Source: Eubacteriales bacterium (GTDB taxonomy: Bacteria; Bacillota; Clostridia; Oscillospirales; CAG-272). Taken from it: a stretch of DNA of 45,891 bases. Position 1 is the stretch's first letter. Every line of letters starts with the position of its first letter. The notes below the pieces were generated by a model. That model saw nothing but the letters and a program-made list of their open reading frames with translations. It was not told where the DNA came from and searched no databases. Shown here piece after piece: positions 1 to 45,891 of this stretch. The stretch covers positions 1 through 45,891 of the forward strand of contig JAZOMD010000109.1 in the NCBI GenBank assembly GCA_045653745.1, written 5' to 3'. The position numbers and the translations under genes were made by a program.

Positions 1-3000
1 TAAGCAGTGAAGGAAACGTATACCTTGCCTGCTGCGTATTCGTCAGCGGTGATTTCTACGGTGTTCTGCTCACCGTCGTATATATTCTGCTTGATGGTGA
101 TCTCGTCGCTTTCGCCACCTTCGTCCTCGCCGCCCTCGTCGCCGCCTGCGCCGCCTGCGAAGGAAACGTTGATTACGAACTCGCCTGCATTGTTCCAGGT
201 GCCAAGACCTACTCTGTAAGTCTTGCCTGCCTCAACGGTGATTGACATTTCGGTGCCCTGGCTACCGGTGCCGTTGTTCGCGGTGGTGTTGTTGCCGTTC
301 ATCTCGAACCAGTCACCCCAAGAGTCACCGGATACCCAAGTAAAGGTAACGGTACCGTTCCCGGTGGCGGTAAAGAGATAGTAAATCTTGTTGATAGTAT
401 CGGAGTTTATAGTTACCGACTCGGGGAGAGTATCCCAAACGTAAGGATTGCCTTCGCTTCCGTCGCCCTCACCGGTAGAAGGTGCGGTGTAGGTAACGTT
501 AACGGTGAACGAGCCTGCAGTGCTCATTATATTAACGAACGTAACGGTGTAGGTACCGGGAGCGAGAGTAACCTGACCTCTACCGATCTGCATACCCGTA
601 GAATCAAAGAAGATAGCGAGAAGGTCGCCGGATACGGTGTAAGTACCGTCTGCGTCTGCAACGAAGGTGTAGCTCTTGCCGTCAGCAAGATCGGCATCTT
701 CAAGGACTATGGTGTTCGAGCCGAGATTAAGCACGGGGAGAGAGGGTGCGGGATCGTCGCCATCGTCACCGCCCTCGTCACCGCCCTCGGGTGCGGTGGT
801 GGAAAGAGCAAGCTCAGCGCTATAAACGAACACGGAGGGTTTTCCGTCGGGACCGAATTTGAGGTATCCGAAATACTGAGCCATACTGTTGGTGTCGTCG
901 TAAGGCGGGTTGCCGTTAAGAGTGTAGGTAACCTTGCCTGCTTCGATAACGTAGGTGTAGTTCTGCACAACGCTGCCTGAGGTGTAGGTCATAGTGCCGT
1001 CAGAGTTGATAACGAGCACGCCGTCAGCGGTGTAATAAGTACCGGAGATGTCAGCCGCGATATTGCCGCTGCCCTCGCCTTCGCCGCCTTCGCCGCCGCC
1101 AACGTTACCCTCGCCGCCTTCGACCTCGCAAGCAACGAATCCAACGCCGATCTCCCATACTACGTTCTTAGTAGTTGCGCCAACCTTGAAGGAGATGGAA
1201 GCGCCAGCCTTAAGCTCGAAGTTTACGTAGCCTCCGTTAGGTGCGATATTGTAGTCAACTGCGGGCTCCTGCTCGCCGTCAATCCAAAGACCAAGTCCTG
1301 CAGGAACGGTAAGAGAATACGCGCCCTCTGCCGGAGCGGTAAAGGTGTATGCATCCTCCCATGCGTAAGTATCCGTCGTAACTACGTAATACTTAGTTGC
1401 AGTATTTTCGGGAACTACAAGCTCGGACACAGTGGGAACGGTGATAATAATGGTCTTGGTAATCTTACCGAAGTTAACGGTAACGGTGTACTCGCCGGGA
1501 TCTGCAACCTTGAAGGTAATGCAATCCATATATGAGGAGTAGCTGGGTCTTACGAATTCCTCATCATTCCAAAGGATACCGGCATCGCCCGTCTTGTTGT
1601 TAACGAACGACATAGAGAAGTCGTTAACGTCAAGCGCGCTCGCAGTAGCGGTTACGGGAACGAGAGAGGAAAGATGGAGACGAACGTACTCGTCCTTAGC
1701 AAGAGTAAGGTCGATAATACCGTCCTCGTTGGTATCAACGATAGGAGTCTCGCTAGTAATGTACATACTACCGCTTTCGGGATCGGTATCGGTACCGGTT
1801 ACGTAGGAGAGACCGAAATCGGTGGGGATAAGAGAGGTCTTCGGATAGATAGTGGTGTAGGTTCTCTCGCCCGATCTCTGGCTTACGGAGTATGCGTAGA
1901 TAGAGGGAGTTGCGGTATCGAGGAGAGTAACGGTGTTGTTCACGGGATCATAGGTGATGTCGTTATCGACCTCCCAGTTTCTGTAGGAAGAAATAGCGAA
2001 GTCAGCGCGATTGATAACCCCAAGATCGTCAACGGTGAACTCGATTGCTACGCCGTAGAGATAAACCTGATACTGGGTAGTGTCGTCGCTCATCTCGGTA
2101 GCGTTAACGGTGAAGTATCTGAACTCTACGTTGTAAATACCGGTTTTGGCATCGTAGGACTCGGTGAAGCCCGAAACGTTGGTTCCCGCCTCGGCAATTC
2201 CGTAGATAGCGTAAAGGGTATTTGCAAGAGTAGAGGTATCAACGTCGGTGCCGGGAAGAATTCCGCCGGGCTGATAGGTGTAGCCGCTGAGGAACTGCTC
2301 GTCGCCTGCGGCAACCTCAATAACGTTGGAGCCTGCTACCATCTGTACTGCAAACACCTCCTCGTCGGAAATGCGCTCGTACCACTGATGGTCGCCGCCG
2401 ACGAAGTCGCCGTTCATATCGAAGGTCTTGTAGAATATGTAGGAATCGCTGTTACCGAGAACGAAGTAAACCTCGTTGGTCTGAGCATTCTCGACGACAA
2501 GATTTGCGGCAGTACCGCCGTAAACTATCTGTCCTGCGATTACGTTACCGTCGATAACCTTACCGTTCTGCGCAACTGCGGCAGCAAGAACGGCAGCGAT
2601 ATCGGTCTTATCAACCTCTTTCACCTTAGCCTCACAAACGGTACAGTAGCCCGCTGCGTTCAGCTCGTGAGCCGCCTTGTCAGCAACCTCTACGCTGTGC
2701 TCACAGAGAGCTGCGTGCCAGTGATATTCACCGTCACCCGACCATTCGTCGTCGTAGTAGTGGTTGTGAATGTCTCTGATTACGTAGAAGCAATCGTCAC
2801 ACTTGCCGTCGTCGTCAGCGTCAGCGTGAGCTGCTACGTCTGCACCTACAGCCAAGTGGCCGCAATCAGCCGCGTGCCAGTGATTAACGCAGTCAACAGT
2901 CCATTCTTCAGCGTACGAATGTCCGTCTGCACAAGCCATCTTGTATTCGCAAACGTCACATGCGCCATCATTGTTTTTGTCTGCATGGGCGAGCTTTACT

Positions 3001-3173
3001 TCAGTAACGTCCTCGCACTCGCAGGTCGCAGCATACCAGTGTCCCGAAGCGTCCGACGTCCAGGTCTCGGCAAAGGTATGTACGTGTGGGGTTCCTTCTC
3101 CCGTGCCGGCACACGATGCGAGAGCAACTACGCAAAGCATAAGCGCGAGAAGAAGAGCAAGTACTCTTTTCAT
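1..3173 (-). CDS. Large surface lipoprotein (at least 1057 aa, runs off the left edge) with three N-terminal His/Cys-rich repeats and several beta-sandwich domains separated by G/E/D linkers
   Basis: Hand translation from ATG at 3173 (AGGAGG RBS upstream) gives MKRVLALLLALMLCVVALAS-C-AGTGEG, a lipobox LASC. The frame stays open to the window edge, so the ORF track omits it. It has its own sigma-A promoter at 3287-3315. Confidence 0.9.
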   Translation of the reverse strand, partial: MKRVLALLLALMLCVVALASCAGTGEGTPHVHTFAETWTSDASGHWYAATCECEDVTEVKLAHADKNNDGACDVCEYKMACADGHSYAEEWTVDCVNHWHAADCGHLAVGADVAAHADADDDGKCDDCFYVIRDIHNHYYDDEWSGDGEYHWHAALCEHSVEVADKAAHELNAAGYCTVCEAKVKEVDKTDIAAVLAAAVAQNGKVIDGNVIAGQIVYGGTAANLVVENAQTNEVYFVLGNSDSYIFYKTFDMNGDFVGGDHQWYERISDEEVFAVQMVAGSNVIEVAAGDEQFLSGYTYQPGGILPGTDVDTSTLANTLYAIYGIAEAGTNVSGFTESYDAKTGIYNVEFRYFTVNATEMSDDTTQYQVYLYGVAIEFTVDDLGVINRADFAISSYRNWEVDNDITYDPVNNTVTLLDTATPSIYAYSVSQRSGERTYTTIYPKTSLIPTDFGLSYVTGTDTDPESGSMYITSETPIVDTNEDGIIDLTLAKDEYVRLHLSSLVPVTATASALDVNDFSMSFVNNKTGDAGILWNDEEFVRPSYSSYMDCITFKVADPGEYTVTVNFGKITKTIIITVPTVSELVVPENTATKYYVVTTDTYAWEDAYTFTAPAEGAYSLTVPAGLGLWIDGEQEPAVDYNIAPNGGYVNFELKAGASISFKVGATTKNVVWEIGVGFVACEVEGGEGNVGGGEGGEGEGSGNIAADISGTYYTADGVLVINSDGTMTYTSGSVVQNYTYVIEAGKVTYTLNGNPPYDDTNSMAQYFGYLKFGPDGKPSVFVYSAELALSTTAPEGGDEGGDDGDDPAPSLPVLNLGSNTIVLEDADLADGKSYTFVADADGTYTVSGDLLAIFFDSTGMQIGRGQVTLAPGTYTVTFVNIMSTAGSFTVNVTYTAPSTGEGDGSEGNPYVWDTLPESVTINSDTINKIYYLFTATGNGTVTFTWVSGDSWGDWFEMNGNNTTANNGTGSQGTEMSITVEAGKTYRVGLGTWNNAGEFVINVSFAGGAGGDEGGEDEGGESDEITIKQNIYDGEQNTVEITADEYAAGKVYVSFTA
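2634..3086 (-). repeat. Three approximately 50-aa His/Cys repeats (HxH/H...W..D...HW.AA.C.[CH]...H...CxxC)
   Basis: HVHTFAETWTSDASGHWYAATCECEDVTEVKLAHADKNNDGACDVC / GHSYAEEWTVDCVNHWHAADCGHLAVGADVAAHADADDDGKCDDC / HNHYYDDEWSGDGEYHWHAALCEHSVEVADKAAHELNAAGYCTVC. Confidence 0.85.
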
Positions 3174-3286
3174 TTTAGAGCCTCCTTAAAATTTATATTT
3201 TGTTTTGCGAAAAAACATTTTTCCCCGTTTTTATCCTACCGCCACGCCTTACCGTTCATAGGGTGTGGATAAAATTGGGTATAAAT

Positions 3287-3315
3287 ATTATACAGCAGTA
3301 TACTTTAAAAATCAA
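3287..3315 (-). promoter_or_regulatory. Sigma-A promoter for the large lipoprotein
   Basis: Minus strand TTGATT-17 bp-TATAAT. Confidence 0.7.
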
Positions 3316-3410
3316 GATATTTTTACAAAATAGTTAACGATATGTGAAGATTTGTGCAAACTTCACCTTTCCTCTTTCCAAAAAAAGGCACGACGCTCAA
3401 AGAAGCGCTA

Positions 3411-5024
3411 TTATTTTTTCTCGTAGTAAGCACAGGCGAAAAGCCAGCCTGATTCGCCGATTGCCTGATATTTCTTTCCGTCAAGCTCGTCTTGCTCAAA
3501 TCTTCCCGCACCGTCGTAGAAGAATAGCTCCTTCATGCAGTAGGCGTACAGGAAATCGCGCAGCTCTTCCGTCACCGGAACGAGTCCGTCGGAGTTACAG
3601 TAGTACTGATAGCCTTCAAATCCGACAAGCTCCGGAGGGCACGGGCGGCAATCCCGGTCACAGTTCGAGCAGCCTACGAGGTTGCCGTTGCCGTCGCGCG
3701 TGGCAGCGCAAGCCCAACCCGTATCGGTTTCGGCATTATGACAGGTACAGTCGGTAACGCAGAAATAGCTTCCGTCGTTTACGCTGCCTATGGTTGAAAG
3801 ATGCGTATATCCTTCAATGAGGACCTTATAGTTGTATCCGCCTGCCGTAAGCGCACTGTTGAGTGACTCGCTTGAATCACCCTCATACTCTATTCTGTTG
3901 AACGGCCGCCCGATGAAACGGGTGCTCTCGGTGATATAAGCGTAAAGTATCGGACCGTAGCCGTCGGTCTCGGGATATTTCTCCTTACTGTAGAGGTGAT
4001 AAAATCCGTCTCCGCCGTCGTTTTCGTCCCACATTTTATACAGCCGCTCGTCAAAAACGTAAACGTTCGAAGCTTCATTCAGCCTGTATTCGGGAACGGC
4101 AATGCGATACTCCTCGTCACTGTACTCATGCTCGGATTTTACGAAATCGGAAAAATCGTGAGTAGGAACGGCGAGTCCTCCCTTCGCGACGTCCGTTCCC
4201 TCGGGATACTCAAAGGCGCCGTCGCGCTTTATGGCAAAGGTGACGGTAACCGGATATTTGTTGTTCTTTTCGTCCGCCTTTATCGCAAAGATGTAGTTAT
4301 TTCCAACCTGATCCTCGGTCAGCTTTACGGTATGCAAGAAGTTTATCGTGTAGCTGCCGACGCTGCCACCGTCGTCTATGGTGCGCTGATACCGATTCCA
4401 CGCAAACGAGCCGATGTAAACGTCCATATACGGATTCACGTTATCGGCTTCGGTGTCGACCCAGCTCTCAATGCTGTAAACTCCGTTTTCGGACGGAGAG
4501 TACATAAAGTATATCGCACTGTCCGGGCCGTCAAGCGTTGCCGCGTAAACACCGGTTTTGGAAATCGGATGGCCGCTCATAGAGCCCGTGCCGGTGCCCG
4601 TAAGAATGTTGAGCGTATGAAGCTCGAGCACCACGTTACGGTTATCGTTAGTCGCAATATTTGAGTTGGGGTCGTAGGTATATTCGTTGGGGACGGCGGA
4701 GAGCGTTACCCTATAATCGCCGTCGAGCCCGTCTATTCTGGCGGTGCCCTCCGAGTCAAACTTCGAGGTGTGAACGCTGTAACCGTCGCTCCAAAGAGCA
4801 AACATTTCCATTCTCGGAGAATAGGGCTCGCCGTCGGCGAGGAGAGTTACGGTAAAGTCGTCTGTCGGGTCGTCATTCATTGAAGGCGGCGTATAACCGT
4901 CCGTTCCGCCCTCGCCCCCTCCACCGCCGCCGGAGGGAGTGACGTATTCACCCGAGCAGGCGACCGTGGAAAGAAGCGCGGAAGCAATCAATGCTATTGC
5001 TAATAGTTTTTTCAAAATTTTCAC
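3411..5024 (-). CDS. Lipoprotein: prealbumin/Cna-B-like domain, beta-sandwich, and an unrecognised DGFYH...CxYY domain with an 8-Cys insert
   Basis: GTG start with AAGGGGG RBS; lipobox TVAC; 11 bp downstream of the vWA gene; motifs DGFYHL..GPILYAY, GLVPVTEELRDFL and WLFACAYY are shared with 16333-17709 and 17833-20697. Confidence 0.85.
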   Translation of the reverse strand: MKILKKLLAIALIASALLSTVACSGEYVTPSGGGGGGEGGTDGYTPPSMNDDPTDDFTVTLLADGEPYSPRMEMFALWSDGYSVHTSKFDSEGTARIDGLDGDYRVTLSAVPNEYTYDPNSNIATNDNRNVVLELHTLNILTGTGTGSMSGHPISKTGVYAATLDGPDSAIYFMYSPSENGVYSIESWVDTEADNVNPYMDVYIGSFAWNRYQRTIDDGGSVGSYTINFLHTVKLTEDQVGNNYIFAIKADEKNNKYPVTVTFAIKRDGAFEYPEGTDVAKGGLAVPTHDFSDFVKSEHEYSDEEYRIAVPEYRLNEASNVYVFDERLYKMWDENDGGDGFYHLYSKEKYPETDGYGPILYAYITESTRFIGRPFNRIEYEGDSSESLNSALTAGGYNYKVLIEGYTHLSTIGSVNDGSYFCVTDCTCHNAETDTGWACAATRDGNGNLVGCSNCDRDCRPCPPELVGFEGYQYYCNSDGLVPVTEELRDFLYAYCMKELFFYDGAGRFEQDELDGKKYQAIGESGWLFACAYYEKK

Positions 5025-5035
5025 ATTGTGCCCCC

Positions 5036-7687
5036 TTAAGTAAACTTTTGTTTGCTTTTCGCTCTGTTTATGCGTAATTTCCTTGCCACGATGTCAATAA
5101 CAAATAGCGCTGACGCCGCAATAAGAAGCGGTATAACGTAGCTTTGCTTGTAGAGAGACACCTCGCTCATATCCGTTTTGAGACTGGGTATTTCTCCGAC
5201 GGCAGTTGTGCCGTTATCACGCATAAACCGATATACGTTGTATTTATCGAAGCTTGCAAACATATCGTATTCCGGAAGATAAGCAAGCTCTATTTGGGTA
5301 TTATAGACGTAGGTGTTTTGCCCCGTAGCGTAGGTGATGGAAAGTCTGTAGGTTCCCACCTCTTCGGTAGCAAGGGTGAAGAAATGCTTCGAGCCGTCGT
5401 AGGTAAGAGTGCGGGATATCGTTCTTCCGCCGGGGAAGATTATTCTCATCGAAGCGCTCGCCAACGGGTCAATAACCGCAGGAACAAGCTCCACGTACGC
5501 GTTATATTCCGTGCGCTCCACGTTTACGGAAAGCGGAAGCTCTATTCTTTCAGAGGGGGTATTGCTGAGAAGAAGATTAGATAAGAATTTGCTTCTTTCA
5601 TCTTCACTCCACCTCTCGGTCCACGCATCCGAAAGCGAGGTTGCAAGGCTGGCTACCCTGCCGTTTCCGTGAGAGCGGTAAGCGTAGAGAGGAACCGTCT
5701 CCTGATAACCGTTTTCCTTAAGATAAGTAACGGTAAGCGGAACGGTGGCATCGTATTTAGCGACCGAAAGAATGTAGCCCGAAACCTTCGAGAGAGAAGT
5801 AATTCCGCTGAGAATACCATCTCCGGGCTTAGCAAGAGAAACGGATGAATCCTTGCGTATCACTACGTCGGCAAAACTCTCCGCTACACTTCCAAAAACC
5901 ACGCCGGATACGTCCTCGAGCCTGTTAAGTCGGTAAAAATTACCGCCCTCGCCTGCATTTACGACATTGTAAAGATAGGTTTCTCCTGCTGGGTCGTCGG
6001 TGTTGGAATAGATGTTTACAGCCGATACCGCAGCCCCCTTTGCATAAAGGTCGGCGGCTACCTCAAGTGCCGTTCTGTCGCTATCAAAGCTGAGTCCGTC
6101 AGAAAGAATCATTACCTGATTATGCGAAAGGTTAAGCGCATTCACCGCCGCGAGAGCCTCCTCAAGTCCAAGACCTATATCGGTTCCGTGCGAAGACGTA
6201 ATTTCGTTGATATACGAGATAAGCTCGTCCTTACAATCCCCTGCTCTTCTCGGGATTTTAACGTTAATTTTGCCCGAGAAGGTAACGAGGCAGACGTAAT
6301 CGTCGTCTTCTATAACCGAAAGGAGCTTTATCGCGGTATCCTTAGCCATGTTGAGCTTATCAGCCATAAACATACTGTGAGATGCATCGAGGAGTATCGT
6401 ATAGAGTCTTCCGTCCGTTCCCGTGCTTCCGAAATCCACGGGAAGAATCTCCTCAAGCCTCTTAAAGGTAGAGTCGTCGGAATTTGTATGAAGCTCGAGA
6501 TTTCCAAGAGTTATAAGACTTTTCCCGTACTGGGACACAACCGTGGAAACGGTGTCTATGAATGCGTTCGCGTTTCTTATATCTCTAACGTCAAGGTTAG
6601 AAAGAATTATTTCATCGTACTTTATAAGCGCCTCGACGTTTACGGGAACGCGGTCGTTATTTCCCACGACGTAGCTGTCGACGGTTACGCTCTCGCCCTG
6701 CATAGCTCTTATCAGCTGCTCGTCTGCGTAGCTTCCCGTAACGAGAAGAATATTTTTGCTCCCCACCACCTTCTGCGTAAAGGTGCAAGCGTTATTGTAC
6801 TCGGAAAGATCGTCCTCGCTCTCCAGAGTGGCTTTATACTCAAAGGAGCCGACCAGGTCTGCCGGGAGTGCCATTCTAACGGTTGTAAGACCGGAATCGG
6901 CGCTTATTACCGTATCTGCTATCAGCTCGAATTCAGCATCGGCACCCTCGTCAATCGACCTTCTGTAAAGGCTGAAAACGGCGTCAAGCTTTGACGAGGA
7001 CTGAATAAGGAACCTCGCTTCGCTTTTGTGGTTGAGATACGCCGTGGCAGACGCCTCGCAGTCAAGAAGCTGAATCTCCTTTTCGTCCTCCGAAAGAGAG
7101 TTGTCAAGAAAGATTGCGTCTATTTTTATACCGTTTTCGGTGATATTTTCTACCGCCTCGGCAATAGACGAAACGCTGTTACCCGTCGTATCGTTTCCGT
7201 CCGTGATAAGGACTATCCTCTTCAAGGAATCGCCACCAAAAAGCCCTGCCGTGAAGGTAAGCGCACCGACTATATCGGTTGCGCTCTCGTCAACGTTCGC
7301 CTCGGAAACACTTTTCAGCGTCCTTCCAGCCGGAGTCAGTATAACGCAGTCCTTTCCGAAGCAGACGACGCCCAGCTCCGAGTTTTCGGGAAGAGAACTC
7401 TTGATTTTGTCGACGTATGCGTCTATTTCCTCTTGTTTTCTTTCGGAAGAATAGGAGGTATCCGCAAGAACGTATACCGTGGTTTTCGTAAGAACGCGCG
7501 TACTTGAAAGACCTGCGACCGCAAGGGTCACGAGCACGCCGATAACAAGGTGAATAAAGAGCGATGCAGTCCAGCCTATTGAACGGTTATCTTTATTCCT
7601 TATGAGGATAAAAGGAATTATGAAAACGAGTGCAACAGGTATTATCAGCAAAAGCAGATAAGGGTTATCGAAGCTGATATTTTTCAT
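5036..7687 (-). CDS. Membrane protein with two vWA domains and a split class-I glutamine amidotransferase-like domain (MoxR/Bat-associated)
   Basis: N-terminal double TM (FDNPYLLLL), MIDAS-like DTSYS and DASHS, LITDGND and ILSDG, C-terminal TM. Start moved to MKNISF (7687), which overlaps the upstream stop. Confidence 0.88.
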   Translation of the reverse strand: MKNISFDNPYLLLLIIPVALVFIIPFILIRNKDNRSIGWTASLFIHLVIGVLVTLAVAGLSSTRVLTKTTVYVLADTSYSSERKQEEIDAYVDKIKSSLPENSELGVVCFGKDCVILTPAGRTLKSVSEANVDESATDIVGALTFTAGLFGGDSLKRIVLITDGNDTTGNSVSSIAEAVENITENGIKIDAIFLDNSLSEDEKEIQLLDCEASATAYLNHKSEARFLIQSSSKLDAVFSLYRRSIDEGADAEFELIADTVISADSGLTTVRMALPADLVGSFEYKATLESEDDLSEYNNACTFTQKVVGSKNILLVTGSYADEQLIRAMQGESVTVDSYVVGNNDRVPVNVEALIKYDEIILSNLDVRDIRNANAFIDTVSTVVSQYGKSLITLGNLELHTNSDDSTFKRLEEILPVDFGSTGTDGRLYTILLDASHSMFMADKLNMAKDTAIKLLSVIEDDDYVCLVTFSGKINVKIPRRAGDCKDELISYINEITSSHGTDIGLGLEEALAAVNALNLSHNQVMILSDGLSFDSDRTALEVAADLYAKGAAVSAVNIYSNTDDPAGETYLYNVVNAGEGGNFYRLNRLEDVSGVVFGSVAESFADVVIRKDSSVSLAKPGDGILSGITSLSKVSGYILSVAKYDATVPLTVTYLKENGYQETVPLYAYRSHGNGRVASLATSLSDAWTERWSEDERSKFLSNLLLSNTPSERIELPLSVNVERTEYNAYVELVPAVIDPLASASMRIIFPGGRTISRTLTYDGSKHFFTLATEEVGTYRLSITYATGQNTYVYNTQIELAYLPEYDMFASFDKYNVYRFMRDNGTTAVGEIPSLKTDMSEVSLYKQSYVIPLLIAASALFVIDIVARKLRINRAKSKQKFT

Positions 7688-9509
7688 AGCAATATACCCC
7701 CCAATCTGCAACGAACAGTGCTCCGAGAATAATAAAGAGCAAAATCAATGCATCGTATTTTCCGTCGATGCCGCCCTCGGTTCTTTCACCGGAAAGCGTA
7801 AAATCGCTCTCCTCGGTTACGGGCGCACTTTCCTCCGGGTCCGCCCCTGCAAAAATCTTATAAGTAACCTCCTTGCCGGCAATCGTAGCACCGACGGTAT
7901 AAACGCCGACCTCGTCAAGAAGTATATTCGATGTAGCCGACGCGATATCAACGAAGATGCTCTCTCCGGAGGGCGACTCCGCTTTATACCCCTCTGCGGT
8001 GGGTAAAATGTTTATTACCGCATCCTCGCCGACGGTGTAGCGAACCTTGTCAACGACGCTCGGGAATGAGTATTCAATAAGATTTCCGAGGAGTACCACG
8101 AAGTCCGATTTGAGTGCGAAGTCGGATTCGTGAAGATCAAAGCCGAAGACGACCTGTCTGTTACCGACTCCGTTGGTACCCGCGAATATAAGCGGATTTC
8201 CCTCGTAGCTGAAAAGCGTGGTGAATTTCAGATACATACCGCTGTATTTGAGGTATTTCGAAATATAAATGTCTTTGCCCGAGACGCCCTCAAGCAGCTT
8301 TCGCGCCGTGGTTGCCGACGAGCTCGACTTCTCAATAACGTCAGCCGTTTTAAGGCTGTTCTTCGACCTTACGTCAAAGCCCGAGTCTGCAATATTTTTA
8401 TCACAGTTCACGAGCCATACCGAGCCGCTCGGCAGCTCGCTCGGCGAATACGCATCGAAGATGTAAAGACCGTATTCCTCGGTTTCCTTCTCGTAATCCT
8501 CAGGATCTATTACCTTGACGGAGGCATCTGTAAGTGCATCAATTACCGCCTCAAAGAAAAATCCCGTTTCGCTTACGATAAGAACGCTGTACGATTTGTC
8601 CGATTGAGGATTATACTCGGTGACGGTGTTGTCAAGAGCGTATCCGTCTTTGTTTGCAACGGTCACGGAAAATCCCGAAAACGAATCAACCGAAGCTTCA
8701 ATGGTTGCCGCAGTCATTTCTCCGGCCTTTACCGACACGGTCTTTTCCGAAAGCTCCTTTCCGTCAACGACGAGCTTCAGCACGAGGTCGGCATCGCTGA
8801 TATACGATACCGCGTTCACGCTTGCCGTAAGCTTCGAGCCCGTGTGGGAATACCCGAGATCGAAAACTCCGTAGTTTTCCATATTGGCAGAGCCGACGCT
8901 GATTATTTCCAGATTTCCGTATTCGGCATAGCTTTTGTCGGTGACTAAGTAAATGAGCGCAGAGGTATTTCCGTCAAACTCCTTCTGCACCGTACCGATA
9001 AGGCTCTCGTGCGAGAGCGCCGTATGAGAGGGCTCCGCTTCCCTTACGAGTCCGATAGCACTGTCCTTATCGCTTACGCCGTCAAAGAGCACCACGGTCT
9101 CGTCTGCCGCACAAACGAGCTTATAGGTGCTACCGTCGCTTGAGCGCTTTATAACGTCGATTATCTCGTCCTTAGCCTTTTCAAATCGGCTCTCGCGCCC
9201 CTCTATCATATTCATACTTCCCGACGAGTCAAGCACGAAGCAATAATCCTTTGCTGCTCCGGGAAGCGTGAAAACGGGACGGGCTATTGCAAGTGAGATT
9301 GCCGCCACGGTAAGTATCTGAAGAATAAGACTGATTAGTCCCGTGATTGCACTCAGAGGATTTCTTCGCTTCAGGAATTTATCGCTGAGATGCCATATGT
9401 AAGTAGACGGAACAGTCTGCTCGGTGTACTTGCTTCTGAGAATGTATATCACGATTATTATCGGGATAGCAATAAGACCCAGAAGACCAAGGGGATAAGT
9501 AAAAGTCAT
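7665..9509 (-). CDS. BatA-type N-terminal double-TM plus vWA domain protein
   Basis: MTFTYPLGLLGLIAIPIIIVIYIL...VPSTYIW...ARP is the BatA N-terminal pattern; MIDAS DSSGS; C-terminal TM. Confidence 0.88.
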   Translation of the reverse strand: MTFTYPLGLLGLIAIPIIIVIYILRSKYTEQTVPSTYIWHLSDKFLKRRNPLSAITGLISLILQILTVAAISLAIARPVFTLPGAAKDYCFVLDSSGSMNMIEGRESRFEKAKDEIIDVIKRSSDGSTYKLVCAADETVVLFDGVSDKDSAIGLVREAEPSHTALSHESLIGTVQKEFDGNTSALIYLVTDKSYAEYGNLEIISVGSANMENYGVFDLGYSHTGSKLTASVNAVSYISDADLVLKLVVDGKELSEKTVSVKAGEMTAATIEASVDSFSGFSVTVANKDGYALDNTVTEYNPQSDKSYSVLIVSETGFFFEAVIDALTDASVKVIDPEDYEKETEEYGLYIFDAYSPSELPSGSVWLVNCDKNIADSGFDVRSKNSLKTADVIEKSSSSATTARKLLEGVSGKDIYISKYLKYSGMYLKFTTLFSYEGNPLIFAGTNGVGNRQVVFGFDLHESDFALKSDFVVLLGNLIEYSFPSVVDKVRYTVGEDAVINILPTAEGYKAESPSGESIFVDIASATSNILLDEVGVYTVGATIAGKEVTYKIFAGADPEESAPVTEESDFTLSGERTEGGIDGKYDALILLFIILGALFVADWGVYCYEKYQLR

Positions 9510-10390
9510 TTAAGCACCCCCAAATCAACCAGATTTCCGAAAAAGACGTCAAAGAGCTTTTCGTGAGCGGGAACGAGAAGATAGGCTCCGCCTCTGGATT
9601 CACAGTAATTCTTGATTCTCTCAACGACAAAGCGCAAAGCGGCTTTGTAGGCGTTCACTCTGTCTTTATCTATCTTCTTACGGAAGAAGCGCTGCGGATC
9701 TTCCGAATCGAAAAGGTGCATTTTCCCTCTGAACTGCGGATTAAGCTCCTCACGGGAAAGAATCTGCACGCAGAAAACGTCCCTTCTCTGCTCCGTAAGC
9801 TTGTCTATCGCCTGCACGAAATCCGCGTCGGTCAGAAAGTCCGAAATTATTATAGAATACCCGTCGCCCATACCTATTTTCGAATTTACTATCGCCTCGC
9901 TGATAGCCACGTCGTCGGTGAATTCTATTTCATTGAGCTTGTTAACAGAGGCAAGATAGGCTTCCTTGCCAACTATACCGGAAATGATTTCGTCAAGTCT
10001 GCCACCGTGTATTGCGTACACCGACACCTTATCCATCTCACACACCGAAAGATATGCAAACGCCGCCGCCATCTTCAGCACCTGCTCGGCCTTTTCCTGA
10101 CTTGAAAACCGAACGGAACGGCTTGCGTCTATATATATCTTCGTATGCATCTGGCGCTCGTCCAGATACAGCTTCTGAAAAAGCTTGTCCGAGCGAGCGT
10201 AGATTTTCCAGTCGATTTTATTGATATCGTCGCCTTCTCTGTACTCGCGGTAATCCGCGAAGTCACACGACGAGCCAAAATTCTTCGACCTATGGTTTCC
10301 GCCAAACATTCCGGCAATATTGTTTTTGAGGACCGTTTCAAGGGCTTCAAGCTCCATAAGAAACGCCTCGTCAATTACCATTTTTCCCAT
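9506..10390 (-). CDS. DUF58 family protein (vWA-like MoxR partner)
   Basis: G.HRS..FG.S.DFADYREYREGDDINKIDWKIYAR; DASRS; IISDF. Confidence 0.93.
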   Translation of the reverse strand: MGKMVIDEAFLMELEALETVLKNNIAGMFGGNHRSKNFGSSCDFADYREYREGDDINKIDWKIYARSDKLFQKLYLDERQMHTKIYIDASRSVRFSSQEKAEQVLKMAAAFAYLSVCEMDKVSVYAIHGGRLDEIISGIVGKEAYLASVNKLNEIEFTDDVAISEAIVNSKIGMGDGYSIIISDFLTDADFVQAIDKLTEQRRDVFCVQILSREELNPQFRGKMHLFDSEDPQRFFRKKIDKDRVNAYKAALRFVVERIKNYCESRGGAYLLVPAHEKLFDVFFGNLVDLGVLK

Positions 10391-11446
10391 TTAGCGAACC
10401 TTTTCAGTTTCTTTGATTATCATTCCTATAACCTCGTCAACGGTAAGCTTCTCGTTGACGGCGGTGTAATTGATTTTAATTCTGTGGCGAAGCACCTGAC
10501 GTGCAAGCGCATCGATATCCTCGTAGGAAACGTTGTATCTGCCCTGCATAAGCGCGCGCACCTTTGCCGCGGTAATAAGGCCCTGCGCCGCACGGGGAGA
10601 CGCACCGTATTTTACATACTTCTTGGTAGAGGGAGCTCCTGCGTCGAGCTCGGGGTGAGTTCCGGTTACGATACCGACAGCATAACGAAGAACCTCGTCT
10701 GCGAGGGGAACCGATGCCGCAAGCTCTCGCATCTCGAGAATTTCCTCTCCCGAAAGCGCCGCGTTCGCAGTCTCATCCATCGTCTTCTGAGTCATTTTAA
10801 CTATGTCGCAAAGCTCGTCCGCGTTAGGGAAGCCTACGATAAGCTTGAACATAAATCGGTCCATCTGAGCCTCGGGAAGCGGATACGTACCGTCCTGCTC
10901 TATCGGGTTCTCGGTTGCCAGAACGAAGAAGGGCTCTTCAATCTTGTAGGTCGCGTTATCCACGGTAACCTTGTGCTCCTGCATTACCTCGAGCATAGCA
11001 GACTGGGTCTTGGGGGTTGCACGGTTTATCTCGTCGGCAAGAACGAGATTTGCAAATATAGGACCTCTCTTAAACTTCGTTACGAGTCTGCCGTTTTCGT
11101 CCTTCTCGATTATGTTGGCGCCCGTTACGTCGGAGGGCATAAGGTCGGGGGTGAACTGTATTCTCGAAAAGGGAAGGTCGAGTACTCTTCCGAGCGAGCG
11201 CACAAGACGGGTCTTGCCTACTCCGGGAACACCCTCGAGAAGCACGTTTCCTCCCGCTACTATCGCTATAATGACGTTATCGATTATTTCGCTCTGTCCT
11301 ACGACGTCGCGCCCCAGCTGCGCCTTTACGTCTTCAATCTTTTTGCTGAACGCCTTTACTCTTTCAAGCTCGGATGCGCTCTCGCCTACAACCGTATTTC
11401 TGTTTTCCATTTCAACCTCGATTGCGTTTATTTCGGTATTGCTCAT
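10391..11446 (-). CDS. moxR: MoxR-family AAA+ ATPase
   Basis: Walker A GVPGVGKT, RIQFTPDLMPSD, Walker B LADEINRATPKTQSA, ATENPIEQDGTYPLPEAQMDRF, GASPRA. Confidence 0.96.
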   Translation of the reverse strand: MSNTEINAIEVEMENRNTVVGESASELERVKAFSKKIEDVKAQLGRDVVGQSEIIDNVIIAIVAGGNVLLEGVPGVGKTRLVRSLGRVLDLPFSRIQFTPDLMPSDVTGANIIEKDENGRLVTKFKRGPIFANLVLADEINRATPKTQSAMLEVMQEHKVTVDNATYKIEEPFFVLATENPIEQDGTYPLPEAQMDRFMFKLIVGFPNADELCDIVKMTQKTMDETANAALSGEEILEMRELAASVPLADEVLRYAVGIVTGTHPELDAGAPSTKKYVKYGASPRAAQGLITAAKVRALMQGRYNVSYEDIDALARQVLRHRIKINYTAVNEKLTVDEVIGMIIKETEKVR

Positions 11447-12963
11447 CAGTTTTCTTCTCCTTTGTCAAATCCGCCGTAAAGAATAGCGAAATATTTTTCC
11501 ATAGCGTCCTGCTCTTCTTCCGTGTAATCACCGTTCTGAAGTCCGCCAAACATCAGTGCGTAATATCTTTCGATAATAACGCCGTACTCAACGTATGTAT
11601 TCGTGTAGGGGTCGAGAACGAGATCGTCACTTCCGTATTCCGTTCCGCTTCCTATTGCTCCGCCGCCCGAGTTCTCCTTATCGGGAGCGCTCGTGCCACC
11701 CGACGTATCGATAAACGAGGGTCTTTTGAATTTAACCGGCTCGCAGTCAAATATGCTTGCTATCCGCTTAATCGTATTTTCTCCCGTATCGGTGCTCGCC
11801 TTATGAAGAGAGAGCGCCGCAAAGAGATCGCCGAGAACGGCGCCCACGGTCGAATCAAGCTCTCGCTGAACCGACTCGTATCCGTGAGAGGCAACCTGCC
11901 CGGAAAGCTTTGCAAGACCGTAAAGCCTCGTGCCGTCACCGTTTTCCTCCTCTGCCAGAGCAAGCCTTGTAAGCACCGCCCAGAGAGCGTCCGTCTCCGA
12001 TATGCCGGAGGATGTCAGAGCCTGCGATATCCCCGTAGACGCTTTGAGAAGGCTGAGCTCGGTTTCGGCTTTGATTTGCTCCTCGTCCGGATTTTCTGCC
12101 GCAACTCCGGAATTCACGAATGTCGCCCGGAAGTCCGAAATCTCCGATGAGAATTTATCCCACTCGTCAAGAGCCGGCCAATCGTAATAATTGATAGCCT
12201 CGGCAAGAGCCTTAAGCTCTGGCGTATCCTTCGCCCAGAGCGCACTCATCAGCTCCAGCGCAAAGGAGGAAGCGTCGGTTTCAAGAAGAATTTCCCTCAT
12301 TGCGGCGTCTAGCGCCTCGTCCTTCTTTTTTACGGTTTCCGTAACCTTCAAGACTTCAAGCAGCTCTGAAAGTATAGAGACCGTATTCTCCCTGTACGGA
12401 GATGCCATATCCGAGGCTGCCACGCTGCTTATCAGCTCGTTCATCGCCCTTATCTGAAGCTCGGTTATCTTGAATTCCTCCTCAAAGACCGGTGGCGCCG
12501 GCGGCTCGGGCTTCGTATAAACCAACGACCCGACGAGCGTTGCGGCTCCCACAGCGAGCGCGATTATATGTAACCACAGTCCTTTTATCTTCAGAAATTT
12601 CGTTGAAATTGAAGACAGACGCTCGTTTGCATCCTCGCGCTGGAGCTTATGTATAGCAGATTCCTCTGCCGAAAACTCAAGCATCGTTTCAACTCGCTCC
12701 GCAAGAGAAAGCTCGGCATCAAGCCGCCTTGCAAGCTCTATATCCGAAAACCCGAATACGAAGAAAAGCACACCACCGATAAGCAGAGCGGCAGCCGCTC
12801 CGATAAAGGAGTAAAGAAAATTCCTGCTTTCTATAAGCTCAAGCTTCGCGAGAAGCATAAGAATTCCCACCGTGAAAATCCCGAGAGCGAGTGCCAAGGA
12901 TATCGATTTGAACAAGCGTATTTTAAAGGCTTTCTTTTTAAATTTTATAAAATTTACGCCCAT
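11446..12963 (-). CDS. MoxR-operon membrane protein (3 TM plus long helical region; DUF4175-like)
   Basis: ARRLD..LSLAERVETMLE motif and a terminal KYFAIL, typical of MoxR-associated membrane proteins. Start moved to ATG 12963 (AGGAGA RBS) because the longer start lies inside the promoter. Confidence 0.78.
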   Translation of the reverse strand: MGVNFIKFKKKAFKIRLFKSISLALALGIFTVGILMLLAKLELIESRNFLYSFIGAAAALLIGGVLFFVFGFSDIELARRLDAELSLAERVETMLEFSAEESAIHKLQREDANERLSSISTKFLKIKGLWLHIIALAVGAATLVGSLVYTKPEPPAPPVFEEEFKITELQIRAMNELISSVAASDMASPYRENTVSILSELLEVLKVTETVKKKDEALDAAMREILLETDASSFALELMSALWAKDTPELKALAEAINYYDWPALDEWDKFSSEISDFRATFVNSGVAAENPDEEQIKAETELSLLKASTGISQALTSSGISETDALWAVLTRLALAEEENGDGTRLYGLAKLSGQVASHGYESVQRELDSTVGAVLGDLFAALSLHKASTDTGENTIKRIASIFDCEPVKFKRPSFIDTSGGTSAPDKENSGGGAIGSGTEYGSDDLVLDPYTNTYVEYGVIIERYYALMFGGLQNGDYTEEEQDAMEKYFAILYGGFDKGEEN

Positions 12964-12997
12964 AAAATCTCCTAAAATAATATATGTTAATAATAAT

Positions 12998-13026
12998 ATT
13001 ATACCAAAGAGGGCGACTAATGTCAA
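12998..13026 (-). promoter_or_regulatory. Consensus sigma-A promoter for the moxR-vWA-lipoprotein operon
   Basis: Minus strand TTGACA-17 bp-TATAAT with extended -10 TGG. Confidence 0.85.
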
Positions 13027-13083
13027 CATTTAATTTTTAAATTACTGTTCTATGAGTAGGAAAGCTTTTTGCGGCTTTTGCTC

Positions 13084-13112
13084 GTGACAATTTGCGAATA
13101 CTATTGTATAAT
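13084..13112 (+). promoter_or_regulatory. Sigma-A promoter for the divergent thiol-redox pair
   Basis: GTGACA-17 bp-TATAAT. Confidence 0.7.
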
Positions 13113-13157
13113 TATTTCGTTAATTTTTCACTCGACAAATTCAAGAAAGGACAGGTT

Positions 13158-13994
13158 ATGACGGAAAGCCAAAAATCAAGGCTGAAGAGCCTTATCCCCG
13201 ACGGAAGGCTTGAGAAGGTAAAGCTTCTTCTTTCTCTTCTGCTCTCGCTTCTTTTAATTGTAACCGCCGTATGCTTTGTAATCAGCTGCGTTTCGATTTA
13301 CAAAAGCGGCTCCGACGCACCGTTTTCAAGAGATACGGTTGCGGCTCATCTGAAAAGAGTCGCTCCTATAAGCCTTAGCACCATAGGACTTGCAGTGGCG
13401 GTCGGTATCATCTCGCTTTTCACAAAAAAATCCAAAACGAAAAATATTCCCATCGAAAAAAAGACGCTTCTTTCGATATTCACAAAAAGGCTCTCAAATT
13501 TCCAAACCTCCGCCGAATATGCTCGCTTCGTGGACGAAGAAAGAAAAAGAAGACGGATAACCGTATTATCTGCCACAGCGCTCTCTCTTGTTTTTGCGGC
13601 ATCGGCTCTTATATTCGTTCTGAATCCGTCAAGATACTCGCTTGACGACATAAATACGGGCATAGCCTACGCCGCGGTTATCGCTTGCGTATCCACACTT
13701 CTCGTATTTGCGGTTTGCTTGGCTTGCGCGCACCTTCTCGACCTCTCCTACGCCAGAGAAATCAAAATGGCAAAAGAGGAGATAAAGAGCCTTAATCAAG
13801 GTGTGAAAATCGCTCCGAGCGATGAGGAGCTCCGCGCTCTTTCCTCACGCGAAGGACACGCGATCTCTCTTGTAAGAATAATAGTTCTGACCGTCGCCGT
13901 AGCATTCATTATCGCAGGAATATTCAACGGCGGAATGGCAGACGTTCTCGGAAAGGCAGTCCGTATTTGCACGGAATGTATAGGTCTTGGCTGA
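13158..13994 (+). CDS. Multi-TM membrane protein ending in a CD1871A-like CxxC motif
   Basis: About 5 hydrophobic helices. The C-terminus GIFNGGMADVLGKAVRICTECIGLG matches the CD1871A-family tail as I recall it (not searched). Start set at MTESQK after the AAGGA RBS. Confidence 0.8.
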   Translation: MTESQKSRLKSLIPDGRLEKVKLLLSLLLSLLLIVTAVCFVISCVSIYKSGSDAPFSRDTVAAHLKRVAPISLSTIGLAVAVGIISLFTKKSKTKNIPIEKKTLLSIFTKRLSNFQTSAEYARFVDEERKRRRITVLSATALSLVFAASALIFVLNPSRYSLDDINTGIAYAAVIACVSTLLVFAVCLACAHLLDLSYAREIKMAKEEIKSLNQGVKIAPSDEELRALSSREGHAISLVRIIVLTVAVAFIIAGIFNGGMADVLGKAVRICTECIGLG

Positions 13995-13995
13995 T

Positions 13996-15489
13996 ATGAA
14001 AAAGCTTTTCGGAAAATTAAAGGGTCTTATCCCAACCAAGAGAAGACTCATTCAGCTATACGCAGCTCTGCTCACAAATGCAAACATAAAGGGTTTTGCA
14101 AACGGACGAATTTATCAGGGTCCGGTCAAGAACGCCTGCGTTCCCGGGCTTAACTGCTATTCCTGTCCTGCGGCGGCAGGCTCCTGCCCTCTCGGAGCGT
14201 TGCAAAACGCGCTTGCCGCAAGCGGAAAGCGCACCCCGTACTACGTTTTCGGCATTATTCTGCTCTACGGAATAATTTTCGGAAGAATGATATGCGGCTT
14301 CCTCTGCCCCTTCGGTCTGGTACAGGATCTCCTATATAAAATCAAAACTCCAAAGCTCGGCAAGAGCAGAGTAACGAAGGTTTTCTCCTATTTCAAGTAC
14401 GTAATACTCGTCCTTTTGGTAGTCGTGTTCCCTCTCATTTATGCGTTCAAGGATATGCCTCTGCCCGCATTCTGTAAATACATATGCCCTGCCGGCACGC
14501 TCGGCGGAGCAATAGGTCTCCTTCTTAACTCGGCAAACGACGGACTTTACGCAATGCTCGGTCCGTTATTTACCTGGAAATTCGTCCTTCTCGTAGTCTT
14601 CATCGTTGCAAGCATATTCATATACCGCTTCTTCTGCCGTTTCTTCTGCCCCCTCGGCGCCCTTTACGGTCTTTTCAACAAGTTCGCAATTCTCGGAATC
14701 AAGCTTGAAAAGCCGAAATGCACCGACTGCGGTAAGTGTATCTCTACCTGCAAGATGGATATAACGAGGGTCGGAGACAAGGAATGTATAAGCTGCGGCG
14801 ACTGCGTTTCGGTATGCTCCACGGGAGCGATAGAATACAGAGGCGGAAGGTGGCTGCTCGCAGAGAACACAATTCCCGAAAATGCTACCGCAGAAGAAAA
14901 GGCGGCAGCTCGAAAGAAACGCAGCAAGCGTTCCCTTGTAATCAAAATTACATCTTTGGTTCTTGCGGCGGCACTCCTTATCGGTACACTCGTATACTAT
15001 AACGTTATCGACAACAAGCCCCTTCCCGAATCGGGGAGCGAGGTTGGATATTCCTGCCCGACGAACGACCTTGAGCTTGTAGACGGCTCGGGCAAGATAA
15101 GCATTTCCGCCCTTCGCGGCAAAATCGTGGTTATCAACTTCTGGGGTACGTGGTGTACTCCCTGCGTTGCGGAATTGCCCCACTTTGACGAGCTTGCAAG
15201 GGAATATAAGGACGAAGTAATCGTCCTCGCAGTACACTCCTCCGACAGCTATGGAAATATGCTCCCCGAGGATTTTGTAGAGGCGTACTACCCCGAGAGC
15301 GAAATGATTTTCGCCAAGGATAAGCCCAGCGAGTCGGACCCGTACGTCGATGATTATTACCTCACTCTCGGCGGCATCAGCACATATCCTATGACTGTCA
15401 TAGTTGATGCAGAAGGCGTTATCACCTTCAAGCGAGAGGGTTCAATGACGTACAGCGATCTCGTCAGCCAAATAGAGGCGATAAAGTAA
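13996..15489 (+). CDS. NapH/YccM-type membrane 4Fe-4S-binding protein fused to a C-terminal TlpA-like thioredoxin
   Basis: CVPGLNCYSCP..CPLG, CGFLCPFG, CKYICPAG, CRFFCPLG; two CxxCxxCxxxC clusters (CTDCGKCISTC, CISCGDCVSVC); a TM; then GKIVVINFWGTWCTPCVAELP...YPMT. ATG lies 1 nt after the upstream TGA (alternative TTG at 13987). Confidence 0.92.
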   Translation: MKKLFGKLKGLIPTKRRLIQLYAALLTNANIKGFANGRIYQGPVKNACVPGLNCYSCPAAAGSCPLGALQNALAASGKRTPYYVFGIILLYGIIFGRMICGFLCPFGLVQDLLYKIKTPKLGKSRVTKVFSYFKYVILVLLVVVFPLIYAFKDMPLPAFCKYICPAGTLGGAIGLLLNSANDGLYAMLGPLFTWKFVLLVVFIVASIFIYRFFCRFFCPLGALYGLFNKFAILGIKLEKPKCTDCGKCISTCKMDITRVGDKECISCGDCVSVCSTGAIEYRGGRWLLAENTIPENATAEEKAAARKKRSKRSLVIKITSLVLAAALLIGTLVYYNVIDNKPLPESGSEVGYSCPTNDLELVDGSGKISISALRGKIVVINFWGTWCTPCVAELPHFDELAREYKDEVIVLAVHSSDSYGNMLPEDFVEAYYPESEMIFAKDKPSESDPYVDDYYLTLGGISTYPMTVIVDAEGVITFKREGSMTYSDLVSQIEAIK

Positions 15490-15541
15490 TATAGTGCGCC
15501 ATTTTGACCACTTTTGTTTGCATATATTGCATTTTTATAAG

Positions 15542-15573
15542 AAAAAAGCCGAATCTGCAAAGATTCGGCTTTT
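15542..15573. terminator. Bidirectional rho-independent terminator
   Basis: AAAAGCCGAATCT-GCAA-AGATTCGGCTTTT between convergent genes. Confidence 0.9.
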
Positions 15574-15597
15574 AATTTTTGAGTGTATTTTTTGAGA

Positions 15598-16248
15598 TTA
15601 TTTCGCCTGCAAAACGATAGTTACGGTATTGTCCGTAAGGGTGAAGTAATCGTCAGTGTAGGCATACGCATCGGGTGCTGAAACGACCTTCGCCTTGTAG
15701 GTATCGCTCTTAAGAGCGCTCTCAAGCTTACCGTTTGAATCTGTGGGCTTCGGAAGCTGGCAGGCACCCGTAGCATCGCAAATCTGGACCATTACGCCCG
15801 CGATGGGATTACCGCTTGCATCCTTTACGTAAACCGTATAAACGGGAAGCTTCTCGAGCGTTACGGTTGCCGCGTTATTTACAAGCTTGGTGTTGACTGT
15901 GGGGGAATCAAATCCTGCGGGAACGTAGGTTATTTTCGCATAATATTCGCCCTCGTTCTTTATCTTGAACGTTGCAAGACCGTCAGCGCCGGTCGTAACT
16001 TCGCTGCCCATAGGAGCAACGCCGTCCAAAAGAAGCTGCACCTTAGCTCCGCTGACAAGGTTGCCCGCGGAATCCTTAACCGTTACGGTATAGGTTATCT
16101 TTCCATCGTCTGCGCCGGGAGTGTCGCCTCCGCCCTCACCGGAACCTCCGGGCTCATTGCCGCCACCACAGGATACGAGTGCAAACGCCATGCATAACGT
16201 AAGCGAAAGAAGCAGGAGCACCGACATTAACTTTTTAAGGCTTTTCAT
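15598..16248 (-). CDS. Lipoprotein with two prealbumin/carboxypeptidase-regulatory-like domains; the second carries Cx5C
   Basis: Lipobox LVSC; repeats YTVTVKDSAGNLVSGAKVQL...TGADG and YTVYVKDASGNPIAGVMVQICDATGAC...TDSNG; GGAGG RBS. Confidence 0.87.
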   Translation of the reverse strand: MKSLKKLMSVLLLLSLTLCMAFALVSCGGGNEPGGSGEGGGDTPGADDGKITYTVTVKDSAGNLVSGAKVQLLLDGVAPMGSEVTTGADGLATFKIKNEGEYYAKITYVPAGFDSPTVNTKLVNNAATVTLEKLPVYTVYVKDASGNPIAGVMVQICDATGACQLPKPTDSNGKLESALKSDTYKAKVVSAPDAYAYTDDYFTLTDNTVTIVLQAK

Positions 16249-16278
16249 AAAATCCTCCGTTTAATATTATCTTGGTAT

Positions 16279-16307
16279 ATTATACCACGGTAAATTGCCG
16301 TTTTCAA
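16279..16307 (-). promoter_or_regulatory. Sigma-A promoter overlapped by an 8-bp inverted repeat
   Basis: Minus strand TTGAAA-17 bp-TATAAT with extended TGG; AAATTGCC(16292-16299)...GGCAATTT(16310-16317) flanks the -35. Confidence 0.7.
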
Positions 16308-16332
16308 GTGGCAATTTTCATTTTTTATTTCT

Positions 16333-17709
16333 TTATCTGTCTTCGTAATAGCAGCAAGCAAAGAGATGTGCGTTTTCAGCGACTACCGTACCATCCGTTA
16401 TAATAGAGAAAATGTAGTTTGCGCCGCCGCTATACCATCCCCATGCGTCACCTATTACGGCGAACGCCTCCTTGATTGCCGGTGTGAGGGGATAAACGCC
16501 GAGAGATTCGTCAGCCGCGTCGATATATTTTTGAATCATCGTGTGATAATTGATTTTTTTCTCGAGCTCACCGTCTTCACCGTAAATGTAAACGGAAAGC
16601 TGAGTGGTTTCCATTATGGTTTTAAACGAGGCAAGATACGGAGAATCAACGGCAATCTTAGCGAGGATTACCGGACCGTCTGCCGAGCCGAGGTGATAAA
16701 ATCCGTCGTTTTCGTTGTATACCGCGCTAAGAGTCGAATCGGTTATGTCAAAATCGGTGAGCTCGGAAAGTCCGCCGATTTCAAAATCGGGAACGTACTT
16801 CGGAGGATTCTCGGGAAGAAGATACTCCTCCCAAGGAAGCTCCTCCTTGCTGAGAGGAAGCTCGGTGTCAACGCATTTTATGGTAACCGTAGCGGAGCAC
16901 GCCACCTCGGTGTCTATGCGGCATACGTATCTTGAGCTTGAATTATAGTCCTCTCCGACGTTGAATATTCTTATGTTGAAGAAGAGGTCGCCGTCCTCGG
17001 TAAACACCTCTCCGCTTCCGTCCTCCGAGGCAAGATTTACCGCCTGAACAAAATGAGGACCGCCGTAATAGCCAAGCGAGGTCTGCTCGTCACACTCAAC
17101 GGATATTTTGTATTGTCCGCGCATCGTAGGAACGAAAATAAAGTAGTTATATCCCTCTTTTAAATCGACGCGGTATCCTCCGTCGTCGAGAATCGAGGCA
17201 GAAACCGACTCCACTATCCCGTCACTCGGATAAATCGTTGCCGTGGGAAGACCGTCGGTAACATCGTATATGGTAACGGTAATCTCCTCCGCACCGTCGG
17301 AAAGGGTAGCAAGAGACTTATCGTAATAAAAGTCGGAATTCTTAGAATCCACAATCTCAACAGTAAAGGGCTTTTCAGATGCAGTCAGCGCATTCTTTTC
17401 CGAGCAGGAAACTATTCCCTGCTCGTCCGTCATTTTCATACCGAGCTTCTCTCCGTCTGCATCAAGTATGGTTACTATCATATTAGGCAAAGGCGTGCCG
17501 TGTGCATCAACCACCTTTACCGTGTAGACTATCTTGCCGTCGAGATTAGGGTCCCCAAGCTCTGCCTCGCACACGTCGCAAACGAGGTCGCGGTTTTCGT
17601 CCACGCAAGTCTTGCACGACCCGTCTGTGCTATCACCGCACGCCGCCAAAGCAAGGATAGAGATAAAAGCGACGAGTGTCAGAATAATATTTGAAATTCT
17701 TTTTAACAT
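16333..17709 (-). CDS. Lipoprotein: 4-Cys N-terminal module, prealbumin-like domain, beta-sandwich, and DGFYH...CxYY domain
   Basis: Lipobox LAAC; CKTCVDENRDLVCDVC; YTVKVVDAHG; YFIFVPTMRGQYKI; DGFYHLGSADGPVILAKI...GVYPLT...HLFACCYY. Confidence 0.87.
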   Translation of the reverse strand: MLKRISNIILTLVAFISILALAACGDSTDGSCKTCVDENRDLVCDVCEAELGDPNLDGKIVYTVKVVDAHGTPLPNMIVTILDADGEKLGMKMTDEQGIVSCSEKNALTASEKPFTVEIVDSKNSDFYYDKSLATLSDGAEEITVTIYDVTDGLPTATIYPSDGIVESVSASILDDGGYRVDLKEGYNYFIFVPTMRGQYKISVECDEQTSLGYYGGPHFVQAVNLASEDGSGEVFTEDGDLFFNIRIFNVGEDYNSSSRYVCRIDTEVACSATVTIKCVDTELPLSKEELPWEEYLLPENPPKYVPDFEIGGLSELTDFDITDSTLSAVYNENDGFYHLGSADGPVILAKIAVDSPYLASFKTIMETTQLSVYIYGEDGELEKKINYHTMIQKYIDAADESLGVYPLTPAIKEAFAVIGDAWGWYSGGANYIFSIITDGTVVAENAHLFACCYYEDR

Positions 17710-17781
17710 AGTTACTCCATTTGCCGCCGTAAGACGGTAGGTTTTATAAATGACACTTGCAAAAAAACATTTCTGTTAGGT

Positions 17782-17820
17782 AAATCAGGGGGCGTTTTCG
17801 TGTAATGCCCCCTGATTTTT
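17782..17820. terminator. Stem-loop downstream of the TlpA-lipoprotein gene (terminator or mRNA-stabilising hairpin)
   Basis: AAATCAGGGGGCGTT...AATGCCCCCTGATTT. Confidence 0.7.
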
Positions 17821-17832
17821 AGTTATTTTCGA

Positions 17833-20697
17833 TCAGCGAACGGTGGAAACCCATTCCCAGCCCTCGCCGATATACTCATAGTAGTAGCAAAGCTTTACCC
17901 ACGAGTTTTCAACGTCCTTGAAGGTGTACTTATCCATAAGCATCTGCAAAATCTCGGCAAGCTCTGCATTTACAGCAACGCAGCCTCTGATTTCCAAATC
18001 GCCCTCGGTAATCATACTATTGTAATACTCGGTTATCTTTGCGGTCATATCCTCGCCGTCACCGTGATAGACGCCGGCTCTGGTTTCGGCAACCTTATGG
18101 AATTCGAAGTTCGCTTCGAAATCGTCACCCCACATCTGACGAAGCTGCTCGTCGGTGAAGTCGGCATAATGGTCGCTATCGCTCTTAGCAAAGTTGAAAG
18201 ATCCTTTTTCTATCATCTGGGCGAGCGAATTATAAGCAAAAATGCTTGTGAACATAGTGAAGTCAACGTAAATTTTCGAGCTTCCCATAGTTCCGTCGGG
18301 AAGAATATTGTAGTAATATCCGTCGTCCTCGTTAAGCTTAACCTTCACGCCGCCTGCGATAAGAAGGTTAGTAATGTTGCCGTCCTCGTCAAGAGCGTAG
18401 GTAAAGGGAGCTCCGGGAGAAACCGAGCGGAACAGAGAATAATCCTCGCCAAGGTACTCAATCTTGAAGCCGAAGCTGTCAAATTTGTAGGGGTCCTCGT
18501 ACGCGATGTCAATATAATAGGTAGTGCCTGCTTCAAAATAAGCGTGCATACGGACGTTATTGCCGTCGTCAAGAAGTCTCTCGCAGATAACGTGCTCGTA
18601 ATAGAGAGAGCCGTCCTCGAGGAATATCCAGCCTGCAAGGCCTGCACCGGTGTCATCTTTGTTAACGTTGGAAACGATACGGTAAGCTCCCGACTTCGTG
18701 GGAGTGAATGCATACCAGAGACCTCTGGGCATAATAACGCGGTCGTAGGTAACCACGTTGGGGTACTCGTCAAGTCCTACCTCAGCATTCTCAACGGTGG
18801 GGTAAGCAGAGTGAGGAGCAAGACCGATAATGGGGTCCTCAAGCTCAGCTCCGTCCGTTCCGTAAGCGTCGTAATAGAGGCAGAGCTGAAGCCACTGATT
18901 AGGATTGTCTTTTTCAACTCCTACGGCATTTACAACGATTTTAAGATAATCCGCAAGAGTAGCGTCAACCGTGCAAAGACCGTTGATTTTTGCATTGGAT
19001 GCGTAGTTGCAATATTTAACAATTGCGTCGTAATACTGCGCCAAATTGGCACTATTGTAAATAAAACCGTACACAGAGTTGTCAGACGAGAAGGGAGTGA
19101 CGCCCATAAGGTTGGCAAGAAGAAGCGGTCCGTTTTCATCTCCGACATGATAATATCCGTCGTTTCCGAGCACTACCGTAGCGTAGGTTTGGTATCCGTC
19201 GCCGTTATCAAACGGGTCTGTCGCAGCCCAGCGAGGAATGAAGGATGGGGTGGTTACAGCCTCTTCGTCCACCACGCGAACGTTCTTGATGTAAACGGTA
19301 TCAAGCTCGGTATCGGTAGACTCGTCCTTCAGGTAAATGATGGTAAACTTATAGGTACCCGCCTTGGTTGCTACGTACGGATAGCAGGTCTTCCATTCCG
19401 TGCTCACGCCGGATATGGTATTGATATTCACTCCGTCAACGAGCACGTAGAGAATGTCTGCGCCCTGCTCGGTCGAGGTGAAATAATCAAACGCAAACGC
19501 CTGTCCGGCGTCAAGAGTGACGTCCGCGTGCAGAGTTGCAAAGGAGCTGTCCTTCTTCGCGTTAGAGGACTTGATACAGGGAACTCCGTCCTTGTCGGTT
19601 ATAACGAACGGCCAGGAGTATTCAGCATCCACGCTGTCCTCTTCGGGATAATAATTTATAGTAATATCACCCGAGTTAAGAACCTCGGACATTTCTTCGT
19701 TTGAGGGCATTTCGATGTCGGGCTTCTCCTGAGGAGCGAGCTCCTCGTAATTGTTTATGAGCTTCTGCTCGTAATCTGCGCCCTTGAAGTGGTCGAATAT
19801 AACGTTGAAATACTTTTCTCCGGTGATAGCTCCGGGAACGATAAGACATACCGTGCCGTATCTGTCAACCATAACAGAGGTGGGGTACGCGGTTACACCG
19901 AAGGAGGTAGCAAGTCCGAAGGTGTCCTGCGCCATATCAAAGGTGAGTCCGTAGGAATTCTTGAACACCCTTATGTCTTCCATCGAATCGGTGGTGTATG
20001 GGTCGAGTGCCACGATGGCGATATCCTCAGAATAGGTCTGGTACGCAGACTCCATATAGGGAAACTCCTCAACGCACCACGAGCAGGTGGTGTACCAGAA
20101 GTTGATAAGAACCGCATCCTTCTCCTCGAGAAGCTTCGAGAGAGTCACGGTCTTTCCCTCGGTGGTGGTTACCGTGAAGTCACGCATTATGCTTCCGAGC
20201 CTGTAGGTAACACCCGTAAGCGAGGTGTTGCTTATGACCTTGGAAGTAAGAGTTATAGCCGCACTCGTGCCGCTGAAGGTGTAATAATCCTCTATCAGGT
20301 ATCCTTCGGGAACTCCGCTCAGCTTGATAGCGTATCCGTCGAGCTGAGGAAGCTTAACCGTTGCAATTCCGTTTGCGTCGGTGGTAGCATAGCCCTCGAG
20401 ATCCTCGAAGCTGTTATCCGAATAAACGGTTACCACAACGCCCTCGAGCGTCATTCCGCCGATAGTCTTAACGCTGACGGTGTAGTTTACTTTTTCTCCG
20501 GTGCCGTTACCGGTTCCGGGGGTATTGCCGGGCTTTACCGCCGCACCGCACTTGTCGCACTTGAGGTTGTTGTCGGCATCGACGCAAACCTTGCAGGTAT
20601 CGTTCTTATCTCCGCAGGAGGTAAGAGTTCCCACCGTCGCGCCAAACATAAGAACAAGCGCCAGAAGAAGCGCGAGCGCTCTGTTGAATTTTCTCAT
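17833..20697 (-). CDS. Large lipoprotein: 4-Cys module, prealbumin-like domain, TlpA/redoxin domain, and two DG[FY]Y...CxYY domains
   Basis: Start MRKFNR (GAAAGG RBS); lipobox LTSC; CKVCVDADNNLKCDKC; DFTVTT..LINFWYTTCSWCVEEFP...AYPTSVMVDRYG (thioredoxin fold); two copies of the shared domain. Confidence 0.9.
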   Translation of the reverse strand: MRKFNRALALLLALVLMFGATVGTLTSCGDKNDTCKVCVDADNNLKCDKCGAAVKPGNTPGTGNGTGEKVNYTVSVKTIGGMTLEGVVVTVYSDNSFEDLEGYATTDANGIATVKLPQLDGYAIKLSGVPEGYLIEDYYTFSGTSAAITLTSKVISNTSLTGVTYRLGSIMRDFTVTTTEGKTVTLSKLLEEKDAVLINFWYTTCSWCVEEFPYMESAYQTYSEDIAIVALDPYTTDSMEDIRVFKNSYGLTFDMAQDTFGLATSFGVTAYPTSVMVDRYGTVCLIVPGAITGEKYFNVIFDHFKGADYEQKLINNYEELAPQEKPDIEMPSNEEMSEVLNSGDITINYYPEEDSVDAEYSWPFVITDKDGVPCIKSSNAKKDSSFATLHADVTLDAGQAFAFDYFTSTEQGADILYVLVDGVNINTISGVSTEWKTCYPYVATKAGTYKFTIIYLKDESTDTELDTVYIKNVRVVDEEAVTTPSFIPRWAATDPFDNGDGYQTYATVVLGNDGYYHVGDENGPLLLANLMGVTPFSSDNSVYGFIYNSANLAQYYDAIVKYCNYASNAKINGLCTVDATLADYLKIVVNAVGVEKDNPNQWLQLCLYYDAYGTDGAELEDPIIGLAPHSAYPTVENAEVGLDEYPNVVTYDRVIMPRGLWYAFTPTKSGAYRIVSNVNKDDTGAGLAGWIFLEDGSLYYEHVICERLLDDGNNVRMHAYFEAGTTYYIDIAYEDPYKFDSFGFKIEYLGEDYSLFRSVSPGAPFTYALDEDGNITNLLIAGGVKVKLNEDDGYYYNILPDGTMGSSKIYVDFTMFTSIFAYNSLAQMIEKGSFNFAKSDSDHYADFTDEQLRQMWGDDFEANFEFHKVAETRAGVYHGDGEDMTAKITEYYNSMITEGDLEIRGCVAVNAELAEILQMLMDKYTFKDVENSWVKLCYYYEYIGEGWEWVSTVR

Positions 20698-20856
20698 CTT
20701 TCTTTTTCCTTTCACGTAAGTCCGCTTGCAAGTTTTCGTTTCTGACAAAAGATAACGCGGTGCAAGTGGGATTTGAAAACCTTATCCCGAGAGTTTTTTA
20801 CGAAAAACACGAAAATTCTTCATCTTCTCGGGCAATAATTATATTTTCACCCTTTT

Positions 20857-20885
20857 ATCATATCACATTATTTTCCTTTTTGCAA
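20857..20885 (-). promoter_or_regulatory. Sigma-A promoter for the TlpA-lipoprotein
   Basis: Minus strand TTGCAA-17 bp-TATGAT with extended TG. Confidence 0.65.
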
Positions 20886-20938
20886 GTAGTTAGAGCGAAT
20901 TAAAATGTAGACAAATTGTTATTTTTTAGTGAAAAGAC

Positions 20939-20967
20939 TTGATTTAAGGCGTTTTTTATTGTATAAT
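20939..20967 (+). promoter_or_regulatory. Sigma-A promoter for the protease-opp operon
   Basis: TTGATT-17 bp-TATAAT, back-to-back with the 20857-20885 promoter. Confidence 0.7.
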
Positions 20968-21046
20968 ATTTGGTATATTTATAATTTTATTTAAATATAT
21001 AACGAAATTCATTTAGTATTAAATTGAGCAGAAAGGCTATCAAATA

Positions 21047-24000
21047 ATGAACAGAAGAAGAAAACTAACTCTCATCATCTCTGTGGTACTGCTTCTTGCG
21101 TGCGTCTTCTCGACGATGTCATCGGCATTATCCGGAGTGACCGACGGAAAGCTTGGCGATTCACCGTACATAACCGAGCTCGGCGACAAGTTGAAGGTTG
21201 ATTCGAGCCAATTTTACGACGGCACGGTAATCCACCGCCTTCCCAGCACGGTCAAGGATACCGACGTGCTCTCGCTTATTATCGAAATAGACGGAGACGC
21301 TATACTCAGCGCCTACGACTCTGCCGATACGACGATGAGCCTTGCGGAATTCTATAATTCCGAAGCCGCAATTGCAATAAGAGAAAACACGGCAGACGAA
21401 GCGGCGAGGCTTTGCGAAAAGCTTTCCGAAAAAGACATCGACTACGCGCTCGGAGAAAGCTATACCACGATTTTCGCAGGCTTTGAGATCACCGTCAAGG
21501 CATCCGACTTCGTTGACGTTTGCCAGACTCTCGGAAGCGGCGTGGAGGTTATAGTCGGTGACGTTTACGAAACCGAGGAGACCAAGCTCGTTGAGAATAA
21601 CGTAAACGCATTCGAAACCGGTATATTCGACACTACCGGATTTGATTACGACGGAACCGGAATGGTGGTTGCCGTTCTCGACACCGGCACGGACTATTAT
21701 CACACCGCGTTCTCCACGGGCAACTTTACCGCGCCCGAGGAAAAATGGGGTCTTACCTTTGCAGAGGTTGAGGCTCTCGTGGGCAAGACCGCAGCAAGCG
21801 GATTCGAGTCCAACCTCACAGCCTCCGACGTTTATATCAGCGGAAAGCTTCCTTACGGATACGACTATGCTGATAAGGATTCCGACGTATTCCCCATAAA
21901 CAGCCAGCACGGAACTCACGTTGCAGGTATTATCGCAGGTAAGGACGACAAAATCACGGGTGTTGCTCCCAACGCTCAGATTGTCACGATGAAAATTTTC
22001 TCCGACGTTGAGCAGACCTCCCGTACCTCTTGGATACTCGCAGCGCTTGAGGACTGCGTGGTTCTCGGCGTTGACGTAATCAATATGTCGATAGGTACCG
22101 GATGCGGATTCAGCCGTGAGAGCGACAAGGAAAAGATTTCCGGCGTTTACGACAAAATCCGCGAGCGCGGAATCAGTATGATAGTTGCAGCCTCCAACAG
22201 CTTCAACTCCACCTACTCCTCCGAGAAGAACGGTAACCTCGGTCTTACCTCCAACCCCGACAGCGCGACCGTCGGTTCTCCTTCCACCTACGACGGAGCT
22301 ATGTCGGTTGCATCTATCGAGGGCGCAAAGACCTCTTACATTCTTTTCGGCAAGAGAATAATCTACTTTGAAGAATCCACCAACAGAGTTTCCGAGGAAA
22401 AGCACTTCGTAGAGGAGCTTCTCGGCTCCGAAAACAAGGAGCTCGAAATAGAATACGTCGTAATTCCCGGCTCGGGTATCGAGGCAGACTACACGGGAAT
22501 CAACGTCAAGGGCAAGATAGCTCTTATCCGCAGAGGAACCACCACCTTCGAGGAAAAGGCTAACACCGCCGAGAAGATGGGTGCTGCCGGCGCTATCATC
22601 TACAACAACGTTTCGGGTGATATCAAGATGAACGTGGGCGAAACCGCAATTCCCGTCTGCTCGATATCCCAGAACGACGGTGAGGCGCTTGCGGAAAATC
22701 CCAGCGGCAAGATAAAAGTCAGCTACTCTCAGGCGGCCGGACCCTTCATGTCCGACTTCTCCTCTTGGGGCCCTGCTCCCGATCTTTCCCTTAAGCCCGA
22801 GATAACCGCGCACGGCGGCTCGATACTCTCTGCCGTTCCCGGTCAGGATTACGACAGAATATCGGGAACCTCGATGGCAACCCCCAACATCACCGGCGTT
22901 ACCACGCTTCTGCGCCAGTACGTAATGGCTAACTTCCCCGAGAGCGTTACCTCCGACCCCGTTGAGGTAAACTCGGTAATCAACAGACTTATGATGTCCA
23001 CGGCGGATATCATTTACAACAAGAACGGAAATCCCTATTCCGTCAGAAAGCAGGGCGCAGGTCTTGCAAACCTCGTTAACTGTGCGTCCACCACGGCATA
23101 TATCCTCACCTACGACAGAGCTGAGGGAAGCGTTATGGACAAGTCGAAGATAGAGCTCGGCGACGATCCTTCCAAGACGGGCGTTTACACTCTCGTATTC
23201 ACCGTCGACAACTTCGGCACCTCCTCGCTCAGCTACGACGTTTCGGCTCTCGTTATGACCGAGGGTGTCAGCGAAACCAAGACTAACCAGGGTGAAACCA
23301 CCGTTACGGAGACCGCATATATGCTCGGTGCGGCTACCGAGATAGTTTCGGTTATCGGCGGTGAGCAGACGGGAAATAAGATTTCCGTAGCGGCGGCAAG
23401 CAAGGCTACCGTAACCCTTAAGATAACCCTCGACGGCGAATCGAAGAAGTATCTTGACGAGTCCTTTGAAAACGGTATGTACGTAGAGGGCTTCGTGCTC
23501 CTCGATGCAGAGGGCGAGACCGTTGACCTCAACGTGCCTTACCTTGCATTCTACGGCGACTGGACGAAGGCTCCCATGTTCGACCTTGATTTCTATGAAA
23601 CCAACAAGGACGAGCTTGACGACTCCATCGACGTTCTCGACAAGACTCTCCCCGACGCTTACGCAACCCGTCCCATAGGCGGAATTTCCGACGACTACGT
23701 TTCCTACCTCGGTTCCTTCTACTACGAGCAGAAGCCCGGCTCTAACAAAATCAGTGCAGACAGAAAATACATCTCTCTTACCAACCAGGCAAACGGTGTC
23801 AACAACCTCAGATACGTCTGGGCAGGACTTCTCCGTAACGCAGACAGAGTTGAGATTACCATAACCGAGGACTCGACGGGCGAGGTGGTATTCGAGACGG
23901 TTGACAAGGACATCAGAAAATCCTACGGTGACGGCGGTCCTATCCGCCCCTCAAACATCGACGTAGGCTTCAGTGCAATAGACGAAAACCTCAAGAACAA

Positions 24001-27000
24001 CGCGAAATATACCGTAAATCTTAAAGGATACCTCGACTACGGCGACGGCGGCGGAGATACCAACTCGAACAACACCTTCACCTTCCCCATCACCGTAGAC
24101 TTTGAGGCTCCCACTCTTACGGACTGCGAGTTCTACACGGAATACGACAAGTCGGCTAAGAAGAACAGGCTTTACGCCAAAATGGCAATATACGATAACC
24201 ATTACTCTATGGCGCTTCTTCCCGGCTACGTAGGACTTGATACCTCGACCGGCGAGTTCAGACTCGACAACTTCGAGCGTTATCTCACTCCCATATACTC
24301 CGAGGAAAATTCCACCTCCTACGTAGTTTACGAGCTTACCGACTATATCGACGATATCAAGGAAAAGTCCTATCACAAGAACACCTTCGCTATCTCGGTT
24401 TACGACTACGCGCTCAACATCTCTACCTACGAAATAGCACTCCCCTATGAATATACCGACCTCTATTTCGAAGAGACCGATATAACCCTCAGCCCCAACC
24501 AGACCTACGACCTCTCCCCCATAGTTTATCCCGACACGGAATGGGGTGAGCTCGTTACATACACCTCCACCAAGGAGAGCGTTGCAAGAGTTGTAAATAA
24601 CAAGCTCGTTGCTACCGGCTCGGGTACTGCGGTAATTTATGCTACGGCAGAGCTTAAGGACGGCTCGACCATCACCCGTAAGCTCAACGTCAAGGTGCTC
24701 TCCAAGGGTGACGCAGGCTATAAGAAATTCGATGCGCCCGTAGTAGACAGCTTCACTCTTTCTGGCTACTATGTAAACAAAGCTTTCTATTTCCTGAGCT
24801 CCGACGAGCGTGATATAGGTGAAACCGGTGACACGATGATCTTCTCCGGGAACAACTATAATCTCAAGATGTTCCCGTCCGAATCGGTTTCTATATTCTA
24901 CGATCTTGACGCGTACTTCCCGAAGCTGACCAAGATAGTATTCGAATCGAGCAACGAGGCTATTGCCAAGGTTACCGAGGACGGTACGATAACCGCTGTT
25001 AAGGAAGGCTACGCATCCATAACGGCAAAGGTGCTTATGGACGGAAAGAGCACCTTCTATTCTCAGACTATCGGAATTGAGGTCAAGGAGCCCTATGTAA
25101 CGAGTGGCCCTGCCCTCAGCAATTACTTCGGTAACGGCGGCGTCGTTTCCATTCCCTCCACTCTCGGCATTACCGAAATAGGTCAGTTCGCATTCTCGAA
25201 CTTCGATTATATCCCCAAGGACGAGAACGATGAAATCTCCGAGGAATCGCCCGAGTATACCAAGATATGGTATATCGGTGACGACACTATTGAGGAGGTT
25301 ATTATCCCCGAGGGCGTTGAAAAGATAGGCGCCTATGCGTTTGCAAACCTTACGAAGCTGCGCAAGGTGTACCTTCCCTCCACCCTTACCACTATTGATT
25401 ACGGTGCATTCTACGGCTGTAATATGCTCACGAGCGTGGTAGGCATCGGGAACGTTAAGTTCATCAACCAGAACGCCTTCGCAAACTGCGCACTCGACGG
25501 TGCTATGTCCTTTGACTCCGCGGTGGCTATTGCAGACTATGCGTTTGCAAACAACCCTCTTATCAGCTCCGTCGAGCTTTCCGCCTCGACTCAGTCGGTG
25601 GGTGCCTTCGCGTTCGCAAACAACACCTCGCTTGCATCTCTTTCTATCGGCTCGGACAGCATTAAGCTCGGTCAGTACGCATTCTCGGGCTGCTCGAAGC
25701 TTACGTCGGTTTCGGTTAACGCGCCGGTTATTCCCGCAGGAGCATTCAACGATTGTACCTCTCTTCGCACGGTTGAGCTCGGCCGCGACGTTGCGGTTAT
25801 AGGCGAGTACGCATTCAGAAACGCACAGCTCACCTCCTTTACCGTGAAGGAAGGAAACGAGACCTTCTTTGCTACGACCGCTCCCTACCTTCTCAGCGCC
25901 GACGGCACCGAGATAATGCTCGTAGCTCCTGCTACGACGAGCCTTAACGTCAGCGATACGAAGATAACCTCTATCGCAGCGGGCGCGTTCTCGGGCAACT
26001 CTAAGATAACGAGCGTCACCATTCCCTCGGTAACAAGGGTTGCAGGCTACGCATTCTCCGAATGTACCTCTCTTGCAGAGGTTAATCTCGGCAAGCTCAC
26101 TCTTATCGGCGACTATGCATTCTATAACACCGCCATCAAAACAGTCCCCGAAAACAGTGCAGACGTTATAGGTAAATACGCATTTGCAAATACATTCATA
26201 ACCTCTGTCACCATCTCCGACGGTACGGTTATCGGAGAGGGAGCGTTCGATCAGTGCAAGGCGCTCGCAAGCGTTACCATCGGCGATAACGTCGAGATAG
26301 GCAAGTACGCATTCCGCTACAACAACAACAGATCCGACTACACCTCGTCCTACTACACCGTAGACGGAACGCGTATATTCTACTACATCTACAAGTCTCC
26401 TCTTAAGTCCCTTACTATCGGCAAAAACGCCAACATAGGCGAGGCTGCATTCTGGTTTGCATCGGAGCTTAAGAGCGTTACTCTCGGCGAGGGTGCGATA
26501 ATAGGAAATTACGCATTCTACACCGCGGCTTCGCTTGAAAGCATTGATCTTTCCAAGGCGCTCAGCATTGGCGACGGTGCATTCTCGGGTGATATTCTCT
26601 ACGAATATCTCGATCAGGACCTTTCCACCACGGCAGTGGACGAGAACGGATACGATCTCTACAGATACTACGCTCCCAAATTCGTTTCGGTAGATCTTTC
26701 GAGCGCCGAGAAGATAGGCAAGGACGCATTCGCCTACTGCAGAGAGCTCAAAACCGTTACTCTCGGTGACGCTATCACGGAAATTCCCGAGGGCGCATTC
26801 AGATACTGCTCGAGCCTTACCTCTATAAATCTCAGCAAGGTCGTCAAGATAGCCGATTACGCATTCAACAGATCCGCTATCACCAGCCTCACTCTCGACT
26901 CTGCAGTTGAGATAGGAAAATTTGCATTCCTTGAATCTGCCGCACTCACGTCGGTTACCTTCTCGGAGAGCATCGAAAAGATAGACGAGGGCGCATTTGC

Positions 27001-29788
27001 ATACTGCGGCCTGCTCGCTTCGGCAAACGGTCTCGGCGGCGTTGAGCACGTTGGCGACTACGCCTTTGCGTATACCGACCTCAAGGAAGCCGACCTTACA
27101 GACGCGGTCTACCTCGGTATGCATGCGTTTATGAAGGATAAGGAAAACAAGTGTGCGTTCACCGTCAAGCTCGGAACGAGCCTTGAGAAAATCGGCGATA
27201 ACCCGTTCGTTTGGTGCGTACTCACTCCCTTCAGCACTACCGAAAAGGAAACCTTCAACGGCAAGGAATACGAAAAGACCGTTTATACCTTCAATCTCGG
27301 CGAAAACGTCAGAATAATCGACGGCTCGCTTTACAGAGTTGTTCCCAACGGACTCGAACTTATCTATCACTGTTACATGGGCGGTACCGCAAAGGTTGCC
27401 GACGGTACGGTGAGAATCGGAGCCTTCGCGTTCGTCGGCTCCGAGGTAACGAACGTCATGCTTCCCTACACCGTCGAGGCGATAGGACATAAGGCGTTCT
27501 ACGATTGCCGCAAGCTCAGCCTTGTGAACTTCTCGAGCTACTACGCTCCCATTCTCGAGGAAGAATATGACCTTTACTACTTCTACGAGGGCACAAATAT
27601 GCCCACGCTTCCCGAGTATGACACCGAGCTTGGAATTAACGGTCTCGGAATAATCAAATACTTCATGTGGAACGTAACGAGCGATCCCACAAATGCCTTC
27701 TACGGCGCAAACTTTGTGGATTACGTCGGCAAGGTTGACGACAAGGTCGTTATGGTAAGACCCCGAAACGGCGTCGGCTACGACTCGTTTATCCTCGGTC
27801 AGTACTTTGACGTCGTTCTCGAGGGTGCAAGCGCCGCAGACGACGTAACTCTCGCGGCAATTTCGGCTATAAACAAGATTCCCGCAAATTCAAGCAACAT
27901 CACCCTTGCTCACAAGTCAATCATTGCAGCGGCAAGAGCTGCATACGACAAGGTTGTCAGCGACGAGCAGCGTGCGCTGATTCCGACGGAATTGCTCACA
28001 ATCCTCAAAAACGCAGAGCAGATGATAGAGGACCTTGAATATCTTGCAAACGACGGCGATAAGGACGAGCTCGCTCCGGGCGAAGACGGCGAAAGCGGTG
28101 TCGAAGCAGCTCTCGTAGTGCTTATCGTTATAGTTTCGGTTCTTGCACTGGCTGTTATAGCGCTCGGTGTATTTATCTTCATCTTCGTAAGAAAGCTCAA
28201 GAACGGCGATATCCGCGTTGCAACGAAAGAGGCAAGCTCTTCCAACACTCAGTCCGACGAGGCAATCGCCTACGCAGAAGCCGAAGTGACGGAAAAAGAA
28301 GCTCTTTCATCGCTCGCCTCCGACCAAGATGAGACTGAAGACCCGGGAGCAGAAGATGCTTCAGCGGAACCCTTCAAGGTGGAAGTATTAGACAAGCCCG
28401 TTAACTACGACGACATCACGAAGGGGTTTGAAGAAAAGCCATCTTCCGTACTCAGACGCAAGATAATTCTTATTACCTCTGCGGTTCTGGCTGCGATTGC
28501 AGTTGTCACCGTAGTAGTTGTTGCAATTATCAACGCAAACAAAACCTACTACGATACCTACGACAAAGAAGGCTACACCATAAGCGTCGCCTTTGATTCA
28601 AACGGCGGTACCTTCAAGGGAAGCAAGTCCTCGATAGTCGATCTTTTCAGACCCGAGGACATTGACGCAGACGGTCTTACTCTGCTCGCGCCCGACGACG
28701 TAAGAAGAGATAAGAACAACGTTATGCAGATTACCAATCCCGGCTATTTCCTTGCCGGCTGGTACACCGTCAGAACTCCCATTGACGAAAACAACCCCGA
28801 CGCAGGATATACCTATTCCGGCAAGTGGGACTTTGAGAACAACAAGATCAGAGTAAACACTAACGAAGAATACTCTGCCGATGAGCCCATTCTTACGCTC
28901 TATGCGGCATGGGTTCCTTACTACAATTTCGAAATATACACTACGGACGAGAGCGGAAACAGCATCCTTCTTTCTACTGTATCCGCACTTAACCTCACCA
29001 TTCCCGAATGGCAGGACGGCGACGTAACCCTCGGTATGGATAACTTCCCGACAAGAGACGGCTACACGCTTGAATCGGTTGAGTACATAGATACCAACAT
29101 TATCGAAACCGAGACCGAAAATAAAAAGTTCATTACGGGTAAATGGGACGAGGCAACGGCAACCTCTCTTACTCCCACCATAAGGCTTCACACCGAATGG
29201 AAGGAAGGAAAGACCTTCAGAATTTACTCGGTTAACGACTTCGTTAAGAACGCCGACCTTAACGGCTACTACGAGCTTTACACCGACCTTGATTTCACGG
29301 GCACCGAATGGCCCGCCGCCTTCCTCAACGGCAAATTCAACGGTAAGATATACGGAAATAATCACAAGATTTCGGGCGTTTCGTTTGACAGTGCGACAAG
29401 AAACCGCACCTCGAACGGTCTTTTCTCCTCGTTTGGAGAGGGCGCTTATATCGAGAACCTTGCATTCGAGAATATCGTAGAGACCGTTGACCTTGCAGCA
29501 GCGGAGCTTGCAAACAACCAGACCACAACCGTCGGTCTGCTTGCAGGATCTGCCGACGTGGGCGCAAGCTTCAAGAACGTAAAAATCAGCGGAAGCTTGG
29601 TCTTTGGCGACAAATGTGCCGAGCTCGCAGGAAACGACAGCTTTACCGTTAAAACCGTTATCGGTAGCGGAAGCACCTCGGGTATTACCGTGGTAGAAAT
29701 TACCGTTGTTAAGAAAAACGAAGATAATTCTTCCTTTAATCTCAAAACCGAAGCTGACGGAAGCGTATCAATAGTTTCCGGAAATTAA
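21047..29788 (+). CDS. Giant cell-envelope S8 (subtilisin/C5a-peptidase-like) serine protease with PA, Fn3-like, Ig-like (Big_2) and BspA LRR domains, two TMs, and a C-terminal InlB-B/GLUG-like region
   Basis: Signal peptide; triad VAVLD212TG, H288GTHVAG, GTS609MATP; PA insert KGKIALIRRG..TFEEKA; DFSSWGP..LKPEITAHGG; RKQGAGL; many IGxxAF repeats; TMs at about 28106-28189 and 28463-28531. Confidence 0.93.
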   Translation: MNRRRKLTLIISVVLLLACVFSTMSSALSGVTDGKLGDSPYITELGDKLKVDSSQFYDGTVIHRLPSTVKDTDVLSLIIEIDGDAILSAYDSADTTMSLAEFYNSEAAIAIRENTADEAARLCEKLSEKDIDYALGESYTTIFAGFEITVKASDFVDVCQTLGSGVEVIVGDVYETEETKLVENNVNAFETGIFDTTGFDYDGTGMVVAVLDTGTDYYHTAFSTGNFTAPEEKWGLTFAEVEALVGKTAASGFESNLTASDVYISGKLPYGYDYADKDSDVFPINSQHGTHVAGIIAGKDDKITGVAPNAQIVTMKIFSDVEQTSRTSWILAALEDCVVLGVDVINMSIGTGCGFSRESDKEKISGVYDKIRERGISMIVAASNSFNSTYSSEKNGNLGLTSNPDSATVGSPSTYDGAMSVASIEGAKTSYILFGKRIIYFEESTNRVSEEKHFVEELLGSENKELEIEYVVIPGSGIEADYTGINVKGKIALIRRGTTTFEEKANTAEKMGAAGAIIYNNVSGDIKMNVGETAIPVCSISQNDGEALAENPSGKIKVSYSQAAGPFMSDFSSWGPAPDLSLKPEITAHGGSILSAVPGQDYDRISGTSMATPNITGVTTLLRQYVMANFPESVTSDPVEVNSVINRLMMSTADIIYNKNGNPYSVRKQGAGLANLVNCASTTAYILTYDRAEGSVMDKSKIELGDDPSKTGVYTLVFTVDNFGTSSLSYDVSALVMTEGVSETKTNQGETTVTETAYMLGAATEIVSVIGGEQTGNKISVAAASKATVTLKITLDGESKKYLDESFENGMYVEGFVLLDAEGETVDLNVPYLAFYGDWTKAPMFDLDFYETNKDELDDSIDVLDKTLPDAYATRPIGGISDDYVSYLGSFYYEQKPGSNKISADRKYISLTNQANGVNNLRYVWAGLLRNADRVEITITEDSTGEVVFETVDKDIRKSYGDGGPIRPSNIDVGFSAIDENLKNNAKYTVNLKGYLDYGDGGGDTNSNNTFTFPITVDFEAPTLTDCEFYTEYDKSAKKNRLYAKMAIYDNHYSMALLPGYVGLDTSTGEFRLDNFERYLTPIYSEENSTSYVVYELTDYIDDIKEKSYHKNTFAISVYDYALNISTYEIALPYEYTDLYFEETDITLSPNQTYDLSPIVYPDTEWGELVTYTSTKESVARVVNNKLVATGSGTAVIYATAELKDGSTITRKLNVKVLSKGDAGYKKFDAPVVDSFTLSGYYVNKAFYFLSSDERDIGETGDTMIFSGNNYNLKMFPSESVSIFYDLDAYFPKLTKIVFESSNEAIAKVTEDGTITAVKEGYASITAKVLMDGKSTFYSQTIGIEVKEPYVTSGPALSNYFGNGGVVSIPSTLGITEIGQFAFSNFDYIPKDENDEISEESPEYTKIWYIGDDTIEEVIIPEGVEKIGAYAFANLTKLRKVYLPSTLTTIDYGAFYGCNMLTSVVGIGNVKFINQNAFANCALDGAMSFDSAVAIADYAFANNPLISSVELSASTQSVGAFAFANNTSLASLSIGSDSIKLGQYAFSGCSKLTSVSVNAPVIPAGAFNDCTSLRTVELGRDVAVIGEYAFRNAQLTSFTVKEGNETFFATTAPYLLSADGTEIMLVAPATTSLNVSDTKITSIAAGAFSGNSKITSVTIPSVTRVAGYAFSECTSLAEVNLGKLTLIGDYAFYNTAIKTVPENSADVIGKYAFANTFITSVTISDGTVIGEGAFDQCKALASVTIGDNVEIGKYAFRYNNNRSDYTSSYYTVDGTRIFYYIYKSPLKSLTIGKNANIGEAAFWFASELKSVTLGEGAIIGNYAFYTAASLESIDLSKALSIGDGAFSGDILYEYLDQDLSTTAVDENGYDLYRYYAPKFVSVDLSSAEKIGKDAFAYCRELKTVTLGDAITEIPEGAFRYCSSLTSINLSKVVKIADYAFNRSAITSLTLDSAVEIGKFAFLESAALTSVTFSESIEKIDEGAFAYCGLLASANGLGGVEHVGDYAFAYTDLKEADLTDAVYLGMHAFMKDKENKCAFTVKLGTSLEKIGDNPFVWCVLTPFSTTEKETFNGKEYEKTVYTFNLGENVRIIDGSLYRVVPNGLELIYHCYMGGTAKVADGTVRIGAFAFVGSEVTNVMLPYTVEAIGHKAFYDCRKLSLVNFSSYYAPILEEEYDLYYFYEGTNMPTLPEYDTELGINGLGIIKYFMWNVTSDPTNAFYGANFVDYVGKVDDKVVMVRPRNGVGYDSFILGQYFDVVLEGASAADDVTLAAISAINKIPANSSNITLAHKSIIAAARAAYDKVVSDEQRALIPTELLTILKNAEQMIEDLEYLANDGDKDELAPGEDGESGVEAALVVLIVIVSVLALAVIALGVFIFIFVRKLKNGDIRVATKEASSSNTQSDEAIAYAEAEVTEKEALSSLASDQDETEDPGAEDASAEPFKVEVLDKPVNYDDITKGFEEKPSSVLRRKIILITSAVLAAIAVVTVVVVAIINANKTYYDTYDKEGYTISVAFDSNGGTFKGSKSSIVDLFRPEDIDADGLTLLAPDDVRRDKNNVMQITNPGYFLAGWYTVRTPIDENNPDAGYTYSGKWDFENNKIRVNTNEEYSADEPILTLYAAWVPYYNFEIYTTDESGNSILLSTVSALNLTIPEWQDGDVTLGMDNFPTRDGYTLESVEYIDTNIIETETENKKFITGKWDEATATSLTPTIRLHTEWKEGKTFRIYSVNDFVKNADLNGYYELYTDLDFTGTEWPAAFLNGKFNGKIYGNNHKISGVSFDSATRNRTSNGLFSSFGEGAYIENLAFENIVETVDLAAAELANNQTTTVGLLAGSADVGASFKNVKISGSLVFGDKCAELAGNDSFTVKTVIGSGSTSGITVVEITVVKKNEDNSSFNLKTEADGSVSIVSGN
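25136..27540 (+). repeat. BspA/TpLRR (LRR_5) repeat array inside the protease
   Basis: Tens of LxxVxL/IxxxxxxIGxxAFxxC units. Confidence 0.9.
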
Positions 29789-29820
29789 ATTAATCGTATT
29801 TCGAAGAAAGAAGACAGAAA

Positions 29821-32658
29821 ATGAAAAACAAAATAATTTCATTGCTGCTGTGTATTGTAATGCTGCTTGGTATTACCTCGGTTCTTTCCGGTTGTAGCGG
29901 TAGTGGAAATCAGGCGTTCGTCATAATGACCGACAACCTTGACGGTCTTTTTAACCCGTTCTATTCAACGAGTGCATCTGACGGATCGATAGTTTCCATG
30001 ACACAGGTAGGTATGCTGACCTCGGGAATCGACGAAAACGGTAACGCAGTAGTGGCATTCGGCCCCGGCGAATCGGTAGTCACACTCGATTACGCATCAA
30101 GCTACGACAGCACAGAGCAAAGCGAAAATCCCAACAAAACGGGAGTTACAACCTATACGTTTGTAATAAAAAACGGACTTAAGTATTCGGACGGAGAGGC
30201 TCTCACCATCGAGGACGTCCTGTTCAATCTGTACGTTTATCTCGACCCTGTTTACACAGGCTCGTCCACCATGTACTCGACAGACATTTTAGGTCTGTCG
30301 CAGTACAGGACTCAGCAAAATCTTTCGGGCGGCTCGAGCGGAGATGAATGGCTCACCTCTGCTGCGCGAAACCTCGCCTCAAACCGTATAAACGAGCTTA
30401 TCAACCTCTTCAAGGAAAAGGGCGTAACCTCGTCCGGAAATTATTCCATAAGCTATGCGGATATGAAAGAGGCAATCCTCGCTCACAACGTTTCCTCGGG
30501 ATATAAGGAATCCATCTCCAACGACCCCGAATCGGTAGACTCGGAGAACCTTCTTGCCGACTACGAGCTCGCCCTCAAGTATTTTAAGGAAGAGCTTGAA
30601 AACGACTATAAGAGCGCTCAGGAAGCGTTCACCGAGGTTCCCTATAAGAATCACGATGAGTTCAAGGATCCCATCTTTGCATTTATGTGCTACGAGGGAC
30701 TTGTTACCGTTGAGTATGAGAAGGACCCTGTAACCAACAAGGATATAAAAACTCAGATAAAGAAGCTCACTCCTATGTATAACGTCTCCACCATAAAGAC
30801 TATGAAGGACGCTATCGACTACGTTTACAACCGTAAGATAAGCACCGAGCTTGACGTTATTCTCCGCTACTGGGCAACTGCTCAGAAGCTCGAAACCGAG
30901 TTCCTTGCGAAGGCAAAAGAGGTTCTTCTGAAGAAAAATACTCTTTCCGGCGAGCTTGCATATCCCAATATTTCCGGTATCGTTTCTCTCGGTCATACAA
31001 CCGACGTTGAATCGATTGAGGTAAACGGAACGACCTACACGGTTGCGCACGAGCACAACGAAAACGGAACGCCGAAGAACCCCGGCGAATACGACGTTCT
31101 TCAAATCAAGATAAACGGCATAGACCCTAAAGCCGTGTGGAACTTCTCGTTTGCGGTTGCACCCCAGCACTACTATGCGGAGGGCTACACCGTAGACATC
31201 AAGGAGAACAAATTCGGAGTTGATTACGGTAGCTTCGACTTTATGACCGACACTATTCAGTCGCAGAGAAACGTGTCCGTTCCTATGGGAGCCGGCGCAT
31301 ATATGGCGACCAATAACAGGAACGAGGACGAGGTTACCGGTACCGAATTCTTCAGCAGTAACGTCGTTTACTTCAAGGCTAACCCCTACTTTGAGGAAAG
31401 TATGGAAGCAACCCTTCCCGTGGGCTCTGCCGTAGACTACAAGGTCAACATTGAAAAGGTTCGTTACCAGATAGTTCCCACCAACGACGCACTTACTATG
31501 CTTCAGTCGGGTACGGTACACTACGTAACGCCTCAGCTGACGAAGGAAAACGCCGCTATTCTCGACTCTATCAAGTCTAAGGGTTACGAAAAGATTGCGG
31601 TAGACCAGCTCGGATACGGTTATATCGGTATCAACGCCGGAGAAATCCCGAACATCTACCTTCGCCGCGCGATTATGGCTGCTATGGATACGAGCCTTGC
31701 GCTCCAGTATTACGACGCAGGTACGGCAGAGCAGATTTTCTGGCCTATGTCTACCGTAAGCTGGGCGTATCCCAAGGACGAGAGCGGCAATAACAAGCAG
31801 ACCAACGGTCACGCCTATCCGTATATCCGATTTGACGAGGCTAAGGCGCTCGAGAACATCAGGTCGCTTATGACTCAGGCGTATGACCACGCCAACTATT
31901 CCGACTCCGACCTCAAGGTTACATTTACCATCGCGGGCTCGGACCTTACCGACCACCCGACCTACCAGGTATTCCAGACCGCCGCTAAGCTTCTTAACCA
32001 ATGCGGCTGGAGCGTTGAGGTTATCGCCGATACTCAGGCGCTGACCAAGCTTTCCACCGGCTCGCTCGCGGTATGGGCTGCTGCTTGGGGTACCACCGTT
32101 GACCCCGATATGTATCAGGTATATCACAAAAACTCCAACGCATCGAGCGTTAAGGCGTGGGGATACAATTATATTCTTGCAAACGAGAGCGCGTATTGGA
32201 TGGAAATGGATATACTCAACAAGATGAGCGAAATCATTGACAATGCGCGTGAGACCGACGTTCAGGCAGACCGTACCGCTCTTTACGAGGAGGCTATGGG
32301 CTACGTTCTGGACCTTGCAATCGAGCTTCCCGTATATCAGAGAAAGCAGCTCTACGCCTACAATGCAAACGTCGTTGATTCGACCTCGTTCCCCGAAGAG
32401 ATAAACCCCTATTCCTCACCCCTTGACAGAATCTGGGAGATAAAGCTCAACGAGGGAGCAGCCACCGGCGGCTCGTCCTCTTCAGGACTTGTTATCGGAA
32501 TCATTCTTGGTGTAACGGCTCTTGCCGCTGCGGCAGTCGCAGGTACTGTTATCTACAAGAAAAAGAGAAGAATAGGATACGTTATTCCCGTCGAGCAGAT
32601 CGATGCGGAGGACCTCGACGCATTCTACAAATTCTACAAATTCAAAAAAAGAAAGTGA
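29821..32658 (+). CDS. oppA: Oligopeptide ABC transporter substrate-binding protein (family 5), enlarged, with lipobox and C-terminal TM
   Basis: Lipobox LSGC; LDGLFNPFY; YTFVIKNGLKYSDGEALTIEDVLF; MGAGAY; YGYIGINA..LRRAIMAAMD; LPVYQR. Confidence 0.92.
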   Translation: MKNKIISLLLCIVMLLGITSVLSGCSGSGNQAFVIMTDNLDGLFNPFYSTSASDGSIVSMTQVGMLTSGIDENGNAVVAFGPGESVVTLDYASSYDSTEQSENPNKTGVTTYTFVIKNGLKYSDGEALTIEDVLFNLYVYLDPVYTGSSTMYSTDILGLSQYRTQQNLSGGSSGDEWLTSAARNLASNRINELINLFKEKGVTSSGNYSISYADMKEAILAHNVSSGYKESISNDPESVDSENLLADYELALKYFKEELENDYKSAQEAFTEVPYKNHDEFKDPIFAFMCYEGLVTVEYEKDPVTNKDIKTQIKKLTPMYNVSTIKTMKDAIDYVYNRKISTELDVILRYWATAQKLETEFLAKAKEVLLKKNTLSGELAYPNISGIVSLGHTTDVESIEVNGTTYTVAHEHNENGTPKNPGEYDVLQIKINGIDPKAVWNFSFAVAPQHYYAEGYTVDIKENKFGVDYGSFDFMTDTIQSQRNVSVPMGAGAYMATNNRNEDEVTGTEFFSSNVVYFKANPYFEESMEATLPVGSAVDYKVNIEKVRYQIVPTNDALTMLQSGTVHYVTPQLTKENAAILDSIKSKGYEKIAVDQLGYGYIGINAGEIPNIYLRRAIMAAMDTSLALQYYDAGTAEQIFWPMSTVSWAYPKDESGNNKQTNGHAYPYIRFDEAKALENIRSLMTQAYDHANYSDSDLKVTFTIAGSDLTDHPTYQVFQTAAKLLNQCGWSVEVIADTQALTKLSTGSLAVWAAAWGTTVDPDMYQVYHKNSNASSVKAWGYNYILANESAYWMEMDILNKMSEIIDNARETDVQADRTALYEEAMGYVLDLAIELPVYQRKQLYAYNANVVDSTSFPEEINPYSSPLDRIWEIKLNEGAATGGSSSSGLVIGIILGVTALAAAAVAGTVIYKKKRRIGYVIPVEQIDAEDLDAFYKFYKFKKRK

Positions 32659-32670
32659 TAGGAGGACACT

Positions 32671-33651
32671 ATGTTAAAGTATATAATTAAAAGACTTTTA
32701 CTTTCTATACTCATACTTCTCGGTGTTTCTCTTATCATCTACGTTCTCATCAGATGTATGCCCGTTGACTTCGTTACGCAGAAGCTCTCGTCCATAACGA
32801 CCACGGGTGCTGAAACATCGCAGGAATTGATTGACGCTATGCTGAAAACCTACGGTCTTGACACTAACATTTTCGAGGGATACATATCCTGGCTCGGAAA
32901 GCTTCTGAGATTTGATTTCGGCGATAGCTTCAAGTACGGCATTCCCGTTATATCGGTAATCAAGGAGCATATGGGCGTTTCCTTCGCCGTAGCGCTTATA
33001 GCAACGTTTTTCGAATTTATGATTGCTATTCCGCTCGGAATTACCGCGGCAACTCATCAGTATTCAATACGCGACTACGTTGTAACCGTCATCGTTATGA
33101 TCGGTATTTCACTGCCCTCGTTCTTCTTCGGACAGCTGCTCAAAAACATCTTTGCGATTCAGCTCGAATGGTTCCCTGCCTCGGGTCTTATCGACGCTTC
33201 TAAGGATTTGTCCGGATTCCCACTTCTTCTTGACCAGATGTGGCACTTGTTCATTCCCATACTGACCGTAGTTATACTTAGTATAGGCGGACGAATGAGA
33301 ATGACCAGAACGAATATGCTCGAGGTTCTCAACTCGGATTATATCCGTACCGCAAGAGCTAAGGGCCTTAAGGAAAAGGTAGTTATCTACAAGCACGCAT
33401 TCAGAAATACGATGATTCCTCTCGTCACCTCGCTTGCAGGACTTCTCCCCGGTCTTTTCTCGGGTGCTATTATCACTGAGCAGGTGTTCGGTCTTCCCGG
33501 TATCGGTAACAAGGCCTTTGAGGCAATGCTCGTCGCAGACATTCCCTTCATAATGGGATATAATATGTTCTTGGCTTTGCTTAGCGTTCTCGGTGTTCTT
33601 CTTGCCGACCTTATGTACGCTCTGGTTGACCCAAGAGTTAAGCTTGAGTAA
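32671..33651 (+). CDS. oppB: Oligopeptide ABC transporter permease
   Basis: MLKYIIKRLL; DFGDS; TRTNMLEVLNSDYIRTARAKGL; HAFRN; DPRVK. Confidence 0.95.
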   Translation: MLKYIIKRLLLSILILLGVSLIIYVLIRCMPVDFVTQKLSSITTTGAETSQELIDAMLKTYGLDTNIFEGYISWLGKLLRFDFGDSFKYGIPVISVIKEHMGVSFAVALIATFFEFMIAIPLGITAATHQYSIRDYVVTVIVMIGISLPSFFFGQLLKNIFAIQLEWFPASGLIDASKDLSGFPLLLDQMWHLFIPILTVVILSIGGRMRMTRTNMLEVLNSDYIRTARAKGLKEKVVIYKHAFRNTMIPLVTSLAGLLPGLFSGAIITEQVFGLPGIGNKAFEAMLVADIPFIMGYNMFLALLSVLGVLLADLMYALVDPRVKLE

Positions 33652-33666
33652 GGAGGTGCGGATACG

Positions 33667-34776
33667 ATGGAAAATAACAATTTCAATATTGAAAAAGACG
33701 AAAACGAAATAGTCGTAAATTCTATCAATGAAGAAAACGAAGCTCTCGGAAAATCCGAGGCAGAAGAAGCAACGCACGAGCAAACGCTCAAGCTGATGTC
33801 TCCTATGCAGATGGTTATCCGCCGCTTCTTCCGTTCAAAGCTCAGTATAATCGGTCTTGTAATGGTCGTATCGCTCTTCTTATTCTGCTGGGCAGGTCCC
33901 CTGTTTTATCAGGTATCTCCCACAGAGATAGATAAGGACGGTAAAACCGAATACACGACGAAATGGGTCGAATACGAAGACGAAAACGGCAATATAAAGG
34001 GATTTTATCAGGTTATAGAGACGCAGTTAACCGACAATATGCTTTCCAAGCCCTCAACGAAGCACCCTCTCGGCACGGATAAAACGGGTAAGGACGTCCT
34101 CGCAAGACTGATGAACGGCGGTAAAATTTCGCTTACCATCAGCTTTATGGCGGTATTTATAGTTACGTTTTTCGGAATCATTTTCGGCGGTATCGCGGGT
34201 TATTTCGGCGGCGTTGTCGATAACGTAATAATGAGAATCTGCGATATACTTATGTGTCTGCCGGGATTCCCTATCCTGCTTATCGTCGGCACTATTATCG
34301 ACGGCTTACGAGAGAGCGGTATGGGTGTGTTCGACTATCAGTATAAGATATACTGGCTGATGGGATTCCTAACGCTTATTTCCTGGTCGGGAACGGCGCG
34401 TCTTGTACGCGGTCAGATTCTATCTCTGCGCGAGCAGGAATATATGGTTGCGGCAGAGGCTATGGGATATTCCACCGGAAGAAAGATATTCAAGCACCTC
34501 GTTCCCAACGTTATGCCCCAGCTTATCGTTTCTATGACCTTAAGCCTTGGCAGCATGATTCTTTACGAGGCATCGCTTTCATACCTTGGACTCGGTGCTC
34601 CCGAGCAGTACGCAGCCTGGGGTACTATGATTAATGCAGCAAAAGACCCCGATATTCTTTCCAACTATTTCAACGTATGGGGCCCTCCCGGAATTTGTAT
34701 TATCATCGCCGTTCTCGGCTTCAACTTTGTAGGTGACGGTCTGCGCGATGCACTTGACCCGAAGATGAGGAGATAA
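33667..34776 (+). CDS. oppC: Oligopeptide ABC transporter permease
   Basis: HPLGTDKTGKDVLARL; RGQILSLREQEYMVAAEAMG; NFVGDGLRDALDP. Confidence 0.95.
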   Translation: MENNNFNIEKDENEIVVNSINEENEALGKSEAEEATHEQTLKLMSPMQMVIRRFFRSKLSIIGLVMVVSLFLFCWAGPLFYQVSPTEIDKDGKTEYTTKWVEYEDENGNIKGFYQVIETQLTDNMLSKPSTKHPLGTDKTGKDVLARLMNGGKISLTISFMAVFIVTFFGIIFGGIAGYFGGVVDNVIMRICDILMCLPGFPILLIVGTIIDGLRESGMGVFDYQYKIYWLMGFLTLISWSGTARLVRGQILSLREQEYMVAAEAMGYSTGRKIFKHLVPNVMPQLIVSMTLSLGSMILYEASLSYLGLGAPEQYAAWGTMINAAKDPDILSNYFNVWGPPGICIIIAVLGFNFVGDGLRDALDPKMRR

Positions 34777-34779
34777 ACT

Positions 34780-36156
34780 ATGAAGTTGACAGAAAAGCTT
34801 AAAGAACTGAAAAACAAGGTGACGGGCGGCAAGAAGGACGGCACGGGAAGACATTACCTTTCTGCAAAGGAAATCCGTGATATTTCAAAGGCAAACGCCA
34901 AGGTTATGATGGCGCTTGAAAAGAAAAAGCACAGAAAAGCCGATGAAAGCGAATTCGTCACCAAAATGAAGGATGACAGAAACATCCTTGAAATAGAAAA
35001 TCTTCACACCTACTTTTTCACCGACCAGGGAGTTGTAAAAGCGGTTAACGGCATTTCTTTTAACATTCCGAAGGGTTCGACCGTCGGAATTGTCGGAGAA
35101 TCGGGCTGCGGAAAGTCGGTTACAAGCATGTCGGTTATGCGTCTGCTCCAGGGTCCGCAGGGACAGATATACGCAGGAAGCATAAGATTCAAGTCCTACG
35201 ACTTCAAGCGCGACAAGGACGGAAATCCCATTCCGATATTCGAGCGCAAGCCTAACGGAAAGGTTCTTTTCAAGACCTTGAAGGATAAGGACGGAAACGA
35301 CGTTCTTGATAAAGAGGGAAATCCCGTCAGGGTTCCCTCGCAAAAGACCAATGAATCCGGCATGCTTATGTACGAGATGGAAGAAAAGGTATTCGATATC
35401 GCCGAGATGCCGATAGACGAAATTCACCGCATACGCGGAAGGCAGATAGCGATGATATTCCAGGAGCCTATGACCTCCCTTAACCCCGTTTTCACTATAG
35501 GAAATCAGCTTGACGAGGTAGTTTTCGTGCATACTGCGGGAGCTACCAAGGAAATGGCTAAGGCTCGCTCCATAGAGATGCTCAAGCTCGTCGGTATCGC
35601 AATGCCGGAGCGCGTTTACAACGCATATCCCCACGAGCTTTCGGGCGGTATGCGCCAGAGAGTTATGATATCCATGGCTCTTGCCTGTGACCCCCGTCTT
35701 ATCATCGCAGACGAGCCCACCACCGCTCTTGACGTTACGATACAGGCGCAGATACTCGACCTTCTCCGTGACCTTAAGAAGAGAATTAACGGCTCTATAA
35801 TGCTTATCACGCACGACCTCGGTATCGTTGCCGAGATGGCCGACTACGTGGTAGTTATGTATGCTGGCAGAGTTATCGAGCAGGGCACCGTTTCGGAGAT
35901 ATTCCATGATCCTAAGCACCCCTACACCATAGGACTCCAGAAGTCGAAGCCGACTATGAAGTCGGACAGCGATACGCTCTTCAACATTCCCGGAAACGTT
36001 CCAAACCCCGTAAATATGCCCACTCACTGCTTCTTCAAAGAAAGATGCTCGCAGTGTGTTGCAAAATGCTCGGGCGACTACCCTTGTATGGTAAAGGTCT
36101 CCCCTACTCATTACGTGGCTTGCCACCTGTACAGCGAGGTAAATGAGAATGACTAA
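34780..36156 (+). CDS. oppD: Oligopeptide ABC transporter ATPase with an N-terminal extension and an internal insertion
   Basis: GESGCGKS; FQEPMTSLNP; YPHELSGGMRQR; IIADEPTTALD; HPYT; C-terminal Cys motif. Confidence 0.94.
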   Translation: MKLTEKLKELKNKVTGGKKDGTGRHYLSAKEIRDISKANAKVMMALEKKKHRKADESEFVTKMKDDRNILEIENLHTYFFTDQGVVKAVNGISFNIPKGSTVGIVGESGCGKSVTSMSVMRLLQGPQGQIYAGSIRFKSYDFKRDKDGNPIPIFERKPNGKVLFKTLKDKDGNDVLDKEGNPVRVPSQKTNESGMLMYEMEEKVFDIAEMPIDEIHRIRGRQIAMIFQEPMTSLNPVFTIGNQLDEVVFVHTAGATKEMAKARSIEMLKLVGIAMPERVYNAYPHELSGGMRQRVMISMALACDPRLIIADEPTTALDVTIQAQILDLLRDLKKRINGSIMLITHDLGIVAEMADYVVVMYAGRVIEQGTVSEIFHDPKHPYTIGLQKSKPTMKSDSDTLFNIPGNVPNPVNMPTHCFFKERCSQCVAKCSGDYPCMVKVSPTHYVACHLYSEVNEND

Positions 36157-37210
36157 CGAAAAGATAAACGCACAGGAGAACTCCTCGGAGCTTCTTACCC
36201 AGGCAAACGCGCAGGATAATTCCTCCGAAATTCTTCTTGAGGTAAAGAATCTGCGCAAGTGCTTCCCTCTCAAAAAATCAATAACCGGAAAGGTTCTTTC
36301 CGAGCTGATTGCAGTTGACAACGTTTCCTTTACACTTAAGCCCGGAGAAACCATCGGTATCGTTGGCGAATCGGGATGCGGAAAGACCACTCTCGGCAGA
36401 ACTATACTGAAGCTTCACGAGCCCTCGGGCGGCAAGATAATCTTTAACGGCGAGGATATTACCGACTATTCCGGCAAGGAAATGCGTCATCTGCGCACCG
36501 ATATGCAGATAATCTTCCAGGACCCGTATTCCTCTCTCCCCCCGAGAGCAACGGTTGGCGATATTCTGTCCGAGCCTGTAAAGGTTCACGGCATAGTTCC
36601 CCCCGACAAGGTTAAGGACTACGTCCTTGATCTTATGGAGAAATGCGGTCTTCGCGATTATTACTACGAGCGTTATCCGCACGAGTTCTCGGGCGGACAG
36701 AGACAGCGTATATGTATTGCAAGAGCGCTCTCGGTAAATCCCAAGCTGGTTATATGCGACGAGCCGGTTTCGGCGCTTGACGTTTCAATTCAGGCTCAAA
36801 TAATAAACCTGCTCAAGAGTCTTCAGAAATCGATGAATCTTACCTACCTCTTCATTTCTCACGATTTGTCCGTAGTTAAGTTCATATCCGACAAAATAGG
36901 CGTTATGTATCTCGGCTCTATGGTCGAATTCGGCTCGAAGGCGGATATATTCTCAAATCCTCTTCACCCCTATACGAAGGCTCTCTTCTCGGCTATTCCC
37001 AATCCCGATCCCGACGAGAAAATGAACAGAATCGTTCTCAAGGGAGATATCCCCTCCCCTGCAAATCCTCCGAGCGGATGCCGCTTCCATACCCGTTGTC
37101 CCTATGCTACCGAAAAGTGCAGTCAGGTGACACCCGAATACAAGGAATACGGTGACGGTCACTTTACGGCTTGCCACCTTGTCGAAGAAAACGGTAGCCA
37201 AGATGAGTGA
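36149..37210 (+). CDS. oppF: Oligopeptide ABC transporter ATPase
   Basis: GESGCGKT; FQDPYSSL; YPHEFSGGQRQR; CDEPVSALD; PSGCRFHTRCP. ATG 36149 is better spaced from the GAGG than 36143. Confidence 0.95.
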   Translation: MTNEKINAQENSSELLTQANAQDNSSEILLEVKNLRKCFPLKKSITGKVLSELIAVDNVSFTLKPGETIGIVGESGCGKTTLGRTILKLHEPSGGKIIFNGEDITDYSGKEMRHLRTDMQIIFQDPYSSLPPRATVGDILSEPVKVHGIVPPDKVKDYVLDLMEKCGLRDYYYERYPHEFSGGQRQRICIARALSVNPKLVICDEPVSALDVSIQAQIINLLKSLQKSMNLTYLFISHDLSVVKFISDKIGVMYLGSMVEFGSKADIFSNPLHPYTKALFSAIPNPDPDEKMNRIVLKGDIPSPANPPSGCRFHTRCPYATEKCSQVTPEYKEYGDGHFTACHLVEENGSQDE

Positions 37211-37442
37211 CAAAAGGAAAAAAAAGAAGAAAACCACCTACGTAGACGACGGCTCGACCATCTTCGATATGTCGGGGGTAGCGGACATGCACCCCCGAGG
37301 TCGCGGAACCGGCACGGCGAAGGAGCGATTTGCCACCTATATGAAGTCGGTTAAGCAAATGCTGATACCTATGCTCGTCACAATGGCGGTTATAACCGTC
37401 GTTTTCGGTATAATGTATCTTTTGCTTTCGCTTGCGGAATAA
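37203..37442 (+). CDS. Small single-TM protein at the end of the opp operon
   Basis: MSDKRKKKKKTTYVDDGSTIFDMSGV...C-terminal TM; overlaps the oppF stop. Confidence 0.7.
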   Translation: MSDKRKKKKKTTYVDDGSTIFDMSGVADMHPRGRGTGTAKERFATYMKSVKQMLIPMLVTMAVITVVFGIMYLLLSLAE

Positions 37443-37461
37443 ACGCTACATTATATAAAAA

Positions 37462-37500
37462 CAAAAATGGCAGAGGCGCAATACAACGTGCCTCTGCCAA
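37462..37500. terminator. Terminator hairpin between the opp operon and copA
   Basis: TGGCAGAGGCGC-loop-GTGCCTCTGCCA with an A-run on the left; a second hairpin GAGGAAA...TTTCCTC+GTTTTT follows at about 37514-37552. Confidence 0.75.
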
Positions 37501-37559
37501 AATTATGAGTGTAGAGGAAATCAAGGTACAAACCTGCGGTTTCCTCGTTTTTCTTTTAA

Positions 37560-40037
37560 TCAGGACTTGAAATCGTAGCCCTCGTCCTCAACCGTTTTTC
37601 TGAGCACCTCGGCGGAAACGTCGGAAGAAAGAGTGAGAACAACCACACCTTCCTTGTGGCTTGCCTTCGCTTCCACAACGCCTTCGAGCGCTTCGAGCGC
37701 CTTTTTAACGTGCATCTCACAGTGCGCGCACATCATACCCTCGACCTTGATAGTCTTTTCCATATTTCTTTTCTTCCCTTCTTGCTTTGATGGATTTTTG
37801 ATTTTTACGAAATTGAGACGCAAAGCATTCAGAACAACGCAAAGGCTCGACAGGCTCATCGCCGCAGCTCCGAACATAGGCGTCAGCTTCAACCCCAACA
37901 GTGGGATAAACGCGCCAAAGGCAAGAGGAATTCCGACGGCGTTGTAGAAAAACGCCCAGAACAAATTCTCGCGGATATCGAGGAGCATTTTGCGGCTGAG
38001 GCGGATAGCAGCCGGAACGTCGGAGAGGCTGCTCTTCATAAGAACGACGTCTGCCGACTCAATGGCAATATCCGTTCCTGCACCTATGGCTATTCCTATA
38101 TCTGCGCGCGTTAAGGCAGGTGCGTCGTTTATTCCGTCGCCCACCATAATCACCTTGCCACTCTTTTGCAAATCTCTTATCGCGCGCTGCTTTCCGTCGG
38201 GCAGGACTCCCGAGATTATCTCGTCGACCCCTACCGCTTCTCCGATAACCTTCGCGGTTTGTTCGTTGTCGCCAGTGAGCATAACCGTTCTTATACCCAT
38301 CTCGCGAAGCTCTGCGATCGCCTCTTTGCTGTCAGGCTTCACGGTATCGGATACGGCAATTATTCCGAGGAATTTGCCGTCAAATGTAAAGTATAGTGGC
38401 GTTTTTCCTGCATTTGCGAGGTTTTTTGCAACATTTATCAAATCCTCGGGAAGGATTGTCCGTTCCGAAACAAAGTGCAAATTACCGCCTGCAAGCGCCT
38501 TTCCAGAGAGCCTTCCGACAACTCCTTTTCCGGGGATAACCTCAAAGTCATCAAGCGAGGTTGTGAGAACATTTCTCTTTTCTGCTTCAAGGCAAATTGC
38601 CTCTGCGAGCGGATGCTCGCTGTTTTTTTCAAGCGAGGCTGCGATGTGCAGAAGCTCGTTTTGCGTAGTGCCGTCCGAAGGAATAATATCCGTAACCGAC
38701 GGGTGCCCGGCGGTGATAGTTCCCGTTTTGTCAAGGGCAACAATACCTGCTCTGCCCGTTTCCTCAAAGGCTGCGGCGTTTTTGAAAAGAATTCCGTTTT
38801 TCGCTCCCACACCCGTGCCGACCATAATCGCAACCGGTGTTGCAAGTCCGAGCGCGCAGGGGCAGCTTATAACGAGCACAGAAATTCCGCGCGCGAGAGC
38901 GAAGCCGAGGCTCTCACCTGCGACAAGCCACACCACCGTAGCAATAGCCGCAATAGCTATCACCACAGGAACGAAAACGCCCGAAACCTTGTCGGCAATT
39001 TTTGCAACGGGCGCTTTTGTCGCCGAAGCATCGCTGACCGCTTTTATTATCTGAGAAATGGTGGTATCCTCGCCGACTCGGGTTGCTTCGCAGTATATAA
39101 CGCCCGATTTGTTGAGCGTGCCCGAGTAAACGCTGTCCCCCTCTGCTTTATCAACCGGCAGGCTCTCGCCCGTGAGCGCCGACTCGTCGAGCGCACTGTG
39201 ACCGTCCTTAACCACGCCGTCAACGGGGATATTCTCGCCGGGACGAACTAGAAAAATATCGCCGCGTCGAACGTCCTCGATCGGAATAACGACCTCTTTT
39301 CCAGCGCGAACAACCGTGGCGGTTTGCGGTGAGAGCTTCATAAGCGCCTCGAGCGCGTCGGTAGTCCTTCCCTTCGCGTACGCTTCAAGCATTTTGCCGA
39401 CGGTGATAAGAGCGAGTATCATTGCGGCAGATTCAAAAAACAGCTCGTGGAGCAGGTGCTCTGCCGCGTCCATATTGCCGAGCAGCATCTCGTTTGCCAT
39501 CGAAAAAACGGCAAAGACGCTGTATCCAAACGACGCTCCCGAGCCGAGCGCGACGAGGGTATCCATATTTGGCGCTCGGTGTATAACGCCATTTATACCG
39601 CTAATAAAGAATTTCTGATTTATAACCATCACGACAGCGGAAAGAAGCATCTCCGAAAGCGCGATTATAAGCGGATTTCTACTCATTATCTCGGGCAGCG
39701 GCCAGCCCCACATCACGTGGCCCATCGAAATATACATAAGCGCCGCAAGGAACACCGCCGACCAGACGAGGCGTGCCGTGAGCGCTTTTTCCGCCTTCTG
39801 CGCACCGCTTGCCAGTTTTGCCGACATCGTTTCCCCAGTATCCGCAGGCGCGGCACCGTAGCCTGCCGCTTCCACCGCCGCAATTATCGCTTCCGCGGTG
39901 GCACTCCCCTCAACCGTCATCGAATTCGTGAGCAGATTAACCGAGCAGGAATCGACCTCGGCAACAGCCGAAACCGCCTTTTCAACTCTCGCCGAGCAGG
40001 CAGCGCAGGACATTCCCGTAATATTAAACCTTGCCAA
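37560..40037 (-). CDS. copA: Cu(I)-translocating P1B-type ATPase with N- and C-terminal HMA domains
   Basis: GMSCAAC; NMDTLV; TGESLP; CPCALGLATP; DKTGT; EHP; GDGINDAP; YN/MxxSS; C-terminal GMMCAHC. TTG 40037 fits the AGGAG spacing (alternative GTG 40046). Confidence 0.96.
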   Translation of the reverse strand: MARFNITGMSCAACSARVEKAVSAVAEVDSCSVNLLTNSMTVEGSATAEAIIAAVEAAGYGAAPADTGETMSAKLASGAQKAEKALTARLVWSAVFLAALMYISMGHVMWGWPLPEIMSRNPLIIALSEMLLSAVVMVINQKFFISGINGVIHRAPNMDTLVALGSGASFGYSVFAVFSMANEMLLGNMDAAEHLLHELFFESAAMILALITVGKMLEAYAKGRTTDALEALMKLSPQTATVVRAGKEVVIPIEDVRRGDIFLVRPGENIPVDGVVKDGHSALDESALTGESLPVDKAEGDSVYSGTLNKSGVIYCEATRVGEDTTISQIIKAVSDASATKAPVAKIADKVSGVFVPVVIAIAAIATVVWLVAGESLGFALARGISVLVISCPCALGLATPVAIMVGTGVGAKNGILFKNAAAFEETGRAGIVALDKTGTITAGHPSVTDIIPSDGTTQNELLHIAASLEKNSEHPLAEAICLEAEKRNVLTTSLDDFEVIPGKGVVGRLSGKALAGGNLHFVSERTILPEDLINVAKNLANAGKTPLYFTFDGKFLGIIAVSDTVKPDSKEAIAELREMGIRTVMLTGDNEQTAKVIGEAVGVDEIISGVLPDGKQRAIRDLQKSGKVIMVGDGINDAPALTRADIGIAIGAGTDIAIESADVVLMKSSLSDVPAAIRLSRKMLLDIRENLFWAFFYNAVGIPLAFGAFIPLLGLKLTPMFGAAAMSLSSLCVVLNALRLNFVKIKNPSKQEGKKRNMEKTIKVEGMMCAHCEMHVKKALEALEGVVEAKASHKEGVVVLTLSSDVSAEVLRKTVEDEGYDFKS

Positions 40038-40049
40038 TTTTCCCACTCC

Positions 40050-40352
40050 TTATTTCATAAGCTTCTGCAAAAGCAGAACGAGCTCATCGACCGTTTCGCC
40101 CTTGCCGTCTCTGATATCCTCTGCAACGCAGGTGCGAATGTGGTTAGAAAGCAGCTCACGGCTGAAGGCGTTAAGCGCCGCCCCAACCGCACTCACCTGC
40201 ACCAATATATCGGTACAATAGGCATCTGTATCGAGCATCTTCTTAACTCCGCGCACCTGCCCCTCTATTCTGTTCAAGCGATTTATGAGGGATTTGTATT
40301 CTTCCTTGGTCCTCTGCTTGGTCCTTTGACAACAGCATTTCTCGTTTTCCAT
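40050..40352 (-). CDS. csoR: Copper-sensing repressor, CsoR family
   Basis: RLNRIEGQVRGV..YCTDIL.QVSAV..HIRTCV (C-H-C ligands); directly upstream of copA. Confidence 0.95.
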   Translation of the reverse strand: MENEKCCCQRTKQRTKEEYKSLINRLNRIEGQVRGVKKMLDTDAYCTDILVQVSAVGAALNAFSRELLSNHIRTCVAEDIRDGKGETVDELVLLLQKLMK

Positions 40353-40406
40353 ATTACCTCCTACGCCAATAGAGAACTATCAAAACTTATTTTAAAAGAT
40401 ACTTAT

Positions 40407-40435
40407 ATTATATACCCCCACAGGGTATTTGTCAA
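40407..40435 (-). promoter_or_regulatory. csoR-copA promoter with CsoR operator
   Basis: TTGACA-17 bp-TATAAT; spacer holds ATACCC-CCACA-GGGTAT (40412-40428), the Firmicute CsoR operator pattern. Confidence 0.9.
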
Positions 40436-40530
40436 TCACCCTTTTTGCAATTTCCTCAAAAAACCATAATTTGCGGTAACGGCAAAGTGGCACGGCAGTA
40501 CATAGCACGGTGGAAGAGTTTCTCTTAAAC

Positions 40531-40566
40531 AAAAAGGAATGAGCCCGGTTCGACGCCGAGCTCATT
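40531..40566 (-). terminator. Probable terminator of the polysaccharide cluster
   Basis: Minus strand AATGAGCTCGG-loop-CCGGGCTCATT followed by CCTTTTT. Confidence 0.6.
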
Positions 40567-40658
40567 GGCAAACAATTTAATGATTATTTTTCTAAACGTT
40601 TGAGACTGCTTCAAAAACCACAAAGCAGAGATCCCTTTTCTTGGTCGGACTCGTCTTT

Positions 40659-41930
40659 TTATTCCCCGATCGCTTTCATAAGTATGGTCAAATAAGTTTC
40701 ACCAAATTCACCATTCAACTCCATTTGAAGCAGTTCTTCATTCCAATCATTATCATTTAACACAACAAGGCTACTATTTTTCTGTGCTTTTATCATCGCT
40801 TTTCGAATACTTCTTATCCTAAAAATAAGGGAAGCGACTTGCACCCTATTTAAGTAAGGCATTAATCTTTTTTTGAGCACATCGAAACTAATGTTTTTGA
40901 TTCTTTCAAAGACACCTTGGCTAATGATTGGGTATGATATTCCACATTTGTCATTTACGCGCGGAGAGCATCCCCCTATGTTCGGTTTAATATATGGTAA
41001 TGGCGAAAATGCATATGGATTATCGTTATCAAATGCATTAATGCGACAAGTTTCATCATCACAGTATACATTATAATTGTCCGGGCCGTGATCTGTCTGA
41101 AGGCATATTTGGTCGATCAAATACAAATCATGCAACTCTTTTTGCAACAAGGAATTTGCCGACATTTTCAAATCACGTGCTCGGCATCCCGGTGCTTTAG
41201 GTGTTAAAACACCAAATAACCGTACGTTATCATCCAACAATAAATACATGGGTTTTGCATCTACTATTATGTGCGACAATCCCAGCTCTTCGGCTACGAT
41301 TTTAGAAGAAATCGTCTTCCCTGCACTAAAAAACGAGTATCCGTCATATGTACTTATTTTTTGGGTTCTAAATAGTAGACAAAATGACCGCATATGCCAC
41401 AAAAACAAAACAGCTATATCAAAAAACGCTGCTGCCACGTCGTCTAATCCATATTTGCCAAAAAAAACTTTATGATATGATTGTGTCAGCCATATGTTAA
41501 AACCTATCTTATCAGAAATTTTATCCGCCTTAACAATCTTTCTGCAAAACAGTCTTTCCTTCTTTTTGGTAAGAATATATTCTTTAAACCCAGTTATTTC
41601 TTCTTCTGAAAAGGATATTTTTATCGGGATTCTTTCCTTAAAGACCTCTTTATCAACCCTTTGCAACTCTAGAAAATCGAAAAAACGAATTATCGCATTC
41701 TCAAAGAACTCGCGTTTTTTGTATATTTTATGGCATTCTCTGAAAAAGAACAACTCACCGTCTACTTTGAATGAAATAATTGGATTCGTTGATAATGAAA
41801 AAACCGACAAGGAGTTTTTGGAAACATTGATCTTACCAATACTATTCCCCACAAGTTTTACTCTCTTTTTACTAAATAAAAACAGAATATCCTTTATCAT
41901 TGTTTTCAATTTCGCGCTTATCCACTTCAT
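40659..41930 (-). CDS. Hypothetical protein with a PI3/4-kinase/HipA-like catalytic motif
   Basis: IDQICLQTDHGPDNYNV...INAFDND resembles D-x-H-x-x-N...[IF]-D-[NH]; AT-rich; last gene of the cluster. Confidence 0.65.
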   Translation of the reverse strand: MKWISAKLKTMIKDILFLFSKKRVKLVGNSIGKINVSKNSLSVFSLSTNPIISFKVDGELFFFRECHKIYKKREFFENAIIRFFDFLELQRVDKEVFKERIPIKISFSEEEITGFKEYILTKKKERLFCRKIVKADKISDKIGFNIWLTQSYHKVFFGKYGLDDVAAAFFDIAVLFLWHMRSFCLLFRTQKISTYDGYSFFSAGKTISSKIVAEELGLSHIIVDAKPMYLLLDDNVRLFGVLTPKAPGCRARDLKMSANSLLQKELHDLYLIDQICLQTDHGPDNYNVYCDDETCRINAFDNDNPYAFSPLPYIKPNIGGCSPRVNDKCGISYPIISQGVFERIKNISFDVLKKRLMPYLNRVQVASLIFRIRSIRKAMIKAQKNSSLVVLNDNDWNEELLQMELNGEFGETYLTILMKAIGE

Positions 41931-41937
41931 ATCTTAT

Positions 41938-43260
41938 TTACAATCTCCAGTATCGGTATCCCATCTTTTCAACATCGCACTTGTTCAAAATGCTCTTCAC
42001 ATCAATCAGCACTTTCTCTTCGTTAGGAATCTCTGCATACAGTTCGTCGATGTTCTCTAATGTAAGCGCTTTGAATTCATCATGTGCTACAGCAAGAATC
42101 AGACAGTCCACATCTTTTAAATCCGACAACGAGCTCAATGTAACACCATACTCCTTCACAGCATCATACTCACTTGCCCGCGGATCTACGACAATCGGAT
42201 TGATTCCGTATTCATTTAATCGCGAAATGATATCCGCCACCTTACTATTACGCGTATCGGGACAATTCTCTTTAAAGGTCAACCCTAGAATGGCTACTTT
42301 AGCGTCTGCAACTTTTTTTCCAGCCAATACAAGCTGTTTAATTGTCGCATCGGCCACAAAAGCACCCATCCCATCATTTACTTTTCTTCCGGCAAGAATT
42401 ATCTGGCTATGATAACCCAATTTTTCTGCTTCATATGTAAAATAGTAAGGGTCAACGCCAATACAATGACCTCCAACAAGTCCAGGTCTAAAGCCGAGCG
42501 CATTCCACTTCGTATTCATTCCCGCAATTACTTCTGCGGTATCAACTCCCATGCGGTCAAACACCATTGCCAGCTCATTCATAAAAGCAATGTTTATATC
42601 GCGCTGACTGTTCTCTACAACCTTTATAGCCTCGGCGGTCTTTATTGTAGATACAGGGAACGTTCCTACTTTAACGACTAAGTCGTATACGTTTTTGATT
42701 TCTTCAAGACTTTCTTCGTCCATGCCAGACACAATCTTTGTAATGTTCTCCAGTCTATGAACCTTATCTCCTGGATTAATTCTCTCCGGAGAGTATCCCA
42801 CCTTGAAATCTACTCCGCATTTAAGACCGGATTCTTTTTCAAGTATTGGAACACATACATCTTCTGTTACACCGGGGTATACGGTCGATTCAAAGACAAC
42901 AATACTTCCTTTTACCAAATTGCGCCCCACGATTTGGCTTGCACTGACAACAGGAGTGAGATCAGGGGTATGATCTTGATTAACAGGCGTAGGAACAGCG
43001 ACAATATGGAACTTCGCTTTTCTCAGTTCGCTTTCATCGCTTGTAAACTGTACAGTTGTGTTTTTTATGGCCGCATCTCCAACTTCATTTGTGGGATCAA
43101 TGCCAGACTTATACAGCTCAATTTTCGCTTTGTTCAAATCAAATCCAATTACATTTATTCCTTCGTTAGCAAATGCCACAGCGATAGGCATTCCAACATA
43201 ACCGAGACCGACCAAGGACACAGCCTCTCTTTTATTTAGTATGTCTAAATATAAACCCAT
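41938..43260 (-). CDS. UDP-N-acetylhexosamine 6-dehydrogenase (WbpO/TviB/CapL group)
   Basis: GLGYVG; ESTVYPG; YSPERINPGD; ENSQRDINIAFMNE; PGLVGGHCIGVDPYY; GLTFKENCPDTRNS. Confidence 0.93.
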   Translation of the reverse strand: MGLYLDILNKREAVSLVGLGYVGMPIAVAFANEGINVIGFDLNKAKIELYKSGIDPTNEVGDAAIKNTTVQFTSDESELRKAKFHIVAVPTPVNQDHTPDLTPVVSASQIVGRNLVKGSIVVFESTVYPGVTEDVCVPILEKESGLKCGVDFKVGYSPERINPGDKVHRLENITKIVSGMDEESLEEIKNVYDLVVKVGTFPVSTIKTAEAIKVVENSQRDINIAFMNELAMVFDRMGVDTAEVIAGMNTKWNALGFRPGLVGGHCIGVDPYYFTYEAEKLGYHSQIILAGRKVNDGMGAFVADATIKQLVLAGKKVADAKVAILGLTFKENCPDTRNSKVADIISRLNEYGINPIVVDPRASEYDAVKEYGVTLSSLSDLKDVDCLILAVAHDEFKALTLENIDELYAEIPNEEKVLIDVKSILNKCDVEKMGYRYWRL

Positions 43261-43283
43261 AATCTTTCCCCGCTTTTATATAT

Positions 43284-44561
43284 CTACTTCAATCCTTTGA
43301 GCAAAATGGCCTGACCAATTAATTTTACATTGCCTCTCATTTCCTTAAAGAATAGCGGCAATAAAATGCTCGTAGCAATCTGTGTTGCCAATGATGCAAA
43401 AGCTGCACCGGTAGCTCCCATCACGGGAATTAAAACAAAATTCAACCCAACGTTTCCGATTGCTGCCCCAACATACATATACTTTAAGTATTTCTGCCGA
43501 TTTTCACACACAATCCAAGCGTTTCTTGCCACTCCTAAATACGAAAACGCAGTATACCATGTTATAACGCGCAACGGTAATGCTGCTTGCAAATAAGCTT
43601 CGCCGTATAGTATTTTTATTATCGTAGTGCCGAAGAACGTAAACAATAGCGACACAAACGCAGAAATATAAAATACAAGTGCATATAGTTGCTTGTTCTT
43701 TTTTTCGAATTCTATGCCGCTGGTCTTGTGTAAACGCAGAATTGTTGGATACATTGCATCAATAATCGCCGATAAAACAAACACCCACATTCCACAAATG
43801 GCCGTTGCAGTTGAATAATAACCAACATCCGCATCCGTCATCATTTGCTTCAGCATCAATTTGTCTGTGTGTCCGTATACGGCAACCATCATACCCGAGA
43901 GAATGTAATGATAACTTTTCCCGAGTAGTTGCTTTGCTTTTTTTATGGAGAACGACAAACGCGGTCCTTTCAAGTTCCGATAAGCCATCCACAAAACAAA
44001 CGCTAAAATTATGTGGTCAACGGATGTTGCAAATGCAAACCACTGCACATCTTTCTGCAAAACCAGCAAAACGATTTTATATACGGCGGTAGTAAAATAC
44101 GCTATAAATATGGAAATCGCAGTTATTTTTGACTTGTAAATATATTGGAACCAGGAATTAAACGTATCAAAAATATTAAAGATCAAAGATAAACTGCTTA
44201 AAGAAACCACAACGATTGTTAAACGCTCATCTCCATCGATTATTCCAACAAAAGATATTATTGTTATGGTTGATAAAACACTGGAAATCAACCGTAACAA
44301 AATCGCCGTTCCTATTGCTTTGCCGCATTCGTTTGGATTATCTACAAAATCTTTAATAATGACAGAGTTTATTCCTAATGTACATAAAGAAGTAAAAAAC
44401 GCAACGTATGCTGCGGCATAATTTATCAATCCGTAGTTAGACGGGCCTAAATATCGAGCCGATAATACACCCACCACTAGGCCTAATATCATTTGACATA
44501 TCTTGCCGCATATCAGCCACAGTGCATTTTGGCTTTCTCTTGTCTTTAAAATACTGATCAT
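43284..44561 (-). CDS. wzx: Polysaccharide flippase
   Basis: About 12 TM; ARYLGPSNYG; DKLML...VGYYS; LNFVLIP..GATGAA.A. Confidence 0.9.
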   Translation of the reverse strand: MISILKTRESQNALWLICGKICQMILGLVVGVLSARYLGPSNYGLINYAAAYVAFFTSLCTLGINSVIIKDFVDNPNECGKAIGTAILLRLISSVLSTITIISFVGIIDGDERLTIVVVSLSSLSLIFNIFDTFNSWFQYIYKSKITAISIFIAYFTTAVYKIVLLVLQKDVQWFAFATSVDHIILAFVLWMAYRNLKGPRLSFSIKKAKQLLGKSYHYILSGMMVAVYGHTDKLMLKQMMTDADVGYYSTATAICGMWVFVLSAIIDAMYPTILRLHKTSGIEFEKKNKQLYALVFYISAFVSLLFTFFGTTIIKILYGEAYLQAALPLRVITWYTAFSYLGVARNAWIVCENRQKYLKYMYVGAAIGNVGLNFVLIPVMGATGAAFASLATQIATSILLPLFFKEMRGNVKLIGQAILLKGLK

Positions 44562-45721
44562 TTCCCTTCCACTGAGATAGCACGCCTTGCAATATTGCTA
44601 TACGCAAATGCCTTTGCAGCCTCGGTTGCGTTCAAAGTCATTCTGCTATATTTCTCCTTATCTCCAACAATCGAAATCAGCTTCTCTTGAATTTCTTCGG
44701 CACTATCCTCTTCCAAGAATTCGGCATTACCATTCACATTAACGTGATGCATGCCCTCCCAGGACTTGTAAATTCCGGGGATCCCGCAAGCGCATGCCTG
44801 TTCCCAAAGAACAGAATGTGTTCCGGGAAACACGCACAAATCCGATGCCAAAAAGTAATCATACACCGAATTGGCATCAATCCAACCAATGTATCGAATG
44901 CATTCAGCATATTTCACTTGCGACAAAAATTCCTCTTCAAAATCCTTTGTGGGTTTACCAAAAACCAAAAGCTTGACATTGTCACGACCGATCGCCTTCA
45001 CAGCATCAACAAGCAAGTGTATATTTTTGGGTCTATCAATTTTTCCGCCTGTAATTATCAAAAAATCATCATCGGAAATATCATATTTGCGCCTTATGCT
45101 TTTTTTTATGTTTTCACGATTTTCAAAATGGATTTTTTCATCATCTCCGCCCATTACTAACAAATCGATCTTCTTTTTTGGAACGCCATACATTCTATGA
45201 AGAAAGTCACATCTCCACGGAGTGACTCCCCAAAACATTTCCACGTCGTTTGCCATAGACCTCATTGTATGACCGTAAAAGAACCAATGGGCTATTTTTT
45301 TTCGAAGCTTTTTTACTCTAGTATTGTAATAATCTGCATGATTATCAATGAAAACCCTTACTTTTGGGTACCGCTTTTTATATTTTTTTATATCCTTCAA
45401 GGACACAAACTGAGGGCCGTGCACAAAGATAATATCAGGGGCTTCCTTTTCGATATAGCTATACAACCCCACAAAATCACGTTTTAAAAACCATAGCTTA
45501 GAATGTGCGGTCCTTTCAAGAATTTTTATCTTTATGCTTTGAGAATTAATATATTCGGTAGCAGGCCGTTTGGTAAAATGAAAATTTTGATCGAACGTCA
45601 TATCGGATGCAAATATCACAACATCATGCCCATCTTTCATGTGAAAATATGGGAGAATGTTTTCTTGATATCCATACCCTTCTATGTATTGGTTTGCCAA
45701 ACATATATGTAAAATTTTCAT
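44558..45721 (-). CDS. Glycosyltransferase family 4
   Basis: MKILHI; GYGYQEN; GGKIDRPKNIHLL; ASDLCVFPGTHSVLWEQACACGIP. Confidence 0.9.
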   Translation of the reverse strand: MKILHICLANQYIEGYGYQENILPYFHMKDGHDVVIFASDMTFDQNFHFTKRPATEYINSQSIKIKILERTAHSKLWFLKRDFVGLYSYIEKEAPDIIFVHGPQFVSLKDIKKYKKRYPKVRVFIDNHADYYNTRVKKLRKKIAHWFFYGHTMRSMANDVEMFWGVTPWRCDFLHRMYGVPKKKIDLLVMGGDDEKIHFENRENIKKSIRRKYDISDDDFLIITGGKIDRPKNIHLLVDAVKAIGRDNVKLLVFGKPTKDFEEEFLSQVKYAECIRYIGWIDANSVYDYFLASDLCVFPGTHSVLWEQACACGIPGIYKSWEGMHHVNVNGNAEFLEEDSAEEIQEKLISIVGDKEKYSRMTLNATEAAKAFAYSNIARRAISVEGK

Positions 45722-45890
45722 AAATCAAACTCCTCGAAAAACGAATCAATATCACTAAACTATTTGGTATTTCTAAAAACCAATCAAAACTGTTGTTGTA
45801 CCACTCATATGCTTGCAAAAAGCTATCTGATCCAATGCAAAGCGTTTTTATCTCCTTAACCGGAACACCTCACAAAATTGAATATTGAGG
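45722..45890 (-). pseudogene. Possible disrupted C-terminus of a hexapeptide (LbH) O-acetyltransferase
   Basis: Minus-strand frame reads PQYSIL*GVPVKEIK with TGA at 45870-45872, resembling the conserved P.YS...GVPA..IK tail. Only a short fragment is visible. Confidence 0.35.
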
Positions 45891-45891
45891 A

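Follow-up and report, generated by a model that had tools for sequence, protein, structure and literature searches.

In lactic acid bacteria, the cell-envelope proteinase PrtP (lactocepin) works together with the peptide importer Opp, and in keratinolysis disulfide reduction or sulfitolysis, by secreted or cytosolic reductases or by sulfite, is combined with a serine protease. In Streptococcus pneumoniae, CcdA1/2-Etrx1/2-MsrAB2 form a surface thioredoxin system, and the part of that study drawn on here describes thioredoxin-family lipoproteins fed from the cell interior (PMC3914529). According to the sections of PMC3557215 on which we rely, Bat proteins had earlier been put forward as reductants of oxidised proteins in the periplasm or as exporters of reducing power, and bat mutants of Leptospira had no oxidative-stress phenotype. 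What Bat proteins do is itself unsettled. Here, we compare these systems with a locus that resembles each of them in part.

Organisation of the locus

The window, a stretch of 45,891 nucleotides, carries 18 genes between positions 3 and 37,210. By ORF and Pfam annotation each encodes a surface, membrane or transport protein, and no Pfam match to a housekeeping enzyme was found in this span, in agreement with the initial annotation, which had drawn the end of the locus at 37,442 rather than at the oppF stop codon (37,210). On balance, the sequence favours two linked gene sets, each conserved in its own right in uncultured gut Clostridia: unit A (3-13,029), encoding a membrane protein, MoxR, DUF58, BatA/vWA and vWA proteins and two lipoproteins, and unit B (13,092-37,210), encoding g08, g09, three lipoproteins, an S8-LRR protease and OppABCDF. 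The units comprise the following genes.

Unit A:
g07, 11446..13029, minus strand: membrane protein of 527 aa outside any known family, opening the unit
g06, 10391..11446, minus strand: MoxR-type AAA+ ATPase (AAA_3 2.9e-61, AAA_lid_2, Walker A)
g05, 9506..10390, minus strand: DUF58 protein (PF01882 9.9e-26)
g04, 7665..9509, minus strand: BatA N-terminal double-TM domain and vWA (PF07584 1.5e-12, VWA_2, TIGR02226)
g03, 5036..7711, minus strand: membrane protein of 891 aa carrying a pair of vWA domains, with DxSxS at residues 84 and 442
g02, 3411..5024, minus strand: 537-aa lipoprotein, its C-terminal half a DGFYH...CAYY domain with a Cys-rich insert
g01, 3..3173, minus strand: lipoprotein of at least 1057 aa running off the contig end, last gene of the unit

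Unit B:
g08, 13092..13994, plus strand: polytopic membrane protein ending CTECIGLG, a CD1871A-family tail
g09, 13987..15489, plus strand: NapH-like polyferredoxin followed by one more TM segment and a CTPC-bearing TlpA/ResA-type domain
g10, 15598..16248, minus strand: 216-aa lipoprotein with Big_1 and CarboxypepD_reg/prealbumin-like domains
g11, 16333..17709, minus strand: 458-aa lipoprotein whose CxxC..CDxC module is joined to a prealbumin-like domain, a sandwich resembling collagen-binding domains and a DGFYH...CCYY domain
g12, 17833..20748, minus strand: 971-aa lipoprotein in which a g11-like N-terminal module and a prealbumin-like domain are combined with a TlpA-type thioredoxin (CSWC) and a DG[FY]YH...CxYY domain present twice
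g13, 21047..29788, plus strand: 2913-aa protease with signal peptide, S8 domain with PA insert, fn3_5, Big_2 and at least six BspA-type LRR_5 units
g14-g18, 29821..37210, plus strand: OppA, OppB, OppC, OppD and OppF

The layout recognised earlier was confirmed: g12, the lipoprotein with the TlpA-type CxxC, is divergent from g13-oppABCDF, the g07-MoxR operon is divergent from g08/g09, and a lipoprotein gene follows the MoxR-DUF58-vWA genes at 11 bp (g03 stop at 5036, g02 start at 5024). Both divergent gaps contain promoter-like sites, and a bidirectional hairpin lies between g09 and g10 (15544-15573).

The protease and its importer

The g13 protein has the S8 architecture of cell-envelope proteinases, shared with PrtP, C5a peptidase and SpyCEP, comprising Peptidase_S8 (1.2e-41, residues 203-672), a PA insert (2.6e-17, 474-548) and an Fn3-like domain (fn3_5, 2.6e-09, 714-833). 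The solved chains nearest to its protease region are C5a peptidase (7edd_A, 1.2e-57), SpyCEP/chemokine protease C and cell envelope proteinase A, and the Pfam match spans profile positions 1-288 of 288, suggesting the S8 domain is intact. Unlike these enzymes, g13 is 2913 aa long, with ∼700 aa of BspA-type LRRs, and contains no LP.[TSA]G motif; in place of an LPXTG- or S-layer-type anchor it ends in two TM segments (at about 2355-2380 and 2473-2497) that form a hairpin, followed by a 415-aa tail.

As in lactic acid bacteria, the protease of unit B is encoded with a five-gene Opp importer, recognised from SBP_bac_5, two BPD_transp_1 domains (one with OppC_N) and two ABC_tran domains with oligo_HPY. 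The OppA protein (g14) differs from that of the lactic acid bacteria system in its length of 945 aa and in combining a lipobox with a C-terminal TM segment. Both g13 and g14 are the sole genes of their kind (S8 and SBP_bac_5, respectively) found in the window's assembly. A further difference from the lactic acid bacteria system is the conservation of thioredoxin lipoproteins and an Fe-S relay alongside protease and importer.

A candidate thiol relay

The g08 protein is assigned to the CD1871A family by its tail (NF040920, 40.6 bits against a cut-off of 32, residues 264-300), although at 300 aa with five hydrophobic segments it is far longer than the 38-position model; we found no paper on this type of tail protein. 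Of 80 public loci that encode the full polyferredoxin-TlpA fusion, 76 have g08 immediately before g09. Like NapH/MauN/NosR-type polyferredoxins, g09 contains Fer4_5, CX3CP motifs and two 4Fe-4S motifs. Unlike them, it scores far below the family cut-offs (TIGR02163, 82.6 against 213.05; NF007013, 65.7 against 234), has no nap or mau genes near it in the window, is paired with the CD1871A-type protein, and is extended by one more TM segment, behind KKRSKR, that leads to an outward TlpA domain with CTPC (AhpC-TSA 1.1e-11). The nearest structures to this domain are 4evm_A and 4hqs_A, both 'thioredoxin family protein' chains, and ResA.

Both g09 and g12 (AhpC-TSA 2e-14, CSWC) carry an extracytoplasmic thioredoxin-fold CxxC of the TlpA/ResA/CcmG kind. 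Neither reaches the equivalog-level ResA cut-off of 170 bits (76.6 and 77.8, respectively), and both fall below the cut-offs of all other specific TlpA-type models (StoA, TlpA, DsbE). As in the pneumococcal Etrx system, in the part of that account used here, surface thioredoxin-family lipoproteins of a Gram-positive would be supplied from the cell interior. The electron source is apparently not of the CcdA/DsbD type: DsbD_TM (PF02683) had no match at E 0.01 in the window's 83%-complete assembly, while a control search found it in 10 of 14 reference genomes. In contrast to the Etrx system, feeding would fall to a TlpA fusion of a NapH-like Fe-S protein, and the partners are not Msr but the protease, Opp and the DG[FY]YH...CxYY domain.

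Lipoproteins with a shared domain

A strict lipobox pattern is matched by g01, g10, g11 and g12, and that of g02 is looser (TVAC). The motifs D..x..CDxC, DG[FY]Y[HY] and CxYY are confined to these lipoproteins among the 23 window proteins. Pairwise comparison relates g11 to g12 (N-terminal module, E 7e-10; DGxYH region, E 4e-5) and to g02 (E 4e-4), and a profile of the C-terminal domain recovers g02 and g12 with probabilities of 96.3% and 95.9%, respectively. The proposal that five lipoproteins share modules holds, with a weak link for g01, which is tied to the others by a short motif alone (BLASTP E 0.18), has no Pfam or NCBIfam match, and consists of a threefold His/Cys repeat (HW..A.C ... 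D...DG.CD.C) with beta-sandwich-like segments behind it.

The DG[FY]YH...CxYY domain belongs to an unnamed family of 1098 clusters and has no fold match in the PDB. It is often fused to thioredoxin domains, a Redoxin/AhpC-TSA domain being present in six of seven long members picked from the family. As just one of its cysteines is near-invariant, a redox role for the domain is a guess.

Unit B is conserved as a set

The genes g08-g18 occur together in five genomes (G031, G003, G023, G020 and G119) in three gene orders, with rearrangements that include inversion of g08-g12 and relocation of the lipoproteins behind opp, and the set recurs in other genera and families under many NCBI labels. Of the synteny predicted initially, the thiol-redox pair, the TlpA/CxYY lipoproteins, the S8-LRR protease and Opp are indeed conserved together; MoxR/vWA lies outside that physical unit. 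We found no paper on the combination of relay, lipoproteins, protease, Opp and MoxR/vWA, in line with the initial annotation, to which it was likewise new.

An orthologous S8 gene flanks the relay at 45 of the 80 public fusion loci; among the 47 relay loci in which both flanks are informative, it is present in 30 and absent in 17. The g12 gene accompanies 20 of 30 S8-positive relay loci and none of 15 S8-negative ones. Three of the 200 genomes in an order-wide sample have the full fusion, two of them with a 60%-identity protease that is adjacent both times, and in the third the contig is just 1.7 kb. In the genus (212 other genomes), relay and orthologous protease occur together in 62 genomes, the relay alone in nine and the protease alone in one; a paralogous S8 class (43–50% identity) is found in genomes without the relay. 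Since the relay lacks the protease at those 17 of 47 loci and is solitary in G244, G253, G227 and G010, it is a more general module.

Unit A and its link to unit B

Like the Bacteroides Bat (aerotolerance) operon, unit A unites a MoxR AAA+ ATPase, a DUF58 protein, a BatA N-terminal protein and vWA proteins with a MIDAS-like DxSxS in one operon, with start and stop codons that overlap or abut. Unlike that operon, it has no BatB/C/E-type TPR protein (no TPR family in g01-g07 at E 0.01, Pfam), contains the extra 527-aa membrane protein, and in this genus only has two lipoproteins appended. It is colinear in ten of ten same-genus loci, with g07 ahead of MoxR in every one and a g01-like gene after g02 in nine. 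The five-gene MoxR core, g07 included, is found in the same order in G047 and G039 without the lipoproteins and without the relay fusion, and g02 occurs in 53 of 212 same-genus genomes and in none of the 200 genomes of the order sample. From these sequence comparisons, unit A is probably a Bat-like membrane machine that acquired two lipoproteins of the g11/g12 family in this genus.

Within the genus, unit A is never without the relay (53/53) and rarely without the protease (50/53 have it), counts which are raw genome numbers uncorrected for shared descent and drawn from MAGs that are 52–100% complete. The initial annotation held that its clustering could be put down to chance if the neighbourhoods were unrelated and the profiles uncorrelated; this is not what we observe, because the neighbourhood of unit B is conserved and the genus profiles of MoxR block, relay and protease are strongly correlated. 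MoxR/vWA does not, however, form one physical unit with the rest, as the two units are on different contigs in 45 of the 53 genomes having both, and unit A genes are absent at 79 of 80 relay loci. The tie is most likely indirect, with the unit A lipoproteins also depending on the relay.

Proposed mechanism and alternatives

We favour, with a modest degree of confidence, a reading in which unit B serves to feed on proteins and includes an arm for reducing disulfides, and unit A is a separate Bat-like machine indirectly tied to it. The genes and their domains, the fusions between domains, the synteny and the co-occurrence are observed; from them we infer, as follows, which way electrons flow, what the substrates are and which proteins, if any, touch one another. 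A cytoplasmic reductant would pass electrons to the Fe-S clusters and CX3CP cysteines of g09, aided by the CxxC-tailed g08, and the outward TlpA domain of g09 would hand them to the thioredoxin lipoprotein g12. Substrate proteins may be held by the sandwich and DG[FY]YH...CxYY domains of g10-g12 and by the LRR array of the protease; their disulfides would be reduced, the S8 protease would cut, and Opp would import the peptides. This logic of breaking disulfides first and digesting second resembles keratinolysis, from which unit B differs as a conserved cluster linking membrane relay, lipoproteins, protease and importer.

The redox arm might instead act on exported proteins of the cluster itself and not on food proteins, keeping the DG[FY]YH...CxYY cysteine and the CxxC/His-Cys modules reduced (for metal binding, for example) or isomerising disulfides. 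We consider this possible though clearly less likely: the lipoproteins are Cys-rich (16 in g01, 12 in g02, 12 in g11, 17 in g12), as is the protease (22), thioredoxin fusions of the domain recur, and in G010, G292 and G372 relay and unit A lipoproteins are present but a matching protease is missing; however, the lone near-invariant cysteine of the domain fits it poorly and the restriction of g12 to protease loci is left unexplained. It is also compatible with the feeding reading and does not exclude it. Somewhat more doubtful is a single apparatus spanning the 37 kb, with MoxR/DUF58/vWA maturing or assembling the lipoproteins and protease and the relay supplying electrons. The constant company of unit A and the relay speaks for it, as do the all-or-none sister genomes (G003 against G007, G255 against G235), the domain common to g02, g11 and g12, and the proximity of the units in some genomes, where they abut (the window, G225, G286 and G289) or lie 14–23 kb apart on one contig (G352, G335, G273, G412 and G238). 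Against this stand their contig separation and the relay loci free of unit A genes, a distance of >50 kb in G243, housekeeping genes (an aromatic amino acid biosynthesis operon) between the units in G238, unit B without unit A in 18 genus genomes, no g02/g03 homologues found in G031 and G119, both carriers of unit B, and the bare MoxR core of G047 and G039. In addition, a phylogenetically controlled sign test, with three to five concordant of six pairs and none opposed (p 0.06–0.25), is suggestive but not significant.

That test also leaves room for accessory genes co-inherited in one lineage and adjacent by chance, and all carriers fall in the half of the genus nearest the window by RpoB (≥80% identity). 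Such an absence of any functional link is nevertheless very improbable, as unit B recurs in other families, under many labels and in differing orders, and each trait changes state about eight times on the RpoB tree with no discordant independent pair. Scarcely more probable is a surface oxidative-stress defence to which the protease neighbourhood is incidental. This would follow the pneumococcal Etrx system, in keeping with the nearest structures of the g09 TlpA domain, or the former Bat proposal. Against it, the Leptospira bat mutants of PMC3557215 had no oxidative-stress phenotype, genes for methionine sulfoxide reductase, peroxidase or the like are absent from the window, and the protease/Opp link outlasts rearrangements. 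We also entertain, as an outside prospect on a par with the single apparatus, that relay, MoxR-vWA machine and protease-Opp operon are inherited together as parts of a single three-armed surface apparatus, held together by a new family of lipoproteins with the DG[FY]YH...CxYY domain as its hallmark. In it, the relay would keep the domain cysteine reduced, MoxR-vWA would load or assemble g01 and g02, and g11 and g12 would present proteins with disulfide bonds to the protease. This reading, if correct, would provide a concrete client for the long-elusive Bat-type operons and a physiological role for a CcdA-independent relay.

How gut Clostridia break down proteins is poorly understood, and many dietary and host proteins in the gut, such as seed storage proteins, protease inhibitors, mucins and antibodies, are protected by disulfides. 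The combination of a surface protease, a peptide importer and outward-facing thioredoxins in one conserved cluster suggests that hundreds of uncultured species from herbivore guts have a dedicated route that reduces proteins and then digests them. The cluster also highlights an iron-sulfur relay, a widespread domain without recognisable fold and a possible client for Bat-type MoxR/vWA operons.

Gene content and layout

The source MAG is a 1.76 Mb, 83%-complete assembly in which the window is the entire contig C109. ORF listing with Pfam and NCBIfam scans gave 23 genes, with g01-g18 occupying positions 3-37,210 as a leftward block, Unit A (g07-g01), and a block that we call Unit B (g08-g18). 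The pair g08-g09 is termed the relay.

Features of Units A and B (gene, position, strand, description)
g07, leftward block begins at 13,029, -, 527-aa membrane protein without family
g06, downstream of g07, -, MoxR (AAA_3, 2.9e-61)
g05, downstream of g06, -, DUF58
g04, downstream of g05, -, BatA N-terminal domain plus vWA
g03, downstream of g04, -, two vWA domains
g02, 11-bp gap behind g03, -, lipoprotein, 537 aa
g01, 3-3173 (incomplete at contig end), -, lipoprotein, at least 1057 aa
g08, rightward block begins at 13,092, +, C-terminal CTECIGLG, CD1871A family tail (40.6 bits, cut-off 32)
g09, overlapping g08, +, NapH-like polyferredoxin fused to a TlpA domain (CTPC)
g10, g11, g12, after g09 on the opposite strand, -, three lipoproteins, with a TlpA domain (CSWC) in g12
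g13, divergent from g12, +, 2913-aa protease with S8, PA, fn3_5, Big_2 and LRR_5 domains
oppABCDF (g14-g18), after g13 to 37,210, +, Opp importer genes

Promoter-like sites in both divergent gaps and upstream of g10 and of g01, together with hairpins in the g09/g10 and g12/g11 gaps, fit several transcription units. OppA (29821-32658, +) is unusually long at 945 aa, with an N-terminal lipobox and, towards the C-terminus, a hydrophobic stretch (889-907) ahead of a basic tail, and in the 458-aa OppD (34780-36156, +) the ABC domain match is split into two stretches. To the right of 37,210 lie a CopA-type ATPase and then low-GC polysaccharide genes. The former, a P-type ATPase with two HMA domains directly downstream of oppF (37560-40046, -), has a 37%-identity relative also downstream of opp in genome G031 (L012:7864-9558) and weaker matches near the relay in loci L077 and L105; its place beside opp may be chance, or may reflect a loose tie to metal handling. 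The four polysaccharide-type genes (40659-45721, -; a 423-aa unknown protein, UDP-glucose dehydrogenase, flippase and GT1 glycosyltransferase) have a GC content of 38-41%, compared with 47-54% across the remaining window, and this stretch looks horizontally acquired.

Conservation of the relay, lipoproteins, protease and importer

Searching the window proteins by tblastn against DNA fetched around homologues placed g08, g09, g10, g12, g13 and opp together in G031 (another family), G003, G023, G020 and G119 (another genus), with g11 joining the cluster in G031, G003 and G119. Relative to the window order (g08> g09> <g10 <g11 <g12 g13>), the g08-g12 block is inverted in G031, and the lipoproteins lie downstream of oppF in G119. 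Counting one genome per species, g09 has at least 592 relatives, and the best 80 were kept; all are full-length fusions from gut MAGs (labels Clostridia, Eubacteriales, Oscillospiraceae, Lachnospiraceae and others). Among these best 80 of at least 592, g08 adjoins g09 in 76 loci; 45 carry a protease orthologue (identity at least 45%), divergent from g08 in 41 and with window-like placement in 4. Where both flanks were usable (47 loci), the protease is present in 30 and absent from 17, one of which (L092) has a 41%-identity S8 protein and opp in a different layout. Given a right flank of at least 9 kb, g12 occurs in 20/30 protease-bearing loci versus 0/15 protease-less loci. The lipoproteins thus travel with the protease, and the relay is somewhat more general.

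The relay stands alone in G244, G253, G227 and G010; its neighbours in G253, with no adjacent protease, are SecA, two unknown ORFs and LemA. No common alternative partner was found among the neighbours examined in relay loci lacking an adjacent protease, including G253 and L096. The usual protease position in L096, divergent from g08, holds a 2334-aa ORF (1763-8767, -) with no Pfam match, which overlaps two long opposite-strand ORFs and may not be real.

Two units inherited together

All 10 same-genus loci examined keep g07 to g02 of Unit A colinear, 9 of them with a g01-like gene behind, and g08-g18 were found within the 20 kb fetched in 0/10. Across 200 genomes sampled from the order g02 was not found, and g03 occurs only in G047 and G039, which keep the five-gene core g07-g03 without the DGxYH lipoprotein and without the relay fusion.

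A search of all the remaining 212 species-level genomes in the genus, from which paralogue rows with 43-50% identity to the protease were removed by hand, detected the g02 marker in 53 genomes, the g09 marker (E ≤1e-100) in 71 and a protease orthologue (at least 54% identity) in 63.

Joint occurrence of Unit A, relay and protease in the genus (genomes)
A, relay and protease: 50
A and relay, no protease: 3
Relay and protease, no A: 12
Relay only: 6
Protease only: 1
A without relay: 0
None of the three: 140

Naive Fisher tests on these profiles are extreme, but they treat related genomes as if independent. By RpoB identity, every carrier belongs to the half of the genus nearer to the window. A rough tree built from RpoB fragments (37 rows) has each trait switching state about 8 times. 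In 6 well-supported independent pairs differing in A, the relay differs in the same direction in 3-5 and in the opposite direction in 0, which is suggestive, not significant (p 0.06-0.25). G023 was excluded from the pair counts; it has two near-identical rpoB copies on separate contigs (C80:866-2629 and C12:75184-76947) and so is probably a mixed bin.

The initial annotation had proposed a single 37-kb system. Unit A lies on the same contig as the relay in 8/53 genomes, at a distance of about 9 kb in G225, G286 and G289, matching the window, 14 kb in G352 and about 23 kb in G273, G412, G238 and G335; aromatic amino acid biosynthesis genes lie in the gap in G238. They are on separate contigs in 45/53, and Unit A genes appear in 1/80 relay loci (L025, from G286; best 80 of at least 592 relatives). 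On these grounds among others, a single operon-like unit spanning all 37 kb was rejected. There are two units, not one, but A and B are co-inherited within the genus, A being found without the relay in 0/212 genomes.

A shared lipoprotein family with an unnamed domain

What the initial annotation had observed was right in every particular that was checkable. The motifs D...x.CDxC, DG[FY]Y[HY] and CxYY are confined to the lipoproteins among the 23 window proteins, and pairwise BLASTP relates g11 to g12 (E 7e-10 and 4e-5) and to g02 (E 4e-4). A C-terminal-domain profile of 21 sequences matched g02 at a probability of 96.3% and g12 at 95.9%; the kinship of g01 to the others is weak (E 0.18). Residues 30-190 of g01 (gene at 3-3173, -) comprise three repeats of about 50 aa (H..W...HW..A.C ... 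H.D...DG.CD.C), without a family match in a Pfam scan, in which His and Cys are conserved; they look like small metal-binding modules. The N-termini of g11 and g12 carry a single-copy version.

There are 52 similar-length homologues of g11, the few named ones being labelled hypothetical. AlphaFold modelled g11 confidently (pLDDT 91, pTM 0.75), and Foldseek recognised in the model only a prealbumin/CnaB-like domain and a second sandwich resembling the ColG and ColH collagen-binding domains (TM 0.52-0.54 on target). Residues 285-458, the DG[FY]YH...CxYY domain common to g02, g11 and g12, gave no Foldseek match within the whole-protein model and, modelled separately (pLDDT 87.5, pTM 0.84), none in the PDB (best E 1.4, TM ≤0.2). 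The ESM Atlas offered no usable match for the domain (best score 0.87). Against 1.84 billion representatives, a profile of this unnamed domain matched 1098 clusters at a threshold of E 1e-3, falling to 742 at 1e-10 and to 320 at 1e-30. The domain is usually C-terminal, and its conserved residues are D, G, Y and H in the DGYYH motif plus a single cysteine within an AWLFxCCY tail. In 6/7 long members, picked by length, Redoxin/AhpC-TSA and Ig/prealbumin domains stand alongside it, and this recurrent fusion ties the domain to thiol chemistry. A binding prediction for the g09 TlpA domain with the unnamed domain scored 0.01 (mark 0.32), which weighs neither way.

Proposed function

Similar to C5a peptidase, SpyCEP and cell envelope proteinase A in its protease region, g13 has a TM hairpin as anchor instead of LPXTG. 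Within residues ~2355-2913 (28100-29788, +) a pair of hydrophobic segments flanks an acidic loop roughly 90 aa long, and the 415-aa C-terminal region that follows is 31-35% identical in relatives. Same-genus genomes also encode a paralogous class of giant S8 proteases (43-50% identity to g13, also ~2500 aa), found where the relay is absent (e.g. G251:C11, G022:C4, G260:C5, G002) and, as an additional copy, in some relay-bearing genomes.

In the window's assembly, an 83%-complete MAG, one S8 gene, one OppA-type gene and no DsbD or CcdA were found. Taken with the resemblances and membrane anchor of g13, this suggests that Unit B is probably a cell-envelope-proteinase/Opp feeding apparatus to which a reducing arm has been added. 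Electrons would pass from g08/g09 to g12 and on to substrate disulfides, and the substrate would be held by g10-g12 and the LRR array of the protease; we infer the direction of flow, the substrates and all protein contacts. No RNA run was listed as containing window positions 12900-22800, and one DNA run contains a small share (0.14).

Among known systems, those closest to what the window contains are PrtP/Opp, the pneumococcal CcdA-Etrx-MsrAB2 system (PMC3914529), the Bat operons (PMC3557215) and reduce-then-digest keratinolysis. Our literature search found no publication on CD1871A and, among the matches listed, none relevant to a surface thioredoxin/cell envelope proteinase/Opp cluster of Clostridia or, judged by title and abstract start, to NapH-thioredoxin fusions.

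Unit A is a Bat-like MoxR/vWA machine, whose two lipoproteins are genus-specific and of the same family as those of Unit B. That they also need the relay is the simplest account of its presence in 53/53 Unit A genomes, and G010, G292 and G372, which have the relay and A without a matching protease, fit this account. New here are the separateness of the MoxR unit from Unit B and its strict within-genus co-occurrence with the relay, and, for the unnamed domain, its family size, fold status and thioredoxin fusions.

Follow-up and report, generated by a model that had tools for sequence, protein, structure and literature searches.

A domain with a near-universal cysteine, found four times in three lipoproteins of a gut Clostridia genome and associated with ResA-like thioredoxin domains

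Genomic locus and host proteins

The window, i.e. the whole stretch of DNA analysed (45,891 nucleotides of an Eubacteriales bacterium), contains three lipoprotein genes, P1, P2 and P3, which together carry four copies (A to D) of a domain marked by a DG[FY]Y[HY] motif and, further on, a CxYY motif:

3411..5024, (-) strand: P1 lipoprotein, carrier of copy A; translated ORF, 537 aa
3414..4052, (-) strand: copy A, P1 residues 325-537; family HMM 317.8 bits
16333..17709, (-) strand: P2 lipoprotein, carrier of copy B; translated ORF, 458 aa
16336..16752, (-) strand: copy B, P2 residues 320-458; reference copy, used for modelling
17833..20748, (-) strand: P3 lipoprotein, carrier of copies C and D; 971-aa ORF, likely start M18 giving 954 aa (the length of the protein on record)
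17836..18366, (-) strand: copy D, P3 residues 795-971; Tyr in place of His
18853..19206, (-) strand: copy C, P3 residues 515-632

The DG[FY]Y[HY] motif lies at P1:339, P2:335, P3:530 and P3:809, and the CxYY motif at P1:531, P2:452, P3:623 and P3:954. The original prediction had placed the four copies at 3414-4010, 16336-16707, 18871-19161 and 17878-18324; the motif positions map exactly there and the translations are as it gave them. It had also described the host proteins as lipoproteins, and each of them indeed has a lipobox at the end of a putative N-terminal signal peptide, read from the translations as TVAC (P1), LAAC (P2) and LTSC (P3). In the families of P2 (C24, 66 sequences) and P3 (C28, 45 sequences) the Cys of this lipobox is invariant, while for P1 (C23) its conservation is at least 90%. 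Based on the lipobox and the family alignments, P1, P2 and P3 are bacterial lipoproteins.

P2 is composed of a Cys4 motif, a transthyretin-like Ig domain, a collagen-binding/PPC-like sandwich and copy B, in that order, while P3 consists of an Ig-like domain, a ResA-like thioredoxin domain, a sandwich, copy C, a further sandwich and copy D. The AF2 model of full-length P2 is confident throughout (pLDDT 93.4, pTM 0.80), with transthyretin and the ColG CBD among its Foldseek matches.

According to the original prediction, each copy follows a beta-sandwich with the motif [YF].F.P...G.Y.I or similar. This holds for three of the four copies (P1:173, P2:190 and P3:679) but not for copy C:

4065..4637, (-) strand: sandwich ahead of copy A, P1 residues ~130-320; motif FMYSPSENGVYSI at residue 173; hhalign to the P2 sandwich 83.5%
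16765..17232, (-) strand: PPC/collagen-binding-like sandwich ahead of copy B, P2 residues ~160-315; motif at residue 190
18379..18831, (-) strand: sandwich ahead of copy D, P3 residues ~640-790; motif YAFTPTKSGAYRI at residue 679; hhalign to the P1 sandwich 70.1%, to the P2 sandwich 59.6%

The region ahead of copy C has no demonstrable relation to the other sandwiches in hhalign (24%, 5% and 1%). The copy-B sandwich, to which those before copies A and D are related by the hhalign values listed, superposes on the PPC/ColG CBD structures 1nqd, 2o8o and 4hpk (Foldseek TMt 0.52-0.54, E 4e-4 to 2e-3). This fold match stands beside the lack of any Pfam PPC (PF04151) match on P1-P3; moreover, unlike in the known proteins, no collagenase or peptidase domain is attached, and the likeness is limited to the preceding sandwich and does not extend to the DGYYH...CxYY domain. 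Sandwich and domain form a module of ~290 residues in three of the four copies, on lipid-anchored surface proteins of uncultured gut Clostridia.

Relatedness of the copies and occurrence of the family

At the level of single sequences the copies resemble each other weakly, with BLASTP E-values of 4e-5 (C-D) and 2e-3 (B-C) and no significance for the other four of the six pairs. Profile-profile comparison with hhalign gives 97.7% for A-B (E 2e-12), 99.2% for B-C (E 2e-19), 98.0% for C-D and 90.6% for B-D, with A-C (72.7%) and A-D (49.3%) as the weaker pairs, against at most 2.4% in 20 pairs of a copy with a control region. The pairwise similarity, a point on which the original prediction could have failed, is thus significant between profiles, BLASTP itself being weak. 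DG[FY]Y[HY] and CxYY spaced 60-220 residues apart occur in 3 of the 10,909 six-frame ORFs of the genome, which are P1, P2 and P3. Among the genome ORFs, an HMM of the copy-B family matches the two remaining lipoproteins (E 7.9e-5 and 2.1e-4) and nothing further at E<=10, and the four family HMMs find exactly four instances, in three ORFs. Judging from these comparisons, the four copies are homologous and form one domain family. A chance resemblance of short motifs, with no domain behind it, would fit the four non-significant BLASTP pairs. However, it is already refuted by the distance of four hhalign pairs (90.6-99.2%) from the controls, by the exclusive matches among the ORFs, by the database clusters and by the confident compact fold described below, which leaves it a practically negligible probability.

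A search of 1.84 billion proteins with the domain profile resulted in 925 clusters at 50% identity, so the family counts at least 925 such clusters; the best 150 of the 925 matches were examined. With a single copy-A sequence as query no related loci were recovered, whereas they were with an alignment as query. All named genome records retained for the domain are MAGs of uncultured Clostridia from gut or faeces, and the domain is rare beyond a few lineages (2 of 100 other sampled genomes of the order, 0 of 400 of the phylum). Across the four highly divergent copy groups some ten positions are held (D, G, Y, H, G, P, G, L, C and Y), and the region of copy B contains the conserved aromatics Y338, Y358, Y374, Y388, Y395, Y406, W425, F434, F450 and Y454. 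Nearly always the domain is preceded by a beta-sandwich, and often it forms the C-terminus of the protein. We regard it as an ancient, extracytoplasmic alpha/beta domain family with a core of ~120-140 residues.

Family and structure searches

The original prediction could not assign the domain to a known family and proposed a profile search, a Pfam search and AlphaFold with Foldseek to check it. Besides the clusters given above, these analyses returned no family and no structural neighbour. Using hmmscan, no Pfam-A or NCBIfam family was found over P1 325-537, P2 320-458, P3 515-632 or P3 795-971 at E<=1, and with 22 isolated domain sequences as queries any one family matched two of them at most (best E 2.6e-4). 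The AF2 model of copy B is a compact and confident fold (pLDDT 90.4, pTM 0.81), for which Foldseek gave no neighbour in PDB or BFVD, the best E among the matches listed being 0.5. The sole PDB sequence match of the domain profile is the "Orf c02003 protein" 2jpu/2q00 (E 0.0025, 20.9 bits, 73 profile columns). It was taken as chance, since the score is marginal, half of the domain is covered and the structure is absent among the Foldseek matches listed. ESM Atlas look-ups had best feature scores of 0.88 and 0.77, both under the meaningful level. In the literature searched (titles and abstracts among the matches listed), no description was found of a DGYYH...CxYY domain or of a NapH-like/thioredoxin cluster in Clostridia. 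The domain therefore looks unclassified, matching no characterised family, with a fold apparently without match and no fitting entry in the Pfam, NCBIfam and PDB collections searched.

Conservation of the cysteine and histidine

The Cys before YY had been called invariant, which is not strictly the case: it occupies the motif column in 789 of 835 instances (A 149/150, B 278/321, C 182/182, D 180/182) and the motif column or the next one in 828. Among homologues it is nonetheless largely conserved. In copy B it lies within the hydrophobic stretch LFACCYY, and 40 of 321 B-type copies have L, V, A, T, F, I or S there instead, as is typical of a residue buried in the core. The second Cys is kept in 39 of the 43 B-type copies without the first, compared to 211 of 278 otherwise (p 0.03, with relatives that are not independent).

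The His, described originally as largely conserved, is so overall (739 of 835 instances), but Tyr takes its place in 91 of the 182 D-type copies. Since the Cys stays in these copies, His and Cys are not an obligate pair. Their losses are independent, with 46 instances having the His only, 96 the Cys only and 0 neither (n=835). A mean-field DCA (835 instances; 321 B-type) for pairing of the DGYYH and CxYY strands gave indel and alignment-shift artefacts near the C-terminus as top couplings.

A cysteine peptidase or NlpC/P60-type Cys-His hydrolase, which would have its nucleophile Cys at a helix N-terminus and a His further on in a strand, was rejected. The His lies ~95-190 residues ahead of the Cys, the AF2 model places the motif Cys in a short C-terminal strand (E133-135), and no HMM or fold match is present.

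Gene neighbourhoods

In and around the three lipoprotein genes, the following features were annotated:

19849..20196, (-) strand: ResA/TlpA-like thioredoxin-fold domain of P3, residues 185-300; CSWC at residue 222
15598..16248, (-) strand: Big_1/CarboxypepD_reg protein, after P2 in the conserved cluster; Pfam; 75/80 loci
13987..15489, (+) strand: NapH/MauN-type 4Fe-4S membrane protein fused to a ResA-like thioredoxin domain; Pfam and NCBIfam; 27/80 loci
13092..13994, (+) strand: membrane protein with a C-terminal CD1871A-type CXXC tail, its end overlapping the start of the NapH-like gene; NCBIfam NF040920, 1.7e-10, 40.6 bits (cut-off 32); 25/80 loci
5036..13029, (-) strand: genes upstream of P1 in its operon, encoding a 527-aa unknown protein, MoxR (AAA_3), DUF58, BatA/VWA and VWA; Pfam; synteny 31-36/40 loci

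The thioredoxin domain of P3 scores above the cut-offs of both AhpC-TSA (2e-14, 54.1 bits, cut-off 26) and Redoxin (40.9 bits, cut-off 26.6). In PDB it matches ResA 4nmu (4.8e-22), followed at ~1e-11 by the "thioredoxin family protein" entries 2yp6, 4hqz and 4hqs, which we take to be Etrx of Streptococcus pneumoniae. The CxxC cysteines are invariant in 45 sequences. By HMM and CxxC, residues 185-300 are a thioredoxin-fold thiol-disulfide oxidoreductase of the ResA/TlpA type; since the NCBIfam ResA score of 77.8 bits is under the subfamily cut-off of 170, the domain is ResA-like and not an equivalog.

Neighbourhoods of copy B were counted in 80 of 281 loci. In 79 of these 80, the P2 homologue has the gene of a P3-like redoxin lipoprotein immediately upstream. 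Within proteins, a thioredoxin-fold redoxin is fused to the domain in 21 of 64 long representatives and is the only catalytic Pfam family among the fusions. The conserved P3-P2-Big_1 cluster is located close to the NapH-like 4Fe-4S membrane protein, which carries its ResA-like domain facing outward and is probably the electron supply of the cluster. The 27/80 loci for this fusion were counted within the available flanks and are a lower bound, because many contigs end there. Also nearby are an S8/LRR protease (34/80 copy-B loci) and Opp genes (15-17/80). For the CD1871A-type protein no literature was found. Copper handling via CopA (a copper ATPase at 37560-40046) was discarded as a conserved link, this gene being near the cluster in only 1/80 and 1/40 loci. 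A predicted complex of the P3 thioredoxin domain (158-312 in the 954-aa form) with copy C (495-618), using 45-row alignments, had an ipSAE of 0.00 in two runs made without control pairs, a value that speaks neither for binding nor against it.

Copy A is found in another context. P1 is the sixth gene of a MoxR/DUF58/VWA operon that is conserved in 31-39 of 40 loci. In this operon 0 redoxin-type matches were obtained, and P3-like genes occur within 10 kb in 4 of the 40 loci. MoxR/VWA proteins are no general partners of the domain, as they were found in 0/80 copy-B loci. The gene set (MoxR (AAA_3), DUF58, BatA-N/VWA and VWA) is shared with Bat operons, although the classical ones have neither a P1-like lipoprotein nor a giant downstream protein. 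Bat proteins have been proposed to reduce oxidised periplasmic proteins or to export reducing power, according to PMC3557215, but this function is unproven, no oxidative-stress phenotype having been found there in Leptospira.

Functional interpretation

The original prediction had suggested that the Cys and His could form a catalytic, redox or metal site. Because its fusion with, and proximity to, thioredoxin-fold domains is exclusive, the new domain more likely has a redox or ligand role than a hydrolytic one. Our preferred reading, held tentatively and at somewhat less than even chances, is that the domain is a thiol-bearing client or ligand module served by the ResA-like reductases of a surface thiol-redox system. 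Electrons would pass from the cytoplasm to the NapH-like/ResA-like membrane protein and on to the ResA-like domain of P3, with the new domain facing the client or ligand. The residue whose thiol state the reductase controls would be the near-universal Cys, in conjunction with the DGYYH-strand His (or Tyr). Once reduced, this thiol could bind a ligand or metal, or take part in forming and resolving mixed disulfides, and it would not act as a hydrolase nucleophile. In copy A the same module would be part of a MoxR/VWA (Bat-like) surface complex. Several observations speak against this client or ligand role: the Cys sits in the hydrophobic LFACCYY and is replaced in 40/321 B-type copies, the His is Tyr in 91/182 D-type copies, the copy-A operon has no thioredoxin gene, and the NapH-like gene was seen near the cluster in 27/80 loci only, within available flanks. 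Furthermore, neighbourhood and fusion give a functional link but not its direction, so the domain could merely bind the substrate of the reductase. We consider it unlikely that the bolder form of this reading holds, in which a new fold uses Cys and His/Tyr as a redox-active or metal/cofactor site and is the last client in a hitherto undescribed reducing pathway across the membrane (NapH-like 4Fe-4S protein, fused ResA-like domain, ResA-like lipoprotein) that replaces DsbD/CcdA in gut Clostridia.

A non-catalytic binding or recognition module, in which the Cys is only a packing residue, is somewhat less likely than our preferred reading. Together with the PPC-like sandwich it would hold a protein, peptide or glycan for neighbouring enzymes such as the fused thioredoxin domain, the S8 subtilase or the VWA proteins. 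The remaining domains of these proteins are non-catalytic Ig-, transthyretin- or collagen-binding-like sandwiches, and conserved aromatics are numerous (Y338, Y358, W425, F434, F450 and others). The exchange of the Cys for L, V, A, I or F within a hydrophobic segment of B-type copies, the nearby S8/LRR protease and Opp genes and the use of the same module without a thioredoxin in the copy-A operon agree with such a role too. However, a packing residue is unlikely to stay Cys in 149/150, 182/182 and 180/182 copies of groups weakly or not linked by BLASTP, or to have a neighbouring Cys as backup (39/43), and no carbohydrate- or peptide-binding family was matched. The position of the domain behind a sandwich and often at the end of the protein, as well as the P2 model (pLDDT 93.4, pTM 0.80), which would allow for a rigid multi-domain rod, would also suit a structural spacer or cap that stabilises the sandwich or extends the lipoprotein through the wall, with no ligand of its own. 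Holding ~10 positions over four divergent groups is beyond the needs of a spacer, and the specific association with thioredoxin folds would be left unexplained, which makes this explanation improbable. The catalytic option of the original prediction, an enzyme with a Cys-His dyad such as a new cysteine hydrolase or transferase, draws on Cys and His being among the few near-universal polar residues. It is very unlikely given that neither the sequence nor the fold comparisons gave a peptidase or hydrolase family, that half of the D-type copies have Tyr for His, that 13% of B-type copies have an aliphatic replacement of the Cys and then their only Cys one strand position away, and that the model puts the Cys on a short C-terminal strand and not at the start of a helix.

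Among known systems, P3 resembles ResA/StoA of Bacillus and Etrx1/Etrx2 of Streptococcus pneumoniae in being a lipoprotein with a ResA-like CxxC domain that presumably receives electrons from a membrane partner. Those proteins are single-domain, with ~150-190 aa, and have no counterpart of the new domain, whereas P3 has ~650 residues more, including two copies of it. The likely donor of P3 is also different, being the NapH-like 4Fe-4S protein fused to a second ResA-like domain instead of CcdA or DsbD. The TlpA to ScoI/CoxB pathway has a thioredoxin-like reductase that maintains the Cys ligands of a copper chaperone in reduced form. The pairing of an extracytoplasmic ResA/TlpA-like reductase with a Cys/His-bearing client domain would follow a shared logic, but the new domain is unrelated to Sco, PCuAC or cupredoxins in sequence and in fold.

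As a finding this is of modest novelty, namely an unclassified domain family with a seemingly unmatched fold, and does not amount to a new biological principle. The domain marks two conserved surface gene clusters in gut Clostridia, and in one of them two outward-facing thioredoxin domains accompany a NapH-like iron-sulfur membrane protein. Should the domain be the client of this pathway, it would be a handle on how strict gut anaerobes bring reducing power to their surface. The family merits a Pfam/DUF entry and a structure.

The insert of copy A

Copy A is enlarged by a Cys-rich insert:

3630..3767, (-) strand: Cys-rich insert within copy A, P1 residues ~420-465

Within 30 sequences, C422, C426, C439, C452, C455 and C459 are invariant, and C428 and H429 are at least 90% conserved. 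A 4Fe-4S ferredoxin identity was rejected, as the spacing is CxxCxxxCxxCP (P1 452-463) and not CxxCxxCxxxCP, and no Fer4 family was found for P1 at E<=1. One NCBI homologue bears a ferredoxin (4Fe-4S) name.

Domain copies and their homology

The DG[FY]Y[HY]...CxYY domain is carried by three lipoproteins, P1 (copy A), P2 (copy B) and P3 (copies C and D), in an assembly of 1.76 Mb (195 contigs, 83% complete) of which the window is contig C109. Both motifs lie exactly where the original prediction had placed them.

Domain-carrying proteins and their cysteine motifs
3411-5024, minus strand: P1, 537 aa; DG[FY]Y[HY] at residue 339, CxYY at 531
16333-17709, minus strand: P2, 458 aa; DG[FY]Y[HY] at 335, CxYY at 452
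17833-20748, minus strand: P3, 971-aa ORF (database copy from M18, 954 aa); DG[FY]Y[HY] at 530 and 809, CxYY at 623 and 954
3630-3767, minus strand: Cys-rich insert of copy A, P1 residues about 420-465
about 17569-17616: Cys4 motif, P2 residues 32-47
about 20548-20595: Cys4 motif, P3 residues 52-67

At the N-terminus, each of the three proteins has a signal peptide and lipobox Cys, and the family alignments show no or almost no variation at this Cys. Directly after the lipobox, P2 and P3 have a zinc-ribbon-like Cys4 motif (CxxC, 8-9 residues, CxxC), which only close relatives share; in others, low-complexity linkers take its place.

BLASTP links two pairs of segments weakly (C-D, 4e-5; B-C, 2e-3) and the other four pairs not significantly, so homologues of each protein were collected for profile comparison: 52 for P2, 202 for the P1 C-terminal region (120 listed) and 2033 for P3 residues 500-971 (120 listed). 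The domain columns were excised from the family alignments and compared profile against profile with hhalign, giving 97.7% for A-B (E 2e-12), 99.2% for B-C (2e-19), 98.0% for C-D (2e-13), 90.6% for B-D, 72.7% for A-C and 49.3% for A-D. All 20 copy-versus-control pairs scored at most 2.4%; the controls were the thioredoxin domain and the regions in front of the four copies. Among 10,909 six-frame ORFs (>=60 aa) of the genome, the B-family HMM retrieves P1 (7.9e-5) and P3 (2.1e-4) besides P2 itself, with no further match at E<=10. The four family HMMs combined yield exactly four instances, all in P1, P2 and P3, and both motifs are found correctly spaced in 3 of the 10,909 ORFs. Together, these profile, HMM and spacing tests agree with the predicted four copies of one domain in three lipoproteins, and their homology is confirmed. 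Chance resemblance is excluded by the profile-profile scores, the HMM exclusivity in the genome and the motif spacing.

A beta-sandwich with the motif [YF].F.P...G.Y.I, or a similar one, had also been placed before each copy. The motif is present before A, B and D but not before C, where the preceding region has no kinship to the other sandwiches detectable by hhalign.

Family and fold

As anticipated, the domain could not be assigned to a known family. It has no match in Pfam-A or NCBIfam, and among 22 isolated domain sequences scanned singly, two was the most that any one family matched. A profile search of all PDB sequences returned one marginal match (2jpu, E 0.0025, 73 columns). AlphaFold2, run on the 22-row domain alignment, predicts a confident, compact alpha/beta model (pLDDT 90.4, pTM 0.81) with seven short strands and four helices, the last strand being formed by the CxYY residues; the full-length P2 model (pLDDT 93.4) repeats these elements. 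Foldseek found no counterpart for the domain model in the PDB (best E 0.5, TM <=0.19) or in BFVD (best E 0.3). In full-length P2, known folds are matched only by the N-terminal transthyretin-like Ig domain and the sandwich before copy B, which resembles the ColG collagen-binding/PPC domain (1nqd, 2o8o, 4hpk; TMt 0.52-0.54).

By these searches the domain remains unclassified, with no neighbour among solved structures; a remote kinship may exist outside them. The literature searches made found no published description. We rate it as a new domain family of putative function with an apparently unmatched fold, new in the limited sense that nothing in Pfam, NCBIfam or the PDB takes it in.

Conservation of the Cys and His

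A total of 835 unique instances, pooled from all fetched proteins and loci, was sorted into groups resembling each copy.

Conservation of the CxYY Cys and the DGYYH His
Group A: Cys 149/150; His 150/150
Group B: Cys 278/321; His 318/321
Group C: Cys 182/182; His 182/182
Group D: Cys 180/182; His 89/182 (Tyr in 91)
All groups: Cys 789/835; His 739/835

The Cys, predicted to be invariant, is therefore not strictly so. The His is largely conserved as proposed, but not strictly, with Tyr in its place in half of group D. Both residues occur in 693 instances, His only in 46, Cys only in 96 and neither in 0, and their losses are independent of each other. Where group B lacks the Cys, it has L (15), V (9), A (7), T (3), F (3), I (2), S (1) or a gap (3). 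Most B-type copies carry a CC doublet, and the second Cys is present in 39 of the 43 copies without the first, against 211/278 otherwise (Fisher p 0.03, for relatives that are not independent). Since the second Cys is mostly kept when the first is lost, 828 of the 835 instances have a Cys at one of the two positions.

In the insert of copy A, six Cys are invariant, and a further Cys and a His are conserved at 90% or more. The insert's spacing, CxxCxxxCxxCP, is not the ferredoxin pattern, yet one NCBI homologue is annotated as a 4Fe-4S dicluster protein. The insert may be a metal site or a disulfide knot.

Gene clusters and fused domains

The domain is used in two conserved surface gene clusters, the P1 operon and the P3-P2 cluster, which lie 11 kb apart in this window.

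Neighbouring features
3-13029, minus strand: P1 operon
13987-15489, plus strand: NapH-like/ResA-like membrane protein, in which NapH/MauN-type 4Fe-4S motifs are joined through an additional transmembrane helix to a second thioredoxin domain, ResA/TlpA-like (WCTPC)

Homologues of P1 belong to another operon than those of P2, and one just as rigid; its order, with the number of loci out of 40 that keep each gene, is 527-aa unknown membrane protein (31), MoxR (32), DUF58 (32), BatA/VWA (34), VWA (36), P1 and a giant protein (39). The latter, cut here by the window start, has no Pfam match. One report (PMC3557215) relates that a role of Bat proteins in reducing oxidised periplasmic proteins or exporting reducing power had been proposed, and that this was not borne out in Leptospira. 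The Bat-like context of copy A suits a redox theme only loosely.

For 80 P2-homologue neighbourhoods, each ORF was assigned to the best-scoring window gene; the counts are lower bounds, as many loci stop at contig borders. A P3-like redoxin lipoprotein lies directly upstream in 79/80 and a Big_1 protein downstream in 75/80. The S8/LRR subtilase is nearby in 34, the NapH-like/ResA-like protein in 27, its CD1871A-tailed partner in 25 and Opp genes in 15-17, while MoxR, DUF58 or VWA genes are found in 0/80. The start of the NapH-like gene overlaps the end of the gene for the CD1871A-tailed partner, a membrane protein whose CXXC tail is of CD1871A type (the pair spans 13092-15489, plus strand). 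The 216-aa Big_1/CarboxypepD_reg protein (15598-16248, minus strand) has an N-terminus similar to the NCBIfam 'lipo-invert' C-terminal anchoring domain, below threshold (32.2 bits, cut-off 37). At 21047-37210 (plus strand) lies an S8 subtilase of 2913 aa that contains PA, Fn3-like and BspA-type LRR regions, followed by an unusually long SBP_bac_5 protein (945 aa) and OppBCDF.

The thioredoxin domain of P3 has an invariant CxxC in the family alignment and is nearest to ResA and pneumococcal surface thioredoxins. Of the newly fetched representatives (144), 75 are 500 aa or longer, and 64 of these were scanned; in these 64, Pfam identifies Redoxin in 21, AhpC-TSA in 20, Big_1 in 21 and CarboxypepD_reg in 15, and no catalytic family other than Redoxin/AhpC-TSA.

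Possible function

The domain is a real, extracytoplasmic module on lipoproteins that usually caps a PPC-like sandwich; both fusion and synteny connect it with ResA-type thioredoxin folds, and with none of the other catalytic Pfam families. Taken together, the P3 thioredoxin domain and the NapH-like/ResA-like protein resemble a pathway that brings reducing equivalents to the cell surface. The NapH-like/ResA fusion and its CD1871A-tailed partner may form a DsbD/CcdA-like reductant conduit. We tentatively infer that, within a surface thiol-redox system, the domain is the module that faces the client or ligand. The ResA-like domains would keep its Cys, with the His/Tyr, in the reduced state, enabling it to bind a ligand or metal, or to make and resolve mixed disulfides. 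In this reading the Cys would not act as a hydrolytic nucleophile.

The main rival, somewhat less probable, is that the domain simply binds and that its Cys is structural. With aliphatic residues replacing it and a hydrophobic setting (LFACCYY), the Cys position resembles a buried one, and the His and Cys are lost independently; on the other hand, a Cys held across four groups barely linked by BLASTP exceeds the usual packing demand. A mere spacer or cap, a role that the domain's place after the sandwich would fit, is improbable, and a Cys-His enzyme is very improbable.

Distribution

Against 1.84 billion representatives, the domain profile matches 925 clusters at E<=1e-3 (613 at 1e-10, 216 at 1e-30), of which the best 150 were examined. 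When one genome from each GTDB species was scanned for the pattern, 281 loci were found. The 80 kept are all from uncultured Clostridia/Eubacteriales MAGs (labelled e.g. Oscillospiraceae, Acutalibacteraceae or Lachnospiraceae), with gut or faeces as source wherever the title names one. In even samples, the B-type profile is found in 2/100 other genomes of the order and 0/400 of the phylum, indicating that, on this sequence sampling, the family is patchy and lineage-restricted.

Elsewhere in the window, a stretch at 40659-45721 (minus strand) has a low GC content of 0.38-0.41, versus about 0.49 in the remainder, and carries polysaccharide synthesis genes (UDP-glucose/GDP-mannose dehydrogenase, Polysacc_synt flippase and GT4 glycosyltransferase) together with one unknown gene.
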